Virus record (IMG/VR): IMGVR_UViG_3300044807_000022
Span: 21,064 to 85,063 of that record
Direction: 5' to 3' (one strand)
Source: a virus
DNA length: 64,000 nucleotides
Part shown: positions 1-64,000 of the stretch, one piece after another
How the letters are laid out: each line of letters begins with the position of its first letter
Position numbering within the stretch: the first letter of the stretch is position 1
Notes under the pieces: model-generated
The model's database searches: none
Told to the model about the DNA's origin: nothing
Seen by the model: only the letters and a program-made list of their open reading frames with translations
Program-made: the position numbers and the translations under genes

Positions 1-869
1 GCTCCACGTGCGGCATGACGTACCAGAAGCTCCCGCGCGGCGCAGAGCGCGCGAACTGGTGCTCGCACCTGCTGGAGTCGAACCCCAGCGGTGGCTACAC
101 GGCACGGGCGGGGGAAAGTCCAACTGCCGTTCGTATATTACGCCAAGTCTGCTTCACCGGGACCGGACTCATCTACGGAACTCGGGGGGCCAGAGGCGCA
201 GACCCACACGCGAACCTCGAAGCCTTCCAAGAAGAAGTAGCGGAGTACCACGAACGGTCTCACCGCACTGATACGCGAAAGCCCCGGAGGACTCGAACCA
301 GCATGGACCCCATCGAAGTCGCCAAGTCGGAGTACGAGGCCCTGCTGAAGCGGCCCGAGCAGAAGACGCTCGACGCTGCCATCGAGCGGGCGGAAGCCGC
401 CGAGGCGAAGGTCGCCACGCTGGAGGAGGAGAAGGCCGCCGCCGAGAAGGCGAAGGCCGACGCCGAGGAGGCCAAGGAGGCAGCCGAGAAGAAGGTCTCG
501 GACGCCGAGGAGAAGGCCGCCGCCGCCGACCTCAAGACCAAGCGTCTCGACGCGCTGGGCGAGGGCTTCAAGGCCAAGCTCGGCGCGAAGACCAAGGAGC
601 GCCTGACCGAGCAGGCCGGGACCATGAAGGACCCGGAGTGGGAGGCGCGCCTGGAGGAGCTTGCCGAGGCGTACGGCGTCAAGCCGGACGAGGCCAAGGC
701 CAGCACCGAGGCGGACGGCGACGAGACCGTCTTCACGCGCGACGAGGTTGCGCGGAGCAAGACGGCCGGTGCCTCCGAGGAGGAGCACGCCTCCGCGCAG
801 CCGTCCGAGGCCGCGCAGAAGAACGTCGTCGGCGGGCTGTTCTCGATGGCCCGCGCGGGGAAGCTCTAG
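1..869 (+). CDS. C-terminal part of prohead protease/scaffold protein (5' truncated by window); probable internal scaffold start at 302
   Basis: Frame is open from the window edge; N-part has C/H motif and VCFTGTGLI...GADP; C-part is an Ala/Glu/Lys coiled coil; lies directly upstream of the capsid genes. Confidence 0.6.
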   Translation, partial: STCGMTYQKLPRGAERANWCSHLLESNPSGGYTARAGESPTAVRILRQVCFTGTGLIYGTRGARGADPHANLEAFQEEVAEYHERSHRTDTRKPRRTRTSMDPIEVAKSEYEALLKRPEQKTLDAAIERAEAAEAKVATLEEEKAAAEKAKADAEEAKEAAEKKVSDAEEKAAAADLKTKRLDALGEGFKAKLGAKTKERLTEQAGTMKDPEWEARLEELAEAYGVKPDEAKASTEADGDETVFTRDEVARSKTAGASEEEHASAQPSEAAQKNVVGGLFSMARAGKL

Positions 870-945
870 GGCAACCCCGCACCTGAACCACCTGATCTGA
901 CCACCACCACCTGAACCGAACGAGACCCGAGGAGCAAGAACCAAG

Positions 946-1545
946 ATGGACTACGGCATCTTCCCGCTGAAGGACGCATCTGCGCTCCCCAACGTCTCGG
1001 TGGCGCATCCCGGCGAGGTCTGGACCCGAGGCGTGGCCTCGGGCGCGATCCGACCGGGCCAGGCCGTCGTTCCGGTCAACCGGACCGTCAACGGCCGCGA
1101 CACGCTCTGCTACAAGGCGGTCGGCGGCTCGGCCGACGTGTCGAGCGCGGCAGTCGCGCCGTCGCAGGTCGCCATCGCCATGCGCAAGATCGAGGTCCCG
1201 GACCAGAACAGCGGCTCGCAGTACAACGAGGCGCTGGGTCCGAACCAGATCGTCAACCTCCCGATCAGCGACGGCGACTACGTGCGCACGTACTTCTCGG
1301 GGGCGTTCCACCTGACCCAGATCGTCGCGGCCGACTACAAGCCCGGCGACCGGATCGGCTACGACCCGGCGGCCACGCCGCAGACGGGCAAGGTCGGGCC
1401 GGGCGCGTGGCGCAAGTCGGCGGACGCCGGGGCGGTCCTGAAGGACCACTTCGAGGTCATCGAGTTCCGGCGCTTCGAGCCCGCCGGGGGTGTCGCCAAC
1501 GAGGGCATCCTGACCGTCCGCAAGCTCGGGGCCGCGCAGTTCTAG
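946..1545 (+). CDS. Capsid decoration/stabilising protein (putative)
   Basis: 199 aa between scaffold and major capsid; strong GAGGAG RBS. Confidence 0.5.
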   Translation: MDYGIFPLKDASALPNVSVAHPGEVWTRGVASGAIRPGQAVVPVNRTVNGRDTLCYKAVGGSADVSSAAVAPSQVAIAMRKIEVPDQNSGSQYNEALGPNQIVNLPISDGDYVRTYFSGAFHLTQIVAADYKPGDRIGYDPAATPQTGKVGPGAWRKSADAGAVLKDHFEVIEFRRFEPAGGVANEGILTVRKLGAAQF

Positions 1546-1636
1546 GCCCCTGACCTGACCTGACGCGCGAGCAAACGCACCTACCCACCTTCCACACCGA
1601 AACCCTGACGAGAAACACGAGGAGCCCAGAGACCAG

Positions 1637-2584
1637 ATGGACAACGTGATCTTCAACACGCTCAAGGCCGTCCGGTCCGAGGAGAACGCGGAGCGGCGCG
1701 CCGAACTGATGGAGCGCTCGAACGCGGAGCTTGCTCAGCACTTCTCGCGCCCGCAGAACCAGGCCGACCTTCAGGAGTTGGCGTTCGACCTCCTGAACAA
1801 CGCCTGGAACGACACGACCCGGCAGGACATTCTGCCGGACCTCATCGACGTGAAGACGGTCGGCTTCGGCTCCGTCGATTACGTCAACGAGAACCTGTAC
1901 GGCATGCGGGCCTACTGGCAGGGTCCCGGCGGCCAGATTCTCTCGGACGTGCTGCGCTACTCGCGCACCACGATGCCGCGAGACGGGATGGTCGCCGCCA
2001 TCGACCTGCACGACGACGAAATCGCCACGGACTTCTGGGGCACGTTCCAGAAGCTCTCGGCGCACGCGTCGGAGAAGCTGGCCCTCCTCCCGGCCGAGCG
2101 CCTGGTGGAACTGATCCAGCGGGCCGTCACGTCGGGTGCCTACTTCGGCTCCTTCGCCGCGAGCACGCTCACGGCGGCCGAGGTCGATTCGGTCCTCGAC
2201 AACGTGGCCCTCAAGTCGGCGGGCAAGGTGTCCATCGTCGGGACCCGGTACGCGATCCGCAAGCTCGCGAACATCGGCCTGGCGTTCGGCCCCAACGTCC
2301 AGGAGCGGGTCTTCGACTCGGGCCAGATCGGCGTCTACAAGGGCTACCCGGTGGTCCAGTTGGACAACGAGCAGGAGAACTTCGAGGGGCAGTTCGCGCT
2401 GCCCAACGACGAACTCTGGCTCGTCGGCCGCAACGCCGGTCGTCTGACCTACTACGGCAACGAGGCCAAGGTCCAGACGCTCCAGCGCTCGGGCTTCTAC
2501 AAGCGCTGGGAGACGGAGCGCGCCGCAGGCATGCTCCTCTACGGCGCGGACTTCGGGCGGCTCGGCCGCATCAAGCTCACCTAA
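1637..2584 (+). CDS. Major capsid protein
   Basis: 315 aa, strongly biased codons, GAGGAG RBS, followed by terminator hairpin; canonical position. Confidence 0.75.
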   Translation: MDNVIFNTLKAVRSEENAERRAELMERSNAELAQHFSRPQNQADLQELAFDLLNNAWNDTTRQDILPDLIDVKTVGFGSVDYVNENLYGMRAYWQGPGGQILSDVLRYSRTTMPRDGMVAAIDLHDDEIATDFWGTFQKLSAHASEKLALLPAERLVELIQRAVTSGAYFGSFAASTLTAAEVDSVLDNVALKSAGKVSIVGTRYAIRKLANIGLAFGPNVQERVFDSGQIGVYKGYPVVQLDNEQENFEGQFALPNDELWLVGRNAGRLTYYGNEAKVQTLQRSGFYKRWETERAAGMLLYGADFGRLGRIKLT

Positions 2585-2618
2585 GCGCCTTCAAGGGACG
2601 CACCGGGGGTAGGGAATC

Positions 2619-2654
2619 GACGGGGCGGTTGGTCAGACGACCGGCCGCCCCGTT
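2619..2654 (+). terminator. Stem-loop after major capsid gene
   Basis: CGGGGCGGTTGGTC-AGAC-GACCGGCCGCCCCG inverted repeat. Confidence 0.6.
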
Positions 2655-2693
2655 AGCGTTCAGCAGTAGAGCAGTCAACAAGCGAACCGGAGG

Positions 2694-3521
2694 ATGGACA
2701 TGCCGCAGGACAAGACGCTCTGGAAGAACAACACCGCAAGCGTGGACCCCGAGCAGAAGGGGTTCATCATCGGGGTCTCGGTCTACGACCAGGAGCACAA
2801 GCAGACCCGCCAGCCGCTCATGCCCGGTGAGACCGTCTGGCTCACCGAGGACGAGCGCATCCTTACGGCGAACGCGCCGCGACTGGAGCAGGACAACCCG
2901 TTCACGAACGGCCACCTTCTCCAGGTCAACGAGGAGCAGCGGCCCATCGGCCGGTCCATCGGCGGCTCCACCACCACGACCGGCGAGACCGTCGCCCCCG
3001 TGGAGGACGTGGAGGCCACCGCCGCTGCCAAGGCCGAGGCGGACGCGCCCCCTGCCGATCCGGCCCCCGAGCCCGAGGCACCGGCCGCTCCCGAGGACCA
3101 CACGGTCGCGCCCCCGTCCGGCCCGCCGGTCGGCACGATCACCGAACTGCCGCCAGAGCTTCGCCTGGGCGGCGACAACGACACCGAGGCGGGCGAGCCC
3201 CCGGAGGTCTCAGGCCCCGTGAGCGTCGTCGGGGACGGAGAGGTCCGCGAGGTCGCAGAGGAGGAGCACGCGGCCGTAGGAGCCGCCACGGTGGCCGAGG
3301 AGACCGGCGCAGCCGTCCCGCCCGCCGGGGAGCCGCCCATCGGGGAGTACGCGCAGGACGAGGAGGTCGCGACCCCCGAGGCCGCAGCCGCCACGTCCGC
3401 CGAGGGGCCGCCGCCCGCGTCCCCGGACCCCATCGACCAGGAGCAGGGCCTTCACGCCCTGACCCCCGAGCCCGAGCCGACGCCCGAGAACGGGCCGGGC
3501 GGGCGCTTCCGGGTGAAGTAG
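2694..3521 (+). CDS. Hypothetical protein with acidic Pro/Ala/Glu low-complexity tail
   Basis: GGAGG RBS; folded-looking N-terminal ~85 aa then disordered region. Confidence 0.6.
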   Translation: MDMPQDKTLWKNNTASVDPEQKGFIIGVSVYDQEHKQTRQPLMPGETVWLTEDERILTANAPRLEQDNPFTNGHLLQVNEEQRPIGRSIGGSTTTTGETVAPVEDVEATAAAKAEADAPPADPAPEPEAPAAPEDHTVAPPSGPPVGTITELPPELRLGGDNDTEAGEPPEVSGPVSVVGDGEVREVAEEEHAAVGAATVAEETGAAVPPAGEPPIGEYAQDEEVATPEAAAATSAEGPPPASPDPIDQEQGLHALTPEPEPTPENGPGGRFRVK

Positions 3522-3525
3522 AGCT

Positions 3526-4176
3526 ATGGCGGTGACGGACCCTCGGGACGTACGGGTGATGATCCCGAGGGTCCGTCGTGCCCTCGACGGGCCGCAGGCG
3601 CTCACCAGCGGCTTCGTAGGGGGCCTCTCGGACGAGCAGGTCAAGAACTACATCGCGGATGCCGTCGCGAGCGTCATCTTCTACACGGGCGGCGTGTTCG
3701 GCGCGGCCCTCGAAGTGACCGAGCGCGACCCCGACTACAACGCCCCCTCGGAGTACCGCACCAGCCGCGAGTTGACGCTGCCCGAGCAAACCGTGATTGC
3801 CGTCCAGGCTTCGCTCGACCACTTCCATCACGAATTCAAGGGCGCGAAGGTCTCGGAGGCGATCCAGAACGAGTTCCAGTCGTGGGAGTGGTCGGTCAAC
3901 GGGCCGATGCTGCGCGACCAACTGAAGGCGCTCCTCGCACAGCGCGACGAGGCGCTGGACATGATCCGCCGCACGGGCAACGTCGGCGTGGACACCTACG
4001 CCTCGTTCCTGGCCGCGCAGGACGTGCAGGTCGCCATCGCCGTCGAGCCGTACACGATCTACGACACGGGCGGCTACATGCCCACGCGCGGCGGCGACTA
4101 CAGCGGCGGCGGCGTCAGCGGGCATACCGGCTTCGTCAGCGGTGACGGGCTCGGCGGCCTCGGGCTGTTCGGGTAG
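3526..4176 (+). CDS. Head-tail adaptor (putative)
   Basis: Synteny after capsid; 216 aa helical protein. Confidence 0.45.
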   Translation: MAVTDPRDVRVMIPRVRRALDGPQALTSGFVGGLSDEQVKNYIADAVASVIFYTGGVFGAALEVTERDPDYNAPSEYRTSRELTLPEQTVIAVQASLDHFHHEFKGAKVSEAIQNEFQSWEWSVNGPMLRDQLKALLAQRDEALDMIRRTGNVGVDTYASFLAAQDVQVAIAVEPYTIYDTGGYMPTRGGDYSGGGVSGHTGFVSGDGLGGLGLFG

Positions 4177-4181
4177 GGGCC

Positions 4182-4592
4182 ATGGACAACGCCGCCTTCG
4201 CGGACGCCCAGAAGCGCCTCACCGACTACGTGGGGGAGCAGGTCGTGCTGATGTTCCCGACCGAGACGGTGTGGCCGCCCGGCACGAAGCTCGACCCCGA
4301 GTCCGGCCAGCCGCTCGATCCCTGGGTCGAGCCGGTCTCGTCCGGCTTCACCGAGTGGACGGGCTCCGCGTCGGTGGGAAGGCGTCTCGCGAACTCCCGA
4401 CTGCAATCAGGAGTTGAGTTCGAGCCCATCGGCGTCCAGGAGGGCGGGCCGATGCAGGTCCTCATCCCCATGGACTACTACCCGATTTCGTCCGGCGAGG
4501 CGAAGTACGCGCGGGTGCGCGGTCGCGAGTGGAAGGTGGAGGACACCGAACTCGACGTGTTCCGCTACGTGCTGCAACTGGAGCCCCGATGA
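4182..4592 (+). CDS. Head closure/stopper protein (putative)
   Basis: Synteny; beta-rich C-terminus (VRGREWKVE...YVLQLE). Confidence 0.45.
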   Translation: MDNAAFADAQKRLTDYVGEQVVLMFPTETVWPPGTKLDPESGQPLDPWVEPVSSGFTEWTGSASVGRRLANSRLQSGVEFEPIGVQEGGPMQVLIPMDYYPISSGEAKYARVRGREWKVEDTELDVFRYVLQLEPR

Positions 4593-4647
4593 GCCGCTGG
4601 CGTCGGCGCTGGCGTAGGCGTCTGCCGCGACTGGTACTGGTGTAGCC

Positions 4648-5142
4648 GTGCCGAACATCAGCCGACAGCAGATCATCGTGCAGTCCGTCCAGGACTACCT
4701 GCGGGCGAAGCTCGCCGCGCACGGCATCCCCGCCGACGCGGTGACGATGCTGAACGCGTTCGACTACCAGCAGTTCAACGACCGGCCGCTCGACAAGGAG
4801 TACGTCGCGGCGGGCTTCAACTTCGACAAGGGCACGAAGCCGCTGGAGCTTGGCTCCTCCCTCTGCCAGCGGACGCACGTGCTGGAGTTCTGGGTCTTCG
4901 CGACGACGCCGCAGCGTGGCGAGGCGCTGGCAGGCACGATCCGCGACTCGCTGGACGACGAGGGCCTGATCCCCCTGCTCGACTACAACCAGGACGGCGA
5001 CCCGATCATGGACTACCTGGAGGTCGAGAACCCCGGCCCACGGTCGCAGCGGCAGATTCACCCCGAGCCCAAGCCGTGGCAGGAGAACGCGTGGACCGTG
5101 ACCCTGCCCGTGATCGACACCTTCTACGCGAGCGATGAGTAG
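4648..5142 (+). CDS. Tail terminator protein (putative)
   Basis: Synteny, size 164 aa. Confidence 0.45.
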   Translation: MPNISRQQIIVQSVQDYLRAKLAAHGIPADAVTMLNAFDYQQFNDRPLDKEYVAAGFNFDKGTKPLELGSSLCQRTHVLEFWVFATTPQRGEALAGTIRDSLDDEGLIPLLDYNQDGDPIMDYLEVENPGPRSQRQIHPEPKPWQENAWTVTLPVIDTFYASDE

Positions 5143-5230
5143 CCGGGGATGGTTCTGGCGGACGCCTCCTGGCCGCGCGCTCGCGTGGTTCTTCCGCCGC
5201 ATCGGCTGGACCGGCGACAACCTGGGGTAG
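5135..5230 (+). CDS. Small Trp/Arg-rich peptide (31 aa)
   Basis: MSSRGWFWRTPPGRALAWFFRRIGWTGDNLG fills the gap and overlaps the upstream stop. Confidence 0.35.
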   Translation: MSSRGWFWRTPPGRALAWFFRRIGWTGDNLG

Positions 5231-5236
5231 CCCCCC

Positions 5237-5974
5237 GTGGCTGACTACTTTCAGCGCATCCTCCCGGACCTTGCTCAGGTCGAGCGGGTCTACAAGCTGT
5301 TCGTGGAAGTCGAGGCGGAACTCGTAACGGCCGTTAGGGTTTCGCCGGACCCCGCAGTGCGCCGCACCGCGCAGAATCAGGCCCGGCTGGTGCGCCGCGC
5401 CTACCAGCAGTTCCAGGAGGACCTGATCGCGCTCGCGCAGCGGTGCGCCGAGGTCGCCAACGAGGAGGTCATGCGCCTCTACCAGGACGCCCGCACCCCG
5501 CGCGGCGACACCGGCAACCCTCCCCACCTGTCCGAGGCCCTGCCCACGTCCGAGGCGGTGCCGACGCCGGTACCGGCGGGCGTCGTCGGCATCACGCGGC
5601 TGGACGCACTGGAGAAGTTCGAGTATTGGAAGGCGCAGGAGTTCGGCCTGGATGAGGGCTTCGTCGGCCGCGAGGTCAAGGGCTGGTTCTTTGGCACGGG
5701 CTTCAGCGGCCCGATCAGCGCGCCGGACCCCGGCCAGAGCCAGAACCACCCGCTGTTCAGGCCCTCCAGCACCGGCCGCACGATGCACATTCAGAACCCC
5801 ATCGAGCCCGGCCACTTCCTGACCGACACGGTGCGCACGGTCGAAGCGCTGTGGCTCAAGCTGATGAACGAGTCGGTGCGCGACGTGGTGCGTGACCTCG
5901 ACGCCGCGCTGGGCCAAGCCAGGCCCTCTGGCTACCGCGAGGGAGTGCTCCGTCGCGGTGCCCGTCGCCGTTAG
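5237..5974 (+). CDS. Neck/tail-completion protein (HK97 gp10-like, putative)
   Basis: YWKAQEFG and C-terminal P.HFL motifs; position. Confidence 0.45.
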   Translation: MADYFQRILPDLAQVERVYKLFVEVEAELVTAVRVSPDPAVRRTAQNQARLVRRAYQQFQEDLIALAQRCAEVANEEVMRLYQDARTPRGDTGNPPHLSEALPTSEAVPTPVPAGVVGITRLDALEKFEYWKAQEFGLDEGFVGREVKGWFFGTGFSGPISAPDPGQSQNHPLFRPSSTGRTMHIQNPIEPGHFLTDTVRTVEALWLKLMNESVRDVVRDLDAALGQARPSGYREGVLRRGARRR

Positions 5975-6029
5975 AAGTTCTGACGCCCGTTCGTATATTA
6001 CGTCTGAATAGGGCTGTCTGGACTGGCGT

Positions 6030-6341
6030 ATGCGGCAACTACTGGAACTGGTCACTCGGTACATACAGGGTCGGAGACGACGCTACCTCGCGCAGATGCT
6101 CGGAGAGTTCGAGCGGAGCGTGGAGCCTCATCTGAACCTGGATGACCCGCAGGTGGTCGGTGGCGTGAACGAGTTCAAGGCGCTTGTACGCATGCGACTG
6201 AACGCTCTCGCGGTGGACGCCGTGGACGCGCTGAAGGCCACGCTGGAAGGCAAGAGCATCAACCAGGCCGGACAAGACCTACGCGACAGGCTGCACCCCG
6301 AGGGTCGGCCCCAACCCACCAGGAGACCAGACACCGCATGA
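6030..6341 (+). CDS. Hypothetical protein
   Basis: 103 aa ORF coupled to the tail tube gene. Confidence 0.55.
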   Translation: MRQLLELVTRYIQGRRRRYLAQMLGEFERSVEPHLNLDDPQVVGGVNEFKALVRMRLNALAVDAVDALKATLEGKSINQAGQDLRDRLHPEGRPQPTRRPDTA

Positions 6342-7585
6342 GCGTTCGAGCCGGGGAAATCCTTCATGTAGCGGGCAACAACGTGATCGACCGCATCCAG
6401 TCGGCCGGTCTCGGCAACGTTCAGGTGCCCATCGAGCGCATCCTGGAGGTCGGCAACCGGGAGACCGTGGACAAGGTTCCGGGCGAGCCGGACTTCACGT
6501 TCTCGCTGGAGTCGCTGGACGTGTCCGTCGAGCTTCTGGCGTTCCTCTCGGGGCGCGTCTCGGCGGCGGCCTCGGGCTCGGCGTCGGTCGCGGAGACCGT
6601 CGCGGACGGGACCGAGTTCGACTGGCTCGACGTGGCCGGTCGCGCCATCAACATCGCTTCGCCGTGGAAGGACCCGAGCACGGGTTCAGCGGGCGTCGTG
6701 GAGGCGGGGCACCTGATCCCCGGCTACTACGTCACCCGCATGGCCTACCGCTACGGCGTGACGGACAACGCCACCCAGAGCGTGGACCTGTCCGGCGGCG
6801 CGTTCTTCTACGGCGAGTTCGCGCCGACCGAGGCGTTCTTCACGGGCGACGGCGCGACCGACGACTTCGTGACCCCGAACAACGCGGTCGGCTACCGCAA
6901 GGGTGGCGCGGACGGCACGACCTTCAAGTCGGTGTTCGGCGTCATCGTGGACGGCACGCTCCAGACCGAGGACGTGGACTACACGGTCACCCCGACGACC
7001 GTGGGCGCGGGCGCGCGCACGGTGACGTTCACGAACCCGCCCGCCAACGGCGCGGACGTGCGGCTCTGCTACTTCACGAACGCGGCCAAGGCGTTCCCGC
7101 AGACGGTCCACGCCTCGACGCTCGTCAAGCCCGGCGCGGTGCGCGGGCGCAACATCAAGATTCTCGTCAACGGCGACCGGATCGGCGGCGTGCAGAGCTT
7201 CGAGCTTGACGCCACCTGCACCGGCACGCTGGAGCGGGAAATGGGCACCGAGGACGTGGTGGGCTACACGCTCACCGAGACCAACGCGAACGGCACCATC
7301 ACGATCCGCGCCAAGGACAAGGACGCGTTCTTCACGTTCCTGTCCGAGGTCACGGGCGTCTCGCGCGCGGAGGTCTTCGGCTGGTTCAACCAGAACTCGG
7401 TCGAACTGGAGGTCTTGGTCGAGAACCCCAAGAACCCCGGCCAAATCCTCAAGACCCTGTACGTCAACGACGCGCAGTTCCAGCCGCCCGGCACCCCGGC
7501 GCGCGTCAACCAGGCGACCGACTTCGCCATCACGTGGGAGTCGAAGCGCGGCAGCTTCAAGGAGTACAAGGGAGAGCGGCCCTAG
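6338..7585 (+). CDS. Major tail tube protein with inserted beta-sandwich domain
   Basis: 415 aa Thr/Gly-rich, upstream of chaperone and tape measure; internal FTGDGATDDF...VTFTNPPANGADV module; followed by hairpins. Confidence 0.7.
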   Translation: MSVRAGEILHVAGNNVIDRIQSAGLGNVQVPIERILEVGNRETVDKVPGEPDFTFSLESLDVSVELLAFLSGRVSAAASGSASVAETVADGTEFDWLDVAGRAINIASPWKDPSTGSAGVVEAGHLIPGYYVTRMAYRYGVTDNATQSVDLSGGAFFYGEFAPTEAFFTGDGATDDFVTPNNAVGYRKGGADGTTFKSVFGVIVDGTLQTEDVDYTVTPTTVGAGARTVTFTNPPANGADVRLCYFTNAAKAFPQTVHASTLVKPGAVRGRNIKILVNGDRIGGVQSFELDATCTGTLEREMGTEDVVGYTLTETNANGTITIRAKDKDAFFTFLSEVTGVSRAEVFGWFNQNSVELEVLVENPKNPGQILKTLYVNDAQFQPPGTPARVNQATDFAITWESKRGSFKEYKGERP

Positions 7586-7605
7586 CGCCCTCGCGCCCTG
7601 ACATA

Positions 7606-7704
7606 GGCCCCGGCCACTGAGCCGGGGCCGCACGACGGCATCGTGGCCCCCATGGGGGTAGGAGCAGTAAACCGGCAAGCGCGGCCCCTTCCGGGGCCGT
7701 TTGC
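7606..7704 (+). terminator. Hairpins after tail tube gene
   Basis: GGCCCCGGC-CACTGA-GCCGGGGCC and CGGCCCC-TTCC-GGGGCCG followed by TTT. Confidence 0.5.
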
Positions 7705-7722
7705 ACATCGAGAAGGAGACCA

Positions 7723-8625
7723 GTGATGGAGCCCCAAGACCAGGTAGACGAAACCGTGACGACCGTCGAGACTTCAGAGGGGCAGGAGGGCGCGCAGGAG
7801 GGGAACGTTTCCCAGCCGCCGATCTTCGCGTACTCCCGCTACCTCGATCTGCCCGAGGAGTGCGAGGCCGAGCAGGCGAAGCGCGGCTCCTGCAAGGACC
7901 CCGAGCACTTCCACGCCTGGCTGCGGCTGCCCAACAAGTTCGAGCACAAGGAGATTCGCGACGAGGCGCTGGCCGCCAAGGCGCGCAAGGCCCGCGCGCT
8001 GCGCATGGAGGGCTCGAACGCGTACGAGGTCCTGGAGGAGGAAATGGACCGCCTCCTGTCCGAGGCCGACACCGAGGACATAATCGTGGAGCTTCTGTCG
8101 CTCGACCACGCGGAGGACGTGGAGAAGGCGAAGCGCGAGGTCATGTCCATCGAGGCCGACCCGCTCGCGAAGGACGACCCGAGCGACGAGGACGAGGAGC
8201 CGGTCCTTCTCTACGAGCACATCGACCGTGACCAGGCGCGGCTGGACGAGCTTCAGGACATGCCCGAGAGCGAGCGGCCCGAGGACGAGTACGTGGAGCT
8301 ACTGAACCACGTCCACGGCTACTACACCGCGCTCGACAAGGAGCTTCAGGCCATCCAGGAGCCCGCTCGGGAGGCGTTCAGGGCCAAGGAGAAGTCCGAA
8401 CTGGTGAACATCATCAGGCAGGCGCGCATCCGCGCGGAGGGCACGCAGGAGTTCCTGCACGTCTACAACGCCCACCAGTGGGTCGCGGGCACGCTCAAGT
8501 CCGACAAGTCCGGACGGAAGTTCGGTGATCTGGAGCACCTGAAGTCGGCGGCCCCCGAGGTCGTCACCGCGATCCAGATGGCCTTCTACCTGATGGAGAA
8601 CGACGACCAGGCGGGAAAAGCGTAG
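7723..8625 (+). CDS. Tail assembly chaperone (gpG equivalent)
   Basis: Between tail tube and tape measure; ends at slippery G GGA AAA. Confidence 0.75.
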   Translation: MMEPQDQVDETVTTVETSEGQEGAQEGNVSQPPIFAYSRYLDLPEECEAEQAKRGSCKDPEHFHAWLRLPNKFEHKEIRDEALAAKARKARALRMEGSNAYEVLEEEMDRLLSEADTEDIIVELLSLDHAEDVEKAKREVMSIEADPLAKDDPSDEDEEPVLLYEHIDRDQARLDELQDMPESERPEDEYVELLNHVHGYYTALDKELQAIQEPAREAFRAKEKSELVNIIRQARIRAEGTQEFLHVYNAHQWVAGTLKSDKSGRKFGDLEHLKSAAPEVVTAIQMAFYLMENDDQAGKA

Positions 8626-8942
8626 CGGGTGAAGCGTGGATCAACACCGTCCGCTTCGCTCGTGACTTTGGCACGGTACGCGAACTCCTGCCCGATGGCA
8701 TCGACCGGCTCGTTGACGCGCCGTGGAAGCTGCACGACGCCATCTACAGGGCCATCGCGATCCTCGGCTTCGAGGAGCTTCCCAAGGACGAGCAGCCGCC
8801 CGAGGCGATCTGGCTGGACAACCGCGCGCTGCGCGAGTGGTTCAAGGCCGTCGAGGAGAAGCGCAAGACCGACGCGGACCCGGACCGCCAGATCGAGGAC
8901 CCCGTGAAGAACGACGCAGCGAGTGCCCTGATTAGAGGCTAG
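8613..8942 (+). CDS. -1 frameshift extension of tail chaperone (gpGT equivalent)
   Basis: GGGAAAA at 8613-8619; -1 frame reads SVAGEAWINTVRFARDFG...SALIRG* to TAG 8940-8942, overlapping the tape measure GTG. Confidence 0.8.
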   Translation, partial: GKSVAGEAWINTVRFARDFGTVRELLPDGIDRLVDAPWKLHDAIYRAIAILGFEELPKDEQPPEAIWLDNRALREWFKAVEEKRKTDADPDRQIEDPVKNDAASALIRG

Positions 8943-11900
8943 TGGCCGACTTCAACAACCCCAGCGGAGCAGGAGCGAACCTCGGTGAAATCGAGGCGCG
9001 TCTTGCTGCGATCAAGCAGTCGGTCGCGCAACTGGAGTCACGACTTCAGCGGGACGTAGCGGCCGAGTCGAAGGGGGCCAGGCCGGGACGGCGGGCGACC
9101 GAGCGCGCGGTGCGCGACGAGCTTGGTCCCGAGACCACGCGGACGCGGGTGGAGGGCACCAGGGCGACCGAGGCCGACACGGGCGCGACCGAGCGCAACA
9201 CGCGCGCCCACCAGAACCGCACCAGGACGCTTGAGGAGGAGCTACGCGCCCAGCGCAGGGCCACCCGACTCCAGCAGCCGGTTCCGCCGTCCGTGGCCGC
9301 CCAGCAGTCGCGCATCCTGCCACAGGCGGCCAACGCCGAGCAGGACGCGGCGGCGCTGCGGCGGCAGGTGGAGGCCAAGCGTCTCCTGGCGAGTCTCGAC
9401 GGCCGCATGCTCACCGAGCAGCAGGCGGTCAACTCCGCGCTCTCCCAGGACATACAGAAGCGCGAACTGGCGTCACAGGGTCTCCGCAAGCACGGAGCCC
9501 TGACCACCGAGTTCATCAGCGCCGCCGCGCGCGGCAACGTGACCCTGCGCGAAATGGGCTTCCAGGTCGGGGCCACGGTCGGCAAGTTCGCCGGGTGGAC
9601 CGCCGCCGCCGGGGCCACGTACGGCGCGCTCGCGGCGGTCACCGCTCTCGGCAAGGGTGCGCTCGACGCCTCCAGCCAGGTCCAGATTCTCTCGAACTAC
9701 ATCACCGAGGGCTTCGACTCGGATCGGGCCAGCGAGCAGCTACGGCAACTCGCTCAGCAGTTCAACCTCCCCGTGGACCAGGTGGGTGAAGCCTTCCAGG
9801 GGATGGGCAAGATATTCCACGACCAGGAGTCCGCTTTCCAGGCCACACAGGCGGCGCTCTACGGCGTGAAGGTGGGCGAGCTTTCGGCCGCCGACTCCAC
9901 CAAGTACCTGACCGCCATCGTGAACGGGTTCCACCTGCCCGCCGAGCGGCTGGCGACGATTCTCGATCAGGTCAACCAGGCCCAGAACAACTACGGCGTA
10001 GCGATCAAGGACACCGTAGCGGGCACCGGCCAGGCCGCAGGCGCGTGGCGCGCGGCGGGCGGCGACCTGAACCAGTTGCTCGCGCTGATCGTGACCGGCG
10101 AGAAGGTCACCGGCCGCTCGGGCGTGAACATCGGCACGGCGCTCCAGCGGTCGGCCGAAATCATCCAGCGCTCGCCCAAGTCGCAGGAGGCGCTGCGCGG
10201 CTACGGGATCGACCCGACGCAGAACATCACGTCGATCTACCAGGAGGCCATCCGCAAGGTTCAGTCGGGCCAGATCAAGGGACCCGACGTGAACAAGCTC
10301 GCGTCGGCGCTCGCGACCCCGCAACTGTCGTCGCGCATTTCACCGATCCTCCAGAACGCCGAGCTTTACAACAACATCTTGCGCGACACGTCGCCCGAGG
10401 CGTCGAAGGGCTCCGCGCAGCGCGAGTTGGAGAACCGGCTGAAGGCCGTCTCCGAGCGCGCCAAGGAGGTCGGCATCAACCTCCAGGCCATCGGGGTCGA
10501 GCTTGGCCGCGCGGGTGCGTTCGACGCGTTCGGTGGCCTGCTCATCACACTGAACCTGACCCTCAAGGCCCTGACCGAGGTCCTGTCGCTGGTCAACGAA
10601 CTGCCCAAGGGCGTGCGCGAGGCCGTCGTCGTGGCTGCCGAGCTTTACGGCATCCTGCGGCTGATCCGGCGCTTCCGCCCGCCGAGCCTGAACGCCGAGA
10701 CGGGCGAGGTCACGCAGACGGGGTTCCTGAAGCAGCGCCCCGAGACTTTCCAGCGCAAGACGCTCCAGGAGGCCGCGCGCAACCAGGTCAAGTTCTACCA
10801 GGACGAGCAGGAGCGGCTGGCCCGCAACCTGCCGACGCAGCGGCTCACTGCCTCCACCGCCGTCGAGACGCGCAACGCCGTCGCCGCGCGCGAGGCCGCC
10901 GCCGTGCAGGCTGGCAGCGCCGACGCCGGACGACGCCTGATCGCGGCCGAGACGGCGGCCACGAACTCGCTGGCTCGGGTGGCCGAGACCGAGGCGCAGC
11001 TTGCCGCCGTCGAGGCGCGCCTGATCGCCGCCCGCGAAGCTGAAACTGCCGTTAGCAATTCCAACCTGCGTCAGGCGAAGCGCCAGGGCAAGGATGCGAC
11101 CACGGTCGCTCGCGAGGCTGGCATCTACCACCAGCCCGGCACGACGGACCGGCCGACGCCGGATCGCCCCGTGCCGGTGGCCGGTGGCCCCGGCGCGGCC
11201 AAGCGGGTCTCGGAGGAGGCCACGAAGATCGCCCGGCAGGAGCAGGAGATAGCCGCCGCGCAGAGCAGGTTCGGTGGGGTCACCGAGCGCGTCTCGAACG
11301 GCTTCAACCGAGCGCGCGGCGGGATCGACCGACTGGCGTCAGGACTTCGCGGCTTCGCGGGCTCGATGGGTGGCTTGTTCACCGCCGGGCTCATCACGCT
11401 TTTCGCCGCCGACGCGCTCAAGAACTACTTCGAGAACCAGGGCAAGAAGGCCGACCGTCTCGGCAGCGGCCCGCAGAGCCAGGCCGAGGCCGACCGCTGG
11501 CGGGAGGGCGACTTCGGCCACTCGTTCGGTGACCTCTACGACCCGACGACCGACCGGCTGAACCGCGACACCGAGCAGCGCTACTACGACCTCCAGCAGC
11601 AGGTCATCAACGGCCGGAAGCCCTACTCGGCGTTCGTGCGCCACCGGCCCACGCGCTACCAGCAGGCGACGAGCCTGTTCCGGGATGCGCCGCCGCTCGG
11701 GAGCACGCAGCAGGGCTTCGGCCCGGACGATCCGTTCAACGCGCCCGGTCCCAACACCGGGTTCAACAACAAGCTCGGCCTGTTCGGTGCGCCGCCGCCC
11801 AAGCCGTCGTACACCGGCCCGGTGCCGTTCAGGTTCGTGGGCGACATTGTGGCCGACGCCAAGGCCGTCGTGGACCTCTACAAGCAGGGCAAGGCGTCCA

Positions 11901-13555
11901 GGCAGGAGGCTCAGGATGCGGTCCACAAGGCCCTCCAGGAGACGCAGACCGCGCGCGGGTCCGAGAAGGACGTAGCGGCGGGCAAGCGCCTCCTCCAGCA
12001 GACCCGCGCGGTGCTCGGCCCCGACGCGAAGCACCACATCAGCCTCCTCCAGGAACTCAAGGCGCTCTCGCCCAAGGACCTGATCGCGTACGTCCAGGGC
12101 AACACGGCGGCCATCGAAGGGCTCGGCACCGACAAGGGGAACCTGGGGGCCGCTGCGGTCGCTCTGCGGGCCGCTATCGCCAAGGGCGGGGCTCACCCGA
12201 CCGGAGACCAGGCGAAGGCGATCAAGGCCGCACGCGACGGCGTGAAGGCCACGCTCGCGCAGATCGACCAGGAGTACCAGGAGGCAGTGTCGCTCGCGGA
12301 CGGCAGCGCCGGGGCCGAGGCGCGCGCGTTCAACGAGGCCAAGGCCAAGATCGGCAAGACGCACGGCGGCAAGGACGCGGCGCGCCAGATGCAGACGCTC
12401 GTCAGCGAGGCCATCGCGCAGGCGTCGAAGGACCTCCAGGACGACCTGGTGCTCGCGCGCGGTGACCCGTCCAGGATCGCGGCGGCCTACCGGCGGGCGA
12501 TGCAGAAGGTCAAGGGCACCGGCAACTCGCGCCAGTCGCAGGTGGCTCAGCAGCAGCTTCTCGAACAGCAGTTCCAGCAGGACGTGACGAACATCGACTC
12601 GTCCACGAACCTCGCGGCTGCCCGCGACCCCGCCAACGCCATCGGTATCCGCCTGCGTGGCATCGGCCAGAAAATCGCAGCGGCAATCAGGACTTTCGGT
12701 CGCAACTCGAACCAGGTCCAAGACCTCATCGCCCAGCAGTACGACCTCCAGAAGCAGGCGGTCGATGAACAGGTCGCGCTCATCAACGCGAACACGTCGG
12801 TCGCGCAGGCGACGGCGAAGACCCCGGCGGGCGAGGCGCGCGCGGCGGTCAGCGGTGCGCTGGCGGCCTACAACGCCATGAAGGCGTCCGGCAAGTACAA
12901 GCCGTCCGAGCTTCGCGCCGCGTACGGCCAGTACCTCGCGGCCGTGAAGGGCCTCCACCAGCAGCTTCGCGCCGACGCTCAGGCGTACGCCGACTCCGTG
13001 ACCGCGCTCGCGCTCTCGCGCACCGACGACCCGGTGAAGCAGGCCACGATCCAGCTTCAGGCCGCCCTCCGCAACCTCCGCAGGGCACAGACGCCGACCG
13101 AGCGCAACCAGGCCCTCGCGGCGGTGAACACTGCGCGCCGGAACCGTCGCCAGACGATCCAGCAGGGCAAGTACGACGACATTGAGTATTACGCGAGCAT
13201 CGGCAAGCTCACCGCCGACGCCGAGATTCAGTCGCTCGAAGCGCTGGAGAAGTCCATCAAGGGCAACAAGAACCTGCGCCGCCAGATCAAGCAGCGCATC
13301 TACCAGTTGAAGCAGCAGTTGAACTCGGACGCCAACGGCCTCGACCTGAACCTCGACAACATCAAGCTCCCCACCACCTACGAGATTCGCCGCGCCGTGC
13401 TCGGCGGCGGCCCCCGGCGCTCGAACATCACCGTCCACAACCGTCCCACGGTGAACGTGGAAGTGAACGACCCCGGCGCTGCCGATGCGGTCTACACGGC
13501 CATCGAGGACACCCTTGGAACGTCGCTCACCGCCGCCAGGAGGGCAGGCCGCTAA
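8942..13555 (+). CDS. Tape measure protein
   Basis: 1537 aa Ala/Gln-rich helical protein with TP901-like core (TGRSGVNIGTAL). Confidence 0.9.
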   Translation: MADFNNPSGAGANLGEIEARLAAIKQSVAQLESRLQRDVAAESKGARPGRRATERAVRDELGPETTRTRVEGTRATEADTGATERNTRAHQNRTRTLEEELRAQRRATRLQQPVPPSVAAQQSRILPQAANAEQDAAALRRQVEAKRLLASLDGRMLTEQQAVNSALSQDIQKRELASQGLRKHGALTTEFISAAARGNVTLREMGFQVGATVGKFAGWTAAAGATYGALAAVTALGKGALDASSQVQILSNYITEGFDSDRASEQLRQLAQQFNLPVDQVGEAFQGMGKIFHDQESAFQATQAALYGVKVGELSAADSTKYLTAIVNGFHLPAERLATILDQVNQAQNNYGVAIKDTVAGTGQAAGAWRAAGGDLNQLLALIVTGEKVTGRSGVNIGTALQRSAEIIQRSPKSQEALRGYGIDPTQNITSIYQEAIRKVQSGQIKGPDVNKLASALATPQLSSRISPILQNAELYNNILRDTSPEASKGSAQRELENRLKAVSERAKEVGINLQAIGVELGRAGAFDAFGGLLITLNLTLKALTEVLSLVNELPKGVREAVVVAAELYGILRLIRRFRPPSLNAETGEVTQTGFLKQRPETFQRKTLQEAARNQVKFYQDEQERLARNLPTQRLTASTAVETRNAVAAREAAAVQAGSADAGRRLIAAETAATNSLARVAETEAQLAAVEARLIAAREAETAVSNSNLRQAKRQGKDATTVAREAGIYHQPGTTDRPTPDRPVPVAGGPGAAKRVSEEATKIARQEQEIAAAQSRFGGVTERVSNGFNRARGGIDRLASGLRGFAGSMGGLFTAGLITLFAADALKNYFENQGKKADRLGSGPQSQAEADRWREGDFGHSFGDLYDPTTDRLNRDTEQRYYDLQQQVINGRKPYSAFVRHRPTRYQQATSLFRDAPPLGSTQQGFGPDDPFNAPGPNTGFNNKLGLFGAPPPKPSYTGPVPFRFVGDIVADAKAVVDLYKQGKASRQEAQDAVHKALQETQTARGSEKDVAAGKRLLQQTRAVLGPDAKHHISLLQELKALSPKDLIAYVQGNTAAIEGLGTDKGNLGAAAVALRAAIAKGGAHPTGDQAKAIKAARDGVKATLAQIDQEYQEAVSLADGSAGAEARAFNEAKAKIGKTHGGKDAARQMQTLVSEAIAQASKDLQDDLVLARGDPSRIAAAYRRAMQKVKGTGNSRQSQVAQQQLLEQQFQQDVTNIDSSTNLAAARDPANAIGIRLRGIGQKIAAAIRTFGRNSNQVQDLIAQQYDLQKQAVDEQVALINANTSVAQATAKTPAGEARAAVSGALAAYNAMKASGKYKPSELRAAYGQYLAAVKGLHQQLRADAQAYADSVTALALSRTDDPVKQATIQLQAALRNLRRAQTPTERNQALAAVNTARRNRRQTIQQGKYDDIEYYASIGKLTADAEIQSLEALEKSIKGNKNLRRQIKQRIYQLKQQLNSDANGLDLNLDNIKLPTTYEIRRAVLGGGPRRSNITVHNRPTVNVEVNDPGAADAVYTAIEDTLGTSLTAARRAGR

Positions 13556-13992
13556 TGCCGCGCACCGCCAACCGCTTCCTGAACCCGTGGACAGGTGCCA
13601 CGTACGACTGGCCGATCAACCACTCCGAGGAGGAGTCGTTCGGCAAGGCGCGGAACATCGAGCACACCGCGCCGACGAGCGCCAACGGGCTCATCCGTCA
13701 GCAGGGCGACGATAGTCCGATGACAATTAAGATTTCAGGGACGGTCTTCCACAAGGCGCAGCACCAGGCGTTCATCGACTGGTTCGAGCGGAGCCGGACG
13801 CAGACCATCTACTGGCGGAACTTCGACGGCGAGGAGTTCGAGGTCATCTTCACCAGCTACCAGCCGCAGAAGCACCGCACGCTGCGCAACCCGCGCGACT
13901 TCGCGAACGCGCCCTACCACTACTGGACGTACACGATGGAGTTCGACGTGGTGCGCTTCATATCGGGCGTCTGGGAAGACACCCTCCCCTAG
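13555..13992 (+). CDS. Distal tail protein-like minor tail protein
   Basis: Immediately after tape measure; 145 aa. Confidence 0.55.
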   Translation: MPRTANRFLNPWTGATYDWPINHSEEESFGKARNIEHTAPTSANGLIRQQGDDSPMTIKISGTVFHKAQHQAFIDWFERSRTQTIYWRNFDGEEFEVIFTSYQPQKHRTLRNPRDFANAPYHYWTYTMEFDVVRFISGVWEDTLP

Positions 13993-13996
13993 CCCC

Positions 13997-16135
13997 ATGG
14001 CTCTCGTTGACGACGCATTCGAGGTCCGCTGGCAGTGGGGCGACTGGTTCGAGACCCCCCCGGCATACGTCGGCCGGGTCAAGCCGACGCTGCGCGTGGC
14101 GATGCGGCGCGGCAAGCTCGTCCGTGCCTTCGATGAGTGGGACCCGCGCGACGACTTCGCCACGATCCCCGGCCAGTCGGTGCAGCACCCGTGGCAGGCG
14201 ACGTGGACCCCCAGCGAGGACTACGTGGACATTCCGGGCGTGCTCGACATGGACCTCGCGCAGGACTTCGCGAACAACGGCCAGACGCGCGCGACGATCC
14301 AGGTGGAGAACACCGTCATGGTCGAGCGGGTCGGCGCGCTCGGGCACATCTTCAGGACCATCGAGAAGGGCTACTTGAGCCCCTGGCGGGGATACAAGAA
14401 CGACAGTCTGAGTTTCCCCCCGCCCTCCGAGCCCAAGAACGAGTGGTTCCAGCGGCTCAACCGCAACGTGCAGATCACCGCCTGGGCCGGGTACGGCGAG
14501 GACTTCATGCTGCCGGTCTGGACCGGACTGGTGGACGACCTCGATATGTCATCGAAGCCCGCGAAGATCACCATTACTGCGCGGGACTTTGGACAGATAC
14601 TCACCGACCAGGTGGTGTTCGGGCGCATACGCGGACCGAACACGGTCAGGGAGCCCGTCGTCTTCGCGGACCGCGACAAGAGCACCATCATCGTCAAGGC
14701 GGCGGGTAAGCCCAAGGCGTCCTCGCACATGAAGGGCCACCCGCCCGCGTTCGGGATCGACAAGAGCAACAAGACGCGCTGGATCAGCAGCGGCCACGAC
14801 TCGGCGGACCACACCGAGTGGTTCCAGTTCGCCGTGCCCAAGGGCAAGTACGAGCGCCTGTATCTCTACCCGGCGTTCAACAACATGGAGTTGTTCATAT
14901 CGGTCCACGTGAAGAACAAGGGCCTGAAGGGCAAGCCTGCGCACGCGTTCGATCAGCCGGTCCCGAACGGCTGGCTGGACCTACCCGGTCACGGCTACGT
15001 GACGAACGACGAGGGTCAGACGATCCCGTTCATTCGACACATCAAGTCCACGCAGGCGAAGGGCACCTACTACAACATCGTGGACCTGAACGTGGGCGAC
15101 GGCACCGAGATTCGCCTGACGTTCAAGAAGCTGCGGCGGTGGAGTCACGACGGCCGCTACCACGCCGGGGTGTTCACCACGAACGCGCGTCACCGCAAGC
15201 TCAAGCCGAACGTGAAGAAGTCGAAGCTCATCCTGGTCGATGACGTGACCGACGTTGCGAAGGTCCTGTTCCGGTGGGCGGGCTTCAAGGAATGGGAGGT
15301 CGAGAAGTCGGGCGTGCGGCTCAAGGAGAACTTCGTCGTGCCGCGCTCGGACTCGCTGATGGACCCGGTGAAGAAGGTGTGCGAGCAGACCGGCTTCGTC
15401 TTCTTCATGGGTGATCCCACCACTTGGGAAGACTCGATTGGCGTTCCGATTTTGCGCCACAACTCCGTGTTCGGTGATCCGTCCGCCACGCGCGTCGTGC
15501 GCGACACCGATCTGCTCACCGGCATGAACGTGAAGATCAGCGACGACCCGCTCAAGTGGCCCATCTTCGTGCGTGGCAGGCTCAGCAAGGGCAAGAAGGA
15601 CAAGGAGGCCACCGGGCAGATCGGGCTGACCAACTTCTTTGGCGAGCCCAAGCGCGTCGGCGCGAAAATCTACCCGCCGTGGAAGGGCCGCATGGCCGAG
15701 GTAATGAAGCACGCCTTCCACTACGACACAAAGCTGAAGTCCGAGCTTGAGTGCCTGATGGCCTGCTACCTGATCGCACTCCAGATGGCGTTGCAGTCCG
15801 CGACGGCGGTGATCGAGATACCGGCGAACCCCGGAATCGAGTTGGACCATCAGATCGTGGTCAAGGACACCGCCACCGGGCTCACCCAGCGCCTCTACAT
15901 CGCGCAACGCAACATGACGCTGACGCGCGGCGAGAACACCAAGTTCACGATGACGCTCGGCGGCTCGCTGATCGACACCCCGGACATTCAGGGCGTGCTT
16001 GACGCGATGCGCAAGGTCGATTGGGGCGATCAGGAGGACGGCATCATTCCGGTCATGGCGAGCGGCCCTGGTGCCAACCTCAGCCAGGGCGACGAACTGG
16101 TCACGGCGAGTGGCCCCGGAGCCAACCTCACGTAA
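13997..16135 (+). CDS. Baseplate hub/Tal-like minor tail protein with F5/8-type (discoidin-like) insert
   Basis: VWTGLVDD hub-like motif; KASSH...AFGIDKSNKTRWIS...EWFQF resembles F5/8C carbohydrate-binding domain. Confidence 0.6.
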   Translation: MALVDDAFEVRWQWGDWFETPPAYVGRVKPTLRVAMRRGKLVRAFDEWDPRDDFATIPGQSVQHPWQATWTPSEDYVDIPGVLDMDLAQDFANNGQTRATIQVENTVMVERVGALGHIFRTIEKGYLSPWRGYKNDSLSFPPPSEPKNEWFQRLNRNVQITAWAGYGEDFMLPVWTGLVDDLDMSSKPAKITITARDFGQILTDQVVFGRIRGPNTVREPVVFADRDKSTIIVKAAGKPKASSHMKGHPPAFGIDKSNKTRWISSGHDSADHTEWFQFAVPKGKYERLYLYPAFNNMELFISVHVKNKGLKGKPAHAFDQPVPNGWLDLPGHGYVTNDEGQTIPFIRHIKSTQAKGTYYNIVDLNVGDGTEIRLTFKKLRRWSHDGRYHAGVFTTNARHRKLKPNVKKSKLILVDDVTDVAKVLFRWAGFKEWEVEKSGVRLKENFVVPRSDSLMDPVKKVCEQTGFVFFMGDPTTWEDSIGVPILRHNSVFGDPSATRVVRDTDLLTGMNVKISDDPLKWPIFVRGRLSKGKKDKEATGQIGLTNFFGEPKRVGAKIYPPWKGRMAEVMKHAFHYDTKLKSELECLMACYLIALQMALQSATAVIEIPANPGIELDHQIVVKDTATGLTQRLYIAQRNMTLTRGENTKFTMTLGGSLIDTPDIQGVLDAMRKVDWGDQEDGIIPVMASGPGANLSQGDELVTASGPGANLT

Positions 16136-16617
16136 TGCCGCCACGCGACGTACAGCGCGGCGCGGGCCGCATCAAGACGCACTCGCTCCAGCGTTCGCTG
16201 GCGGCGCTGTCGATCAACGTCGTGCGCGAGGAGAAGGCCCGCGAGGACGAGCTTGAGCCGCAGCGGCTCGCGGAGGGCGAGCAACAGTTCCAGATCGACG
16301 TGAGCGGCAAGGCCACGGGCGTACCTGACTGGCAGGACGCCTACCTCGACTTCACCGAGGCGCTGTTCTGCCTGGAGGGCGAGCGCGACAACCCGGCCGT
16401 CGAGCCGCAGTTCTGGTGGGGGGTCAAGCTCGATTCTGCGATTCCCGTCATGTTTTCCGTCCTGGTGATGGAGTGGAATACGGACCAGAACGAGGCGTTC
16501 ACCGGAGCCAAGTGCAAGGTGGGCGTGTGGTCGCTTAGCGGTGATGTGGAGTTTCGAGGTCGTGTCCACGTGACGTTTCAGGGCTACGGCACACCTGTCA
16601 TGGACGAATCGGAGTAG
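16135..16617 (+). CDS. Minor tail protein (putative)
   Basis: ATG overlapping upstream TAA (MPPRDVQRG...). Confidence 0.5.
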   Translation: MPPRDVQRGAGRIKTHSLQRSLAALSINVVREEKAREDELEPQRLAEGEQQFQIDVSGKATGVPDWQDAYLDFTEALFCLEGERDNPAVEPQFWWGVKLDSAIPVMFSVLVMEWNTDQNEAFTGAKCKVGVWSLSGDVEFRGRVHVTFQGYGTPVMDESE

Positions 16618-16620
16618 CGA

Positions 16621-18351
16621 ATGCACAAGGGCACCTTCTCGGGAATCTCGATCCTCGATCTGGGCGAGGGGATCACCGACGCCGGGGCGGCGTTCGGCGG
16701 ACAGGACCGTTCGATCATGGACCGGCTCCTGGAGGTCGGCGCGGTCACGCACCGCCACGACGCGCACGCTCCGCTGCCTGACCCCATCGCCGCGCCGAGC
16801 GCCGTTGTCGCGACCAGCGGCGGCGCGATCCCCGGCGACCGGACGATCTACGTCGGGTTCACCCTGCTCGACTCGTCGGGCGGCGAGACGCTGCTGTCCG
16901 AGGTCGAAATCGAGACGACGGCCGCGCAGTACGACGCGCCCACGACTGCGCCCGAGGCGAGCGCCGACTACAGCGCGGGCTCGCTGCTGACCGGCACCTA
17001 CCACTACGCGATCACCTTCACGGATGGCGTCGGCGGCGAGACCTCCATCGGCCCGCCCGTCGTCGTGACCCGCGACCCCGGCTACGCGTCGGGGCAGGTC
17101 CACCTGTGGGGCATGGCAGACGCGATGGCCGAGGTAGACGCGGCGGGCTGGCGGCTCTACCGCTCGACCGGGGGCGGCGAGTACGACTTCCTGGCCGAGG
17201 GGGCGACCGACACCTTCACCGACACCGGGGCGATCCCGCTCAACTGCGCCGTCCACCCACCGACCACATTCCAGAACACGACGGCGGGCGCGAATCTCCT
17301 GACTGTCGTCGTACCTTCAGGATCGGCTGGCGTGTCGTCGGCGGCGAGCCAGTTCCGCCTCTACCTGTCGGAGGACGGCCTGTTCGAGGACCCGTCCCTG
17401 TACGGCACCTACCCGCCGTCGAGCGCAGGCGTGGACATAGTGATCCCGTCGCTGCTGCTGCTGCGCGGAGCCCCGCCGCTCGTCTCGCAAGCGCTGCGCG
17501 GCGCGAACCAGATCGACCCCGACACGGAGTTGATCGACTGGCACTGGAAGCGCCCCGTGGCGACCGTAGGCGACCTGCCCGACGCGTCCGAGGGCGCGGA
17601 GGACGGCGACGTGCGCGTGGTGCTCTCAGACGGCCTCCCTCGCCGCTACCTGTCGGGCTCCTGGGACACCTGGAACATGGGCGCGGGCACGATCACCGCG
17701 CAGGGCAGCGCGGGCGTCGGCGCGATCAGACTGGTCGGCTCGGGCGAGGTCGGCGTCTCGGCCGTCACCACGTCGGCGGGCGAGACCACCTGGACGATCT
17801 ACGCGCCGAGCGCGGCGGCTGGCGGCGGCGGCGCTGGGTCCATCAACGTCCACTACGCGAAGGTCTCGAACGAGGTCACCGACCTGGAGTTCGCCCCGGA
17901 CGGCCTCACCGTCACCGTCAACGTCACGGACGGCTTCGCGACGGTCATCCACAAGCCCGCCGGACGCACGGAGACGGGGCAGGAGTGGTTCACGTCGTCG
18001 GGCGACGTGGTGGACGATGCCGTCATCAGCCTCGCGCCGGGCTACCGACTGATCCACTGCTCGGTAAACCAGGCGGCGCGCGTGCGCGTCTACTCGGATG
18101 CCGCCGCGCAGGCGGCCGACTCGGCGCGCGGGATCGGCGTGGCCCCGACCGGCGACCACGGCGTGATCTACGAGCACGTCTTCCCGACCGGCTCGCTGGA
18201 CCATCGCATCGCCCCGAACATCATGGGCTCGGTGTTCGACAACCCCGGCGGCGGGATCGCGGAAGTGCCCATCACGATCACGGCCATGGACAGCGAGGCG
18301 TCCACCATCGTCACGTTCTGGTGGCAGCAGACGGAAGCCTATAACCCCTAA
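16621..18351 (+). CDS. Tail fibre/minor tail protein
   Basis: 576 aa Gly/Thr/Ser-rich with two repeated GTY.Y.ITF.D..GGET-type modules. Confidence 0.6.
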   Translation: MHKGTFSGISILDLGEGITDAGAAFGGQDRSIMDRLLEVGAVTHRHDAHAPLPDPIAAPSAVVATSGGAIPGDRTIYVGFTLLDSSGGETLLSEVEIETTAAQYDAPTTAPEASADYSAGSLLTGTYHYAITFTDGVGGETSIGPPVVVTRDPGYASGQVHLWGMADAMAEVDAAGWRLYRSTGGGEYDFLAEGATDTFTDTGAIPLNCAVHPPTTFQNTTAGANLLTVVVPSGSAGVSSAASQFRLYLSEDGLFEDPSLYGTYPPSSAGVDIVIPSLLLLRGAPPLVSQALRGANQIDPDTELIDWHWKRPVATVGDLPDASEGAEDGDVRVVLSDGLPRRYLSGSWDTWNMGAGTITAQGSAGVGAIRLVGSGEVGVSAVTTSAGETTWTIYAPSAAAGGGGAGSINVHYAKVSNEVTDLEFAPDGLTVTVNVTDGFATVIHKPAGRTETGQEWFTSSGDVVDDAVISLAPGYRLIHCSVNQAARVRVYSDAAAQAADSARGIGVAPTGDHGVIYEHVFPTGSLDHRIAPNIMGSVFDNPGGGIAEVPITITAMDSEASTIVTFWWQQTEAYNP

Positions 18352-18371
18352 CGGGAGTTAGGACTTCTCAG

Positions 18372-19028
18372 GTGGTCCTCGACTTCCTCAACGCAGCACC
18401 GACCCAGGCACAGGAGGACGCCGCGCGGGCGGTGCTCGGCCCCACCTGCCTGTTCAAGTGGAGCCAGTTCGATCACACCGTGCGCGTCCAGTGGGTCGAT
18501 CACCCAGGTCCGGTCGGGGGCATCCCGCCGGGGCAGATCGACACCGAGTTCTACGCCTACACCACCATCGGGGCCGGGCCGACGCCGACGCTCGACGTGC
18601 AGCTACGGAACACGCTCGGGCTCGGGCCGGACGCGGAGGGCGACTTCTACAAGCTGAGCCGCTACCCGCCGAACACGCTCAACTTCATCACCGAGTGCAT
18701 GGTCCACGAATTGGGCCACATCGTCGTCGGCTATATCCCGGACGCTGACGTGCTGTTCCCGCCGCTGTTCTACCTGAACGGGCGGCAGGGCACGGCGGCC
18801 GACTGGCAGCCGCACGACCGGCATGAGTACCTTCAGATTGTGGAGGCCACCGTCGAGACCTTCAAGGACGCGTACTACCCCAGCCGCGCGACCGACTCGT
18901 TCTCCTTCTGGCGCATGCCGCGCGGCAACTTCGCCGCGTTCATCCGCCTGTTCCCGCAGCCGGGCGAGGACCTGACGCCGTACCCCAAGTGGCACATCAC
19001 GTTCTTCGCGCCGGGCGGTGAGACCTAA
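18372..19028 (+). CDS. HExxH zinc-metallopeptidase-like protein
   Basis: MVHELGHIV motif with downstream Glu (VEATVETF). Confidence 0.55.
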   Translation: MVLDFLNAAPTQAQEDAARAVLGPTCLFKWSQFDHTVRVQWVDHPGPVGGIPPGQIDTEFYAYTTIGAGPTPTLDVQLRNTLGLGPDAEGDFYKLSRYPPNTLNFITECMVHELGHIVVGYIPDADVLFPPLFYLNGRQGTAADWQPHDRHEYLQIVEATVETFKDAYYPSRATDSFSFWRMPRGNFAAFIRLFPQPGEDLTPYPKWHITFFAPGGET

Positions 19029-19804
19029 TGCCGCCGCCCTACTACGGCACCGACGCGTACAACCAGAGCAAGGGCAACTGGAACTCGTTCGCGAGCGAGA
19101 CCATCCCGCCGCAGAAGCGCGGTGGTCCGCTCGTCGCGAGCGGTGACTTCAGGCGCACCGCTGGAGAGTGGCCCACGATTGCGCTGGTCGATTACGCGTT
19201 CCTCGGCATCCCCGGCGACGGCGGCATCCGCTCGGTCTCGCAGGAGTTCTTGGACTGGCCGAACAACAACTTCCCGTTCTTTCAGAGCGGCTGGACGATG
19301 CAGCAGGGCTGGATGGTCTGGGTCAGGTGGAAGTTCTACAACGGGCCGGTGATGCCGCAGCATGAGGTCCAGGTGCCGTGGGGCAACCAGCCAGAGGGCT
19401 CGTTCCTCGGCCCCGACCGTTTCAAGGACCCGAACGTCCACACTCTGATCTTCCCGTCCGGTGTGCCGTTGTGGACCTACACGATGCAACTGCCGTCAGA
19501 GGTTGATCGGTTCACCTGCGACATGCAGTACGTCGGTGGGCCGCAGACGCACATCAACAACTTCTTCGGCTTCGGCTCCTTCTACCTCAGCCACCAGATC
19601 GCCCCCGAGCCGCCGCCGTGGCCGTACAAGGAGCCCATCGTCGTGCCGTCGCCAGCCGGGACGCGCAGGTACGACCGCAACACGGCCGTCAAGCTCGCGC
19701 GGCACCACCTGGAGCGCCGACAGCGGGGCTCGCGCCGGGTGAGCGGCAACGCCGCCGACCCTCTCCTGTTCAACGGGCAGGACCCGAACACGATCATCAC
19801 GTAG
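19028..19804 (+). CDS. Hypothetical (probably virion) protein
   Basis: 258 aa aromatic-rich, translationally coupled at end of tail module. Confidence 0.5.
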   Translation: MPPPYYGTDAYNQSKGNWNSFASETIPPQKRGGPLVASGDFRRTAGEWPTIALVDYAFLGIPGDGGIRSVSQEFLDWPNNNFPFFQSGWTMQQGWMVWVRWKFYNGPVMPQHEVQVPWGNQPEGSFLGPDRFKDPNVHTLIFPSGVPLWTYTMQLPSEVDRFTCDMQYVGGPQTHINNFFGFGSFYLSHQIAPEPPPWPYKEPIVVPSPAGTRRYDRNTAVKLARHHLERRQRGSRRVSGNAADPLLFNGQDPNTIIT

Positions 19805-19862
19805 TCGTCCGGCGCGGCGGCCAGAATCTCCTCGGTCGAGAACTCGTAACTGGAGGTAGGTT

Positions 19863-20918
19863 TTGGGACAGGGACAGCAGCGGGCACCATTGCCGGTCGG
19901 CTCGGCACGCGGACGTGAAGGGGCGCGCTGGTACAACCAGCGACCCACGTCCGAGGAGATAGCCGCCTGGTTCAAGGACAACGTGCCGATGCACGACGGC
20001 ATGGACCCGGCGCGCTACGTCGGCGGCCTGACGCTGATCCCCGGCAAGGAGTTCCCCGAGGAGCCGTTCACGCCCCAGGGCGGCGGCAACACCGTCCTGC
20101 GCAAGGTCATCAACCAGGTCCTCACGCCGTACTGCAAGGTCGAGACGCGGGTCCAATACTTCTGGGACCTGATGGCGAAGAAGCAGGCCGACTGGATCGG
20201 CATGATCGAGCCGGTCGAGCCGATGCACGACGGCGGCAACCGGACGCTGCCACCGGGCTTCTTCTACGCGAACTACAAGGTCGAGAGCAAGGACGTGACG
20301 TTCGTGTGCTGCACGATGCGCGTCCGGGTGATCGAGCGCGAGGGCGCACAGTGGGTGGACGTGCCCGAGCGCTGGGCCGGTGGCCGCAAGGTCGGCGGCG
20401 GACGCATCCTCCAGGGCATCCCCGTGATCGAGTCGCCGCCCGCGACCAAGATGATCCCGGTCCTGACGACCAGCGGCTACGGCAACAACACGACCGTCAC
20501 CGCCGACCCGCACATGCTGATGAAGGCCGAGACGGGGGCCACGGGCCGCGCGCTCGGACTCGCCGGGATGCTCGTCGTGCCGGGCACGGGGATCGCCACG
20601 GCCGAGGACATGCTGGAGGCCGCGTCTCAGGGCGCTCCTCCCGCGACAGACGGTGCGGCGGACGTTTCCCTGCCCGAGGTCGCCTCTGCCCCGCAGGAGG
20701 CCGCCAGCGGCTCTCAGGAGCCCGATACGCGGTCGGCGCTCGAAGTCCTGCAAGCCGAGGTCGAGGAGAAGGTCCAGCGGCTCCAGGAGGCCGACCCCGC
20801 GAAGCATGAGGAGTTCCAGCGCTGGGCGCGCGAGGATCGCGGCTTCAAGGACCTGGCCTCGCTCAACGAGAGCCAGCTACGCGGCGTCTCGCGCAAGCTG
20901 GATCGCGACCTCAAGTAG
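19863..20918 (+). CDS. Single-strand annealing/recombinase-like protein
   Basis: MKAETGATGRALGLAG resembles the Rad52/Sak-like SSAP motif; next to an exonuclease. Confidence 0.5.
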   Translation: MGQGQQRAPLPVGSARGREGARWYNQRPTSEEIAAWFKDNVPMHDGMDPARYVGGLTLIPGKEFPEEPFTPQGGGNTVLRKVINQVLTPYCKVETRVQYFWDLMAKKQADWIGMIEPVEPMHDGGNRTLPPGFFYANYKVESKDVTFVCCTMRVRVIEREGAQWVDVPERWAGGRKVGGGRILQGIPVIESPPATKMIPVLTTSGYGNNTTVTADPHMLMKAETGATGRALGLAGMLVVPGTGIATAEDMLEAASQGAPPATDGAADVSLPEVASAPQEAASGSQEPDTRSALEVLQAEVEEKVQRLQEADPAKHEEFQRWAREDRGFKDLASLNESQLRGVSRKLDRDLK

Positions 20919-20920
20919 CC

Positions 20921-21328
20921 GTGACCGAGAAGGCGTGGCAGGCTCAGGTGGTCGAGCTTGCCACGCTCTACGGCTGGCTCGTCTACCACACGTACGACAG
21001 CCGCCGCAGCAACCCCGGCTGGCCCGACCTGGTGCTCGTTCGCGCAAACACCGGGGAAATCGTCTACGCCGAGTTGAAGACCGACAAGGGGAAGACGACG
21101 CCCGCTCAGGACGTGTGGCTGGCCGCCCTGCGGGCGTGCGGGCAGGAGGCACACGTCTGGCGGCCCTGCGACTTCGACGCCGTTCACGAGCGGCTGAAGC
21201 GCCCCAGGGAAAGTCGAACTGCCGTCAGGGCTTCGTGCCCAAAGGAGAAGACCTCCTCAAAACGGGCCGAGGACTCCTTGGGCGAGGTCGAGCTTTGGCC
21301 CCGGCTGGGCGAGACGGGCCTGCTCTGA
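20921..21328 (+). CDS. VRR-NUC domain nuclease
   Basis: PGWPDL...YAELKT..GK.TPAQ..W. Confidence 0.8.
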   Translation: MTEKAWQAQVVELATLYGWLVYHTYDSRRSNPGWPDLVLVRANTGEIVYAELKTDKGKTTPAQDVWLAALRACGQEAHVWRPCDFDAVHERLKRPRESRTAVRASCPKEKTSSKRAEDSLGEVELWPRLGETGLL

Positions 21329-21492
21329 TTCCCCTGCCTGGGGTAACCCCTCGCAGAAACGGTCGGAAAGAGCAGGCACATGACGCCTCATCAGGTTTAG
21401 GGCGCTCGCGCCGTCTGCTACAACTGCCGCCGCGCAGGGCTGGCTACTGGACTCCGGGGAGGACAGAGGACGGGCCGCGACCGTGATTCGCG

Positions 21493-22758
21493 GTGCCGTC
21501 CTCCCCCGTCTCTAGCCTGGCGACTGCCAGAAAATCGAGACGGTCGTCGGGGGAACAGTTGAAGCTACCGGGCAACGCAATCGGCATCACGGACCTGCTG
21601 TCCTACCAGGACTGTCCGCGTCGATTCGCGTTCGGGATGCGGCGGCACGACAAGAGCCCCGTGGTCCACCCCGACACGGGCGTCGAGTTCATCATGGGCG
21701 ATGCGCCCGAGGCCGAGTCGCCCGCGACCGCGTACGGCTCGGCGGTCCACGATGCCATCGAGCTAGTGGACGACCTGCTGACCCCGCAGGAGGCCGTCGA
21801 GCGCGTCTTCCCCAAGTACGGGCCGTGGCTCGAACCGGCCGACCTGGACCGCCTGATCGAGGACCTGGCGATCTACAAGGGCCGCGACTACACGGGCGTC
21901 CGGATCGTCGCGCAGGAGGACGACATGCGCGTGCCGCTGTTCGTCCACGACGGCGAGCAAATCTACTTCCGCTTCAAGCTCGACAAGCTCTACCAGCGGC
22001 TAGACGACGACGCGTCGTTCATCCACATCGACTACAAGACCTCGAAGTGGTCGAAGTCGCAGGCCGAGGTTCACAACGACCTCCAGATGTGGGCCTACAA
22101 CTTTGGCATCCACGAACTGTTCCCCGAGTGCGAGCGCCTGCTTCAGACCTACGACCAGTTGCGGTTCGGTCAGGTGAACACGCGCAAGACGGAGAAGCAA
22201 CGCGCGCAGATGAAGCAGTGGCTCATCGCCGCCACGAAGGCCGTCCTGGAGGACCGGAGGCTACTGCCCAAGTTCAACCAGTGGTGCCCGTGGTGTGAGA
22301 TAGCGAACGACTGCCCGATCATCAGCCGCCTCTCGGACTACTCGCTCTCGAAGATCGCGATTATGGCCCCCGAGGAGCAGCAGGGCCGCAAGAAGGTCAT
22401 CACGCTCGACCCGGACCTGTTCACCACCTACGCCGAGGAGCTACCGCGCATCAGCCTCGCGCGCAAGACCCTGGAGAAGGTGGAGAAGGCCATCCGCGAT
22501 GCCATCAAGGACCTGCCCGAGGACAAGCGCAACGCGCTCGGCTTCACGGCGAACGAGCGCGGGGGTGGCACGAAGTTCGGGCCGGAAGAACTCCGCGCTG
22601 TTTACGAGCTATTAGGCGACGAGTTCTGGCACATAATCGGCCTGACGAAGGCACAATTGGAGTCGTACTTTGAGGACGACAAGGACACGATCAACGCTGT
22701 CCTGGAACTCGGAACGGAGACTGTCGGCGCAGCGGTGCTGAAGGAACTGGCCGCGTAG
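21493..22758 (+). CDS. PD-(D/E)XK exonuclease (RecB/Cas4-like, Fe-S cysteines)
   Basis: CPRRF, GSAVH, LDKL, DYKT, QMWAY, CPWC.....CP. Confidence 0.8.
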   Translation: MPSSPVSSLATARKSRRSSGEQLKLPGNAIGITDLLSYQDCPRRFAFGMRRHDKSPVVHPDTGVEFIMGDAPEAESPATAYGSAVHDAIELVDDLLTPQEAVERVFPKYGPWLEPADLDRLIEDLAIYKGRDYTGVRIVAQEDDMRVPLFVHDGEQIYFRFKLDKLYQRLDDDASFIHIDYKTSKWSKSQAEVHNDLQMWAYNFGIHELFPECERLLQTYDQLRFGQVNTRKTEKQRAQMKQWLIAATKAVLEDRRLLPKFNQWCPWCEIANDCPIISRLSDYSLSKIAIMAPEEQQGRKKVITLDPDLFTTYAEELPRISLARKTLEKVEKAIRDAIKDLPEDKRNALGFTANERGGGTKFGPEELRAVYELLGDEFWHIIGLTKAQLESYFEDDKDTINAVLELGTETVGAAVLKELAA

Positions 22759-22886
22759 AACTGGAGAAAGGAATGGTGCCCCGCGACTGCCTGCTTTGGC
22801 TGGCTGCGGTCGCGGGGCACCGGGGGTGAACTGGTGATCTGTAGCACATCTGCTGCGCGTTGGCAACTTCATAGCGGTGAACTGGC

Positions 22887-23612
22887 GTGAAGCGCCGCTT
22901 CGATCTGAACGATCAGGGCGACCTCGTTGACCGCCACGGCTACGCGCTCGACGTGCGTTCGCTGCTGTCTCACCCGGTCGTTTCGGTCACGCTCGACATG
23001 CCGTCTGCGGGGGGGCCTTTAGGGGGGGGAGGTACGTCTGGACCTTCAGAACAGCAAGAGCTTGAAACACCAACGAACCCACAGGATGGGGGTGTGGGGG
23101 AAGGTGAAACTGCCGACAAGGCTTCGCTCGTCTGGGCCACCTACGTCGAGGCGATGGAGCCACGCGACAAGGCGCTGCACCCCGCCGAACGCAAGCTCAT
23201 CAACGAGGCGCTGAAGGTCGCGACCGTCGCTGAGTGCCAGCGCTCGATCTGGGGCTGTCGTCGCTCGCCGTTCCACATGGGCGACAACGCCAAGCGGAGG
23301 AAGTACAACCGCCTGTCGCACATTCTCAAGGGCAAGCGAGGCGTCCGCACTCTGCGCGAGCAGATCGACTTCATGCTCGACCTTGCCGACAAGCACGGTG
23401 TCGGTGACCTGGACGCCACGGGCTCCGAGCAGACCGTCATCGACCCGGCGAAGCTGGAGCGCATGAAGCGTCAGGTCTTCCGGGCATTCGACATGGCGGA
23501 CTCGGCGCAGGCCGCCGAGCAGGCAGAGCGTGCCGAGCAGTGGCTCAACGAGCACGGCTGGCAGGTCATCAGAAATGGCAACGACCGTCCGAAGATCGAG
23601 AGGAAGGCATGA
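22887..23612 (+). CDS. Replication initiator-like protein (putative)
   Basis: Low-complexity linker followed by a helical DnaD/replisome-organiser-like domain; upstream of DnaB. Confidence 0.45.
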   Translation: MKRRFDLNDQGDLVDRHGYALDVRSLLSHPVVSVTLDMPSAGGPLGGGGTSGPSEQQELETPTNPQDGGVGEGETADKASLVWATYVEAMEPRDKALHPAERKLINEALKVATVAECQRSIWGCRRSPFHMGDNAKRRKYNRLSHILKGKRGVRTLREQIDFMLDLADKHGVGDLDATGSEQTVIDPAKLERMKRQVFRAFDMADSAQAAEQAERAEQWLNEHGWQVIRNGNDRPKIERKA

Positions 23613-23818
23613 GCATCGAACTGGCGCTCGCAGACGCGGCGCGCAACTGCAAGCGGGAGAGCGCGAAGGCGACGGTGACGCTGCGCTCGGGCGTGCAGAT
23701 CACCGGCAGCCTGGAGGCGCAGTCCGGCGCGGACCTCGGGACGCGCCTCCTCCACACAGACGGCGGCTGGGTAACCGTTCGGGTCGATGAGGTTGCAGCC
23801 GTGGAGTCGCACCGATGA
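23609..23818 (+). CDS. Small protein, possible Sm/Hfq-like fold
   Basis: Helix then ATVTLRSGVQITGSL...WVTVRVDEVAAVE. Confidence 0.4.
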   Translation: MSIELALADAARNCKRESAKATVTLRSGVQITGSLEAQSGADLGTRLLHTDGGWVTVRVDEVAAVESHR

Positions 23819-24021
23819 TCGGCCGAGGGCTCCTGCTGAAGCGGACCATGCGGCAGTACGCCGACGACGCGAAGCTGTTCCGAGCGGGCGTCGAGGGCTA
23901 CCTGGAGACCTGCGTCAGGCTCGATCTGCTGGCGACTCCGCGAGCGGCGCTGCGTGCTGGCAGGACGTACCTGCGCGCCGAGCGCCAGCGTGAGCGCCGG
24001 ATGGCGCAGGTGGACCGATGA
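23815..24021 (+). CDS. Hypothetical protein
   Basis: ATGA-coupled ORF. Confidence 0.5.
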   Translation: MIGRGLLLKRTMRQYADDAKLFRAGVEGYLETCVRLDLLATPRAALRAGRTYLRAERQRERRMAQVDR

Positions 24022-24632
24022 GCACGCGACCGCCGACCGACGACGAGCGCCTGAGTGGCGGGGTGATCCAGTCGCACATGCTGCCACCGCCACCGCCGCA
24101 CGACTGGCACGCGGCGATCATCGCCAGCGTCGTGAAGGCGTACGGGCGCTTCAGGCGGCCCGTCTACGTCGAGATAGGGGTTGACCGGGGGGCGACCATG
24201 CGGCACGTCTCTCAGCACGCCGCAGAGAGCCACGCGGTGGACGTGACGTTCGAGCACGTCAACGGTCCGCTGGGCGTGAACGTCAACCGCTGGGAGGAGC
24301 CGAGCGACGAGTTCTTCCGCCGCGTCGGTGACGGCCGCCTGCCCATCGCTCCGGACGTGGTGTTCGTGGACGGTGACCACGACGGCGATCAGGTGACCAA
24401 GGACCTCTGGAACGCGCTGTCGATCACCCATGAGGACGGCACGGTGATCTTGCACGACACGCACCCGATGGAGCCGCAGTACCTCCACTGGTGCTCGACG
24501 GCGTACGAGGCGCGCATGGCAGCCGAGGCGGACCCGAGCCTCACCACGTGGACGATCCCGCTGTTCCCTGGCCTGACGCTCGTCTCGAAGCTCACGCCGC
24601 CGTTCGTGGAGGCACGCGCTCATGCTGCGTAA
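24018..24632 (+). CDS. Class I SAM methyltransferase (Methyltransf_24-like)
   Basis: YVEIGVDRG, FVDGDH, ILHD. Confidence 0.8.
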   Translation: MSTRPPTDDERLSGGVIQSHMLPPPPPHDWHAAIIASVVKAYGRFRRPVYVEIGVDRGATMRHVSQHAAESHAVDVTFEHVNGPLGVNVNRWEEPSDEFFRRVGDGRLPIAPDVVFVDGDHDGDQVTKDLWNALSITHEDGTVILHDTHPMEPQYLHWCSTAYEARMAAEADPSLTTWTIPLFPGLTLVSKLTPPFVEARAHAA

Positions 24633-24710
24633 GCTCTGGGCGGCGTTCCTCTCCTGGGCCGAGGGTGCCGTCCAGGACTCGGAGGCGCGCATGCGCCACT
24701 CGGTGGACAA

Positions 24711-26093
24711 GTGAGCGACGGCCAGCTTCCGCACTCACAGGAGGCCGAGGCGTCGGTCGTTGGGCAGCTTCTCGCGCAGCCGAAAGTCGTGGCTGACGTT
24801 GTGGGAACCATGCTCGAACCGGCGCACTTCTACCTCGCGCCGTACCGGCTGATCTACGAGCGGATCGTGGAGTCGTACTACGCCGACGAGAGCATCGACG
24901 CGCTGGTCATCGCGGAGAGCGTCGGCAAGGAACTCGCCCGCATCACGGGCACCACAGAGGCCGAGGCCGTTCGCAAGGTGACGACGCTCGCGAAAGGCCA
25001 ACGGCAGTTAGCAGTTCGTCAGGCCAAGGACCACGCCGCTGTGGTGAAGAAGCACTCCGACTTCCGCGCCGTGATCGACCTGGCCCACACGGCACTGCGC
25101 GAGGTCGAGGCCGAGCAGCGCGACCCCGACGTGATCGCAGCGGACCTGAGTCAGGCGTACATGCGCATCGCCACCGACTCGATCCTCACCCATGAGATTC
25201 ACGACTTTGGCGACCTGGGGCGGCGCTTCACCCGCGACATGCAGATGCTCATGGCGGCACGCGCGCAGGGCATCGAACTCGGCGCGTATTTCGGCTACAG
25301 GTTCATAGACGAGTACACCCGTGGGCTCCAGCCGACCGAGCTACTGATAAGCGCAGGCGAGCCCGGCGCGGGCAAGAGCCTCTGCTGGTGGCGAGCGGCG
25401 CGCAACTTCGCTGAGCGCCAGATGCAGAAGCCCGAGGACATGCGTCTGGGCACGCTGGTCCTGTCGCTCGAAATGGGCGAGGGGCCGTCGAACGCGCGCC
25501 TGGCGCAGTCGCTCGCGGGCATCGACGGCGGGGCCATCCGTGAAGGCACGCTGTCGCAGCAGGAGCTTCAGCGGATCGTCAAAAGGTGGAAGGCCAATCA
25601 GGACATTCCGCTCTACTTCAACTTCACAAGCACGCTGAAGGCGAGCCAGATGCGTGCGCTGATCGTGGAGGCCATCCGGCGGCACAACATCGGCGTGGTC
25701 ATCATCGACCACTTCCGGTACTTCGACATGGACGACCGGCATCAGAACCCGGTGGTCGAGGACGAGGAGAAGGCCCGGTTCCTGAAGGAGGCCATCGCGA
25801 AGGACCTCAACATCGCCGTGGTCTGCCTAGCCCACACGCTCAAGAGCATCGAGACCGTGGACAAGCGCCCGAGGCTGTCGCACCTGCGCGGCTCCGGTCA
25901 GGTCGCGGCGCATGCCGACTTCGTGCAGTTCATCTACCGGCCCTACCCATACGCGACCCAGGAGCAGATCGACATGGGCGACGTGTCCATTGACGACGCC
26001 GAGAGCATCTGGGCGAAGAACCGGCACGGACTCGAAGACACGCATGAGTTCAAGCTGGACCTCGCCATCGCTGACATGCGAGACAAGCCGTGA
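24711..26093 (+). CDS. dnaB: Replicative DNA helicase DnaB
   Basis: PHSQEAEASVVG N-domain, Walker A GEPGAGKS, SLEM, IIDH, LRGSGQVAAHAD, AKNRHG. Confidence 0.92.
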   Translation: MSDGQLPHSQEAEASVVGQLLAQPKVVADVVGTMLEPAHFYLAPYRLIYERIVESYYADESIDALVIAESVGKELARITGTTEAEAVRKVTTLAKGQRQLAVRQAKDHAAVVKKHSDFRAVIDLAHTALREVEAEQRDPDVIAADLSQAYMRIATDSILTHEIHDFGDLGRRFTRDMQMLMAARAQGIELGAYFGYRFIDEYTRGLQPTELLISAGEPGAGKSLCWWRAARNFAERQMQKPEDMRLGTLVLSLEMGEGPSNARLAQSLAGIDGGAIREGTLSQQELQRIVKRWKANQDIPLYFNFTSTLKASQMRALIVEAIRRHNIGVVIIDHFRYFDMDDRHQNPVVEDEEKARFLKEAIAKDLNIAVVCLAHTLKSIETVDKRPRLSHLRGSGQVAAHADFVQFIYRPYPYATQEQIDMGDVSIDDAESIWAKNRHGLEDTHEFKLDLAIADMRDKP

Positions 26094-26416
26094 GGGCGCG
26101 CGTACCGGCCCCCCGGCAGTTGAAGCGCCCGCAGCGCCCGCTGCCGCGCCTCGTCGGCAAGAAGCCGCGCACCATCAAGCAGTGGGCGACGTTCGTGCCC
26201 CTGCGGAGACCGCGACGGCCGTCAGTACATCTGCTCGCCTTCGAGGAAGAAGTCGTCGCTCGCAAGGTGAGCCAACTCGTCACGTGGAAGCAGCGCCCGG
26301 TGACCGCGAAGGAGGTCATGGTGGCGAACCCCGGCCTGTTCCACCCCCACCGTCTGGAGCCGGTGATGCAGCGGGTCCGCCACGTCAACCGCTACACGGA
26401 GAGGGCCGCCGCATGA
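26090..26416 (+). CDS. Hypothetical basic protein
   Basis: Coupled ORF. Confidence 0.45.
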   Translation: MRARVPAPRQLKRPQRPLPRLVGKKPRTIKQWATFVPLRRPRRPSVHLLAFEEEVVARKVSQLVTWKQRPVTAKEVMVANPGLFHPHRLEPVMQRVRHVNRYTERAAA

Positions 26417-26652
26417 ACGGACCGCGCATGACACGCAACCAGCGGGCCATCCTGCCGCTGATCCCCACCGACAAGGACAAGGCCAAGGACACGCACACGC
26501 TGGCGCGTGAACTGACCGAGCAGGAGACGAGCGCCTTCAACTACGACGCGACGTACTCGATCCTGCGCCAGCTTCGCCTCGCAGGAGTAGTCGAGCGCAT
26601 CGGGCGTCCGGCTGCCTGGTACCGCATCGAACAACAAGGAGCCCCCTCGTGA
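26413..26652 (+). CDS. Small winged-helix DNA-binding protein (putative)
   Basis: THTLAREL...YSILRQLRLAGVVERIG. Confidence 0.5.
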   Translation: MNGPRMTRNQRAILPLIPTDKDKAKDTHTLARELTEQETSAFNYDATYSILRQLRLAGVVERIGRPAAWYRIEQQGAPS

Positions 26653-27146
26653 GCACCATCCAGAAGTTGCAACGGCCGTCAGAAGATGCCACGCAGGAGG
26701 AGCGGCGCTCGTACTTCACGGCACTCCGCAAGGCGCTGGACGACGCGGGCATCGGCTACGGCGAGGAGTTCGCCATCGTGCGCGTGGGCGAGACCATCGG
26801 CACCGGCCCGGCCGCCGATAGCCCGAGCGCGAATGGCCTGGGCGGGTTCGCTCGCGACTCGGCCACGTCACGCAAGGCGGCGCTCGACAACTACCCGCGC
26901 TCAGGCACGCAACGCGCCAAGGTCCTCCGCGCGATCACGGAGGCGGCACGCCTCGGCGGCGGGGTTACTCGCGACGAGTTGTGCCTGGCGCTCACCATGC
27001 CGCCGAACGTGCTCACGCCGCGTGTGAAGGAACTGATCGACGGCGGCTGGGCGAAGGAAGACCCCGACATGAAGCGCCGCACGCGCGCGGGCTCGGAGGC
27101 CGTCGTCGTGTTCGCGACCGACAAGGCGATGAACCATGGCACCTAG
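26649..27146 (+). CDS. Winged-helix protein
   Basis: GVTRDELCLAL...LTPRVKELIDGGW...RRTRAG. Confidence 0.6.
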   Translation: MSTIQKLQRPSEDATQEERRSYFTALRKALDDAGIGYGEEFAIVRVGETIGTGPAADSPSANGLGGFARDSATSRKAALDNYPRSGTQRAKVLRAITEAARLGGGVTRDELCLALTMPPNVLTPRVKELIDGGWAKEDPDMKRRTRAGSEAVVVFATDKAMNHGT

Positions 27147-27471
27147 ACGCAAGGGCAAGCAGGAGAAGCTGGCGTCGGCGCTGACCATCGGCGGCCGAAT
27201 CTCCGACTACCGTCAGAAGAAGGGCCTGAGCTACGACGACCTCATCGAGGCGTGCAAGGGCGTCTGGCGCGACCCGTGGCGACGGCCGGTCACGAAGTCC
27301 TACCTCCAGAAGTTGGAGAAGGGCAAGGTGCGCGATCTGTCGGCGCACACGGACAACACGCTCGGCAAGGACGGCGAAGTGATCGAAGTCGTGGGCGGCT
27401 TCCCTGCCGTCGCCGCGCGTCTCTGCAAGGCGTTCGGCTGCACACCCCTGGACCTACTGGAGGAGCGCTGA
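27136..27471 (+). CDS. XRE-family HTH regulator
   Basis: IGGRISDYRQKKGLS...KSYLQKLEKGK...LCKAFGCTPLDLL. Confidence 0.7.
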   Translation: MAPRRKGKQEKLASALTIGGRISDYRQKKGLSYDDLIEACKGVWRDPWRRPVTKSYLQKLEKGKVRDLSAHTDNTLGKDGEVIEVVGGFPAVAARLCKAFGCTPLDLLEER

Positions 27472-28286
27472 TGGTCAGCGGAGACGTGATCGGTGGAGTG
27501 ATCGACAACGGCGAGTACGCGGCGCTCGACGCGTTCGCTGATTCGTGGCGCAGGACGCAGGGCTCCTCCACGGTGCCGCCGATGGTCTGGGACGTGGGAG
27601 CGAACGTGGGCGACTACTCGCTCGCCGTGCTGCGCCGCTTGCCGAGCGCGCACATCATCGCGTTCGAGCCGCAGTCCGGGGCCTACGGCACGCTCGCGAG
27701 AACGTTCGCTGAGGCGCGCAACGTGCGCTGCAACAACGTCGGACTGTCGTCGCACGATCACCCCGGCCTGCTCTACAAGACAACCCACCCGGCGTGCTAC
27801 CTCGCCTCCACGGTGGCGCAGTCGGGGGAGCGCCTGGGCGTGAGCATCGACACGACCGAGGAGGCGCAGTTCTTCGCGGGCGAGCACATGATGGGCCTGG
27901 AGCAGATCGACTACATCGACTGGCTCAAGATCGACACCGAGGGCCATGAGCTTGAAGTGCTCAGGGGCTTTGGCGACAAGCTCGTCCACGACGTGAAGGT
28001 GGTCCAGTTCGAGTACAACCTGGCCGCCGTCGAGCGGGGCGTGCGCTTCCTGGACCTGTGGAACATGGTCTGCCCGATGTTCGAGGTCTACCGGCTGGAC
28101 GAGGACGGCACCGTCACCTACCTGCCCGAGTACGACGCGGCGCAGGAGGGCGACGAGGGTGGTTCGCAGCGCAACTACCTGGGCGTCCACATCGAGTGCG
28201 AGTGGTTCGCCTTCGAGAAGGACCGTCCGGTCGGAACGGCAGACTGTCGTCCGGAGTTCGAGCGAGACACTGGAGAAGCGGCATGA
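27471..28286 (+). CDS. FkbM-family methyltransferase
   Basis: WDVGANVG, AFEP, LKIDTEGHELEVLRG, QFEY. Confidence 0.88.
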   Translation: MVSGDVIGGVIDNGEYAALDAFADSWRRTQGSSTVPPMVWDVGANVGDYSLAVLRRLPSAHIIAFEPQSGAYGTLARTFAEARNVRCNNVGLSSHDHPGLLYKTTHPACYLASTVAQSGERLGVSIDTTEEAQFFAGEHMMGLEQIDYIDWLKIDTEGHELEVLRGFGDKLVHDVKVVQFEYNLAAVERGVRFLDLWNMVCPMFEVYRLDEDGTVTYLPEYDAAQEGDEGGSQRNYLGVHIECEWFAFEKDRPVGTADCRPEFERDTGEAA

Positions 28287-28416
28287 CGATCATCTGGTTC
28301 GGTCGGTGGTGGTGGGCGCGGCTCGGCCCGTTCACGTTCCATCGGCACTACACGCCCTTCAGGATCAAGGGCCAGCGCCGCTGGACGCCGTTCGTCACGA
28401 TCAGGTGGGCCGGGCC

Positions 28417-29220
28417 GTGAGGTACCTGTCCGTCGCGGCGATCTTCAAGAACGAAGCGCCCTACCTGCGCGAGTGGATCGAGTTCCACCGCATGGTCGGG
28501 GTCGAGCACTTCTACCTGTACGACAACGGGTCCACGGACAACCCCGTGCTGGAGCTTCGCGAGTACATCATGGAGAACGTCGTCACGCTGCGCCCGTGGC
28601 CGGGCAAGGTCGCGCAGAAGTCCGCCTACGAGGCGGCGCTGTCGCAAAGTCGTGACGCCAGTCGGTGGCTCGCGTTCATCGACCTGGACGAGTACCTGTG
28701 GAGCCCGGTCGAGGTACACCCGTTCGGGTGGATGCCGCTCCCGGAGGTCCTGGCGAGCTACGAAGATCACCCGGCGGTCGTCGCCAACTGGTGCGTGTTC
28801 GGCCCGAGCGGGAACGAGACCAAGCCCGAGGACCTGGTGATCGACGCCTACTGCGGTCGAGTGCCGGACGACGACCCGATCAACACCCACGTCAAGAGCA
28901 TCGTCAACCCCCGTGAGGTCCTGGGCTACACGGACCCGCACTCGTTCACCTACTCGCGCGGCGTGGCGGTGAACGAGGAGCACTACCCGGTGATGGGGCC
29001 GCTGACCGACTACGTGTCGTTCGACGTGCTGCGGGTGAACCACTACTTCACGAAGTCGCGCGAGGAGGCCGAGGCCAAGTGGGGCAGGGGTCGCGCCGAT
29101 ACGGGCACGACGCGCGACTGGTCCGAGTTCGAGGCGCTGGCCGCTACCGCCACGGTGCGCGACCTTGACCTGTCGAACGCGTGGGGGGAGCCGCTACGCG
29201 AGAGGCTGGGCCGGACGTGA
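28417..29220 (+). CDS. Glycosyltransferase (GT92/GT2-like)
   Basis: IFKNEAPYLREWIEFH..VGVEHFYLYDNGSTD, IDLDEY, NHYFTKS. Confidence 0.85.
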   Translation: MRYLSVAAIFKNEAPYLREWIEFHRMVGVEHFYLYDNGSTDNPVLELREYIMENVVTLRPWPGKVAQKSAYEAALSQSRDASRWLAFIDLDEYLWSPVEVHPFGWMPLPEVLASYEDHPAVVANWCVFGPSGNETKPEDLVIDAYCGRVPDDDPINTHVKSIVNPREVLGYTDPHSFTYSRGVAVNEEHYPVMGPLTDYVSFDVLRVNHYFTKSREEAEAKWGRGRADTGTTRDWSEFEALAATATVRDLDLSNAWGEPLRERLGRT

Positions 29221-29356
29221 GCACCACGCCGACACCCCCGCCCCCGCCTACGCCGCCGTACGACCTGTGGCTCCAGTATCAGGCCACCGCCATCGACCAC
29301 TGCCTGAAGCTCGGCGGGGTGGTCATCGACCCGTCACCGAAAGCGGGGTTCGCGAA

Positions 29357-29629
29357 GTGAGTTCCGAGGCGAAGAACCTGGCGGTCATCACGGCCGCCGT
29401 CAGGCAGCACAACGCGACGTGCGCGTATCCCGCAACTGCCGTCAGGATGAACCCCTTCGAGGTCGAGCGCCTGGGCTGGGACGAGATTCTGGGCGTGCCC
29501 ATCGAGCCTGACCCGAGCATGGGCAGCGCGCAGTTCCGGATCGACTGCGGCAAGCCGACCGGCGCTCCCTCCGAGGAGGAGGAGGCCACGGTCGCCAACC
29601 CGATCCGTGCGGAGCCGGTGTTCGCATGA
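29357..29629 (+). CDS. Hypothetical protein
   Basis: Coupled ORF with typical codon usage. Confidence 0.5.
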   Translation: MSSEAKNLAVITAAVRQHNATCAYPATAVRMNPFEVERLGWDEILGVPIEPDPSMGSAQFRIDCGKPTGAPSEEEEATVANPIRAEPVFA

Positions 29630-29777
29630 GGCTCGACAGGGTGGCCGCACTGGCGCACATCGCCTACTCGCACATCTACGGGCGCATCCCCGTGGCGGGC
29701 AAGCGCGAACAGACGAGGCTCAACGCGGCGCTCGCGGTGTGGCGCGCGCGTGAGCGGCGGCGGGGCAGGCAACCGGC

Positions 29778-30272
29778 GTGACCCGCGAACAGGCCATCGG
29801 GTACCTGGCGGGCATCATCGACGGTGAGGGGTCCGTCTGCGGTGGGAGCAACCGGCACGTAGCCATTGCGAACACCGACCGGGCGATCATCGACGCCACC
29901 GTGACCGCCTGCGAGGCGGTGGGGATCGAGCCGCGCGTCAACGGGCCGTACCAACCCCGGTCGAGGAAGAAGTGGAGCGAGTTCTGGGTCGTCGTCATCC
30001 GGGGGCCAGCGAACCTCCAACTGGCGTCGGAGCTTCCCCTGGCGGCCACGAAGAAGCGTGAGGCGCTGATTGAACTCGCCACGTTCCCGTGCCGTCGCTA
30101 CACGCGCACCAGCGAAATCCCGGCAGAGGAGCTACGCGCGCTCTACGAGGGCCGACGCCTCACGCAGGGTGAAGTCGCTGCGGAAATGGGCGTTGCCAAG
30201 AGCACTGTCGAGCGCTGGATGCAGAAGGCGGGCATCCCGTGCCGTCCGAGGGGGCCACGATGCGCCCGCTGA
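29778..30272 (+). CDS. LAGLIDADG homing-endonuclease-like domain fused to C-terminal HTH
   Basis: YLAGIIDGEGS; LTQGEVAAEMGVAKSTVERWM. Confidence 0.75.
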   Translation: MTREQAIGYLAGIIDGEGSVCGGSNRHVAIANTDRAIIDATVTACEAVGIEPRVNGPYQPRSRKKWSEFWVVVIRGPANLQLASELPLAATKKREALIELATFPCRRYTRTSEIPAEELRALYEGRRLTQGEVAAEMGVAKSTVERWMQKAGIPCRPRGPRCAR

Positions 30273-31057
30273 TCGTGGTCCCGACGTATATCAATGCGCC
30301 GCAGGACCTCGCGGTGGTGATGGACTGCCTGAAGTCGGCCAACCGTACGGCTGGGGAGGACGCGGACGTGCTCGTGGTCGATGACTGCTCGCCGCGCCAA
30401 GACCTCGTGGATGCGCTCGACGGCGCGAAGTCGAGGCTGGAGTTCGAGCTTCACCGCAAGGACGAGAACACGGGCTTCTCGAAGACGGTGAACGTCGGGC
30501 TGCGCCGGGCTCTCGATGAAGGGCGTGACGCCATCCTCGCGAACGCCGATCTGGAGTTCATAGATCGTGGCTGGGTGCCACTGATGCAGCGACAGCAGAC
30601 CTCCGACGAGGACGGCACTCTCGCGTACGTAGTCGGCGCGCTGCTGCTCTACCCGAACGGGCTGATCCAGCACGCGGGCGACTACTTCTCGTTCCTCGAC
30701 CGGGTGTTCTCGCACTGGCTCCAGTACGGGCCGCAGGACCTACCCGAGGCGCAGCGTGCGCAGCCGAGTCTCGTGACGGGGGCGCTCCAGTTCATCCGCC
30801 ACGAATGCCTGACGACAGTCGGGCTGTACGACGAGCAGTTCAAGCTCGGCTACGAGGACGTGGACTACTGCATCCGCGTGTTCAACGCCGGGCAGGAGTG
30901 CGTGTACCAGCCGCACGTCCGGGCCTATCACTTCGAGTCGATGTTCCGAGGTCGCAAGAGCGACAAAATCATCGCGTGGGAGACTGAAAGCTGGGTCTAC
31001 TTTATGACCAAGTGGCGCAACCAGTCCTTCGCGCGGTTCATTCCAAGGATCGTATGA
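30260..31057 (+). CDS. Glycosyltransferase family 2
   Basis: VVDDCS, NTGFSKTVNVG, NAD, GYEDVDYCIR. Confidence 0.88.
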   Translation: MRPLIVVPTYINAPQDLAVVMDCLKSANRTAGEDADVLVVDDCSPRQDLVDALDGAKSRLEFELHRKDENTGFSKTVNVGLRRALDEGRDAILANADLEFIDRGWVPLMQRQQTSDEDGTLAYVVGALLLYPNGLIQHAGDYFSFLDRVFSHWLQYGPQDLPEAQRAQPSLVTGALQFIRHECLTTVGLYDEQFKLGYEDVDYCIRVFNAGQECVYQPHVRAYHFESMFRGRKSDKIIAWETESWVYFMTKWRNQSFARFIPRIV

Positions 31058-31560
31058 ACGACGACCGTCACGAAGTAGGTCCCGCCGCGTTCTCCCCCGA
31101 CCGCCTGTACCGCTACATGCTCACGCGGGAGTGGGACAAGGCGGCCCCTCGCCTGATGGTGGTGGGCCTCAACCCGAGCACCGCCGACGAGCACTCGCTG
31201 GACCCGACGCTGCGGCGCGTGCGCGAGTTCGCCAAGCGCTGGGGCATGGGCGGGTTCGTAATGACGAATCTGTTCGCCTTCAGGGCGACCAAGCCCAAGG
31301 ACATGATGGCCGCCGCCAATCCGGTCGGCCCCATGAACGACCAATGGCTAGAGCACCTGGCGAAGGATTCGGGCCTGGTCCTCGCCGCCTGGGGTGCGCA
31401 CGGCGGCTTCCTCGACCGCGACAAGCGCGTGCTCGAACTCCTGACGACCGTTAGAGGTTCACCGCCGCTCTGTCTGGGGACGACAGCGAAGGGCTTCCCC
31501 CGCCACCCGCTCTACCTCAAGAGCGACACCGATCCGATCCCGTACCTGGGCCGACTGTGA
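31054..31560 (+). CDS. DUF1643-family protein
   Basis: YRYMLTREW, GLNPSTAD..DPT, NLFAFRAT.P, AWG, PRHPLY. Confidence 0.8.
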   Translation: MNDDRHEVGPAAFSPDRLYRYMLTREWDKAAPRLMVVGLNPSTADEHSLDPTLRRVREFAKRWGMGGFVMTNLFAFRATKPKDMMAAANPVGPMNDQWLEHLAKDSGLVLAAWGAHGGFLDRDKRVLELLTTVRGSPPLCLGTTAKGFPRHPLYLKSDTDPIPYLGRL

Positions 31561-32582
31561 AGGCGCTGTTCGTCGGCAAGGGCAAGGCGCGCACGGCGTG
31601 GTACCGCTGCTACCTGCCTGCGATCTACATGGGGGCCGACTGGTCGGGCCTCGAAGGCGTGCCGCCGAACGAGGTACACGTCACCGGGCAGGTGGGCGAC
31701 AACACGCAGCGGCCCAATATGTTCGACTACGACGTGGTGGTCATCCAGCAACCGGCCGATCAGGCGTGGCTCGACCACATCAAGAGGCTGCGGGCCGCTG
31801 GTGTGAAAGTGCTAGTGGAGATAGACGATTACGTCCACGGCATCCCGAGGAAGAAGGACCACGACTTCCGCGAGCACTTCACCCCCGAGTACCTGCGTGG
31901 GCTCGAACGCTGCATGCGCGCCGCCGATGGGCTCATCTGCTCCACCGAGTACCTGGCGAAGCGCTACCGACAGTTCAACGATCAGGTCTGGGTCTGCCTC
32001 AACTGCCTCGACATAGCTCGCTACCGACTGACCCGCCCGCCGCGTTCGACGGTGAACATCGGGTGGGCCGGTGCGACGGCGCACGCCGAGGCGGTGATGG
32101 GCTGGCTGCAAGCCGTCGCCAACGTCATGTTCGCGAAGGACAACACGTGCTTCGTGTCCATCGGCCAGCCGTTCGCGGAGCCGTTCAAGGAGCACTTCCT
32201 GGACCGGGCCATCAGCATCCCCTTCACGATGCTGGAGACCTACCCGGCCGCCATGACGATGTTCGACATAGCGCTCGCGCCTGCGGGTCGTGGCTCGTTC
32301 TACCGAGGCAAGTCCGACCTGCGCTGGCTGGAGGCGGGCGCGCTCGGCATCCCGCTCATTGCGAGCCCCAAGGTCTACCCGATGATCGAGCACGGCGTGA
32401 CGGGTTTCCATGCGTCGTCCGCCCAGGAGGTCGAGGAGGTCTTGTTCGACCTGGTGGCCGACGAGGAAAAGCGAACGAGAGTCGGAGAATCCGTCAAGCG
32501 CTACGTGCTGGAGGAACGCTCGATGGAGGTCGGCGTGGCGCAGTGGCAAGCGGCGCTGGGGGAAGTTGTCGCAGCATCGTAA
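31557..32582 (+). CDS. Glycosyltransferase family 4 (GT-B)
   Basis: WYRC, EIDD, IGWAG, DIALAP, KSDLRWLEAGALGIPLIAS, HGVTG. Confidence 0.85.
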   Translation: MKALFVGKGKARTAWYRCYLPAIYMGADWSGLEGVPPNEVHVTGQVGDNTQRPNMFDYDVVVIQQPADQAWLDHIKRLRAAGVKVLVEIDDYVHGIPRKKDHDFREHFTPEYLRGLERCMRAADGLICSTEYLAKRYRQFNDQVWVCLNCLDIARYRLTRPPRSTVNIGWAGATAHAEAVMGWLQAVANVMFAKDNTCFVSIGQPFAEPFKEHFLDRAISIPFTMLETYPAAMTMFDIALAPAGRGSFYRGKSDLRWLEAGALGIPLIASPKVYPMIEHGVTGFHASSAQEVEEVLFDLVADEEKRTRVGESVKRYVLEERSMEVGVAQWQAALGEVVAAS

Positions 32583-33073
32583 ATTAGGGGTAGCGAGCAA
32601 CCGCGAAACGGGGGTCGGAATGCTGGCAAGGCTGAGGACGGTGGCAGGGCACACGCTCTGGCTCCTGGACTACCACACGACGGTCATCCGCCGGAACGCC
32701 AAGGCTCGGGGCGCATGAGGGCCTGTGCGGGCTCCTGTGGCGTCCTGAGCGCCGAGGCGGCCCATGTGAGGGAAGTCGCCGCCCACCACGGCCGCGAGGC
32801 GCTGAGGGCGCTCCTGCTGGGCCGTGTGCGGGTGCTCGCCACGCTGCCGGTCCGAGTCGCCTTCTCCCTGGTCGCCGGGGTCCCGGAGCACTTCACCTAT
32901 GAAAGCACCACTACACCCCGTTAGCACCTGCGCGGTGAACCCGCACCTGGCCCCCGGTCACTGTGGGTGTTACGACTGCGGCAAGAAGCTCGTCGCCGCC
33001 TACGCCCCGCACGTTCTCAAGCGCTAACGGCCGTCGCGCGATCCGTCCGGTCGGGGGCTTAGCGTCCTCGACC

Positions 33074-33700
33074 ATGGTGAAGTCAACAGGGACGGTCACG
33101 GATCAGCAGATCGCGGCGTACGAGGGGCTGGTCTGCTCCACCACGGAGCTTCACGTCGCCACGGTGAACATCGAGCGCGACGACCTGCGGCAACTGTTCC
33201 GCATCAAGGTCTGGCAGGCGCTCCGGAGCTACAACCCGACGCGCTCGAACATGAAGGAGAAGGATTACGTCTTCTCCTGTGTCTTCAACCTCGCCAAGGA
33301 CCTGCACCGGGGCACGAAGTACAAGCCACGCCCGGAGAGCTACATCGAGGACCTGGCACCGGCTCGCGACAGCGGCGGCGTCGAGCGCTCGGGCCGCGAC
33401 CGCTGGGAAGCGGAGCATGGGTTGGCCGTCGAGCGGGACACGATCTTCTCGGAGGTCGAGGTCGAGAAAGTCCCGATTCCAAACACACTTTCCAAGGTCG
33501 AGGCCCAGGTCGTGTGCTTGCTCTACTCCGACTACCGGCAGGGTGAGATTGCTCGTCGCCTCGGACTCTCGAAGCGCGAAATGGAAGGGGCCATGCGCGG
33601 CATCAAGACGAAGTTGGCCGACTTCAAGCCAGGCGACGGCGCGCAGATCGTCACCCTGCCCATCCCGGAACAGCAGGAGCAGCAGGCGGTCGCGGCCTAG
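33074..33700 (+). CDS. Phage sigma-70/ECF-like sigma factor
   Basis: Region 2-like ERDDLRQ...WQALRSYNP...YVFSCVFNLAKD; region 4-like YRQGEIARRLGLS. Confidence 0.75.
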   Translation: MVKSTGTVTDQQIAAYEGLVCSTTELHVATVNIERDDLRQLFRIKVWQALRSYNPTRSNMKEKDYVFSCVFNLAKDLHRGTKYKPRPESYIEDLAPARDSGGVERSGRDRWEAEHGLAVERDTIFSEVEVEKVPIPNTLSKVEAQVVCLLYSDYRQGEIARRLGLSKREMEGAMRGIKTKLADFKPGDGAQIVTLPIPEQQEQQAVAA

Positions 33701-34002
33701 CGCGTGTACGCCGCGCCAAGCTCCGCGACGATGACCTCGGGGAGCGTGTCGCGGATGCCGTCGAGCACGTTGCGCGAGCGCTCGTAAAGCTCGTCCTCGC
33801 TGAGGTTCCCGGCCTTCCAGTCGCGCACGGCGAGCACCAGGTAGCAGAGTCGTTCGAGCAGGTCGTCGGACGCCGCCATGTCCTCCAGCAGTTCGCGTGC
33901 CTCCTCGGCCGCCTTCTCCGCAGCCTCGACCCGCTCGCCCAGCGCCTTCATGGCCGGGGCGAAGACGAACTGGCGCTTGACCTCGGGCTTCACTTGGCCC
34001 AT
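33697..34002 (-). CDS. Hypothetical protein
   Basis: ORF with RBS at the convergent end of the leftward arm. Confidence 0.55.
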   Translation of the reverse strand: MGQVKPEVKRQFVFAPAMKALGERVEAAEKAAEEARELLEDMAASDDLLERLCYLVLAVRDWKAGNLSEDELYERSRNVLDGIRDTLPEVIVAELGAAYTR

Positions 34003-34667
34003 ACGGAACTCCTGATTACCGTCTGAGGATCAAGGCCGTCAAGCTCCGAGACAATTTCGGCCACGACGGCGGGGAAGTGCGGCTCGGGCCAGGACCATGC
34101 CGGGCTGTCCTCGAACGGTGGCTTGTCGGGCGCGTACAGGTAGCCGATCCCCGTGCCCGACCCCGCGTGCCAGAGCGGGTAGAACTCGCCGTCCAGGAAC
34201 GGGTGCGCGGGGAACGTCAGCGGCTCGGGGGCGAGCCCGTGGCGCGGGTCCATGCCCTGGTCCATGCTCAGGTCCACGATCCACTCCTCGTTGACGACGA
34301 GCACAAGGTGGCCGGGCCAGGAGTCGGCGTTGGTCGGTATGTCGCCCCAGCCGACCGCGCGGGCGTAGGTGCCGTCCTCGGCCTCCCACGCCTCCCGCTC
34401 GGCCCTGGTCTCGGGCAGTAGGAACTTGCCCTCGCGTTCGGAGCGGTCCTGCGCGGCGCGGTTCCAGACGAGAACCTGACACGGCACCGGGCGCGACGGG
34501 ATGCCGTAGTGGTCGCAGACCATCTTGGCGATGCGCGTGCTCGATATGCAGTTGTTCAGCGTGCCGGTGGCGACCTTCAGGATCGGGAATCGCCCAACTG
34601 CCGGTAGACCTTCTGCCACGACTTGAGCAAGCACGTGGCGGGGGAGGAAATGCTCGCGGAGGTCCAT
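33990..34667 (-). CDS. Hypothetical protein with C...H catalytic-like residues (transglutaminase-like, uncertain)
   Basis: NNCISST...WPGHLVLVV...IVDLS. Confidence 0.45.
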   Translation of the reverse strand: MDLREHFLPRHVLAQVVAEGLPAVGRFPILKVATGTLNNCISSTRIAKMVCDHYGIPSRPVPCQVLVWNRAAQDRSEREGKFLLPETRAEREAWEAEDGTYARAVGWGDIPTNADSWPGHLVLVVNEEWIVDLSMDQGMDPRHGLAPEPLTFPAHPFLDGEFYPLWHAGSGTGIGYLYAPDKPPFEDSPAWSWPEPHFPAVVAEIVSELDGLDPQTVIRSSVWAK

Positions 34668-34669
34668 GG

Positions 34670-35038
34670 CTACTGGTGGTGGATCGGGCCGGACTGCGCG
34701 CCGCCGCCGCCCTCCAGCAGGCGGGCAAGCTCGGGGTTCTCGCCCAGCACCGACGCTATCGCGCCGCCGAGCAGGGGCACCGCGCACTCGGGGTGGTGGG
34801 GCGCGACGACCATGCCCATCAGCGGCGTGTCCGGGTTCTTGTCCGGAGAGGACGCTGCGTCGAATACGAGCACCAGGTGGTCCAACTCAAACCCCGCGTC
34901 CACCATCGCCTTCTGCGCCGCCGTGATCGCGTTGTCGATCCCCAGGATCGCCATGTCCTCGCCCGTGCGCTGGTCCTCGGGCGTCTCGCGGATGCGCTGT
35001 ATGCGGTCGTCTGTTACGTCGGTCGAGTCCTCGTTCAT
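34670..35038 (-). CDS. Hypothetical protein
   Basis: Coupled ORF. Confidence 0.55.
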   Translation of the reverse strand: MNEDSTDVTDDRIQRIRETPEDQRTGEDMAILGIDNAITAAQKAMVDAGFELDHLVLVFDAASSPDKNPDTPLMGMVVAPHHPECAVPLLGGAIASVLGENPELARLLEGGGGAQSGPIHHQ

Positions 35039-36045
35039 GCGGCCTTGGCCTCCTCGCGTGGTGCGGTTGCTCGGTCGAATCGTGCGGCGGCTCGCGCGGA
35101 CGCCGCCTCCAGGTCATCGCGCACGACCTTCGTGTAGCACTCGGTCTGCGCGATGCTCGAATGCCCAAGGTACTGCGACACGTACTTGAGGGGCATCCCG
35201 GCACGCAGCCACTCGGTCGCGCAGGTGTGCCTGAAGCGGTGCAGGCTCCAGTCGCCCGCCGTCAGGAGCAGGCCGCCGAACCGCGTCGAGTTCATCGGCC
35301 GCAGCGCCCAGCGCGGGTGCAGGCAGAGCCAGGTGAAGTCGTGCCCCGGCTGAAGCAGGGTGCGCCAGTCGAGCCATGCCTGGAGCGCGGCGCGGGCTCG
35401 CGGCTGCATCGGGACCTCGCGGAACTTGGGACGGCCGTCACCCTTTCGCGTGCCCTCCCGGATGATGGCGTAGCGGTTCAGCGGATGCACGTCCTCGATG
35501 GTCGCCGCGTATATCTCCGAGCGCCGCATGCCCTCGTTCAGCGCGAGCGACACGATGGCGTCGATCTGGAGACGCATGCCGTGCTTCCAGACGCGCCCGT
35601 AGCCCGCGTTGCCCTGCTGCCAGCGTCCGATGGTGCTCTCGGCCGCGTAGGGCCACCGCGCGTTTAGCTCCCGGTAGAAGGCGTCAAGTTCGATGCGCGA
35701 GTAGGGCTTGGGGTCCGAGCGCGCGGTGCTCTCTCGCGGCGGGGCCACGTCGCGGATGCGGAGGAGGCGGTCGCCGTCGATGAGCCGCCGTCGCCACGCC
35801 CACGTGTAGAAGGGCATGAGCATGTTGCGGTACTGGCGGACGGTGTTCGGGCTGAGCGGTCGGTCAAGCGCCGCGCGCAGGAAGGTGGCTACCTCGTCGT
35901 GGTCGGCCTCGACCAGTGGGGTCCCACCTAGCGCTGCCTCGAACTCGCGCAGCACGCGCTCCTGCCGCTGCCGCCGGTCCTCGCTGATCCCGTTGTAGCC
36001 GTGGTGGTGCTCGCAGAACTCCGCGATCACGTCCTCGCCAGCCAT
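35035..36045 (-). CDS. Tyrosine recombinase (XerC/D-like integrase)
   Basis: GMRRSEI (R), RKGD (K), HRFRH (HxxR), LGHSS (H), CYT (Y); SAM-like N-domain with LSPNTV. Confidence 0.9.
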   Translation of the reverse strand: MAGEDVIAEFCEHHHGYNGISEDRRQRQERVLREFEAALGGTPLVEADHDEVATFLRAALDRPLSPNTVRQYRNMLMPFYTWAWRRRLIDGDRLLRIRDVAPPRESTARSDPKPYSRIELDAFYRELNARWPYAAESTIGRWQQGNAGYGRVWKHGMRLQIDAIVSLALNEGMRRSEIYAATIEDVHPLNRYAIIREGTRKGDGRPKFREVPMQPRARAALQAWLDWRTLLQPGHDFTWLCLHPRWALRPMNSTRFGGLLLTAGDWSLHRFRHTCATEWLRAGMPLKYVSQYLGHSSIAQTECYTKVVRDDLEAASARAAARFDRATAPREEAKAA

Positions 36046-36138
36046 GTTGCCCACCCCCATGCGCGTAGAAGTCCGAAACGAAAACAACGGGCGAGCCACG
36101 CTGGCCTACGCGTGACTCGCCCGTGGACGGTAGCCGCT

Positions 36139-36624
36139 CTAGGCGACGGCCGTCTCCAGCGCCTTCTCGACCCGCTGAAGCTGGTCCACTTCTCCCTCGA
36201 CCGTGATCTTGCGCTCCCGCAGGACCGCCTGCTCGGCGGCAAGCTCCTCGGCGCGAGCGTCGATGGAGTCGCGCTCGTCCGTGAGTTCCTGCTGCCGGGC
36301 GGCCATCTGCTTGATCGCCTCGTCCAGGGCGGGGATGCCGTCCAGGTGGACGCTGCCGTTGGAACGTGCGACGGCAGTCGAGCGATTCGACGCCGCTGCC
36401 GTCGTCGCCGCCCGGCCGCGCCCCCGGCCACGGCCACGCCGCCTGCCGCCGCCCCGGCTCGCGTAGCTCTTGGGCACCAGCCCCCGAGCCTTGAGCCGCT
36501 TGATGTGCGAGCGGACGCCGTTCTCCGTGAGCTTCAGCGCCTTCGCCATTTCCGCGACGGTCTTCCCGTCGTTGATGAGGTCCAGCACTTCCTGCTGCCT
36601 CTCCGTGGCTGCTCCTGTTGCCAT
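36139..36624 (-). CDS. HTH DNA-binding protein with basic linker and C-terminal coiled coil
   Basis: TERQQEVLDLINDGKTVAEMAKALKLTENGVRSHIKRL; RGRGRGR linker; heptad C-terminus. Confidence 0.7.
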   Translation of the reverse strand: MATGAATERQQEVLDLINDGKTVAEMAKALKLTENGVRSHIKRLKARGLVPKSYASRGGGRRRGRGRGRGRAATTAAASNRSTAVARSNGSVHLDGIPALDEAIKQMAARQQELTDERDSIDARAEELAAEQAVLRERKITVEGEVDQLQRVEKALETAVA

Positions 36625-36628
36625 CCGA

Positions 36629-36856
36629 CTACCTCCAGTTAGTTGCCGTCAGGTCGTGTTCTGCCTGCACGGAACGCCTTTCTCGTTCCAGTGTACGGGC
36701 ATCTTGCTCCTCGTTCAAGCGGTGTTGTCCACAGGCGATGGCGGCAAGCGCCTCGGGGTCGTCCACGTCGTCGCGAAGTGCGTCCGCGACCTGCTCCTCG
36801 TCGTACCCCATGAACGCGAGGAATCGCGCCTTGTCCTCGGGCGTGTCGAGCATCAT
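36629..36856 (-). CDS. Hypothetical protein
   Basis: MMLDTPEDKARF..., coupled. Confidence 0.5.
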   Translation of the reverse strand: MMLDTPEDKARFLAFMGYDEEQVADALRDDVDDPEALAAIACGQHRLNEEQDARTLERERRSVQAEHDLTATNWR

Positions 36857-37869
36857 GTGATGACCCCCTCGTTCGGGTTGCCGATGGGTTCGGGCTCCTC
36901 CAGCCAGCGTCGGTACGTCTCGCGCTCGAACTTGCCCGCAGCGATGGCCCTGTCGATGGCCTCCTCCAGGAACGCGCGAAGACCCTGACCCTCGAAGAAC
37001 TCGCGAATGTGCCCAGGGATTGGGCGGTCGGGCGCGAGCGCCGGATCGCCAGTGGGCGTGATGCACTTCTCGCGAATCTCGCGCTCCAGCACCATGTCCA
37101 CCTTCTTGTCGCGGTCGGCCGCGAAGAACTCCTCCTCCCACGCCTTCTCCTGCTGGCGCTTGCGCAGGCGCACCGCGCGCAACTCCAGCGCCTCCTCGTA
37201 GGCCCAGGCCCCCTGGTCGCGCGCCTGCGTGGCGAAGCGGTCGAACAGCATGCCGTAGCTGATGCCGTGTTCGGCCTCCTCGGGGTTCAGGTTGCGGTCG
37301 CTGATGTGGCTCCATATGTCGTGCCACACGTAGTCCCAGCGCTCGTCGCTCGGCCAGTCGTATGTCAGCGCATCGCCTCGGCGGATGGCGACTCGTGGGT
37401 CGTTGTAGTAAGGCCCGATTGTCGTCACGATTTCGGGGTCGAACTCCACCACGTCGATGTGGGTGACCTCGGGCTTGGCGAGGAGGGCGCTGACGACGCA
37501 GCCCAACCCCAGGCCGTGGACGAGCACGCGGCCGGTACCGTGCTCGATGGCGTGGAAGTGGCCTTCGATTTCGGCGGGCGTGTCGGACATGACGGGCGTC
37601 CAGTCCTTCACGTCGTTGTCCTCGACCTCCTGCGCCGTGGCGCGCCGTCTGAGCGTGATGTAGTGGCCGGGCGGAACCAGGCGCTCGATCATGGACTCGC
37701 GGCGGTATGGGTCGCGCTCGGTGAGCATGGCGTGCAGTGTGCGCGCGCGGACCTCGGCCTCGTCCACGTCGAAGTGGTACGCCTGCCAGCGCGTGCCCTC
37801 GAAGTCCTCGATGAAGTCGGACACGCGGGCGGCTGCCCACGGGTCGGTGTAGTTCGGCCTAGCCGACAT
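36853..37869 (-). CDS. SAM-dependent methyltransferase/spermidine-synthase-like protein
   Basis: VLVHGLGLG, IDVVEFD, RGDA, DYVWHDIW. Confidence 0.7.
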   Translation of the reverse strand: MSARPNYTDPWAAARVSDFIEDFEGTRWQAYHFDVDEAEVRARTLHAMLTERDPYRRESMIERLVPPGHYITLRRRATAQEVEDNDVKDWTPVMSDTPAEIEGHFHAIEHGTGRVLVHGLGLGCVVSALLAKPEVTHIDVVEFDPEIVTTIGPYYNDPRVAIRRGDALTYDWPSDERWDYVWHDIWSHISDRNLNPEEAEHGISYGMLFDRFATQARDQGAWAYEEALELRAVRLRKRQQEKAWEEEFFAADRDKKVDMVLEREIREKCITPTGDPALAPDRPIPGHIREFFEGQGLRAFLEEAIDRAIAAGKFERETYRRWLEEPEPIGNPNEGVIT

Positions 37870-38299
37870 GCGTGCCCTCCTCTGGGTCGAGTCCTCTCCG
37901 CGCTCGTCGCGCGCGGAGCTTGTCCGCCGTACGCCTTGCGTTCAGGCCGGGGTCCTGAAGCTCGGCCATGCCGTGCGCCGCCGCCTCGGCTCCGGACGCG
38001 AACAGCGGGACCGGCGACACGTAGTCCAGCGCTGCTTCGTAGCCCTCCCGCGTGACCGCGCCCGCGAGGACCGCGATGCGCAGGCCCATCGACTCCTCCA
38101 TGTCGTGGCACCCGACCCACCCGGCGCAGAGACGGCCGTTCTGCTGATGGCAGAAGAACGCGGCGGGGAGTTGGTCGCCGGTCGGCCCGTCGTAGCGCGG
38201 GAGCTTGTCGTACTCCTCCTCGGACCACACGCCGCTCGGGCAGTCGCGCCTGTACGGGCATGACGCACACGGGTAGGGGGCCGGTGCGCTAGTCGCCAT
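37859..38299 (-). CDS. Cys-rich protein (DUF6283-like)
   Basis: PCASCPYRRDCPSGVW...FCH...LCAGW. Confidence 0.6.
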   Translation of the reverse strand: MATSAPAPYPCASCPYRRDCPSGVWSEEEYDKLPRYDGPTGDQLPAAFFCHQQNGRLCAGWVGCHDMEESMGLRIAVLAGAVTREGYEAALDYVSPVPLFASGAEAAAHGMAELQDPGLNARRTADKLRARRARRGLDPEEGTHVG

Positions 38300-39959
38300 G
38301 GATGAGCTTCCCCACAAGCGGGCGCTGCTCGCGGTCGCGCAGGTTCGGCACCGCCTCGCCGCCCAGCACCAGCACGCACGACCCGTACTCGTCGTTCAGT
38401 TCGTGCGCGTTGACGACCTTGCGCAGCGTGCCGTCGCCCATGTCCACCAGGAACGGGGCGTCTCCGTTCAGGTGGAAGTCCATCACGTCGTCGTGGCGCA
38501 CGGTGAGGCTGAAGTCGTTGTCAGGCATGGTCGAACCTCCGATTGTCGTTCTACGTTCCAGGTGACTTGATGAGCGCCCCAGGGGAGACGTTCTCGAACT
38601 CCACCGCGACCAGGCTGCCGTCGCGATTTAGTTTGACGATGGCGCGCGGGTGTTCCTTGCCCACGCGCTGCGTCTCACAGATGACGCCGCCGTTGGCGTT
38701 GGCGTCCTTGGGCTCGCTCTTGAGCTTGAACCGAATCTTCGTGCCAACCTCGACGCGGCCCTCTACGAGGGTGCCCTTCGCCCAGGAGGTCATACGCGCC
38801 TCCCGCGCTGGTGGTCGTGCATGTGGATCGGCTCGTCGGTGTAGGTGACGGTCATAACCGGCCTGCGGCGGTAGCGCACCGTGAACCCTTCGAGCTTCGT
38901 GCGCAGCGCGTCCACCAGGTCCTCGGGGTCCGACTGCGTGTCGTCGCCCTCAAGCTGGATGGAAAGCGTGACGGTGGTCTTGCGATCAGGCATGGTTGGC
39001 CTCCCGCGAGCGTGCGACCGCCTCCGCGAGTGCGTCACCCGTCTCATAGACCGTGCCGTCGTCGTCCTCGTTGATCCAGGCGTTCCGGCCCCAGGGGTAG
39101 AAGCCCTGCGACCGGATCAGCGCGTCCTCGGCCTCGGTCAGGTGGTCGGCCTCGATCCGGTCGGCGTCGATGGGTGCGAACCTGGTCCCGGTCATGGGGT
39201 CGCCTCATCGAAGTCGTAGCCGGTGACGGGTCGCCACTCGGTGACCTCGCGCTCGTCGGCGTCGATGATGCGGGGGTAGCCGTCGCGTCGGGCCTGCTGC
39301 ACCACGTCGCTGAAGTTCGTGCCGCTGAACTTGCACACGCCGCGAGGGTCGTTCGAGTCAGCGGCCCGTTGGGCCGTCAGGCGGTACTCCATCATCTTGA
39401 ACCTCCGATTTCAGTTGGGACTTCCCACGGCAGCCAATGGCGATGAGCCCGGCCCGCCAGAGCTTGTTCCTCGCCCGGCGCAAGGCGTCGGGGTGGGTCT
39501 GCATGTTGCGCACCAGTTCTGCCGTGTCGAACAGGTGGTCGGGGTCGTCGCGGTGGGCGTCGAGCACCCGCCGCTCCAGTGCGTTCAGGATCAGGTGCCG
39601 CTCGTTCACGTGTTGAACACGTCCGTCGTGCCGCCCGTGCGGTCGCGCGTGACGATGCAGACGGCATCGGTGGGCACGGACCGGCCGGTGTTGGCCGACA
39701 CGTCCCTGGCGATCCCGACCTGCGCCAGCGTGACGCGACGGAAGCCGCGAAGCTGGCCGTCGAGCGGGAGCGTCATGCGGTACTCGCCGTACAGCGGGTG
39801 GCCGCCGACGCCCGGCTCCTCGGTCAGGAGGACGCAGGACGAGTGCGTGCCGTCGCGGCGCGTGCGCGCGGCCTTGACCACGCAGAGCTTGGGCTTGCCG
39901 CCGCTGGTCAGCGGGCCGATGAACACGCGCCCCTTGCGCGGGGTCAGGTCTTCCGTCAT
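38289..39959 (-). CDS. Run of small hypothetical genes (38289-38528, 38551-38793, 38790-38993, 38986-39195, 39192-39395, 39358-39609, 39606-39959)
   Basis: Overlapping start/stop codons, GGAGG RBSs, typical codon bias. Confidence 0.55.
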
Positions 39960-40885
39960 GCGTCCTCCTCGATCCGTGTGAGCATGTCCACGCTGCACGT
40001 GGCGTGCCCACCCTTGTCTAGGTCTACTCCGGTCGAATGGTCGTTCGCGCCGAGCGACCACGGGCTGACACCGGAAACCGTGCCCAGGTCGCCGTTGGGG
40101 AGTTGTACGCGGTCGCCATCCTTGAACGGATTCGCCACCACGGGCATGCCGCTGACGACGGTCGTGCCGCCGGGGCCAGCGCCGGGGGCCACTGTCGGCG
40201 CGGGGGCTGCGGAAGGCGCGACGACCGTCAGGGGTTCCGCGCAGACGAAGCACTTGGGCTCGTCGTCGTCCTCGGGTGGTGTCCACGGTCGCTTGCCGAG
40301 CAGCTTGCCGTCCTTCTGCGCCGCGCCGACCTTGCCGCAAAGCTCCGAGCAGGCACCGTAGGTCTTGCCGTAGTCGTCGGCCACGACCCACGCCTCGATG
40401 CCCGCCGCCTGGGTGGCTCCGCACTCGCTGCACGTGCCGTCGATGATCTTGTCGGGCTCCGCGCCGCAGGAGGGGCACACGCCCGCCGTGGAGAGCGCTG
40501 CGGCGCTTGCCGTGCCCAGCGCCTCCTCCAGGTCGTCCTCGGTCTTCAGCGGCTTAGGGGGCTTTACACGCGCTGCGGCGTCCGCGAACAGGTCGTCCAC
40601 GCTCTTGCCGCGCGCCTGACGCACGTAGTCGGCGTAGCTCGGGCCGCTCTGCCAGTCGGTCCTGCCCGTATCGGGCGCGTCGGGGAAGTGCGCGCCAGCG
40701 GGGTCCAGGTCGTCCTCGTCCTCGTCGTCGTCCACGTCGGGCGCGCTCGCGTTGGGGTCGCCGTGGAACCCGCAACCGGGGCATGAGCCCACGTTCGGGT
40801 CGTCGTCGTCGGGGTCAAGCTGCGTGCCGCACTGCGGGCAGAACATCTTCCCCGCGAGAATGTCGGCAGCGTCGTCGTCAGCCAT
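39956..40885 (-). CDS. Multi zinc-ribbon protein
   Basis: Six CxxC-type pairs separated by acidic linkers. Confidence 0.6.
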   Translation of the reverse strand: MADDDAADILAGKMFCPQCGTQLDPDDDDPNVGSCPGCGFHGDPNASAPDVDDDEDEDDLDPAGAHFPDAPDTGRTDWQSGPSYADYVRQARGKSVDDLFADAAARVKPPKPLKTEDDLEEALGTASAAALSTAGVCPSCGAEPDKIIDGTCSECGATQAAGIEAWVVADDYGKTYGACSELCGKVGAAQKDGKLLGKRPWTPPEDDDEPKCFVCAEPLTVVAPSAAPAPTVAPGAGPGGTTVVSGMPVVANPFKDGDRVQLPNGDLGTVSGVSPWSLGANDHSTGVDLDKGGHATCSVDMLTRIEEDA

Positions 40886-41222
40886 GCGTTGGTGCCTCCT
40901 CGTAGGGGGTCGGGTCGCCCGAGCGGGCCTCGAAGAACCCGTCGTGCGCGCGCTTGATGGTGTGACGCAGTTGCGCCTTGGTCAGGACCGTGGCGTGCGG
41001 GAACATCGACACTGACCGCTCGCGCAGGCCGGTCCGGTCACCGCGCTCGATCAGGTCGTGGCACGGATCGCAGGCGGCCCACGGGGTCGTGCTGTTCATG
41101 CCCACGGCGGCGAGTCCACCTTTCGGCCTCGCAAGGAGCGCGGTCACCTGCACGCGCCCGGCGGGGTAGCTCCAGCACACCGGGCGCTGTGAGCAGAAGT
41201 CGCACTTGGGCTCCTCGGTCAT
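40878..41222 (-). CDS. Zinc-binding hypothetical protein
   Basis: CDFC...WAACDPC. Confidence 0.55.
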   Translation of the reverse strand: MTEEPKCDFCSQRPVCWSYPAGRVQVTALLARPKGGLAAVGMNSTTPWAACDPCHDLIERGDRTGLRERSVSMFPHATVLTKAQLRHTIKRAHDGFFEARSGDPTPYEEAPTHG

Positions 41223-41839
41223 GCTGCCTCCGATCCTGCGACGGTAGTTGCGGTTTCGTCGTAGCGGGCGATGGCCCACGCGATGGCGTGACAGCACCAG
41301 AGGAACTGCCAGTCGTACTCGCGCAGGTCCCACTCCCACGTCTCCAGGTGAACGCCGACGCTCTCCTCCAGGAGTTGCAGGCGCTCGCGCCCCTCCTCCG
41401 GGTGGAGCGTCCAGTCGTACAGGACCTCGCGCTCCAGCGCTTCGATCAGGAGCGACGGGTAGATCATGTCGCCGTCCTCACCGTACTCAAGCTCGTCGCG
41501 CGCCCAAAAGAGCACGCGTTCGCGCAGGGCGTCGTGCGAGTACACACGCGCGCCATCGGGTCGGGGGGCCTGCAACTTCTGGCTCCAGTAGTCCGGGTTG
41601 ATCCCGTGGTCGCTCCTGAAGAACTGGAACATATCTCGGATGCGCGAGAACACGAAGTCGCCCGCGTCTCCGACGATGGCGAGGTAGCCGGGCCAGGTCA
41701 CCACGTCGAACCCGTAGATGTAGGTGCCCGGCTGCTGGCAGCGCAGGTGCCGGTAGAGACCGGCGTCCTTGATGACGGTCAGAACGTGCTCGGCGGTCTC
41801 CTGCTCGAAGCGGGCCTTGGAACGCTCGACTGTCGTCAT
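41219..41839 (-). CDS. Conserved phage hypothetical protein
   Basis: FDVVTWPGYLAIVGD.G..VFSR..DMFQFF...INPDYWSQKL. Confidence 0.6.
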   Translation of the reverse strand: MTTVERSKARFEQETAEHVLTVIKDAGLYRHLRCQQPGTYIYGFDVVTWPGYLAIVGDAGDFVFSRIRDMFQFFRSDHGINPDYWSQKLQAPRPDGARVYSHDALRERVLFWARDELEYGEDGDMIYPSLLIEALEREVLYDWTLHPEEGRERLQLLEESVGVHLETWEWDLREYDWQFLWCCHAIAWAIARYDETATTVAGSEAA

Positions 41840-42969
41840 GGCTTCCTCCCGGTGAGTAGCTGGCGGGCTCGCTTGATGCCCAGGTCGGTGAGCTTCCGGC
41901 CACGGGACGTGACCTGCACGTAGCCCTTCTCGATCAGCCACGGTTCGACGCGCAGGTTGATCGACTTCGTGTCGCGCGACTTGCCGATGGCGGTGGCGAT
42001 GGTGTTCACACTCGCCTGGTAGCTCACTTCGTCCGTCGTCTTGTTCACCGAGCGGCAGCGCTCGTAGAGGAACGTCAGCATGTTCACCATGTCGCGCGTG
42101 AGCCCGTCAGGCTCGACGGCGTTCAGGTCGAACAGGACCTCACGTGCGAGCGCCGCGTCGATGGTGCCGCCGCTCCCCGCGAGTCGCGAGCCGTTCTTCA
42201 TGTAGTTGTTCAGCACGCGCGGCGTGCGGCGTGCGGCGGCGGCGAACATCTGCTTCGCCGTGTCGGTGATCGTCAGGCCGAGCACGTCCGCGTTGAACTG
42301 CGCGATCTGCTCCATGTGGTGGCCGTCGTACGGCTCCAGGTGCGGGCGCAGCGCGAACCTGTTCAGGAACGCGTCGGGCAGCATGCCCTCGTCGGTCGTG
42401 GTGCCGATGATGCAGATGTGCGGGTAGGGCAGGACGCCGACGCCGGTCGTGATCGTCCGGTCCTCCATGAGCGCGTACAGGACCTCAGGCTGGGTGGCGC
42501 TCGACTTGCCGCGCCGCTCCATCACGGCCTGCTGGTGAATCTCCTCGATTCGGAGAATGTCGCCGTCACGCATGACCTGGCGAAGTTCGAGCAGGGTGTC
42601 CATCGAGACGGGGGCCTCGGCCTCGTAGACCTCGACTCCCATTTCGTTTGCGATCACGTGACTGAAGGTGGACTTTCCGGTGCCGCTCGGGCCGACAAGA
42701 AGCGTGTGGTCCAGCGGCTCGTCGGCGGCGATGCAGGCATCGACCACGCGCTCCATGAGCCGGACGGCCTTCTCCTGGCCGATGACCTGGTGGAACAGGT
42801 GCGGGCGCAGCGGGTTCTGCGTGCGGTCGCTCGACGTGCTGGGCGCGGGGCCACCCGTGGTCGGGGTGGCCTCTGCCTCCACCGCAGCGGCACGCACTGC
42901 GCCCTCCGCACGGGCGGCTTCGATGGCGCGCGCCTCGTCCGTCAGGGGTGGGTGGTAGAGGGTCTTCAT
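41836..42969 (-). CDS. ruvB: RuvB-like Holliday-junction branch-migration AAA+ ATPase
   Basis: LRP..F..VIGQ, LDHTLLVGPSGTGKST, EEIH, LMED, GTTT, RF, RTPR, VEPWLIEKGYVQVTSRGR. Confidence 0.85.
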   Translation of the reverse strand: MKTLYHPPLTDEARAIEAARAEGAVRAAAVEAEATPTTGGPAPSTSSDRTQNPLRPHLFHQVIGQEKAVRLMERVVDACIAADEPLDHTLLVGPSGTGKSTFSHVIANEMGVEVYEAEAPVSMDTLLELRQVMRDGDILRIEEIHQQAVMERRGKSSATQPEVLYALMEDRTITTGVGVLPYPHICIIGTTTDEGMLPDAFLNRFALRPHLEPYDGHHMEQIAQFNADVLGLTITDTAKQMFAAAARRTPRVLNNYMKNGSRLAGSGGTIDAALAREVLFDLNAVEPDGLTRDMVNMLTFLYERCRSVNKTTDEVSYQASVNTIATAIGKSRDTKSINLRVEPWLIEKGYVQVTSRGRKLTDLGIKRARQLLTGRKP

Positions 42970-43958
42970 ACGTCCTGGTTCTCCTTCTCGTGTGGGTAGG
43001 CGTTCTGCTCCACGTACTGCGCAGTCTCGCCGGTCGGGTCGAGCGCGTGCGCCGCTTCGAGCAGGGCGGGCCGCCGGGGGCCGCTGGACTCGAACTGGCA
43101 CTCCTCGCGGATCAGGTCGAGCATGAGCAGGCGGCCGTCGCGACCGGGAGGCACGACGCCCATCGCTTCGAGCAAGTCGTTCGCCTCCATGCGCTCCAGC
43201 GCGTCGAGCGCGACCGTTGCGGCGGCGTGCGGGTCCCACTCCATGCCGCGCTCGTCGGCGTCGTGCTTGTCGGCCGCTAGTGCGCGGGCGAGCATCGGGT
43301 GAAGCGTCTCGCGGTCGATCATGTGTCCTCCGTCGTGATTTCGCCTGCGTCCAGGATGACGAACCGGGACTCGTCCACGGTCGGGGTGCTGATGCGCTGC
43401 TCGGCGTAGAGCGGGTGCGCCCTGATCTGCTCCAGGACCTCGACGTTCTGCTCCTCCGTGAGCGGGTTCGGTCCCGTCAGGCCGATGTACGCCTCACGCG
43501 AGGCGTTGTGCAGGTAGCCGACGATCCACCAGTACATGACCGCCATGTTGTGCTCCTCGGAGCCCTCCATGCGGCGCACTACTTCGATGGTCGCCGTGGC
43601 CTCGTCCGGCGCGTCGGTCTCGAAGATTTCGGTGGCGACGAACACGCCGGGCACGCGCATCTGCTCCGCGAGTGCTTCACCCGAGACGATCAGGTTGTCC
43701 GTGAACGTGGCAACGGTCATGGGGGCGGGGCCGCCGGGCGTCGGCATGTGCGTGTAGACGGTGCAGCGAATCGCTTCACGCATGGCTCTTGCTCCTCGGT
43801 CGGGTCTGGGCGGGCTGCCGCTCGACGGGTTCGACGGTGACGCGCTCGACCCAGGGAAACCCTGACGCCAGTTTGGCGATCCGGTCGAGCGCGTCAGCCG
43901 CCTCGTTCTTCGTGTCGGCCTCGATCTGGAGGACGAGCCTGCCGTCGTACGCGGTCAC
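42966..43958 (-). CDS. Three small hypothetical genes (42966-43322, 43319-43783, 43776-43958)
   Basis: Coupled ORFs. Confidence 0.55.
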
Positions 43959-44938
43959 GCCGCGTCCTCTGCGGCAAGCTCGTCCGCACGCTGTACGAGC
44001 GCGTCGATCTGCTGGTCCACGATGTGCGTGGCCTCCGACGCCCTCTTGAGCTTCGTGCCGAGCATGTCCGCGTACTTCGCGATCTGCTCCTCCAGGGCCT
44101 TGCGCTCCTGGATGACGTTGCGGAGGAGGTCCTTCCTGATGTAGCTCGGATTGCGGTCGAGCACGGCCGCGACCTTCGCGACCATTTCCTCGGCCGCGCC
44201 CTGCACGTGCTGCGTGAAGTGCTTCTCGACACGCTCGCGCTCCAGGTCGCCATTCGCGATGGCGATGGACCACAGTTCGGCGTCACCGTCGTAAAGCTCC
44301 TCCAGGACGGTCGTGATCGAGTCGAGCACCTTCTGCTGCTTGTCGCCCTTGGGCACGAAGTACAGGCCGCCCGCCTTGCCGCGCAGGTTCGACGCGCCCA
44401 GCCGGTGCAGTTGGCCGCGCACGGCGTTCCGCACCTTCTGGCCGGGCACGCGCGAGGAGTTCTTCGCGTAGTAGTCCCGGATCGCGTCCTCGATGCCCTC
44501 GCCCGCGAGCGCTGCCGCGTGCTCGGACTCCAGCGCCTCGACCGCGATGGTCTCGTCCGCCTTGTCGAACGTGACGCGCAGCGCCTTGGGGTGGTCGATG
44601 ACCCGATGCTCCAGGTCTCGGATGAGCCGCGTGATCTGGTACGTGCAGTCGCGCGAGGTCTCCGAAAGCTCGTCCACCTTGATTTCGGTGATGCGGCCGT
44701 TCATGCGCCGCGTCTCGACCGAACGACAGGCACGCTGGAACACGTGGACGGCGTTGCGCGCCTGCGGCACCAGGTCGGTGTCCAGGTCGTGCCCCGCCCA
44801 CATGCGCAGGAGCTTCGTGCCTTCGATGGGCCGGTCCGGGATGGTGTACGTGGCGGCCCACCCGAGAATGTGGTCCATGGTGATGTTGCCGCCGGGGGTG
44901 ACGGCCACTGCGCCCTTGGGCAGTCGCTTACGAGCCAT
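43955..44938 (-). CDS. DUF6744/DUF3150-like protein with C-terminal coiled coil
   Basis: GGLYFVP motif; located after vWA and MoxR genes. Confidence 0.5.
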   Translation of the reverse strand: MARKRLPKGAVAVTPGGNITMDHILGWAATYTIPDRPIEGTKLLRMWAGHDLDTDLVPQARNAVHVFQRACRSVETRRMNGRITEIKVDELSETSRDCTYQITRLIRDLEHRVIDHPKALRVTFDKADETIAVEALESEHAAALAGEGIEDAIRDYYAKNSSRVPGQKVRNAVRGQLHRLGASNLRGKAGGLYFVPKGDKQQKVLDSITTVLEELYDGDAELWSIAIANGDLERERVEKHFTQHVQGAAEEMVAKVAAVLDRNPSYIRKDLLRNVIQERKALEEQIAKYADMLGTKLKRASEATHIVDQQIDALVQRADELAAEDAA

Positions 44939-45122
44939 TCTGAACCTCCGATTGCAGTTGCGGTTTCGTTGAAGGGTTCGACCCACGCCGGGTCTGGCTT
45001 GCAGAGGTTTCTCTGGGCCAGAGCCCATCCCCCCCTGCCGCGCCCGGCGCGGGCCTTGCGGCGTCACGTGCCGCCGCCGTTCTGCGTACGCCTGCTGCTC
45101 TGGCCGACTGCGTACGCATGTC

Positions 45123-46793
45123 TTAGGTGATCGCGGTGGCGAGTTGGTCGGTGGCCTCGTTCGCGCCCGAGAGCGACAGGTCGCTCACGTGGACCTGCGT
45201 CTCGGCCATCTGTGCGAGGTAGCCGTACGAGCCGCCGATGCCCACGCCGTGGATGCGGACGCCGCGACCGTTCAGGCGATCCTTCAACTCCTGGTCGTCA
45301 GCGCCAAAGTGGTCCTCGCCATCCGTGATGATTACGAGGTCCGCCTTCTTGAACTCGGGCACCTGCTCCATGATCTTCGCGCCGTGCGCGACGGCCGGGC
45401 CAATGTCCGTGCCGCCGCCGAAGTAGTGCGACGTGAAGTCGATGATGTGCTCGGGGTCGAGCGTTTGGCGTCCGGGGAAGAACCACGCGTGCTGTTCGCT
45501 CGCGGAGCCGAACTCGATGCACGCCGCGTCTCGCTTCTCCTTGTGTGCGATGTTCACCAGCGCCAGCGAGACCGCGCGTGCCCACACGTTGCGGTCGCCA
45601 TACATGGACCCGCTGCCGTCCACCAGCACGACGACGGGGCCACGGCCCTCGGGCTCGTTCCCGCGTAGCTCGTACTGAGCGATGGCCTTCTCGTGATACC
45701 GACGCATGAACTCCAGTCGGAAGATCGGGTGCTTGAGCTTCGCCAGTTCGTGTGGGAGCGCGAGGCTGATCGTGTCGCCCAACTCCACGTCCACGACCTC
45801 CTCGAAGCCACCGACGACGCGGTTGGCGCGCTTGAACCGCATGTCACGCTCCAGGCGGCCCATCAGTTCGGCCACCTTGCGCAGCATGTCGTTCTTGCGC
45901 CACATTTCCGCGAGCGCGAACATCTTGTCCGGGGCGATGCGCGAGCCCGCGCCAGCACCCACGCCGGGCATAGCCATCATGGCCTCGGCGTCTTCCTTCG
46001 CCTGAGCCACGGCGTCGTCCACCGCGTCGGCCACGGCCATGCCCATGCCTGCCGCCTGCTGCTGCTGCACCTGCGCGTCGAGGCTCTGCTGGGCCTGCGT
46101 GTGCGCCGCTGCCAGGTCGGCCATTTCCTGCTGCTGTTCGGGCGTCATGGTGTTCTGCTCGAACGCGTCACGCAGCGCCTCCAGCTTGCGCTCCAGGTCC
46201 TCCAGCGAAAGCTCCTGCTCGCGCATCTGCTCGGACCGGCGTGCGTGCTCCGACAGGACGCCGGTCTTCAGCGATTCGCTGAGCGACTGCGTGAGACCCA
46301 TCGTGGCGAACGCCGCCTCGAACTCGTTCATGCGCGTGGTCGGGCGCGTGTCCATGAACTCGTCGCTGTTGATGATTCGCGACATGATGCGGCGGTGCAG
46401 TTCGTGCGAGGGCTTGATCTGGTGGTCGCCCATCGGCTTTGGCTCGTCGTACGTGAAGTACGCGCGGAAGGCGTCGGACGCGAGGTCGGGCCAGAGCGAC
46501 CACGGACCCTCGGGCATGGCGACCTGGTGCTGGCACTTCGCGCACGTGACCTCCGCGCCGTCGATCTGCCAGTCGGGCTCGTCAGTGCCGCAGTTCGGGC
46601 ACTTCGTCGGGGGATCGCCCTGCGGGACGTTCGGGCTGTTCTCGAAGATGGCGTTGAACTTGGGGGCCTTGTCCCTGAAGTCCTCCAGGTACGAATCGTC
46701 CACGCGGTCGTGCGTGACCACGGACGAGGACAGGTCGGTCATTCGCTGCTCTGTCCGGTTGAACAGGTTCTTCACGCGGTCCATCAGGCCCAT
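45123..46793 (-). CDS. vWA-domain protein (ViaA-like)
   Basis: MIDAS VDGSGSM, GGGT, IITDGE; LPHEL; GRGPVVVLVD. Confidence 0.85.
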   Translation of the reverse strand: MGLMDRVKNLFNRTEQRMTDLSSSVVTHDRVDDSYLEDFRDKAPKFNAIFENSPNVPQGDPPTKCPNCGTDEPDWQIDGAEVTCAKCQHQVAMPEGPWSLWPDLASDAFRAYFTYDEPKPMGDHQIKPSHELHRRIMSRIINSDEFMDTRPTTRMNEFEAAFATMGLTQSLSESLKTGVLSEHARRSEQMREQELSLEDLERKLEALRDAFEQNTMTPEQQQEMADLAAAHTQAQQSLDAQVQQQQAAGMGMAVADAVDDAVAQAKEDAEAMMAMPGVGAGAGSRIAPDKMFALAEMWRKNDMLRKVAELMGRLERDMRFKRANRVVGGFEEVVDVELGDTISLALPHELAKLKHPIFRLEFMRRYHEKAIAQYELRGNEPEGRGPVVVLVDGSGSMYGDRNVWARAVSLALVNIAHKEKRDAACIEFGSASEQHAWFFPGRQTLDPEHIIDFTSHYFGGGTDIGPAVAHGAKIMEQVPEFKKADLVIITDGEDHFGADDQELKDRLNGRGVRIHGVGIGGSYGYLAQMAETQVHVSDLSLSGANEATDQLATAIT

Positions 46794-46892
46794 GTCTAAA
46801 CCTCCGATTGCAGTTGCGATTTCATATGGCAGCGCCCAGGCGTCGAACCTGGACCATCGGAGCGCCAGTGCTCCGCGCCGCCACCCGAGGAC

Positions 46893-48113
46893 TTACGACG
46901 GGTTGATGCCGAACGCTTCCTTCTGCACCCAATCCTTGTCGGACTGGATCGACTTCGCGAGTTCCGCGAGCGTGGACGCGTCTCGGCCGTCCTTGTTCGC
47001 GGCCTCCAGCTTCTCCTCGACCTTCGCGCTGAGCAGGTCGAGCAGGCGCTTCACGCGGATGGCCTGACCGATCTGCTCCTGGTTGTTCGGGTCGATGGTG
47101 CCTGCGGCCGTGAGTTGCTGGAACTCGACCTTGATCGGGTCGTACTCGTCCTGGTACTTCGCAGCCGCGCGCTCGAACTCGGACGCGAAGTCGAGCACGA
47201 TGCGGTAGGCGGTCTGCTCGTCCTCGGGCTCGCGCCAGATGACGTGCTGGAACACCTTTATGTCGTCGGACAGCACTTCGTCGCGACCGGCCATGTACGC
47301 CTTCGCCTGCATGAGCTTCACGCCCGCGCCGAACCGGCGAGGGTTGATGTGAAGGTTCTGCTCCATGCACATGCGACGGAGACGTGCGAGGTCGTCCATC
47401 ACGGAGTCCGGCACGTCGATGGCGGCCGTCTCGCTGATGGCCGCGTTCACGTCGTCCACGGTCATCTGCGTGAACGTCGTCGCGACCGTGTTGCCGAGCC
47501 TGCGCGCGATCTGCCCACGCAGCACGGCCTTGAACCCGTCGTCCGAGCGTACGTCGTGGACCATCTTCGTTACGACGATCCGGTCACGGAACGCGCGCAG
47601 GTCGTCGCGGTCCAGGCCCGGCAGTTCGTTCGACGCGAAGCCGCACGTCCACAGGGGCACGGGGATCGCGCCCCCGTTGTTGTCGAACTGGCGCTCGTTG
47701 ATGATCTTGAGCATCGAGTTCAGCACGTTCGCGGGGGCCTTGAAGACCTCATCCACGAACGCCAGGTGCGCGTCCGGGAGCTTGCCCGAGACGTTGCGCT
47801 CGAACTTGTCCTGCTCCAGCGCCTTCAGCGACACCGGACCCAGAAGCTCCTCGGCGGGCGTCTGCTTGAACACCAGCCGCTCGAAGTAGCGCGCGCCGTC
47901 CACGTGGCGCGCGAGGAGCCGCAGGGTCATCGACTTCGCCACGCCGGGGATGCCGATGAACAGCGGGTGCTCCATCGCGAGCAGGCAGAGGTAGATCAGT
48001 TCGACCTCCTCGTTGCGCTCGACCAGTTCGGCCTTGTCCTCGCGCATGCACTGCTGCAACTGCTGCGCGAGGGACGGCGTGGCCGCCTTCGCCTTCGCTC
48101 CTGTTGTTGCCAT
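46893..48113 (-). CDS. MoxR-family AAA+ ATPase (RavA-like)
   Basis: LVERNEE, GIPGVAKS, EELLGP, FVDEVFKA, INER, ASNELP, DR. Confidence 0.88.
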   Translation of the reverse strand: MATTGAKAKAATPSLAQQLQQCMREDKAELVERNEEVELIYLCLLAMEHPLFIGIPGVAKSMTLRLLARHVDGARYFERLVFKQTPAEELLGPVSLKALEQDKFERNVSGKLPDAHLAFVDEVFKAPANVLNSMLKIINERQFDNNGGAIPVPLWTCGFASNELPGLDRDDLRAFRDRIVVTKMVHDVRSDDGFKAVLRGQIARRLGNTVATTFTQMTVDDVNAAISETAAIDVPDSVMDDLARLRRMCMEQNLHINPRRFGAGVKLMQAKAYMAGRDEVLSDDIKVFQHVIWREPEDEQTAYRIVLDFASEFERAAAKYQDEYDPIKVEFQQLTAAGTIDPNNQEQIGQAIRVKRLLDLLSAKVEEKLEAANKDGRDASTLAELAKSIQSDKDWVQKEAFGINPS

Positions 48114-48143
48114 GCTCCTGTGACCTCCTCGGTGGTCCTGGTT

Positions 48144-48179
48144 CTACTGCCTGAAACCGGCTATGCCGGAAAGTGTGAC
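48144..48179 (-). promoter_or_regulatory. Phage-specific promoter-like motif copy 1
   Basis: GTCACACTTTCCGGCATAGCCGGTTTCAGGCAGTAG, about 30 nt upstream of the RavA-like ATG. Confidence 0.7.
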
Positions 48180-48255
48180 GGTGGCTAGAGCTTCGTGATC
48201 GCGGCCACCACGTCGATCAGGATGGCCGCGCTGAGCACGACCTTCGTTCGTACGC

Positions 48256-49026
48256 TCATGCGTGCCTCCGGTTCTGGGTCTCCTCGATCACGACCTCATG
48301 CGGGGCGAAGACGAGTCGATGCCCGGCCTCGGATGCACGCTCGACCAGTTCGAGCCCCACGCGCGTACGCTTGACCGCGCGCTGGCTCACGGTGAGCACG
48401 TTCGCCTGCACTCCCTCGTCGGGGTGCGGGTAGCAGACGGCCACGGGGTGCTGGCCGCTGAAGATGACGCCGTTCTCCACGCGCACGTGCCCGGCCGTGA
48501 TGTGGTTCCAGCCCCAGCGTCCGCGAGGGTTGCCGACGATCACGTCGAGTGCCTGTTCGTGCCGTTCGACGCGCCGCTCACGCGCGCGCTCGTTCGCCTC
48601 CTCGGCCCTGCGTGCCTCGAACTCGCCGTAGGTCTCGTCGTGCTCGATCCACTCGCCGTCGCTGTTGAGGGTCGCGCGCGGGTTCGCACGTACGCACTCG
48701 CCGTAGCCGGTGCGCCAGTCGTCGCCCAGCTTCACGAAGATCGCGGACTCGCCTGAGCCGCGCGCCACGCGGGCGAAGGCGCGCACGCCGGATGCCATGC
48801 TCATGCGGTCGGCCGTGCTGATCGTCTCCCAGCCACCCGTGTAGAAGGTGAGCATGCCGTCCGGGTAGAAGGTGACCACGTTCGTAGCGTGGAAGCGGAT
48901 CGCGTACGCGGTGTCGCTCGGGTCGTGCCCGTCCAGGCGCATGATCCGCGTGTTGCGCGCGATGGGCTTGCCCGCGTCGGGGCGCTTCGCCTTCGCGTGA
49001 AGCCGTGCTGCCTCCTCGTAGTCCAT
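48256..49026 (-). CDS. Hypothetical protein
   Basis: MDYEEAARL..., GGAGG RBS. Confidence 0.6.
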   Translation of the reverse strand: MDYEEAARLHAKAKRPDAGKPIARNTRIMRLDGHDPSDTAYAIRFHATNVVTFYPDGMLTFYTGGWETISTADRMSMASGVRAFARVARGSGESAIFVKLGDDWRTGYGECVRANPRATLNSDGEWIEHDETYGEFEARRAEEANERARERRVERHEQALDVIVGNPRGRWGWNHITAGHVRVENGVIFSGQHPVAVCYPHPDEGVQANVLTVSQRAVKRTRVGLELVERASEAGHRLVFAPHEVVIEETQNRRHA

Positions 49027-49070
49027 CGCCAGCCTCCGTTCGTCGCGATCCCGCGACTGCCGTTGGGAGT

Positions 49071-49834
49071 TTACACCTTCCGGCAACTGCCAGAAGGCTC
49101 GGGCTGTCCGAACACGTAGGGCGCTACGCGCTCGAAGTCGTGGGGCTCGGGCATTTCGTCCGGCTCCACGGCCACGCGGGCGTCACGCGCCCGTTCGCTG
49201 AGTGCGAGGCGGTCGGTGTCCTCGTTGCCCATAGCTCAGTCCTCCGCAGGGTTCGTGTACGTCTCGGTCGGGTCCTCGTCCAGCACGCGCGCGACCGGGA
49301 TCACGTCCACGTCGTCGCTGCCGGGCACGGTGCTCTTGATGCAGATGAGCGCGTGGCCGTGGCCGGTCGTCTTCTCGCGAGCGTGCATGAGGAACACGTC
49401 GTCGTTCGCTGCCGCCTGCATCAGCGTGTCGAAGTTCGCGCGGTCCTCGGGCAGGAGCGCGGTCGGGCGTGGGTCCTCGCCGCCCAGGTGTGCGCGCATG
49501 GCGTCGATGGCGTCACGCAACGGCCGGAAGTGCTCGTTGAGCGTCAGCTTGGCGACCTTCTCGCTCTGCCCGCTCGCTTCGTTGAGGAGTTCGCTCGCGC
49601 GGCGCTCGGCCGCGCCGAGTACGAGGTCCATCTGCTCGGGCGTCAGCATGCGACCACCTGCGCGCTCCTGCCCTGCCAGACCTCCGCGTGGAAGTCCGCG
49701 CGGTCGCTGGCGGGCGTCCAGAGGACCACGATGCGCGATGCCTCGGGGTGCTGTTCGCTCGCGCGAGCATGCGCCGCAGCGCGTGCCTTCTCGCACGGCG
49801 CGTTCCCGCGTTCGGGCAGACGGTATATCCGCAT
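49071..49834 (-). CDS. Three small hypothetical genes (49071-49232, 49236-49649, 49643-49834)
   Basis: RBS and coupling. Confidence 0.5.
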
Positions 49835-49855
49835 GGCTGGCCTCCAGTTCGAGTT

Positions 49856-49891
49856 CTACCTGCCCAAACCGGCTAGGCAGGAAAGTGTGAC
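49856..49891 (-). promoter_or_regulatory. Phage-specific promoter-like motif copy 2
   Basis: GTCACACTTTCCTGCCTAGCCGGTTTGGGCAGGTAG upstream of ATG 49834. Confidence 0.7.
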
Positions 49892-50109
49892 GTTCGTCGG
49901 AAGATTTCGCCCGCGCTCGTGGGCTCCAGGGCGGGAGGCACGAGGAGCCGTTGAGCGCGGGCACGTGATTCTGAGGCTCACGCGAGGGCCTGTAGTTCGC
50001 ATCACCTTGACGGTAGGTCCCACCGCTTGCGCGGGTCAGCCGGATCAGGTGAGAGGCGCGCGCACGGGATTACGTGCGCGGGTTCGCTGCGTGTGTGGGG
50101 TACGACGAT

Positions 50110-50489
50110 CTAGCGGTGCATGTCCAGGGGCGCGAGCAGGATCGGCTTGCCGTCGCCCTCGAAGACCAGTTCGCCCGTGACCGCTCGGGCATCCAACAGC
50201 GCGCGGTCGCCAGCGGCACGCAGGACCTCGCCCAGGTCGGGCCGTCCGCGTTCGCTGCGCACGCTCGCACGCGCGTAAAGCTCGTCGGCGCGGTGGAGCG
50301 CCAGTTCGCGGGCCATCAGGAGTTGCATCGGGATCGCGTGGCTCATCGTGCCACCTTACGCGGTGCGCACGCGTGGCAGATGCAGTTGCGCCCGTGGACA
50401 GGCTGCACCTTCGGCATCCGCACGCACGGGGGCGCGGGGCGCGTGGTTCGCAGCATGGCGAAGTAGCGGCTGTCGCGAGTGCTCGGCAT
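50110..50489 (-). CDS. Two small hypothetical genes (50110-50346, 50343-50489)
   Basis: RBS and coupling. Confidence 0.45.
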
Positions 50490-50781
50490 GATGCCTCCGG
50501 TGGTTGAAGTGTTCGCGGGCGCGTGCCGGGGAGGAGCACGCGCCCGCTGGCGGGGTCGCCGGGTGAAGACTCGCCCCGTGCTCAGTTGTGCGCCTATATG
50601 CGCGCACGGGGCGTGGCAGCGAGGCGCGATGCCTGTTCGCTGCTCAAGTTCGTTCGCGCTCGACCCGAGGGGAGCGCGTTCGTTCGTAAGAGTTCGCCGT
50701 TCGCTGTTCGCATGAGCGCCAGCGTGCGGCCCCTGCGCGGGGGCGCGCCCGGACACTGTGCCGGGCGCGCCGATGCGCGGG

Positions 50782-51042
50782 TCAGTCGATCACCCCGAGG
50801 GTCAGAGCGCGCGCGACCGGCGCGAGGGGGTAGCGCTTGAGCTTGGGCTCGGGGTTGGGGTTGGCGTCGCTTGCGCGTGCCGTGGTCTCGACCGCGAGCA
50901 TGAGCGCGCCCGTGGTCACGTTCTTCTCGACCGCGTAGCGCTTGCGCGCGTCGTCGGGGTCGGTCACGAACTCGCGTACGGTCTCATACGCGGGAGCGTC
51001 GGCCGGGCGCGTCGTCGCGGCGGCCTGATCGAGCAGTGACAT
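50782..51042 (-). CDS. Hypothetical protein (first gene of leftward arm)
   Basis: GAGGAG RBS; downstream hairpin GGCGCGCCCGG...CCGGGCGCGCC at about 50742-50770. Confidence 0.6.
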   Translation of the reverse strand: MSLLDQAAATTRPADAPAYETVREFVTDPDDARKRYAVEKNVTTGALMLAVETTARASDANPNPEPKLKRYPLAPVARALTLGVID

Positions 51043-51065
51043 GGATTCTCCTCAAGTCGGGGTCA

Positions 51066-51101
51066 CTACCTGCCGAAACCGGTTACTATGGAAAGTGTGA
51101 C
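51066..51101 (-). promoter_or_regulatory. Phage-specific promoter-like motif copy 3
   Basis: GTCACACTTTCCATAGTAACCGGTTTCGGCAGGTAG upstream of ATG 51042. Confidence 0.7.
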
Positions 51102-51141
51102 GGCCGTCAGAGGATCGGCCGCAGAACCGGAAGGGGTCTCA

Positions 51142-52227
51142 ATGTCGGTACTAGCTGAAGCGGTTGAAGTCGAGACGGCAGAGCGGGAGCGACCCGCGAG
51201 GGAAGCGGCGGCCGTGGTCGCGGCGGCACGCGTGGCCGATGAGCGCGTGACAGAGCGGGAGCTACTGACGGCATGCGGTCGCGCGGTCGCGGTCGCGTGT
51301 CGGTCTCTGTCGCACGATGAGCGGGAGGACCTGACCGCTCACCTGGCAGAGACGATCGCGCGGAAGGCGGGCGCACTGACGGCCGCCGCTCACGTGCGCG
51401 GCGATGAGCGGACCCCGCACGATTGGACCCCGCCGCGCCGACTGATCGCACACTCCTACCTGACCCGCCGCGCCGCTCACCTGTGGGCGCGGGAGCGGGA
51501 GCGACTGATCGCGGGTCGCGCCGATGCGCGGCCGTCCATGCTTGACCAGTCACGGCAGGCGGGCGCGCTCAGTCTCAACCCTGGCGGCACGCTTGAGTCA
51601 GAGGACCCGGACACGGACACGGGCGCAAGCTCGCGGTCAATCCTGGCGGCGGCGGCGGACCTGGCGGGCCACCCCGCGCCCGCTCCCGAGAACGTGGACG
51701 TGGCGCGCACGTGCGAGGCCCTAGGCGTCTCTGCCACTGCGGCCGATGCCGTGCGCGCCGCTCTGAGCGGTTGGGGGTCGGCGCTTGACCTGGCGCGCGC
51801 TCTGAACGTGTCGCACGCGTCGGCGCGTAAGCGTCTCCAGCGCGGGCGCGATGCCGTGCGGGCGCGCTACCCGGACCCGGCCGCTCTGCTAGCCGCTCTG
51901 GGCGATGCCCTGGCGGACGCGCCCGATCCTGAGCGCGTGGCAGAGCGGGTCCGCCTGAGCGCCGCAGAGCGCGCCGCAGAGGATGCCGTGACGGCCGTCA
52001 AGCGTTCCCCTGCGCACGGGTCCGGGGTCCGCTCTGACCCGGCCGTCACCCTGCGCGCCACGCGCCGCAATTGGCGGGGCTACCTGCGCGGGGTCACGGG
52101 TCCGGCGCGCCCGGCCGTGACCTACTGCGGCCGGACCTGGCGGGCACCCCGTGAGCAGGGGGCCACCTGGCAAGCGCCCGTCACGCGGGAGGCCCTGATC
52201 GCGGGGGGTTGGATCACCCCGGCCTAG
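51142..52227 (+). CDS. Divergent sigma-factor-like protein
   Basis: Region 2-like HDEREDLTAHL...SYLTRRAAHLWARER; region 4-like SALDLARALNVSHASARKRLQRGRDAVR; atypical codons. Confidence 0.55.
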   Translation: MSVLAEAVEVETAERERPAREAAAVVAAARVADERVTERELLTACGRAVAVACRSLSHDEREDLTAHLAETIARKAGALTAAAHVRGDERTPHDWTPPRRLIAHSYLTRRAAHLWARERERLIAGRADARPSMLDQSRQAGALSLNPGGTLESEDPDTDTGASSRSILAAAADLAGHPAPAPENVDVARTCEALGVSATAADAVRAALSGWGSALDLARALNVSHASARKRLQRGRDAVRARYPDPAALLAALGDALADAPDPERVAERVRLSAAERAAEDAVTAVKRSPAHGSGVRSDPAVTLRATRRNWRGYLRGVTGPARPAVTYCGRTWRAPREQGATWQAPVTREALIAGGWITPA

Positions 52228-52263
52228 GTCACACTCTCCCGCCTAGCCGGTTTGGCGGGGTAG
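52228..52263 (+). promoter_or_regulatory. Phage-specific promoter-like motif copy 4
   Basis: GTCACACTCTCCCGCCTAGCCGGTTTGGCGGGGTAG, ends 5 nt before the structured RNA. Confidence 0.7.
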
Positions 52264-52267
52264 CTGA

Positions 52268-52454
52268 AGTCTCGGCACTGGCGGCCATCCCTAGCGGGGT
52301 GGCCGCTCTGCTTTGACGGCACGGCTAGAGACGGCATGTCGGCAGGTAGCGCCATGGTGGCGCGGCACCCTGGCGCTACCTGCCGCTTCCCCCTAGCCAC
52401 GGCCCGACCGCAGAGCGTCCCACTAGGACCCCGCCAGTAGGACTAGCCGAGACT
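52268..52454 (+). ncRNA. Unnamed structured RNA (four-way junction plus long interrupted stem)
   Basis: Five nested perfect helices and two junction hairpins in an ORF-free region. Confidence 0.7.
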
Positions 52455-52667
52455 GACCCCGGCCGACTGATCGACCCGCCGCGCAAGCGTCGAAATTTTC
52501 TGCCGAGGGCAATGGGAACAGCACCGATGCGAGGACCCCGCTCTGAGAGACGCTAGCCGCCGCTCAGAGCCTTGCAAGGCATCGGGCCAACCCTGACCTA
52601 CCCCTGAAGCTCAGGCGGCGGGAGAGCACGACTCAAGCTCACCTAGCCACCTGCCGATAGAGAGGAC

Positions 52668-52775
52668 ATGAGCACCATGGTCCGCTACCTGCCCCACCTG
52701 ATCGCCACCGTATCCGTGGCGCTCATGCTCTGGGCCATCGTGGCAGTCTGTCAGGCGGCGCAGCATGTCGCCTAG
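52668..52775 (+). CDS. 35-aa hydrophobic membrane peptide
   Basis: AGAGGA RBS; MSTMVRYLPHLIATVSVALMLWAIVAVCQAAQHVA. Confidence 0.55.
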   Translation: MSTMVRYLPHLIATVSVALMLWAIVAVCQAAQHVA

Positions 52776-52947
52776 CGCCGCACGGCTCATCATGGACGCC
52801 ATGGTCGCAGCGACCCGGCCGTCCACCCTGACCCCTGCCGAATGTCTCGACCGCGCCGCAGAGCGCAGCGAGGAGAGAAGGCAGGAACTACGCGCCATGT
52901 CGGACCGGCGCAGTGCCCCGCGCAGCACCCCGGACCGGCGCGCCTAG
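52765..52947 (+). CDS. Small hypothetical protein
   Basis: Overlaps the preceding peptide ORF. Confidence 0.35.
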   Translation: MSPSAARLIMDAMVAATRPSTLTPAECLDRAAERSEERRQELRAMSDRRSAPRSTPDRRA

Positions 52948-53374
52948 CACCCTCCCACGGGCGCAGAGCGCCGGTCCAGTGGAGGACCGACCCGCTAACC
53001 CCCCCCTTTCCGCCCTAGAACATGCGTCCAGGCCCATCCGCCTACATCGGACCCACGCGCACGCTACACCTGAAAAATCCCGATTCCTCCTATCATTGAA
53101 GTCTTCAACTATTCGAGTTCTCGGCATACCCTGGGGCCTGGAACCCGCTGGTAGAGCGATCTGGGGGCCAGGGAGGGCCTGGGATCGGCCTACGGGACCA
53201 CCCGCGCCGCCGAAACTCGCGGAAACCCACCCGAACTCGGGAATGGTGCCTACCCCATCGCTCCGAGAGCCCAATACCCGTCTGGTGTAAGTCCGAACTG
53301 CCGTTAGGCTTTCCAGAGCCGTTTGCGCATGCACGGGCTCAGGTGCGGGTACCTCCCGATCTGTGCCATCGGCC

Positions 53375-53442
53375 TTGACACCGCCATCGGCACCTGGTAG
53401 CGCGCATCGCGACTTGACACCCGGCCTCGCCACCTTCACCCT
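53375..53442 (+). promoter_or_regulatory. Two tandem host sigma-A-like promoter candidates
   Basis: TTGACA at 53375 and 53414, each followed after 17 nt by a weak -10 (TAGCGC, CACCCT). Confidence 0.35.
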
Positions 53443-53851
53443 TCGCTTCGCGGCGGCGGCCCTGGTCCGGCTCTCGTCATCTGCTCGGGACCCCTTCCTC
53501 TGGTCGCCGCCGCCTCGCGCTGTAGCCTCCCGCGCATCGGACCCGCCGACCTCTACCTGCTCGGCCTCTGGCAGCGCGACACGGGCTACAACGTCGCCGC
53601 CGCCTACGCCTTCCACGACCGGGTGCCGAACGGCTGGCTGAGCCTCGCCACGCTGGAGACGTTCGCGTTCGAGTCGCTGGCCTCGCCGCCGGTCTCCTGG
53701 GCCGCCTCGCGCGCCCTGCTCGCCTGACGGCCTTGCCCTCGTTGCCATCGGCCCGTACCCTTCGCTCGGGCGGCGGTGAGCCCGGCCGGGCCTAACGCGT
53801 TCATACCGAGTCGGGAGCCGTCGTCCACCACCCGACCAGAGGAGGCTCATC

Positions 53852-55173
53852 GTGGCACGCAGGATCGCACTGGACCAGAACGAGCGGGCGGGCCTGCTCG
53901 CGCTCCGCGAGGTAGACCCCGACGCCGAGCAGTGGGTCGCGCCGTGGGCGTCGGGCGTGGACCTCGGCGAGCACGGGGCCGACCTGGCGGCGACGACCTA
54001 CAGCGGCGGCATCGCCGTCTTCCGTCGCCTCGCGACCCGCAAGCTCGTTGACGGCGAGCCGGGGGTGCGCGGCGAGCACCGTGGCTACTCGCTGAACGAC
54101 AAGGGCCGGGAGGCGCTGGCCCAGATCGACGCGGAGGCGACGTGACCCTCGCTGCGCGCGCCCGGCGCGCCTACTGGAAGCACGTCCGGCGCTACCAGTT
54201 CGAGACGTGCGGTCGCCACGACCACCCGTACGAGGCGATCCGGCGCGGCTGCGGTCGCCCGGTCGGCCTCGTCTGGGGCGCACCGGCTGGCATCTGGAAC
54301 TTCGTCGTGACCGGCGAGCGCGAGACGACCTACACGGTGCGCGCGGGCACGGCGGGCGGCCCTGTGGAGGAGCGCGCGGAGGGCGTCGGCGGCATCCTGT
54401 GCCTGCACTGCTTCGACCGCCTCGCGCTTGAGCGCGGCATCCTCCTCAAGTACGAGGCGCGACCGCTGTGAGGTCGATCCTGCTCATCATCGCCGGGCTC
54501 GGGCTGATCCTCGTCGGCATCGGCGGCGGCACCAGCAGCGTGCCGCTCGCGATCATCGGCGGCATCCTGACCGGCTACTCGCTCGGCGTCTTCCACTCCC
54601 TCGGAGCGGCGCGCCTCGCGGTCCTCGAAAAGGCCGTCGAGCGGCCCGCGTGTACGTGTGGTGACGGCAGCGCCGAGGAGGACCGGAGCGCCGTGCTGCG
54701 ATGCCCGGTGCATGGGCATGGCTGACGCGTACATCAGGGGCGACGACGGCGAGTGGTCCTACCTCGGGAAGGCCATCGTGAACCCGTGCCAGGTGCCCGA
54801 CTGCGGCGAGCCCTCCACGTGGACCTTCGAGGCGTCCGGCCCGGCCGAGGCGTTCGAGGTCCTGGTCGGCTGCCTGGTCGAGCCGGGCGACAAGCTCCGT
54901 CTCTGCGATCCGCACGCGGAGGCGCTGCCGCGCGGAGGTCGAGTCGCGGCCGGACGGGCGCGTCAACTCCTGGGGGTCCGCATGACCGCGTTCGGGACGG
55001 CCGAGCGGACCGACAAGCTGCTCGATGAAAGTCAGGACGCCCGTCGCGACTTCCTGGCCTGTCCCAAGTGGCGCTTCATCGAGCGGGCTCGGCGGGAGCG
55101 CGAGTGGCTGGCGCTGGTCGAGAAGCTGCGGCAGAACGAGCGCGAGCGCGGTAAGCTGCGCACGCCGGGGTAG
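53852..55173 (+). CDS. Four small hypothetical genes (53852-54145, 54142-54471, 54468-54725 membrane, 54718-55173)
   Basis: GAGGAGG RBS and coupled starts/stops. Confidence 0.55.
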
Positions 55174-55785
55174 CCCAGATCGAACCGCCCCGTCCTAGTA
55201 GGCGCGTCTCTAGGGCGGGTGCCGGGAAGACCACGGGGCGGGCTGGCGGCGGCCGGGCGGTCCTTGGGCCGGGGCCGACTCCGCTGGCTGGAACGCGAGG
55301 GGTTGTGGCCTCGCCCCCGGCGCTACACTGCCGGGCGCGGCGTGCGCTGGTGGTGGCCTGTCACGGCCGATGAAAGAGCCACCGGCCTCGCCGCTCCTCT
55401 GATCGGGATGGGCCGCCGCTCGCCTTGCCAGACGTGCCGAGCGGCGGCCCGCTTTCCCGTGGTACCCTGCTCGACGCGGCGCGCCTGCATCCAGGGTCTC
55501 GGCCTCGGCCCACGCCCTGCACCAGGCGCTCCGCGATCCCATCGCGTCCGAGGGGACGGCGGCGGGGCCGGGCATGAAGTGGGTTGTGGCAAACCCGTCC
55601 GGCCTCGCCGCTTGACCCTGCCGGTAGCCTCGCTCGCTGCGCCGGGCGGCCTGTAGTTGAGCCTCCGGGTCGTCCGGCGCTCCATCCGTGTACGCTGCCG
55701 CCGTGCCGACCGCCGGGATCATCCTCATCTGCGACCTGGCGGCCATCGTGGTCGTCGCCGTGATCGCGGTCAAGGCGGGCTGGTG

Positions 55786-56034
55786 ATGGTTCGGCCGGTC
55801 CACGCCGAGCGCCACCTGCGCCCCGTCGAGCCGCCTCCTCCCGAGCCTGACCCGCCGCGTCGGCCGGGCCTCGCCGTGTTCCTGACCGGCACGATCTGCG
55901 CCCTCGTCATCCTGGCCCTGATGATCGTCCTCGGCGCTGGCCTTGTCGCGGTCGGCTACGGGCTCGGCCTCGCCACGGGCATGATGGTCGTGGCGGTGGC
56001 GGTGGTCGAGAGGGACGGGCACAAGAACCCCTGA
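55786..56034 (+). CDS. Two-TM membrane protein (holin candidate, uncertain)
   Basis: Long hydrophobic segments. Confidence 0.4.
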   Translation: MVRPVHAERHLRPVEPPPPEPDPPRRPGLAVFLTGTICALVILALMIVLGAGLVAVGYGLGLATGMMVVAVAVVERDGHKNP

Positions 56035-56668
56035 TGGCCGTCAGCCGATCCAAGCCGCACTGCCCGTTCTGCAACGGCTGGCAGGCGGTCAGACGCCGCC
56101 GCCCGGACTCGGGGGTCCTGGGCCTCGCGCCGTGCCCGCGCTGCACGTCGCGGCTCCCACGTGGCTTCGCCGCCACCGGCCTCGCTGCCATGGACTTCGA
56201 CTCGACTGACTCGCCCTCGGTCGATCAGGCGTTCCCGGACGGCAACTACCGCTGGCCCGACCCCGGCGAGGTCTGCCTCGACGTGCTCGCGACCGTGCAG
56301 TTGTACTGGCCTCGGACCGGACCGCCCCAATGACCGCCAACCGGAGCTTCAAGCAACGCGTGCGCGCTCGCATGGAGGAGACTGGCGAGAAGTACACCGA
56401 GGCGCGCCGCGCCCTCCTGGAGGCGGATGGCCGCCAGCCGGATAGTGTGACGCCCGTTAAACGATCCGAGCCGCAGCAGAGCGACGAGTCGTTGGTCCGG
56501 GGCTTCTTCGAGGAGCTTGATCGCCGCATCGCGGGCACCAGCGGGTCGCTGTCGCGCGAGCGCCGCGAGCGACTGGCGAATCTGAAGCCCGTCCTCGTCA
56601 AGCGGCACAAGGACGATCCCGAGGGCTTCGCCCGCCGCCTGCGCGACTCCCTGCCGTCGCTGCGCTAA
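56034..56668 (+). CDS. Two hypothetical genes (56034-56333 Zn-binding; 56330-56668)
   Basis: CPFC/CPRC; KQRVRARMEETGEKYTEARRAL motif. Confidence 0.55.
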
Positions 56669-56678
56669 GCTGCCGCGC

Positions 56679-56888
56679 GTCTGGCGGTGACGGGCGGCCC
56701 ACACGGGGCTCATCCGTTGATATAGCGCCTTCCCTCGGGAGGGTTCGAGCCAGCGTGGCGGTGACGCCCCCGCCCCCGGTGCCCCCTACATGACGCCGGG
56801 GATCATGGGATCAGGCCGAGCCTGCTGCCTCTGGCGAGTCTCCGACGACACACGGCCCAGCCGTGGAGTTCGACCCGCACCGCCGGAC
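56679..56888 (+). ncRNA. Candidate structured RNA or leader
   Basis: Closing stem 56679-56694 / 56874-56888 enclosing several hairpins in an intergenic gap. Confidence 0.45.
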
Positions 56889-56913
56889 ACCTAACCCCAA
56901 CGAGGAGGCTCCA

Positions 56914-57291
56914 GTGAAGCCGAGCATCTGCCGGATGGTCGCGTATCGCAGCCGCACGGGCAAGTACACCGTGCCCGCCGTCATCACCGCCACGCAGGAC
57001 TCGCTCGATCCCGGCGGCGTCCAGGCGTACATCGACTCGGGCGGCGTCCGAGGCGTCCCACCGCTGACCGGACCGGACCACGTTCACCTGACCGTCTTCA
57101 CGCCGGGGCTGCCCGGCCAGCGGGCGAAGGCGAGCGACTTCAAGGGCGAGCGCGCCGACGCGCCGATCAGCGAGAACAACGGCGGCTCCTACCAGGAGTG
57201 GGACGTGCCGCTCGACGGCTCCGAGGGCCACCCGGTCTCAAAGGTGGGCGAGCAGTCGCCGGGCACGTGGGCATGGCCCGAGCGCGTCTAG
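56914..57291 (+). CDS. Conserved phage hypothetical protein
   Basis: KPSICRMVAY...PAVIT...VHLTVF...GTWAWPERV; strong RBS. Confidence 0.65.
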   Translation: MKPSICRMVAYRSRTGKYTVPAVITATQDSLDPGGVQAYIDSGGVRGVPPLTGPDHVHLTVFTPGLPGQRAKASDFKGERADAPISENNGGSYQEWDVPLDGSEGHPVSKVGEQSPGTWAWPERV

Positions 57292-57634
57292 CGCTGACGC
57301 CGCGAGGCACGCCGACGCGGCCACCGGCCCAGACGGTCCTGGTGCCCGTGATCGAGCAGATGGAGGACCTGATCGAGGCGGGCGTGCGCATGCGCGACGA
57401 CGCCGCCTGCACCTGCCCGCTCTACGTGGGCGGCGATCCGGCGTGCTACTACCACGGCCTGCGGGACCGGCACCTGCCGGACCTGCTCGCCGTGGACCCG
57501 CCGACTTGGGCGTGGCCGTACGCCTGCCATCGGCACGGGCACGTCTGGGAGTGGGGCTCCGACCGCTGCACGCAGTGCCGGGCTCCTTACGCAGAGTTCG
57601 GTCCGGAAGTCCTGATTGCCGTCGAAGGTTCATA

Positions 57635-57877
57635 ATGGCGGACACGAGCACGACCGCCGTGAAGGGGGCGACGTATCTGCCCAAGGCCGTGCCCATCGGC
57701 CAGGACGCGCTGACGGTGCTGGAGGTAAACGAGACGACGGTGTGGGTTGTGCGTCATCACGCGGTAACGGGAGTCGAGCGCTGGCCGACCCCGCTCAACC
57801 GGCAGCACTTCGAGGCGCTGCACGTCGAGTGCGACCACTACAGCGCGTGGCGAGCTAGGATGCCCGATCAGAAGTAG
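57635..57877 (+). CDS. Hypothetical protein
   Basis: Coupled ORF. Confidence 0.45.
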   Translation: MADTSTTAVKGATYLPKAVPIGQDALTVLEVNETTVWVVRHHAVTGVERWPTPLNRQHFEALHVECDHYSAWRARMPDQK

Positions 57878-57903
57878 GGGCAGGACAACAGGAGGAGGCT
57901 CAC

Positions 57904-58569
57904 ATGCGCAGGTGGAAGCGGTGGCAGAAGGTCACGTTCTGGGTGATCGTGGCGCTCATCGCCATCGGGATCATCCAACTGATCCTGAGCGGCGGCGGGC
58001 ACGACACATCGGCTGAGGCGGCGACGAGGTACCCGCACGGCCTGCCGCGCTGCACGAAGGCGGCGCACGCGAAGAAGCGCTGCACGAAGAAGCAGGCGAA
58101 CAAGGTCATGGCATACGGCAGGCGCGGGCACGACTCGAAGCCACGCACGCTGCGCCAGCGCCGCCCACCGCTGAAGACGCAGGCGCACTCCGCGTCCTCG
58201 GCCTGTCGCACGTGGAGGCCGCGCATCAAGCGCATCGCCCGCGCCGGGGAAATCTACTGGCGCGGCGCGACCATCCACTGGTGCTTCAACTGGAACCGGG
58301 TCACCAGCGCGCGCGTCATCACGGACGCTGACGTGACCACGCTCGGGCGGTTCCTCGGCTTCGACCACATCAGCACGCAGGAGCCCGTGCAGGGCTACTA
58401 CAACTGGAACGGCCACAAGAACGGTGGGTACCTGCTCTACCAGCGGTTCGTCTTCGAGCAGTGCATCCCCGTGATTCAATTCGGGCCGTTCTGCAACGAC
58501 AGGAAGGGATGGTTCAAGGTGTTCGGACACTACGACGGGTCGGGCCACGCGAGCGGGAACGCACCATGA
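57904..58569 (+). CDS. Membrane-anchored/secreted protein
   Basis: N-terminal TM helix, Cys-paired beta domain; AGGAGG RBS. Confidence 0.65.
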   Translation: MRRWKRWQKVTFWVIVALIAIGIIQLILSGGGHDTSAEAATRYPHGLPRCTKAAHAKKRCTKKQANKVMAYGRRGHDSKPRTLRQRRPPLKTQAHSASSACRTWRPRIKRIARAGEIYWRGATIHWCFNWNRVTSARVITDADVTTLGRFLGFDHISTQEPVQGYYNWNGHKNGGYLLYQRFVFEQCIPVIQFGPFCNDRKGWFKVFGHYDGSGHASGNAP

Positions 58570-59008
58570 CCGCCGACTACCCAACGATGGAGCAGGTCGA
58601 GGCCGACGACGTGACCGTCGAGCAACTGCTGGAGTGGAACCAGCACCTACCCGCGCCCGAGGAGGGCACCGAGGAGTACGAGGTCCTGGCCGCCATCGTG
58701 GCGAAGCTGCGCGGCATCCAGGCCGACGTGGCGCAGACGGACGGCGCAGAGCTTCCGCATGCCGACCATCCCGGCTGGCCGTTCCAGTGAGCGGCGGCAT
58801 CGACATGAGCGCCTACCCGACCGCCGAGCAGGTGGAGGCGGCCGACGTGCGCCAGCTACTCGGGTGGGTGCGGGGCCTGCCCTCGCCCGACGACGAGCAC
58901 CGGCCACTGCTGGACCGGATCATCGAGCGCATGCAGGCGCTCCGCGAGCAGGACCCGAGCGCGTACGTCTCCGCGTCGAAGTCGCTGATGCGGGGGCCGG
59001 GCGAATGA
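58566..59008 (+). CDS. Tandem paralogous small proteins (58566-58790, 58805-59008)
   Basis: Both YPT.EQVEA.D...QLL.W...LP.P..E. Confidence 0.6.
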
Positions 59009-59541
59009 GGGACGAGGACGACACGCCGACGTGGAAGGCTGGGGCGACCTGGAAGGAGGGAAGCCCTGACGACAGTTCCGCGATCCACGGTCGAGCGATC
59101 CACGCCTACATCGAGGACCTGGCACGCAGGGACGCGCTGACTCGCGAGGGTCAGACCTACAAGTGGCTCCGCGACCACTGGCCGTGGTACCTGCGCTGGG
59201 CGATGGGCTATCCGCGCGCCATCGCAGTGCTCGACCGGCTCGGCCTCGTCACACTGCCGGTGTTCGTGGACCAGCGGGACGCGCCCGGCGTCATCAGCAT
59301 GGAGCGTGCGCTGGAGGTAGTCGGAGTTCCACAACCGTTGAAGCCTTCAACTAACGCGTGGACGATTCAGGTCTACGGGTACGACGTGAAGCTGCACGCT
59401 CGCGCCTGGGCGCTCGGGCCGGACGGCCAGCGGATCGACGTGACCCTGACGCCGGGCATGTTCGACGGTCACGCCTGCCTGATCCTTGACCCCGGCCCCG
59501 TGGCCGAGGCGATCAACGAGTGGGAGCTACGCGGGCGCTAG
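59005..59541 (+). CDS. Hypothetical protein
   Basis: Coupled ORF. Confidence 0.5.
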   Translation: MRDEDDTPTWKAGATWKEGSPDDSSAIHGRAIHAYIEDLARRDALTREGQTYKWLRDHWPWYLRWAMGYPRAIAVLDRLGLVTLPVFVDQRDAPGVISMERALEVVGVPQPLKPSTNAWTIQVYGYDVKLHARAWALGPDGQRIDVTLTPGMFDGHACLILDPGPVAEAINEWELRGR

Positions 59542-59565
59542 GTTCCGTCCGGCGGCCTGCCTACG

Positions 59566-60132
59566 GTGGCCGCCATGAACTTCACACGCGAGCAACTTGA
59601 CGCCGAGCTTCACCGCTTCGTTCACCTGGCCTCCGTAGCCGACCTCCGCGACCTTGCCGAGCGCAAGGGGCAGGGCGTGATCGGCGCGCCGCTCATCCTG
59701 GCGATGGGCTCGCGCGAGACCGGCCTGTCGAACATCGCGGGCGACCACGGCCACGGGCGCGGCACCTGGCAGCAGGACGACCGCTTCCAGACCGACTGGC
59801 TGCGCCACCAGCGCGGCTGCCGCTCGGGCACGAACACGCCGCTGCGCGGCCACACGGCGCTGGAGCCCGGCTTCGTGCCGACCGTCGCCGCCGGGGCCGA
59901 CCGCCTGGTCACGATCTTCGTCGGCAACTACGTCTTCGTGCGCAAGCAGGGCTTCAGCGCGAAGACGGCCCGCAAGATCGTCGTGTCCTCGTACAACGCC
60001 GGTCTGACCGGCGCGCTGAACGGCCAACGGCAGTTCGGGGATTCCGACCACAACACGGCGCACGGCGACTACGCCAAGGACGTGCTCGCTCGGGCCGTCG
60101 TCTTCTCCTCGCTGCTCAAGAAGATCAAGTAG
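59566..60132 (+). CDS. Goose-type (GH23) lysozyme, probable endolysin
   Basis: SRET (catalytic E), GDHGHGRGTWQQDDR, SYNAG, DHNTAHGDYAKDVLARA. Confidence 0.8.
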   Translation: MAAMNFTREQLDAELHRFVHLASVADLRDLAERKGQGVIGAPLILAMGSRETGLSNIAGDHGHGRGTWQQDDRFQTDWLRHQRGCRSGTNTPLRGHTALEPGFVPTVAAGADRLVTIFVGNYVFVRKQGFSAKTARKIVVSSYNAGLTGALNGQRQFGDSDHNTAHGDYAKDVLARAVVFSSLLKKIK

Positions 60133-60170
60133 TCTTCACCGCTGGTAGGTGAACCAGCGGAGGAGGAGAC

Positions 60171-60557
60171 ATGCCCCCAGGAATGACGTTGCGAGACGCG
60201 TACGAGCACGTCCAGCACCGCAAGGAACAGGCCAGCTTCGATGAGTGGCCCCCGGCGCTGGTGCCGACCGTCTCGCTGGTGGCGCGCAAGGTCCGAGACC
60301 AACTCGGCACGACCGACCCTCGGGTGATCGAATCCACCATGAACGGCATGGCGTGGGTCTGCCAGATGCTCTACGAGGAGAACATGGACCCCGAGGAGGC
60401 CATGGACGTGCCGATGGACCTGTCGCGCAACGTCCTCGGCACGCTCCCGCCCGCCCTGGTCGAACGGCTCACCCTGCGGCAGGCCGTCGATCTTGGCATC
60501 GGCGCGGGGTTCTTCACCGGCCTGTGGATGGGCGTGCTCATGCGTGACGCGGTGTGA
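60171..60557 (+). CDS. Hypothetical protein with C-terminal hydrophobic helix
   Basis: GGAGGAGG RBS. Confidence 0.55.
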   Translation: MPPGMTLRDAYEHVQHRKEQASFDEWPPALVPTVSLVARKVRDQLGTTDPRVIESTMNGMAWVCQMLYEENMDPEEAMDVPMDLSRNVLGTLPPALVERLTLRQAVDLGIGAGFFTGLWMGVLMRDAV

Positions 60558-60742
60558 GCACGCCGCTCACGCCGGAACCGCTCGACGCCAAGGCGCTCGC
60601 GGCGATCATCGGCTACAAGCCTGAGAAGGGCAAGGTCGTCGTGCTGCACGGCGACCGCACGTTCTGGCTGCACGATGGGCTCTGGTACGACTACGAGCAG
60701 GCAGGGGAAAGTCCCGACGACAGTTCGTAGATTACCCCTGAC

Positions 60743-61222
60743 GTGACGGACAAGGAACGAATCGCCACCCTCCTGCGCCAAGGCTTCAGCGCCATCGCCA
60801 TCGCGGCGATTCTGAACACCGACCTGGCGACCATCGACGCCGTGCAAGTGGGCGACGGCGAGTTGCCGGACTCCGGTGGCGGCGGCGGTGTCGAGCCCGG
60901 CCCCTGGCACGCGTTCGCGCACACCGGCCCTGGCCCCGGTACCTGGTGGAACGGCTTCACCGATGCCCCCGAGACGCCGGTCCTGTATCGCCGCACGGGC
61001 GACCTGATCGAAATGACCGGCATCGCGTCCGGCGGCACCGCGAGCCCCGGCAACGCCATCGTCGCCTTCCCGGTGGACATACTGCCGTCCGGCGACGTGT
61101 ACTTCGATGAGGCGGACCTGCGGGTTCACATCATCGAGGGCGTGGCCTACCTCGTCGTGATCGACGGCGACGGCGCGCCGTATGACCTGAGTGTCGTCAG
61201 CTTCCTAGCGCCAGAGGAGTAG
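60743..61222 (+). CDS. Modular protein A: shared N-module plus fibre-tip-like domain
   Basis: Paralogous N-terminus with 61227; YRRTGDLIEMTG...FPVDILP. Confidence 0.55.
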   Translation: MTDKERIATLLRQGFSAIAIAAILNTDLATIDAVQVGDGELPDSGGGGGVEPGPWHAFAHTGPGPGTWWNGFTDAPETPVLYRRTGDLIEMTGIASGGTASPGNAIVAFPVDILPSGDVYFDEADLRVHIIEGVAYLVVIDGDGAPYDLSVVSFLAPEE

Positions 61223-61226
61223 GACC

Positions 61227-61700
61227 GTGGCAACCGACGCAGAACGCATCAGCACGCTCCTCCGTCAGGGGTTCAGTGCCGACGCCATCGCCGCGCTCCT
61301 CGACACGGACCTGGCGACCGTTCACGACGTGCAGGTGGGCGACGGCGAGTTGCCCGCGTCGGGCGGTGGGGGTAGCGGACTCGTCGTCGGCACCTGGGAG
61401 ACCAGGGAGGACCTGCCCTCGACGCTCGACGGCGACGGGTACGACCTCGCCGGGGTCGAGGGGGCGAGCGAGCTTGAGTTCCAGTGGGTGGGGCAGCCGA
61501 GCGCCAGCGGCGGCTTCTCGATCACCGACGCGGACACCAGCGAGGAGTACGGCTTCGACATGCAGTCGTTCGGGGACTGGACCCCGCTGATGACGATACG
61601 GTGCATCGTCCCGCCGGGGGCCGACGTGCATATCCAGCCGATGTTCGGCGCGACCGACAGCTTCGTCTCCCAGCGGCTTCGCCGCCGCACCCTCAGCTAG
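61227..61700 (+). CDS. Modular protein B: shared N-module plus a different beta domain
   Basis: Paralogous N-terminus with 60743. Confidence 0.55.
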   Translation: MATDAERISTLLRQGFSADAIAALLDTDLATVHDVQVGDGELPASGGGGSGLVVGTWETREDLPSTLDGDGYDLAGVEGASELEFQWVGQPSASGGFSITDADTSEEYGFDMQSFGDWTPLMTIRCIVPPGADVHIQPMFGATDSFVSQRLRRRTLS

Positions 61701-61761
61701 ACTGCCCGCTGGCGGCGGCCCGTGAGGGCGGCTTCTAACTGGCTGGCGAACTGGAGGGGTG

Positions 61762-63988
61762 ATGGCAGAGACGATCTTCGAGCGCGCGTCACGGCGTGCG
61801 AAGGGGCGCGGGCTCGGTGGCGGGAACGCGGTCCGGAGCCGCCCTGGCGACGACACGCGGCCCGGCCATGTCTGGGTCTGCCACCACTGCGCGTTCACGA
61901 CGACCGACGTGCAGGAGGCGCTGGAGCACCCGTACGCCGAGCCGGGCAACTTCACGCACTGGCTGCATGAGCATCCTCTCGGCAACCGGGGCATGCCCGC
62001 CGTCCGCGAGATTCACTCCAGCGACGTAGGTGGCTGCTACCTGTCGCCCATCCCGGCGGCCAGCGCATCGGACGATGCCAGGCGGTGGCGGGATCGAGCC
62101 AGCGCTGGCGGGGTCTTCTGACGTGCGAAGTTCTGACGGGAATCAGACGATGGTCAAGGTCTACGACGCGGCGACGAGCGACGGCAAGGCTCGCCTCACG
62201 ATCTGGGCCGAGAACCCGCCGCCGCCCGACGTGCTCGCGTTCTGGGAGTCGGGCCAGCGGGTCGCCGCGACCTACTGGATGGACGACGAGGGGCGGGTGG
62301 AGCCGTGCAGTACACCTACCGCCATCTGAACATCATCGTGTGCGGCGACGGGCGCAGGGTCTTCGACAAGGGCCTCAAGATCGTGCCGAGGACCGGCGGC
62401 GACAAGTGCGTGGTCGAGCTTTACCAGGACGGCGAGCTACTGGCGCGCGGCGTGGGCGACGACCTGAACCTCGCCGCCGACTTGGTGTGCCAGCAGGTGT
62501 TGCAGGAGGCCGCCAGTGCGTGACCCGGCCGTACTCATCGTTGTGCTCGTCCTCCTGCCGTTCGTGTTCGGTGGCCGTGGGAACCGTCGCCATGGGCGCT
62601 GGTAGCGTCCGAGGGCAGCGCCCGGACCTGATCGTCTACGACGAGGCCGTGGACGTGCCAGAGTCGCCATACAAGCTGGAGGAGCCGCCGGACAACCTGA
62701 AGGGCGCGTTCCTCTCGGGCACGCTGGTCCACACGTCGTTCTCGGGTGTGGCCTACATCAACATTCAGCGCGAGTGGGACGAATGGAAGGTGCGCCTGGA
62801 GAGGATCGCTCGCGAGCGCGGCATCCGCATGGGCCTGAAGGCATGGCTCGACACCGGGGCCACCGAGTCGAGGGCGCAGATGATCGTGCAACTGCAAGTG
62901 GACGATCCCGAGCTACCGGACGCGCACCGCGTGAAGACCTACCAGGCCATCGACGGCTGGCCGCAGGAGGCGATCTGGAAGGCGCTGCACGCGGCGGGCC
63001 TGGTGCTGGAGCGCGAGCTTCCATGAGCGCGATCCCGGAGCCCGAGCTACCGCGCCGGTTCGGCATGGACCAGCGCGCGCTCGCCGCCGCGAACATCATG
63101 CGGCGACAGCTTCACGCCGAACCGGCGCACCCCGTCGAGTACGGCTGCCAGTTCGAGTACGCGGAGGTCCTGCCGTCGCTCGTCGGCCTGCCGTCCGGCT
63201 GGCTGTGGATAGCCGACTCGGGGCGCTTCGAGCGGCCGTTCCTGGCTGGCGCGTTGGCGGTGATGGCGGTCCACCGCATGCGCGACCTGCTGCCAGGCGA
63301 GCGGCTGTGGATGCACCTGTACCCGGAGCCCATGCAGACCGGCGTCGGCATCGACCCGCGCACGCTCGTCATGCAGCCGTGGGTGTCCATCGACACGGAG
63401 CGGCAGGACTACGCGATCTGGAAGACGACGGGCGCGCTGTACGAGTCGGACCCCTGGGAGGGCGTGGCCGACGACCCGATCTGGGTGCCTCCCGCCGAGG
63501 CTGTCGAAAAGCTAACGGGAGTTACACCATTCGATCTGCCGGGACCGCCCAGCCTCTAATTGCGAAGCTCGCGGGTAAAGCCCCTGCAAACCGGCCGGGA
63601 CCGGGCGCGGGGCCAGCACGGGGTGGGCGATCTTGATACGTTCCCGCCGTCCAGTCAGCTACCCCAAAGGGGGCGCAGTATGGAAGCATCGCAGAGGACC
63701 GGCGGCACGGACGGAGGCCAGAAGACGTGGCTCCTCGGGTTCCAGTGGTCGTACGAAGGCATGACGCTGGACGAGGCTCGCGAGAAGGCCGAGCAGATCG
63801 CGGACTACGCCGAGGGCATCGGCGTGAACCGCGTAGCGGGGTCCGTGGCGAACGCGCGCGAGCGTGACGCCATCGAGTCGTTCGAGTTCGGCTCGCAGGA
63901 GCCGTTCCGCAACCAGCACGCGATCACGGGGCACTCCTCCGTGGCCGGGGCCATCGCCAGCGGGTCGGGAGCACGCCAGCCCGCATAG
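61762..63988 (+). CDS. Run of hypothetical genes (61762-62121, 62150-62329, 62305-62523, 62592-63026, 63023-63559, 63680-63988)
   Basis: RBS, coupling and codon bias. Confidence 0.5.
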
Positions 63989-64000
63989 GGGGCCGACGTG

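Follow-up and report, generated by a model that had tools for sequence, protein, structure and literature searches.

A genome-wide array of 26-bp dyad elements in a soil phage, with a putative role as docking sites for a two-fold symmetric protein

The complete 85,063-bp genome of a soil phage, with a terminal repeat of 127 bp, carries a 26-bp dyad element at even intervals along its whole length. Variants of this element are conserved across the phage family, with losses in some lineages. The sites most likely dock a two-fold symmetric, probably phage-encoded protein and might work as global operators or roadblocks that silence transcription, a reading that we favor tentatively. The analysis was performed on assembled contigs; coordinates refer to the window, i.e., the whole 64,000-nucleotide stretch analyzed (genome positions 21,064 to 85,063), unless marked otherwise.

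The 26-bp element and its selection at the DNA level

The consensus of the element is GAA-sy-CCTGACGG followed by CCGTCAGG-rs-TTC, a 12-2-12 dyad with an information content of 22 bits across 26 bp. The initial annotation, made by eye, had claimed an excess of this palindrome over chance. Its IUPAC pattern has 63 matches in the whole 85,063-bp genome and 52 exact matches in the window, compared to a mean of 0.06 and a maximum of 1 in 100 dinucleotide shuffles, an even stronger excess than claimed. For site calling, a symmetrized matrix was refined on the genome. It yields 98 sites genome-wide, with 91 genomic sites scoring >16 bits (0.1 in shuffles). The 80 sites in the window, which have no strand, include all 42 sites initially listed as exact and all 11 near-matches, along with 27 that had been overlooked:

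114..139, dyad site, 25 bits, in gene; right arm overlaps TTCGTATATTA promoter-like element
3137..3162, dyad site, 20 bits, in gene 2694-3521
3787..3812, dyad site, 21 bits, in gene
4391..4416, dyad site, 26 bits, in gene
5318..5343, dyad site, 31 bits, in gene
5974..5999, dyad site, 23 bits, gene edge or intergenic; overlaps TTCGTATATTA element
7750..7775, dyad site, 25 bits
8505..8530, dyad site, 16 bits
9022..9047, dyad site, 18 bits, in tape-measure-size gene
9457..9482, dyad site, 17 bits, in tape-measure-size gene
10315..10340, dyad site, 17 bits, in tape-measure-size gene
11036..11061, dyad site, 24 bits, in tape-measure-size gene
11323..11348, dyad site, 24 bits, in tape-measure-size gene
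12671..12696, dyad site, 21 bits, in tape-measure-size gene
13711..13736, dyad site, 25 bits
14391..14416, dyad site, 21 bits
15428..15453, dyad site, 20 bits
15826..15851, dyad site, 18 bits
16432..16457, dyad site, 20 bits
17293..17318, dyad site, 25 bits
18342..18367, dyad site, 26 bits, directly upstream of gene 18372-19028
19480..19505, dyad site, 16 bits
19840..19865, dyad site, 20 bits, at start of gene 19863-20918
21209..21234, dyad site, 29 bits
21531..21556, dyad site, 17 bits, in PD-(D/E)XK nuclease gene
22647..22672, dyad site, 18 bits, in PD-(D/E)XK nuclease gene
23100..23125, dyad site, 20 bits
23572..23597, dyad site, 22 bits
24783..24808, weak dyad site, 12 bits, in DnaB gene
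24992..25017, dyad site, 25 bits, in DnaB gene
25582..25607, weak dyad site, 14 bits, in DnaB gene
26206..26231, dyad site, 18 bits
26663..26688, dyad site, 26 bits
27197..27222, dyad site, 18 bits, in XRE-type HTH gene
27734..27759, dyad site, 20 bits, intergenic by crude calls
28234..28259, dyad site, 22 bits, in GT92-like gene
28646..28671, dyad site, 17 bits, in GT92-like gene
29426..29451, weak dyad site, 14 bits
30011..30036, dyad site, 27 bits, first of densest cluster, within gene for 164-aa protein with C-terminal HTH
30427..30452, dyad site, 18 bits, dense cluster
30541..30566, dyad site, 16 bits, dense cluster
30803..30828, dyad site, 18 bits, dense cluster
31435..31460, dyad site, 30 bits
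31958..31983, dyad site, 16 bits
32466..32491, dyad site, 18 bits
33018..33043, dyad site, 20 bits
33467..33492, dyad site, 20 bits
34006..34031, dyad site, 26 bits, directly upstream of gene 33697-34002 (minus strand)
34588..34613, dyad site, 20 bits
35422..35447, dyad site, 25 bits, in integrase gene
36362..36387, dyad site, 23 bits, in gene for 161-aa HTH protein
37409..37434, dyad site, 24 bits
38533..38558, dyad site, 24 bits, overlaps GGAGG ribosome-binding site of gene 38289-38528 (minus strand)
38962..38987, dyad site, 17 bits
39399..39424, dyad site, 26 bits
40212..40237, dyad site, 26 bits
41232..41257, dyad site, 25 bits
41820..41845, dyad site, 25 bits, at 3' edge of RuvB-like gene
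42652..42677, dyad site, 19 bits, in RuvB-like gene
43317..43342, weak dyad site, 13 bits
43856..43881, dyad site, 25 bits, intergenic
44942..44967, dyad site, 28 bits, near 5' end of DUF6744 gene
45701..45726, dyad site, 17 bits, in VWA gene
46798..46823, dyad site, 27 bits, overlaps ribosome-binding site of VWA gene
48169..48194, dyad site, 19 bits, one arm in repeated promoter-like element upstream of MoxR gene
49047..49072, dyad site, 25 bits
49881..49906, dyad site, 23 bits, GTCACACTTTCC arm common to promoter-like element
51091..51116, dyad site, 29 bits, one arm in repeated promoter-like element
51982..52007, dyad site, 26 bits
53288..53313, dyad site, 27 bits
55028..55053, dyad site, 22 bits
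56025..56050, dyad site, 23 bits, at gene junction
56441..56466, dyad site, 25 bits
57606..57631, dyad site, 28 bits
59060..59085, dyad site, 25 bits
60018..60043, dyad site, 22 bits
60708..60733, dyad site, 21 bits, right arm overlaps TTCGTAGATTA element upstream of gene 60743-61222
62127..62152, dyad site, 24 bits
62882..62907, dyad site, 19 bits
63506..63531, dyad site, 22 bits

The IUPAC pattern is nearly absent from an 8-Mb high-GC Polyangia assembly, with 15 matches (~400-fold fewer per base), and has 0 to 1 matches in the related phages G003 and G005. When synonymous codons are shuffled within genes, 2.2 sites of >16 bits are left (maximum of 6, n = 100), compared to 66 observed. A similar count in codon-preserving shuffles or an equal density in other high-GC DNA had been named as grounds for discarding the palindrome; neither is seen, and the genome-wide observation is real. 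As had been noticed by eye, most sites are located within genes: 71 lie wholly inside crude gene calls, with 23, 31, and 17 in phases 0, 1, and 2, respectively; sites also occur in genes on both strands and in intergenic DNA. Codons ending in A or T account for 40% inside sites and 10% outside, confirming the suspected coincidence with rare codons. The sites are under DNA-level selection, paid for in these rare A/T-ending codons. Approximately 72% of the sites are deep within genes, distant from promoters, and there is a mild enrichment near gene starts (34 sites within ≤100 bp, compared to 22.8 ± 4.4). The right arms at 114, 5974, and 60708 continue into TTCGTA(T/G)ATTA, and at 48169, 49881, and 51091 one arm sits in a repeated promoter-like element.

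Mirror positions within the sites show no covariation (z = -0.8), indicating that no hairpin is selected, and isolated half-sites are not enriched (25, compared to 24 expected at 10 bits). The element is thus a duplex dyad site, neither a hairpin nor a strand-specific signal. These data contradict a structured RNA, a cruciform, an oriented signal on one strand (Chi-like or a primase site), or a by-product of peptide repeats or codon usage, explanations whose probability is negligible. A perfect consensus would fold into a hairpin, and certain peptides recur at the sites, e.g., T-A/T-V in phase 1. However, arm complementarity does not exceed the prediction from column composition (164, compared to 172 ± 10), lone half-sites stay at chance level, the sites are found in all three phases, in genes on either strand, and between genes, and synonymous shuffles destroy them.

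Spacing and conservation in related phages

Across the whole genome, the 98 sites have a mean spacing of 863 bp with a coefficient of variation (CV) of about 0.57 to 0.58, compared to 0.99 for random placement; none of 5,000 simulations was as low. The smallest gap is 114 bp (random median, 6). The regularity suspected initially is therefore borne out, whereas the proposed interval of 1 to 1.5 kb is not. In seven genomes, the CV ranges from 0.51 to 0.78 and is clearly below random in six; in G010, which is 45% complete, evenness reaches P of about 0.10 only.

Six of the ten related (uncultured) phage genomes, from both major clades of the family, keep their own variant of the motif around a common RACK-NN-MGTY core. 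No such motif was found in the other four, suggesting that its function is dispensable or replaceable; the trees require two or more separate losses, in scattered lineages. The variants in G001, the most site-rich genome, and in G002 have the core GACT-NN-AGTC with a 2-bp center. The flanks of the motif diverge fast between sister phages. Co-evolution of a reader with its sites would be expected to produce such lineage-specific variants on one core. Positional conservation is partial and falls with divergence: 6 of 14 to 26 site positions are conserved in G006/G009 (0.3 expected), compared to 0 of 23 between this phage (G000) and G002. This pattern suggests that the array is selected rather than each individual site.

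Putative function and candidate readers

The 26-bp element is most likely where a two-fold symmetric sequence-specific protein docks on duplex DNA with high affinity; this protein would probably be dimeric and most likely phage-encoded, co-evolving with its sites. Genome-wide binding of a dimeric protein had been proposed initially; the dyad, the absence of covariation, the unenriched half-sites, and the variants are consistent with a two-fold symmetric reader of duplex DNA, but the binders then named do not hold up (see below). Selection maintains ~1 site per 0.5 to 1.5 kb, evenly across the whole chromosome, while individual sites turn over. As global operators or roadblocks, sites that appear to cover the -10/-35 region at some promoters would exclude RNA polymerase, and a dimer bound within genes would halt polymerase elongating from either side. 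The outcome might be whole-genome silencing or timing, during lysogeny or early infection. The phage is temperate in build, with a tyrosine integrase and an adjoining HTH protein. Even spacing is equally compatible with an organizing or protective role as with silencing.

This lattice is read here as a symmetric, denser analogue of the stoperators of Cluster A mycobacteriophages or of the dyad repeats of Cluster O; a palindrome has no orientation, so the orientation test behind the stoperator reading cannot be applied. The initial statement that no described system matches was too strong, as a 17-bp dyad repeat, so far unexplained, is scattered over the genomes of Cluster O mycobacteriophages in >30 copies; a transcriptional role was considered unlikely because the repeats are mostly deep in genes (PMC4351075). 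Both the Cluster O repeats and the lattice are mostly gene-internal and distant from promoters. The box recognized by DosR, a LuxR-family dimer, has a core equal to GACT-NN-AGTC with a 2-bp center (PMC2275270). Its identity to the G001/G002 variant core shows only that this geometry suits an HTH dimer.

The following genes were considered as encoding a reader or an accessory protein:

29778..30272, plus strand, 164-aa protein with weak C-terminal HTH match, at densest site cluster
36139..36624, minus strand, 161-aa protein with N-terminal GerE/LuxR-like HTH (Pfam GerE, 4e-7), adjoins integrase
43955..45067, minus strand, DUF6744 protein (Pfam DUF6744, 4e-18), same operon as MoxR-type ATPase
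45123..46793, minus strand, VWA-domain protein (Pfam VWA_2), same operon as MoxR-type ATPase
46893..48113, minus strand, MoxR-type AAA+ ATPase (Pfam bpMoxR, 4e-40), candidate accessory gene that tracks the motif imperfectly

The matches of the 164-aa protein to HTH_17 (8.6e-5) and HTH_3 (2.3e-4) are both below the Pfam cut-off. No recognizable DNA-binding family follows the motif distribution across the 11 genomes, and the HTH families tested have no detectable member in G001. The four binders proposed initially likewise fail to follow the motif among the relatives. The family of the 161-aa HTH protein is missing from G001, which is rich in the motif, and occurs in G003 and G008, which lack it. 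Its distribution does not support a family-wide reader, and the protein is a candidate reader in this genome only. The integrase is present in every genome that has the region (none in the 45% complete G010); the relatives yielded no or one detectable homologue of the genes at 26649-27146 and 27136-27471.

Alternative explanations

Instead of silencing genes, the sites might serve as nucleation or loading points for a phage protein able to spread, bridge, or slide, in the style of KorB-OB, ParB-parS, or Noc-NBS. The viral chromosome would then be compacted, segregated, or shielded, with even spacing guaranteeing full coverage. We regard this as doubtful, although spacing is even in the motif-bearing genomes despite the turnover of individual sites, and site density follows DNA length rather than gene number (e.g., 6 sites in a 4.6-kb gene). 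KorB works from spread palindromic operators over distances of up to 1.5 kb (PMC11790492), which is the length scale of this lattice. However, no ParB_N/CTPase domain was found in the phage genome, and none of the 11 genomes encodes an HU/IHF-type protein. Plasmid RK2 has 12 OB sites on about 60 kb, and the density here is ~5 times higher. A host protein, either a LuxR/NarL-type regulator or a nucleoid protein, that the phage recruits or titrates is an improbable reader. The variants would then stem from differences in host, and the hosts of motif-less relatives would lack the factor. The failure of any phage DNA-binding family to track the motif and the equality of some variant cores to a bacterial LuxR-family box are consistent with this, and scattered motif loss could follow host switches. 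The sole host hint, a relative's contig binned in the Polyangia assembly, points to DNA almost without sites, which gives no sign of a host regulon built on them; fast flank divergence between sister phages fits a private reader-site pair better. Recognition by an enzyme that modifies or nicks DNA, or by a restriction-like nuclease paired with a cognate protector, rather than plain docking is very unlikely. Type II-like enzymes typically act at two-fold symmetric sites built around a short conserved core, one known class of restriction sites is GAC-N4-GTC, and genes for methyltransferase-fold proteins and glycosyltransferases are present in the genome. However, the methyltransferase match is to Methyltransf_24, of the O-methyltransferase type, and a general scan of roughly 50 of the about 105 proteins revealed no DNA methylase family. 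In addition, 22 bits over 26 bp far exceed the length of enzyme sites, and phage genomes are normally poor, not rich, in nuclease sites.

The operon encoding the MoxR AAA+, VWA, and DUF6744 proteins (43955-48113), perhaps together with a 102-aa protein (genome positions 5587-5895), might itself provide the reader or a factor needed by it, an ATP-driven machine that recognizes or remodels the dyad complexes; this is unlikely, but these are the sole genes of G000 that occur in motif-bearing G001, G002, and G004 and are missing from motif-less G003 and G005. Among the ten related genomes, the operon is present in 6/6 sufficiently complete motif-bearing ones and absent from 3/4 motif-less ones, and the trees require two or more separate losses. 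The association is nevertheless weak, with a hand Fisher estimate of about 0.03 that ignores shared ancestry, and G008 has an intact operon and the gene for the 102-aa protein yet no motif. DUF6744 and MoxR-VWA pairs also occur widely in unrelated phages and in Bacillota, where they are interpreted as assembly chaperones (PMC7824862), and no DNA-binding fold was found. On the other hand, dyad sites overlap the promoter-like element and ribosome-binding site of the operon, and the predicted model of DUF6744 has a basic disordered N terminus and a C-terminal helical bundle.

The dyad motif in the phage genome

The window covers bases 21,064-85,063 of G000, a complete tailed phage genome of 85,063 bp that has a G+C content of 68% and carries an exact direct repeat of 127 bp at its ends; its sequence occurs in soil metagenome runs. 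The recognized genes encode a large terminase (a weak match), endolysin, RNase H, DnaB, a RuvB-like ATPase, a PD-(D/E)XK nuclease, several glycosyltransferase- and O-methyltransferase-type enzymes, a tyrosine integrase with an adjoining GerE-like HTH protein, and an operon of MoxR (AAA+), VWA, and DUF6744 genes (the MoxR operon; window 43955-48113 (-)). A 1537-aa gene without a family match is read as the tape-measure gene from its size. Genes of the Methyltransf_24, GT92-like, GT2, and GT1/GT4 types are clustered around dnaB (window 24018-32582 (+)).

The degenerate 26-bp palindromic pattern described in the initial annotation has 52 matches in the window, where dinucleotide shuffles average 0.06, and 63 matches in the whole genome. 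An iteratively refined symmetrized matrix converges on 98 dyad sites in the 85 kb of G000, which include all 53 positions listed in that annotation and 27 further ones in the window. The matrix scores are clearly bimodal, with 91 sites above 16 bits versus 0.1 in shuffles, and the same motif is recovered by a seed-free search. The consensus consists of the left half GGAA-sy-CCTGACGG followed by the right half CCGTCAGG-rs-TTCC, and the matrix is symmetric about a 2-bp center (12-2-12). The motif is degenerate, with ~22 bits in total, concentrated at G-A-A (positions -13 to -11), R-A-C-K (positions -5 to -2), and their mirror images.

As noted earlier for most copies, the sites are mostly found in the middle of genes: 71 of the 98 are wholly intragenic, distributed 23/31/17 over the three codon phases, and genes on either strand contain them. 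Shuffling of synonymous codons within each gene, which preserves the proteins and the codon usage, leaves 2.2 sites above 16 bits (a maximum of 6 in 100 shuffles), compared to the 66 observed. Codons ending in A or T, whose coincidence with the palindrome had been pointed out, account for 40% of codons inside the sites and 10% elsewhere. The motif is also scarce in other high-GC DNA: the pattern matches an 8-Mb Polyangia assembly (which may not be the host) 15 times, ~400-fold less often per base. Thus, the motif is selected at the DNA level.

The proposed regular spacing is borne out by a coefficient of variation (CV) of 0.58, compared to 0.99 for random placement; none of 5,000 simulations is as regular. 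The gaps between sites average 863 bp, the smallest being 114 bp. Since long genes contain several sites, the regular spacing belongs to the DNA itself and does not arise from one site per gene. Two gaps of ~3 kb in this lattice are located in an 823-aa gene (genome 16483-18954) and in the scaffold/major-capsid region (window 140-3136). The densest cluster, with 4 sites in 800 bp (window 29778-30828), begins inside a 164-aa gene that has a weak C-terminal HTH_3/HTH_17 match and no homologue detected in the relatives.

Complementarity of the variable arm positions within sites (164 versus 172 +/- 10 predicted from column composition) is no higher than composition predicts, indicating that selection does not maintain an RNA hairpin or a cruciform. 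Outside the full sites, half-sites are found at chance frequency on both strands (25 versus 24 at 10 bits and 6 versus 5.5 at 12 bits). The functional unit consists of two inverted half-sites a fixed distance apart, which is what a two-fold symmetric protein would be expected to recognize on double-stranded DNA. The whole of G000 contains 2 copies of the fully symmetric core RACT-NN-AGTY, where its own column frequencies give an estimate of ~14. Many sites in this genome have hybrid ACG..AGT cores, ACT..AGT being preferred by three of its relatives (G001, G002, and G004), and pairing at the mirror positions -11/+10, -2/+1, and -1/0 is below expectation.

Motif variants in related phages

Searches of INPHARED with megablast and tblastn found no close cultured phage, and two metagenome scans found no near-identical relative of G000. 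The terminase, in turn, has more than 600 metagenomic homologues, many of them on 80- to 87-kb contigs, which indicates a large uncultured phage family. The contig of one relative is binned in a Polyangia (Myxococcota) assembly, a weak hint as to the host. Some of the terminase homologues (P0058, P0068, P0110, and P0116) are ~900 aa long and contain LAGLIDADG/Hom_end domains (PF14528 and PF05204), suggesting inteins or homing endonuclease insertions in the terminase of this family.

Ten related phage genomes (G001 to G010) were taken from IMG/VR. In portal and terminase trees, these genomes and G000 form two well-supported clades. Six of the ten carry a variant of the motif.

Variants of the dyad motif in related genomes (lower case, weaker position)
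G010: gAantcnnGACGcgCGTCnngantTc; 32 sites in 42 kb
G001: gcGACTnnAGTCgc, with A/T outer positions; ~150-170 sites
G002: gangnCncgACTnnAGTcgnGncntc; 102 sites
G004: tAncnncgaACTnnAGTtcgnngnTa; 133 sites in 68 kb
G006: TACggnccaaCtnnaGttggnccGTA; 57 sites
G009: near-identical to the G006 variant; 59 sites

The RACK-NN-MGTY core and the 2-bp center are common to all variants. The CV of the spacing is 0.51 to 0.78 in all seven motif-bearing genomes, G000 included, and six of them are clearly more regular than random (P <= 0.005); for G010, which is 45% complete, P is ~0.10. Even spacing is thus kept across relatives with only ~45-60% protein identity. Sites at orthologous positions number 6 of the 14-26 alignable ones between G006 and G009 (0.3 expected), 5 of 25 between G000 and G001, and 0 of 23 between G000 and G002; at the conserved terminase peptide PDYRRNI, a site is present only in G000, L010, and L011. 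The array keeps its density and evenness even as individual sites are gained and lost.

In the remaining genomes (G003, G005, G007, and G008), none of the variant matrices gives an excess of sites (0-4 versus 1-2 expected), and a de novo search found no 28-bp even-centered palindrome. Searches at other widths, exact dyad counts, and expectation-maximization (EM) on rare-codon hot spots missed known positives; the motif-less call accordingly covers the 28-bp even-centered architecture. A candidate ATCT-N6-AGAT motif in G003 looked like coding repeats and was rejected. As the motif is found in both clades, its distribution requires a minimum of two or three losses. The motif is real, strongly selected, and family-wide.

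Comparison with known repeats and operators

Of the cases described so far, the most similar is the still unexplained Cluster O mycobacteriophage dyad repeat, TGTTCGGNNNCCGAACA, which is 17 bp long with an invariant 7-3-7 structure, TGTTCGG-N3-CCGAACA (Cresawn et al. 2015, PMC4351075). It is present in 34 copies per 70 kb in five near-identical genomes, and a dimeric protein has been proposed as its binder (PMC4351075). In both cases, a private palindrome is found in tens of copies throughout a ~70-85-kb high-GC siphovirus-type genome, is essentially absent from host-type DNA (judged here in the Polyangia assembly), is partly intragenic, and has no explained function; glycosyl- and O-methyltransferase genes are also common to both phage groups (PMC4351075). 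With 98 copies in 85 kb, G000 exceeds the 30 copies throughout the genome that distinguish the Cluster O repeat. However, its element is 26 bp long, 12-2-12, even-centered, and degenerate, shows no sequence similarity to that repeat, is three times denser (98 versus 34), and is deeply intragenic in 72% versus ~30% of cases. It is also demonstrably evenly spaced and has diverged variants across a deep family. Genome-wide private palindromes are known in phages but have never been explained.

Stoperators of Cluster A mycobacteriophages are oriented with transcription and are found mostly in short intergenic gaps. In contrast, the palindrome of G000 has no orientation, and 71 of its 98 copies are wholly intragenic. 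The 13-bp stoperators lack symmetry and are bound by a monomeric repressor of two domains (PMC9283540), whereas the dyad site, a 26-bp palindrome, has twice the length and ~twice the density, lies mostly within coding sequence, and has half-sites that occur only as inverted pairs. The two systems are alike in having many operator copies genome-wide, with site and reader varying between lineages, and in Cluster A the same site serves at the promoter and at distant positions (PMC9283540, PMC6550527).

Palindromic sites distributed over a whole replicon are also seen in the KorB-OB, ParB-parS, and Noc-NBS systems. The KorB dimer of the IncP plasmid RK2 silences promoters from palindromic OB operators at distances of ~1 kb (PMC11790492). 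Unlike these systems, G000 encodes no ParB_N/CTPase protein, its site density is several-fold higher, and its sites are intragenic; a search of the complete genome for ParB_N (PF02195) gave no match at E <= 0.1, with control genomes positive.

The dyad site has the geometry of LuxR/GerE operators, which are even-centered, ~20 bp long, and have a 2-bp center. The DosR box, TTSGGGACTWWAGTCCCSAA, bound by a LuxR/NarL-family dimer (PMC2275270), is such an even-centered palindrome with a 2-bp center, and its GACT-NN-AGTC core is identical to that of the G001 and G002 variants. However, it serves as a promoter element in a cellular regulon whose sites number in the tens per 4.4 Mb. The identity of the cores shows that this geometry suits an HTH dimer; it proves nothing about the reader. 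The dyad sites further differ from REP/BIME elements, which are extragenic with hairpin arms, in being mostly intragenic without arm covariation, and from uptake or Chi signals, which are asymmetric single words on one strand, in that half-sites on their own are no more frequent than chance on either strand.

Candidate readers and possible roles

A symmetric DNA-binding protein is the best-supported mechanism, and the dyad site probably serves as its docking site. The MoxR operon and a gene for a 102-aa protein are the only genes of G000 that G001, G002, and G004 all have and that G003 and G005 both lack. Among the ten genomes, the MoxR operon is found in all six sufficiently complete motif-bearing ones and is absent from the motif-less G003, G005, and G007; the motif-less G008 carries it intact. 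MoxR-VWA pairs and DUF6744 are common in unrelated phages, and such modules are usually read as assembly chaperones (PMC7824862). The DUF6744 model (pLDDT 72) contains no DNA-binding fold, with only generic helical-bundle matches in Foldseek and VIA searches, and an Atlas search with DUF6744 retrieved only DUF6744 clusters. A MoxR-module reader is given a smaller weight, as are a host factor reading the sites and an enzyme acting on them. The reader may belong to an unrecognized family, be too diverged for detection, or be host-encoded.

The gene for the 102-aa protein (L001:5587-5895 (+)) is located outside the window, just upstream of the endolysin gene, and is distributed among the genomes like the MoxR operon. 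In Atlas, the structure neighbors of its product include CarD/TRCF RNA-polymerase-interacting domains (TM ~0.62), which might serve as a lead.

The integrase-adjacent 161-aa HTH protein (window 36139-36624 (-)), previously put forward as a candidate binder, belongs to a family that is found in 7 of the 11 genomes independently of the motif: in G000, G002, G004, G006, and G009 as well as in the motif-less G003 and G008, with no member detected in the motif-rich G001. In this protein and its relatives, the HTH is N-terminal (LTERQQEI..LL..GKT..EIA..LGIT.NAVYQHI.RMR) and precedes a linker rich in Arg and Gly. Among the DNA-binding Pfam families ParB_N, MerR_1, HTH_17, HTH_3, RHH_1, HU/IHF, and GerE, none tracks the motif. 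A 50-aa open reading frame that seemed to track it in one clade looks like a spurious frame.

Some sites are associated with predicted promoters. At four dyad sites, a repeated TTCGTA(T/G)ATTA element, with a -10-like TAKATT, either starts within the right arm or follows it immediately.

Dyad sites joined to the TTCGTA(T/G)ATTA element
114-141 (window), element and dyad site
5974-6001 (window), element and dyad site
60708-60735 (window), element and dyad site
20373-20405 (genome), element and dyad site

The arm GTCACACTTTCC is common to the sites at 48169, 49881, and 51091 (window 48169-48240, 49881-49950, 51091-51160 (-)). Beyond it, the sites at 48169 and 51091 share a conserved promoter-like block, ..ATAG..ACCGGTTTC..GCAGGTAG.., which lies upstream of leftward genes, among them those of the MoxR operon. 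In all, six sites overlap such repeated promoter-like elements, the promoters being predicted only, and two overlap GGAGG ribosome-binding sites. There is a modest enrichment within 100 bp of gene starts (34 sites versus 22.8 +/- 4.4). An alternative reading of the motif as an ECF promoter (GGAAC ... CGTC) was rejected, as the spacer, judged by eye, is 10 nt and not 16-17.

These promoter and gene-start hints, together with the temperate gene set, favor a role of the sites as operators or roadblocks, as in the Cluster A stoperators (PMC9283540). A dimer bound at the sites that overlap predicted promoters would cover the -10/-35 region. However, 72% of the sites are deep within genes, which was the reason for the Cluster O authors to doubt a transcriptional role. 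Global silencing or roadblocking by a phage-encoded protein is a serious possibility, at somewhat less than an even chance. Even spacing fits equally well with an organizer or shield that works like KorB (PMC11790492); organization or coating of the viral chromosome is given a lower probability than silencing. We tentatively propose, with slightly less confidence than in silencing or roadblocking itself, that a family of ~85-kb soil phages keeps an even, chromosome-wide lattice, with one site per 0.5-1.5 kb running through coding sequence, which might be read by a protein of no recognized DNA-binding family, possibly MoxR-VWA-DUF6744, and might control or protect the whole viral genome as a unit.

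If so, the lattice would represent a mode of genome marking without a mechanistic description in any phage. A reader with a new fold, should one emerge, would define a new class of sequence-specific DNA binders and a further, new level of phage genome regulation, one that limits how protein-coding sequences evolve. The case is unusually clean, with a long, information-rich element in ~100 copies and measurable selection against codon preference, and the motif-less relatives are natural "knock-outs" of the lattice. Together with the conserved spacing, these features make it testable whether the sites silence, organize, or shield the genome. The three relatives with neither the motif nor the MoxR operon, G003, G005, and G007, share a 562-aa SNF2-family helicase (L104:5295-6983 (+) in G005) and a few small genes, all of them absent from every motif-bearing genome.
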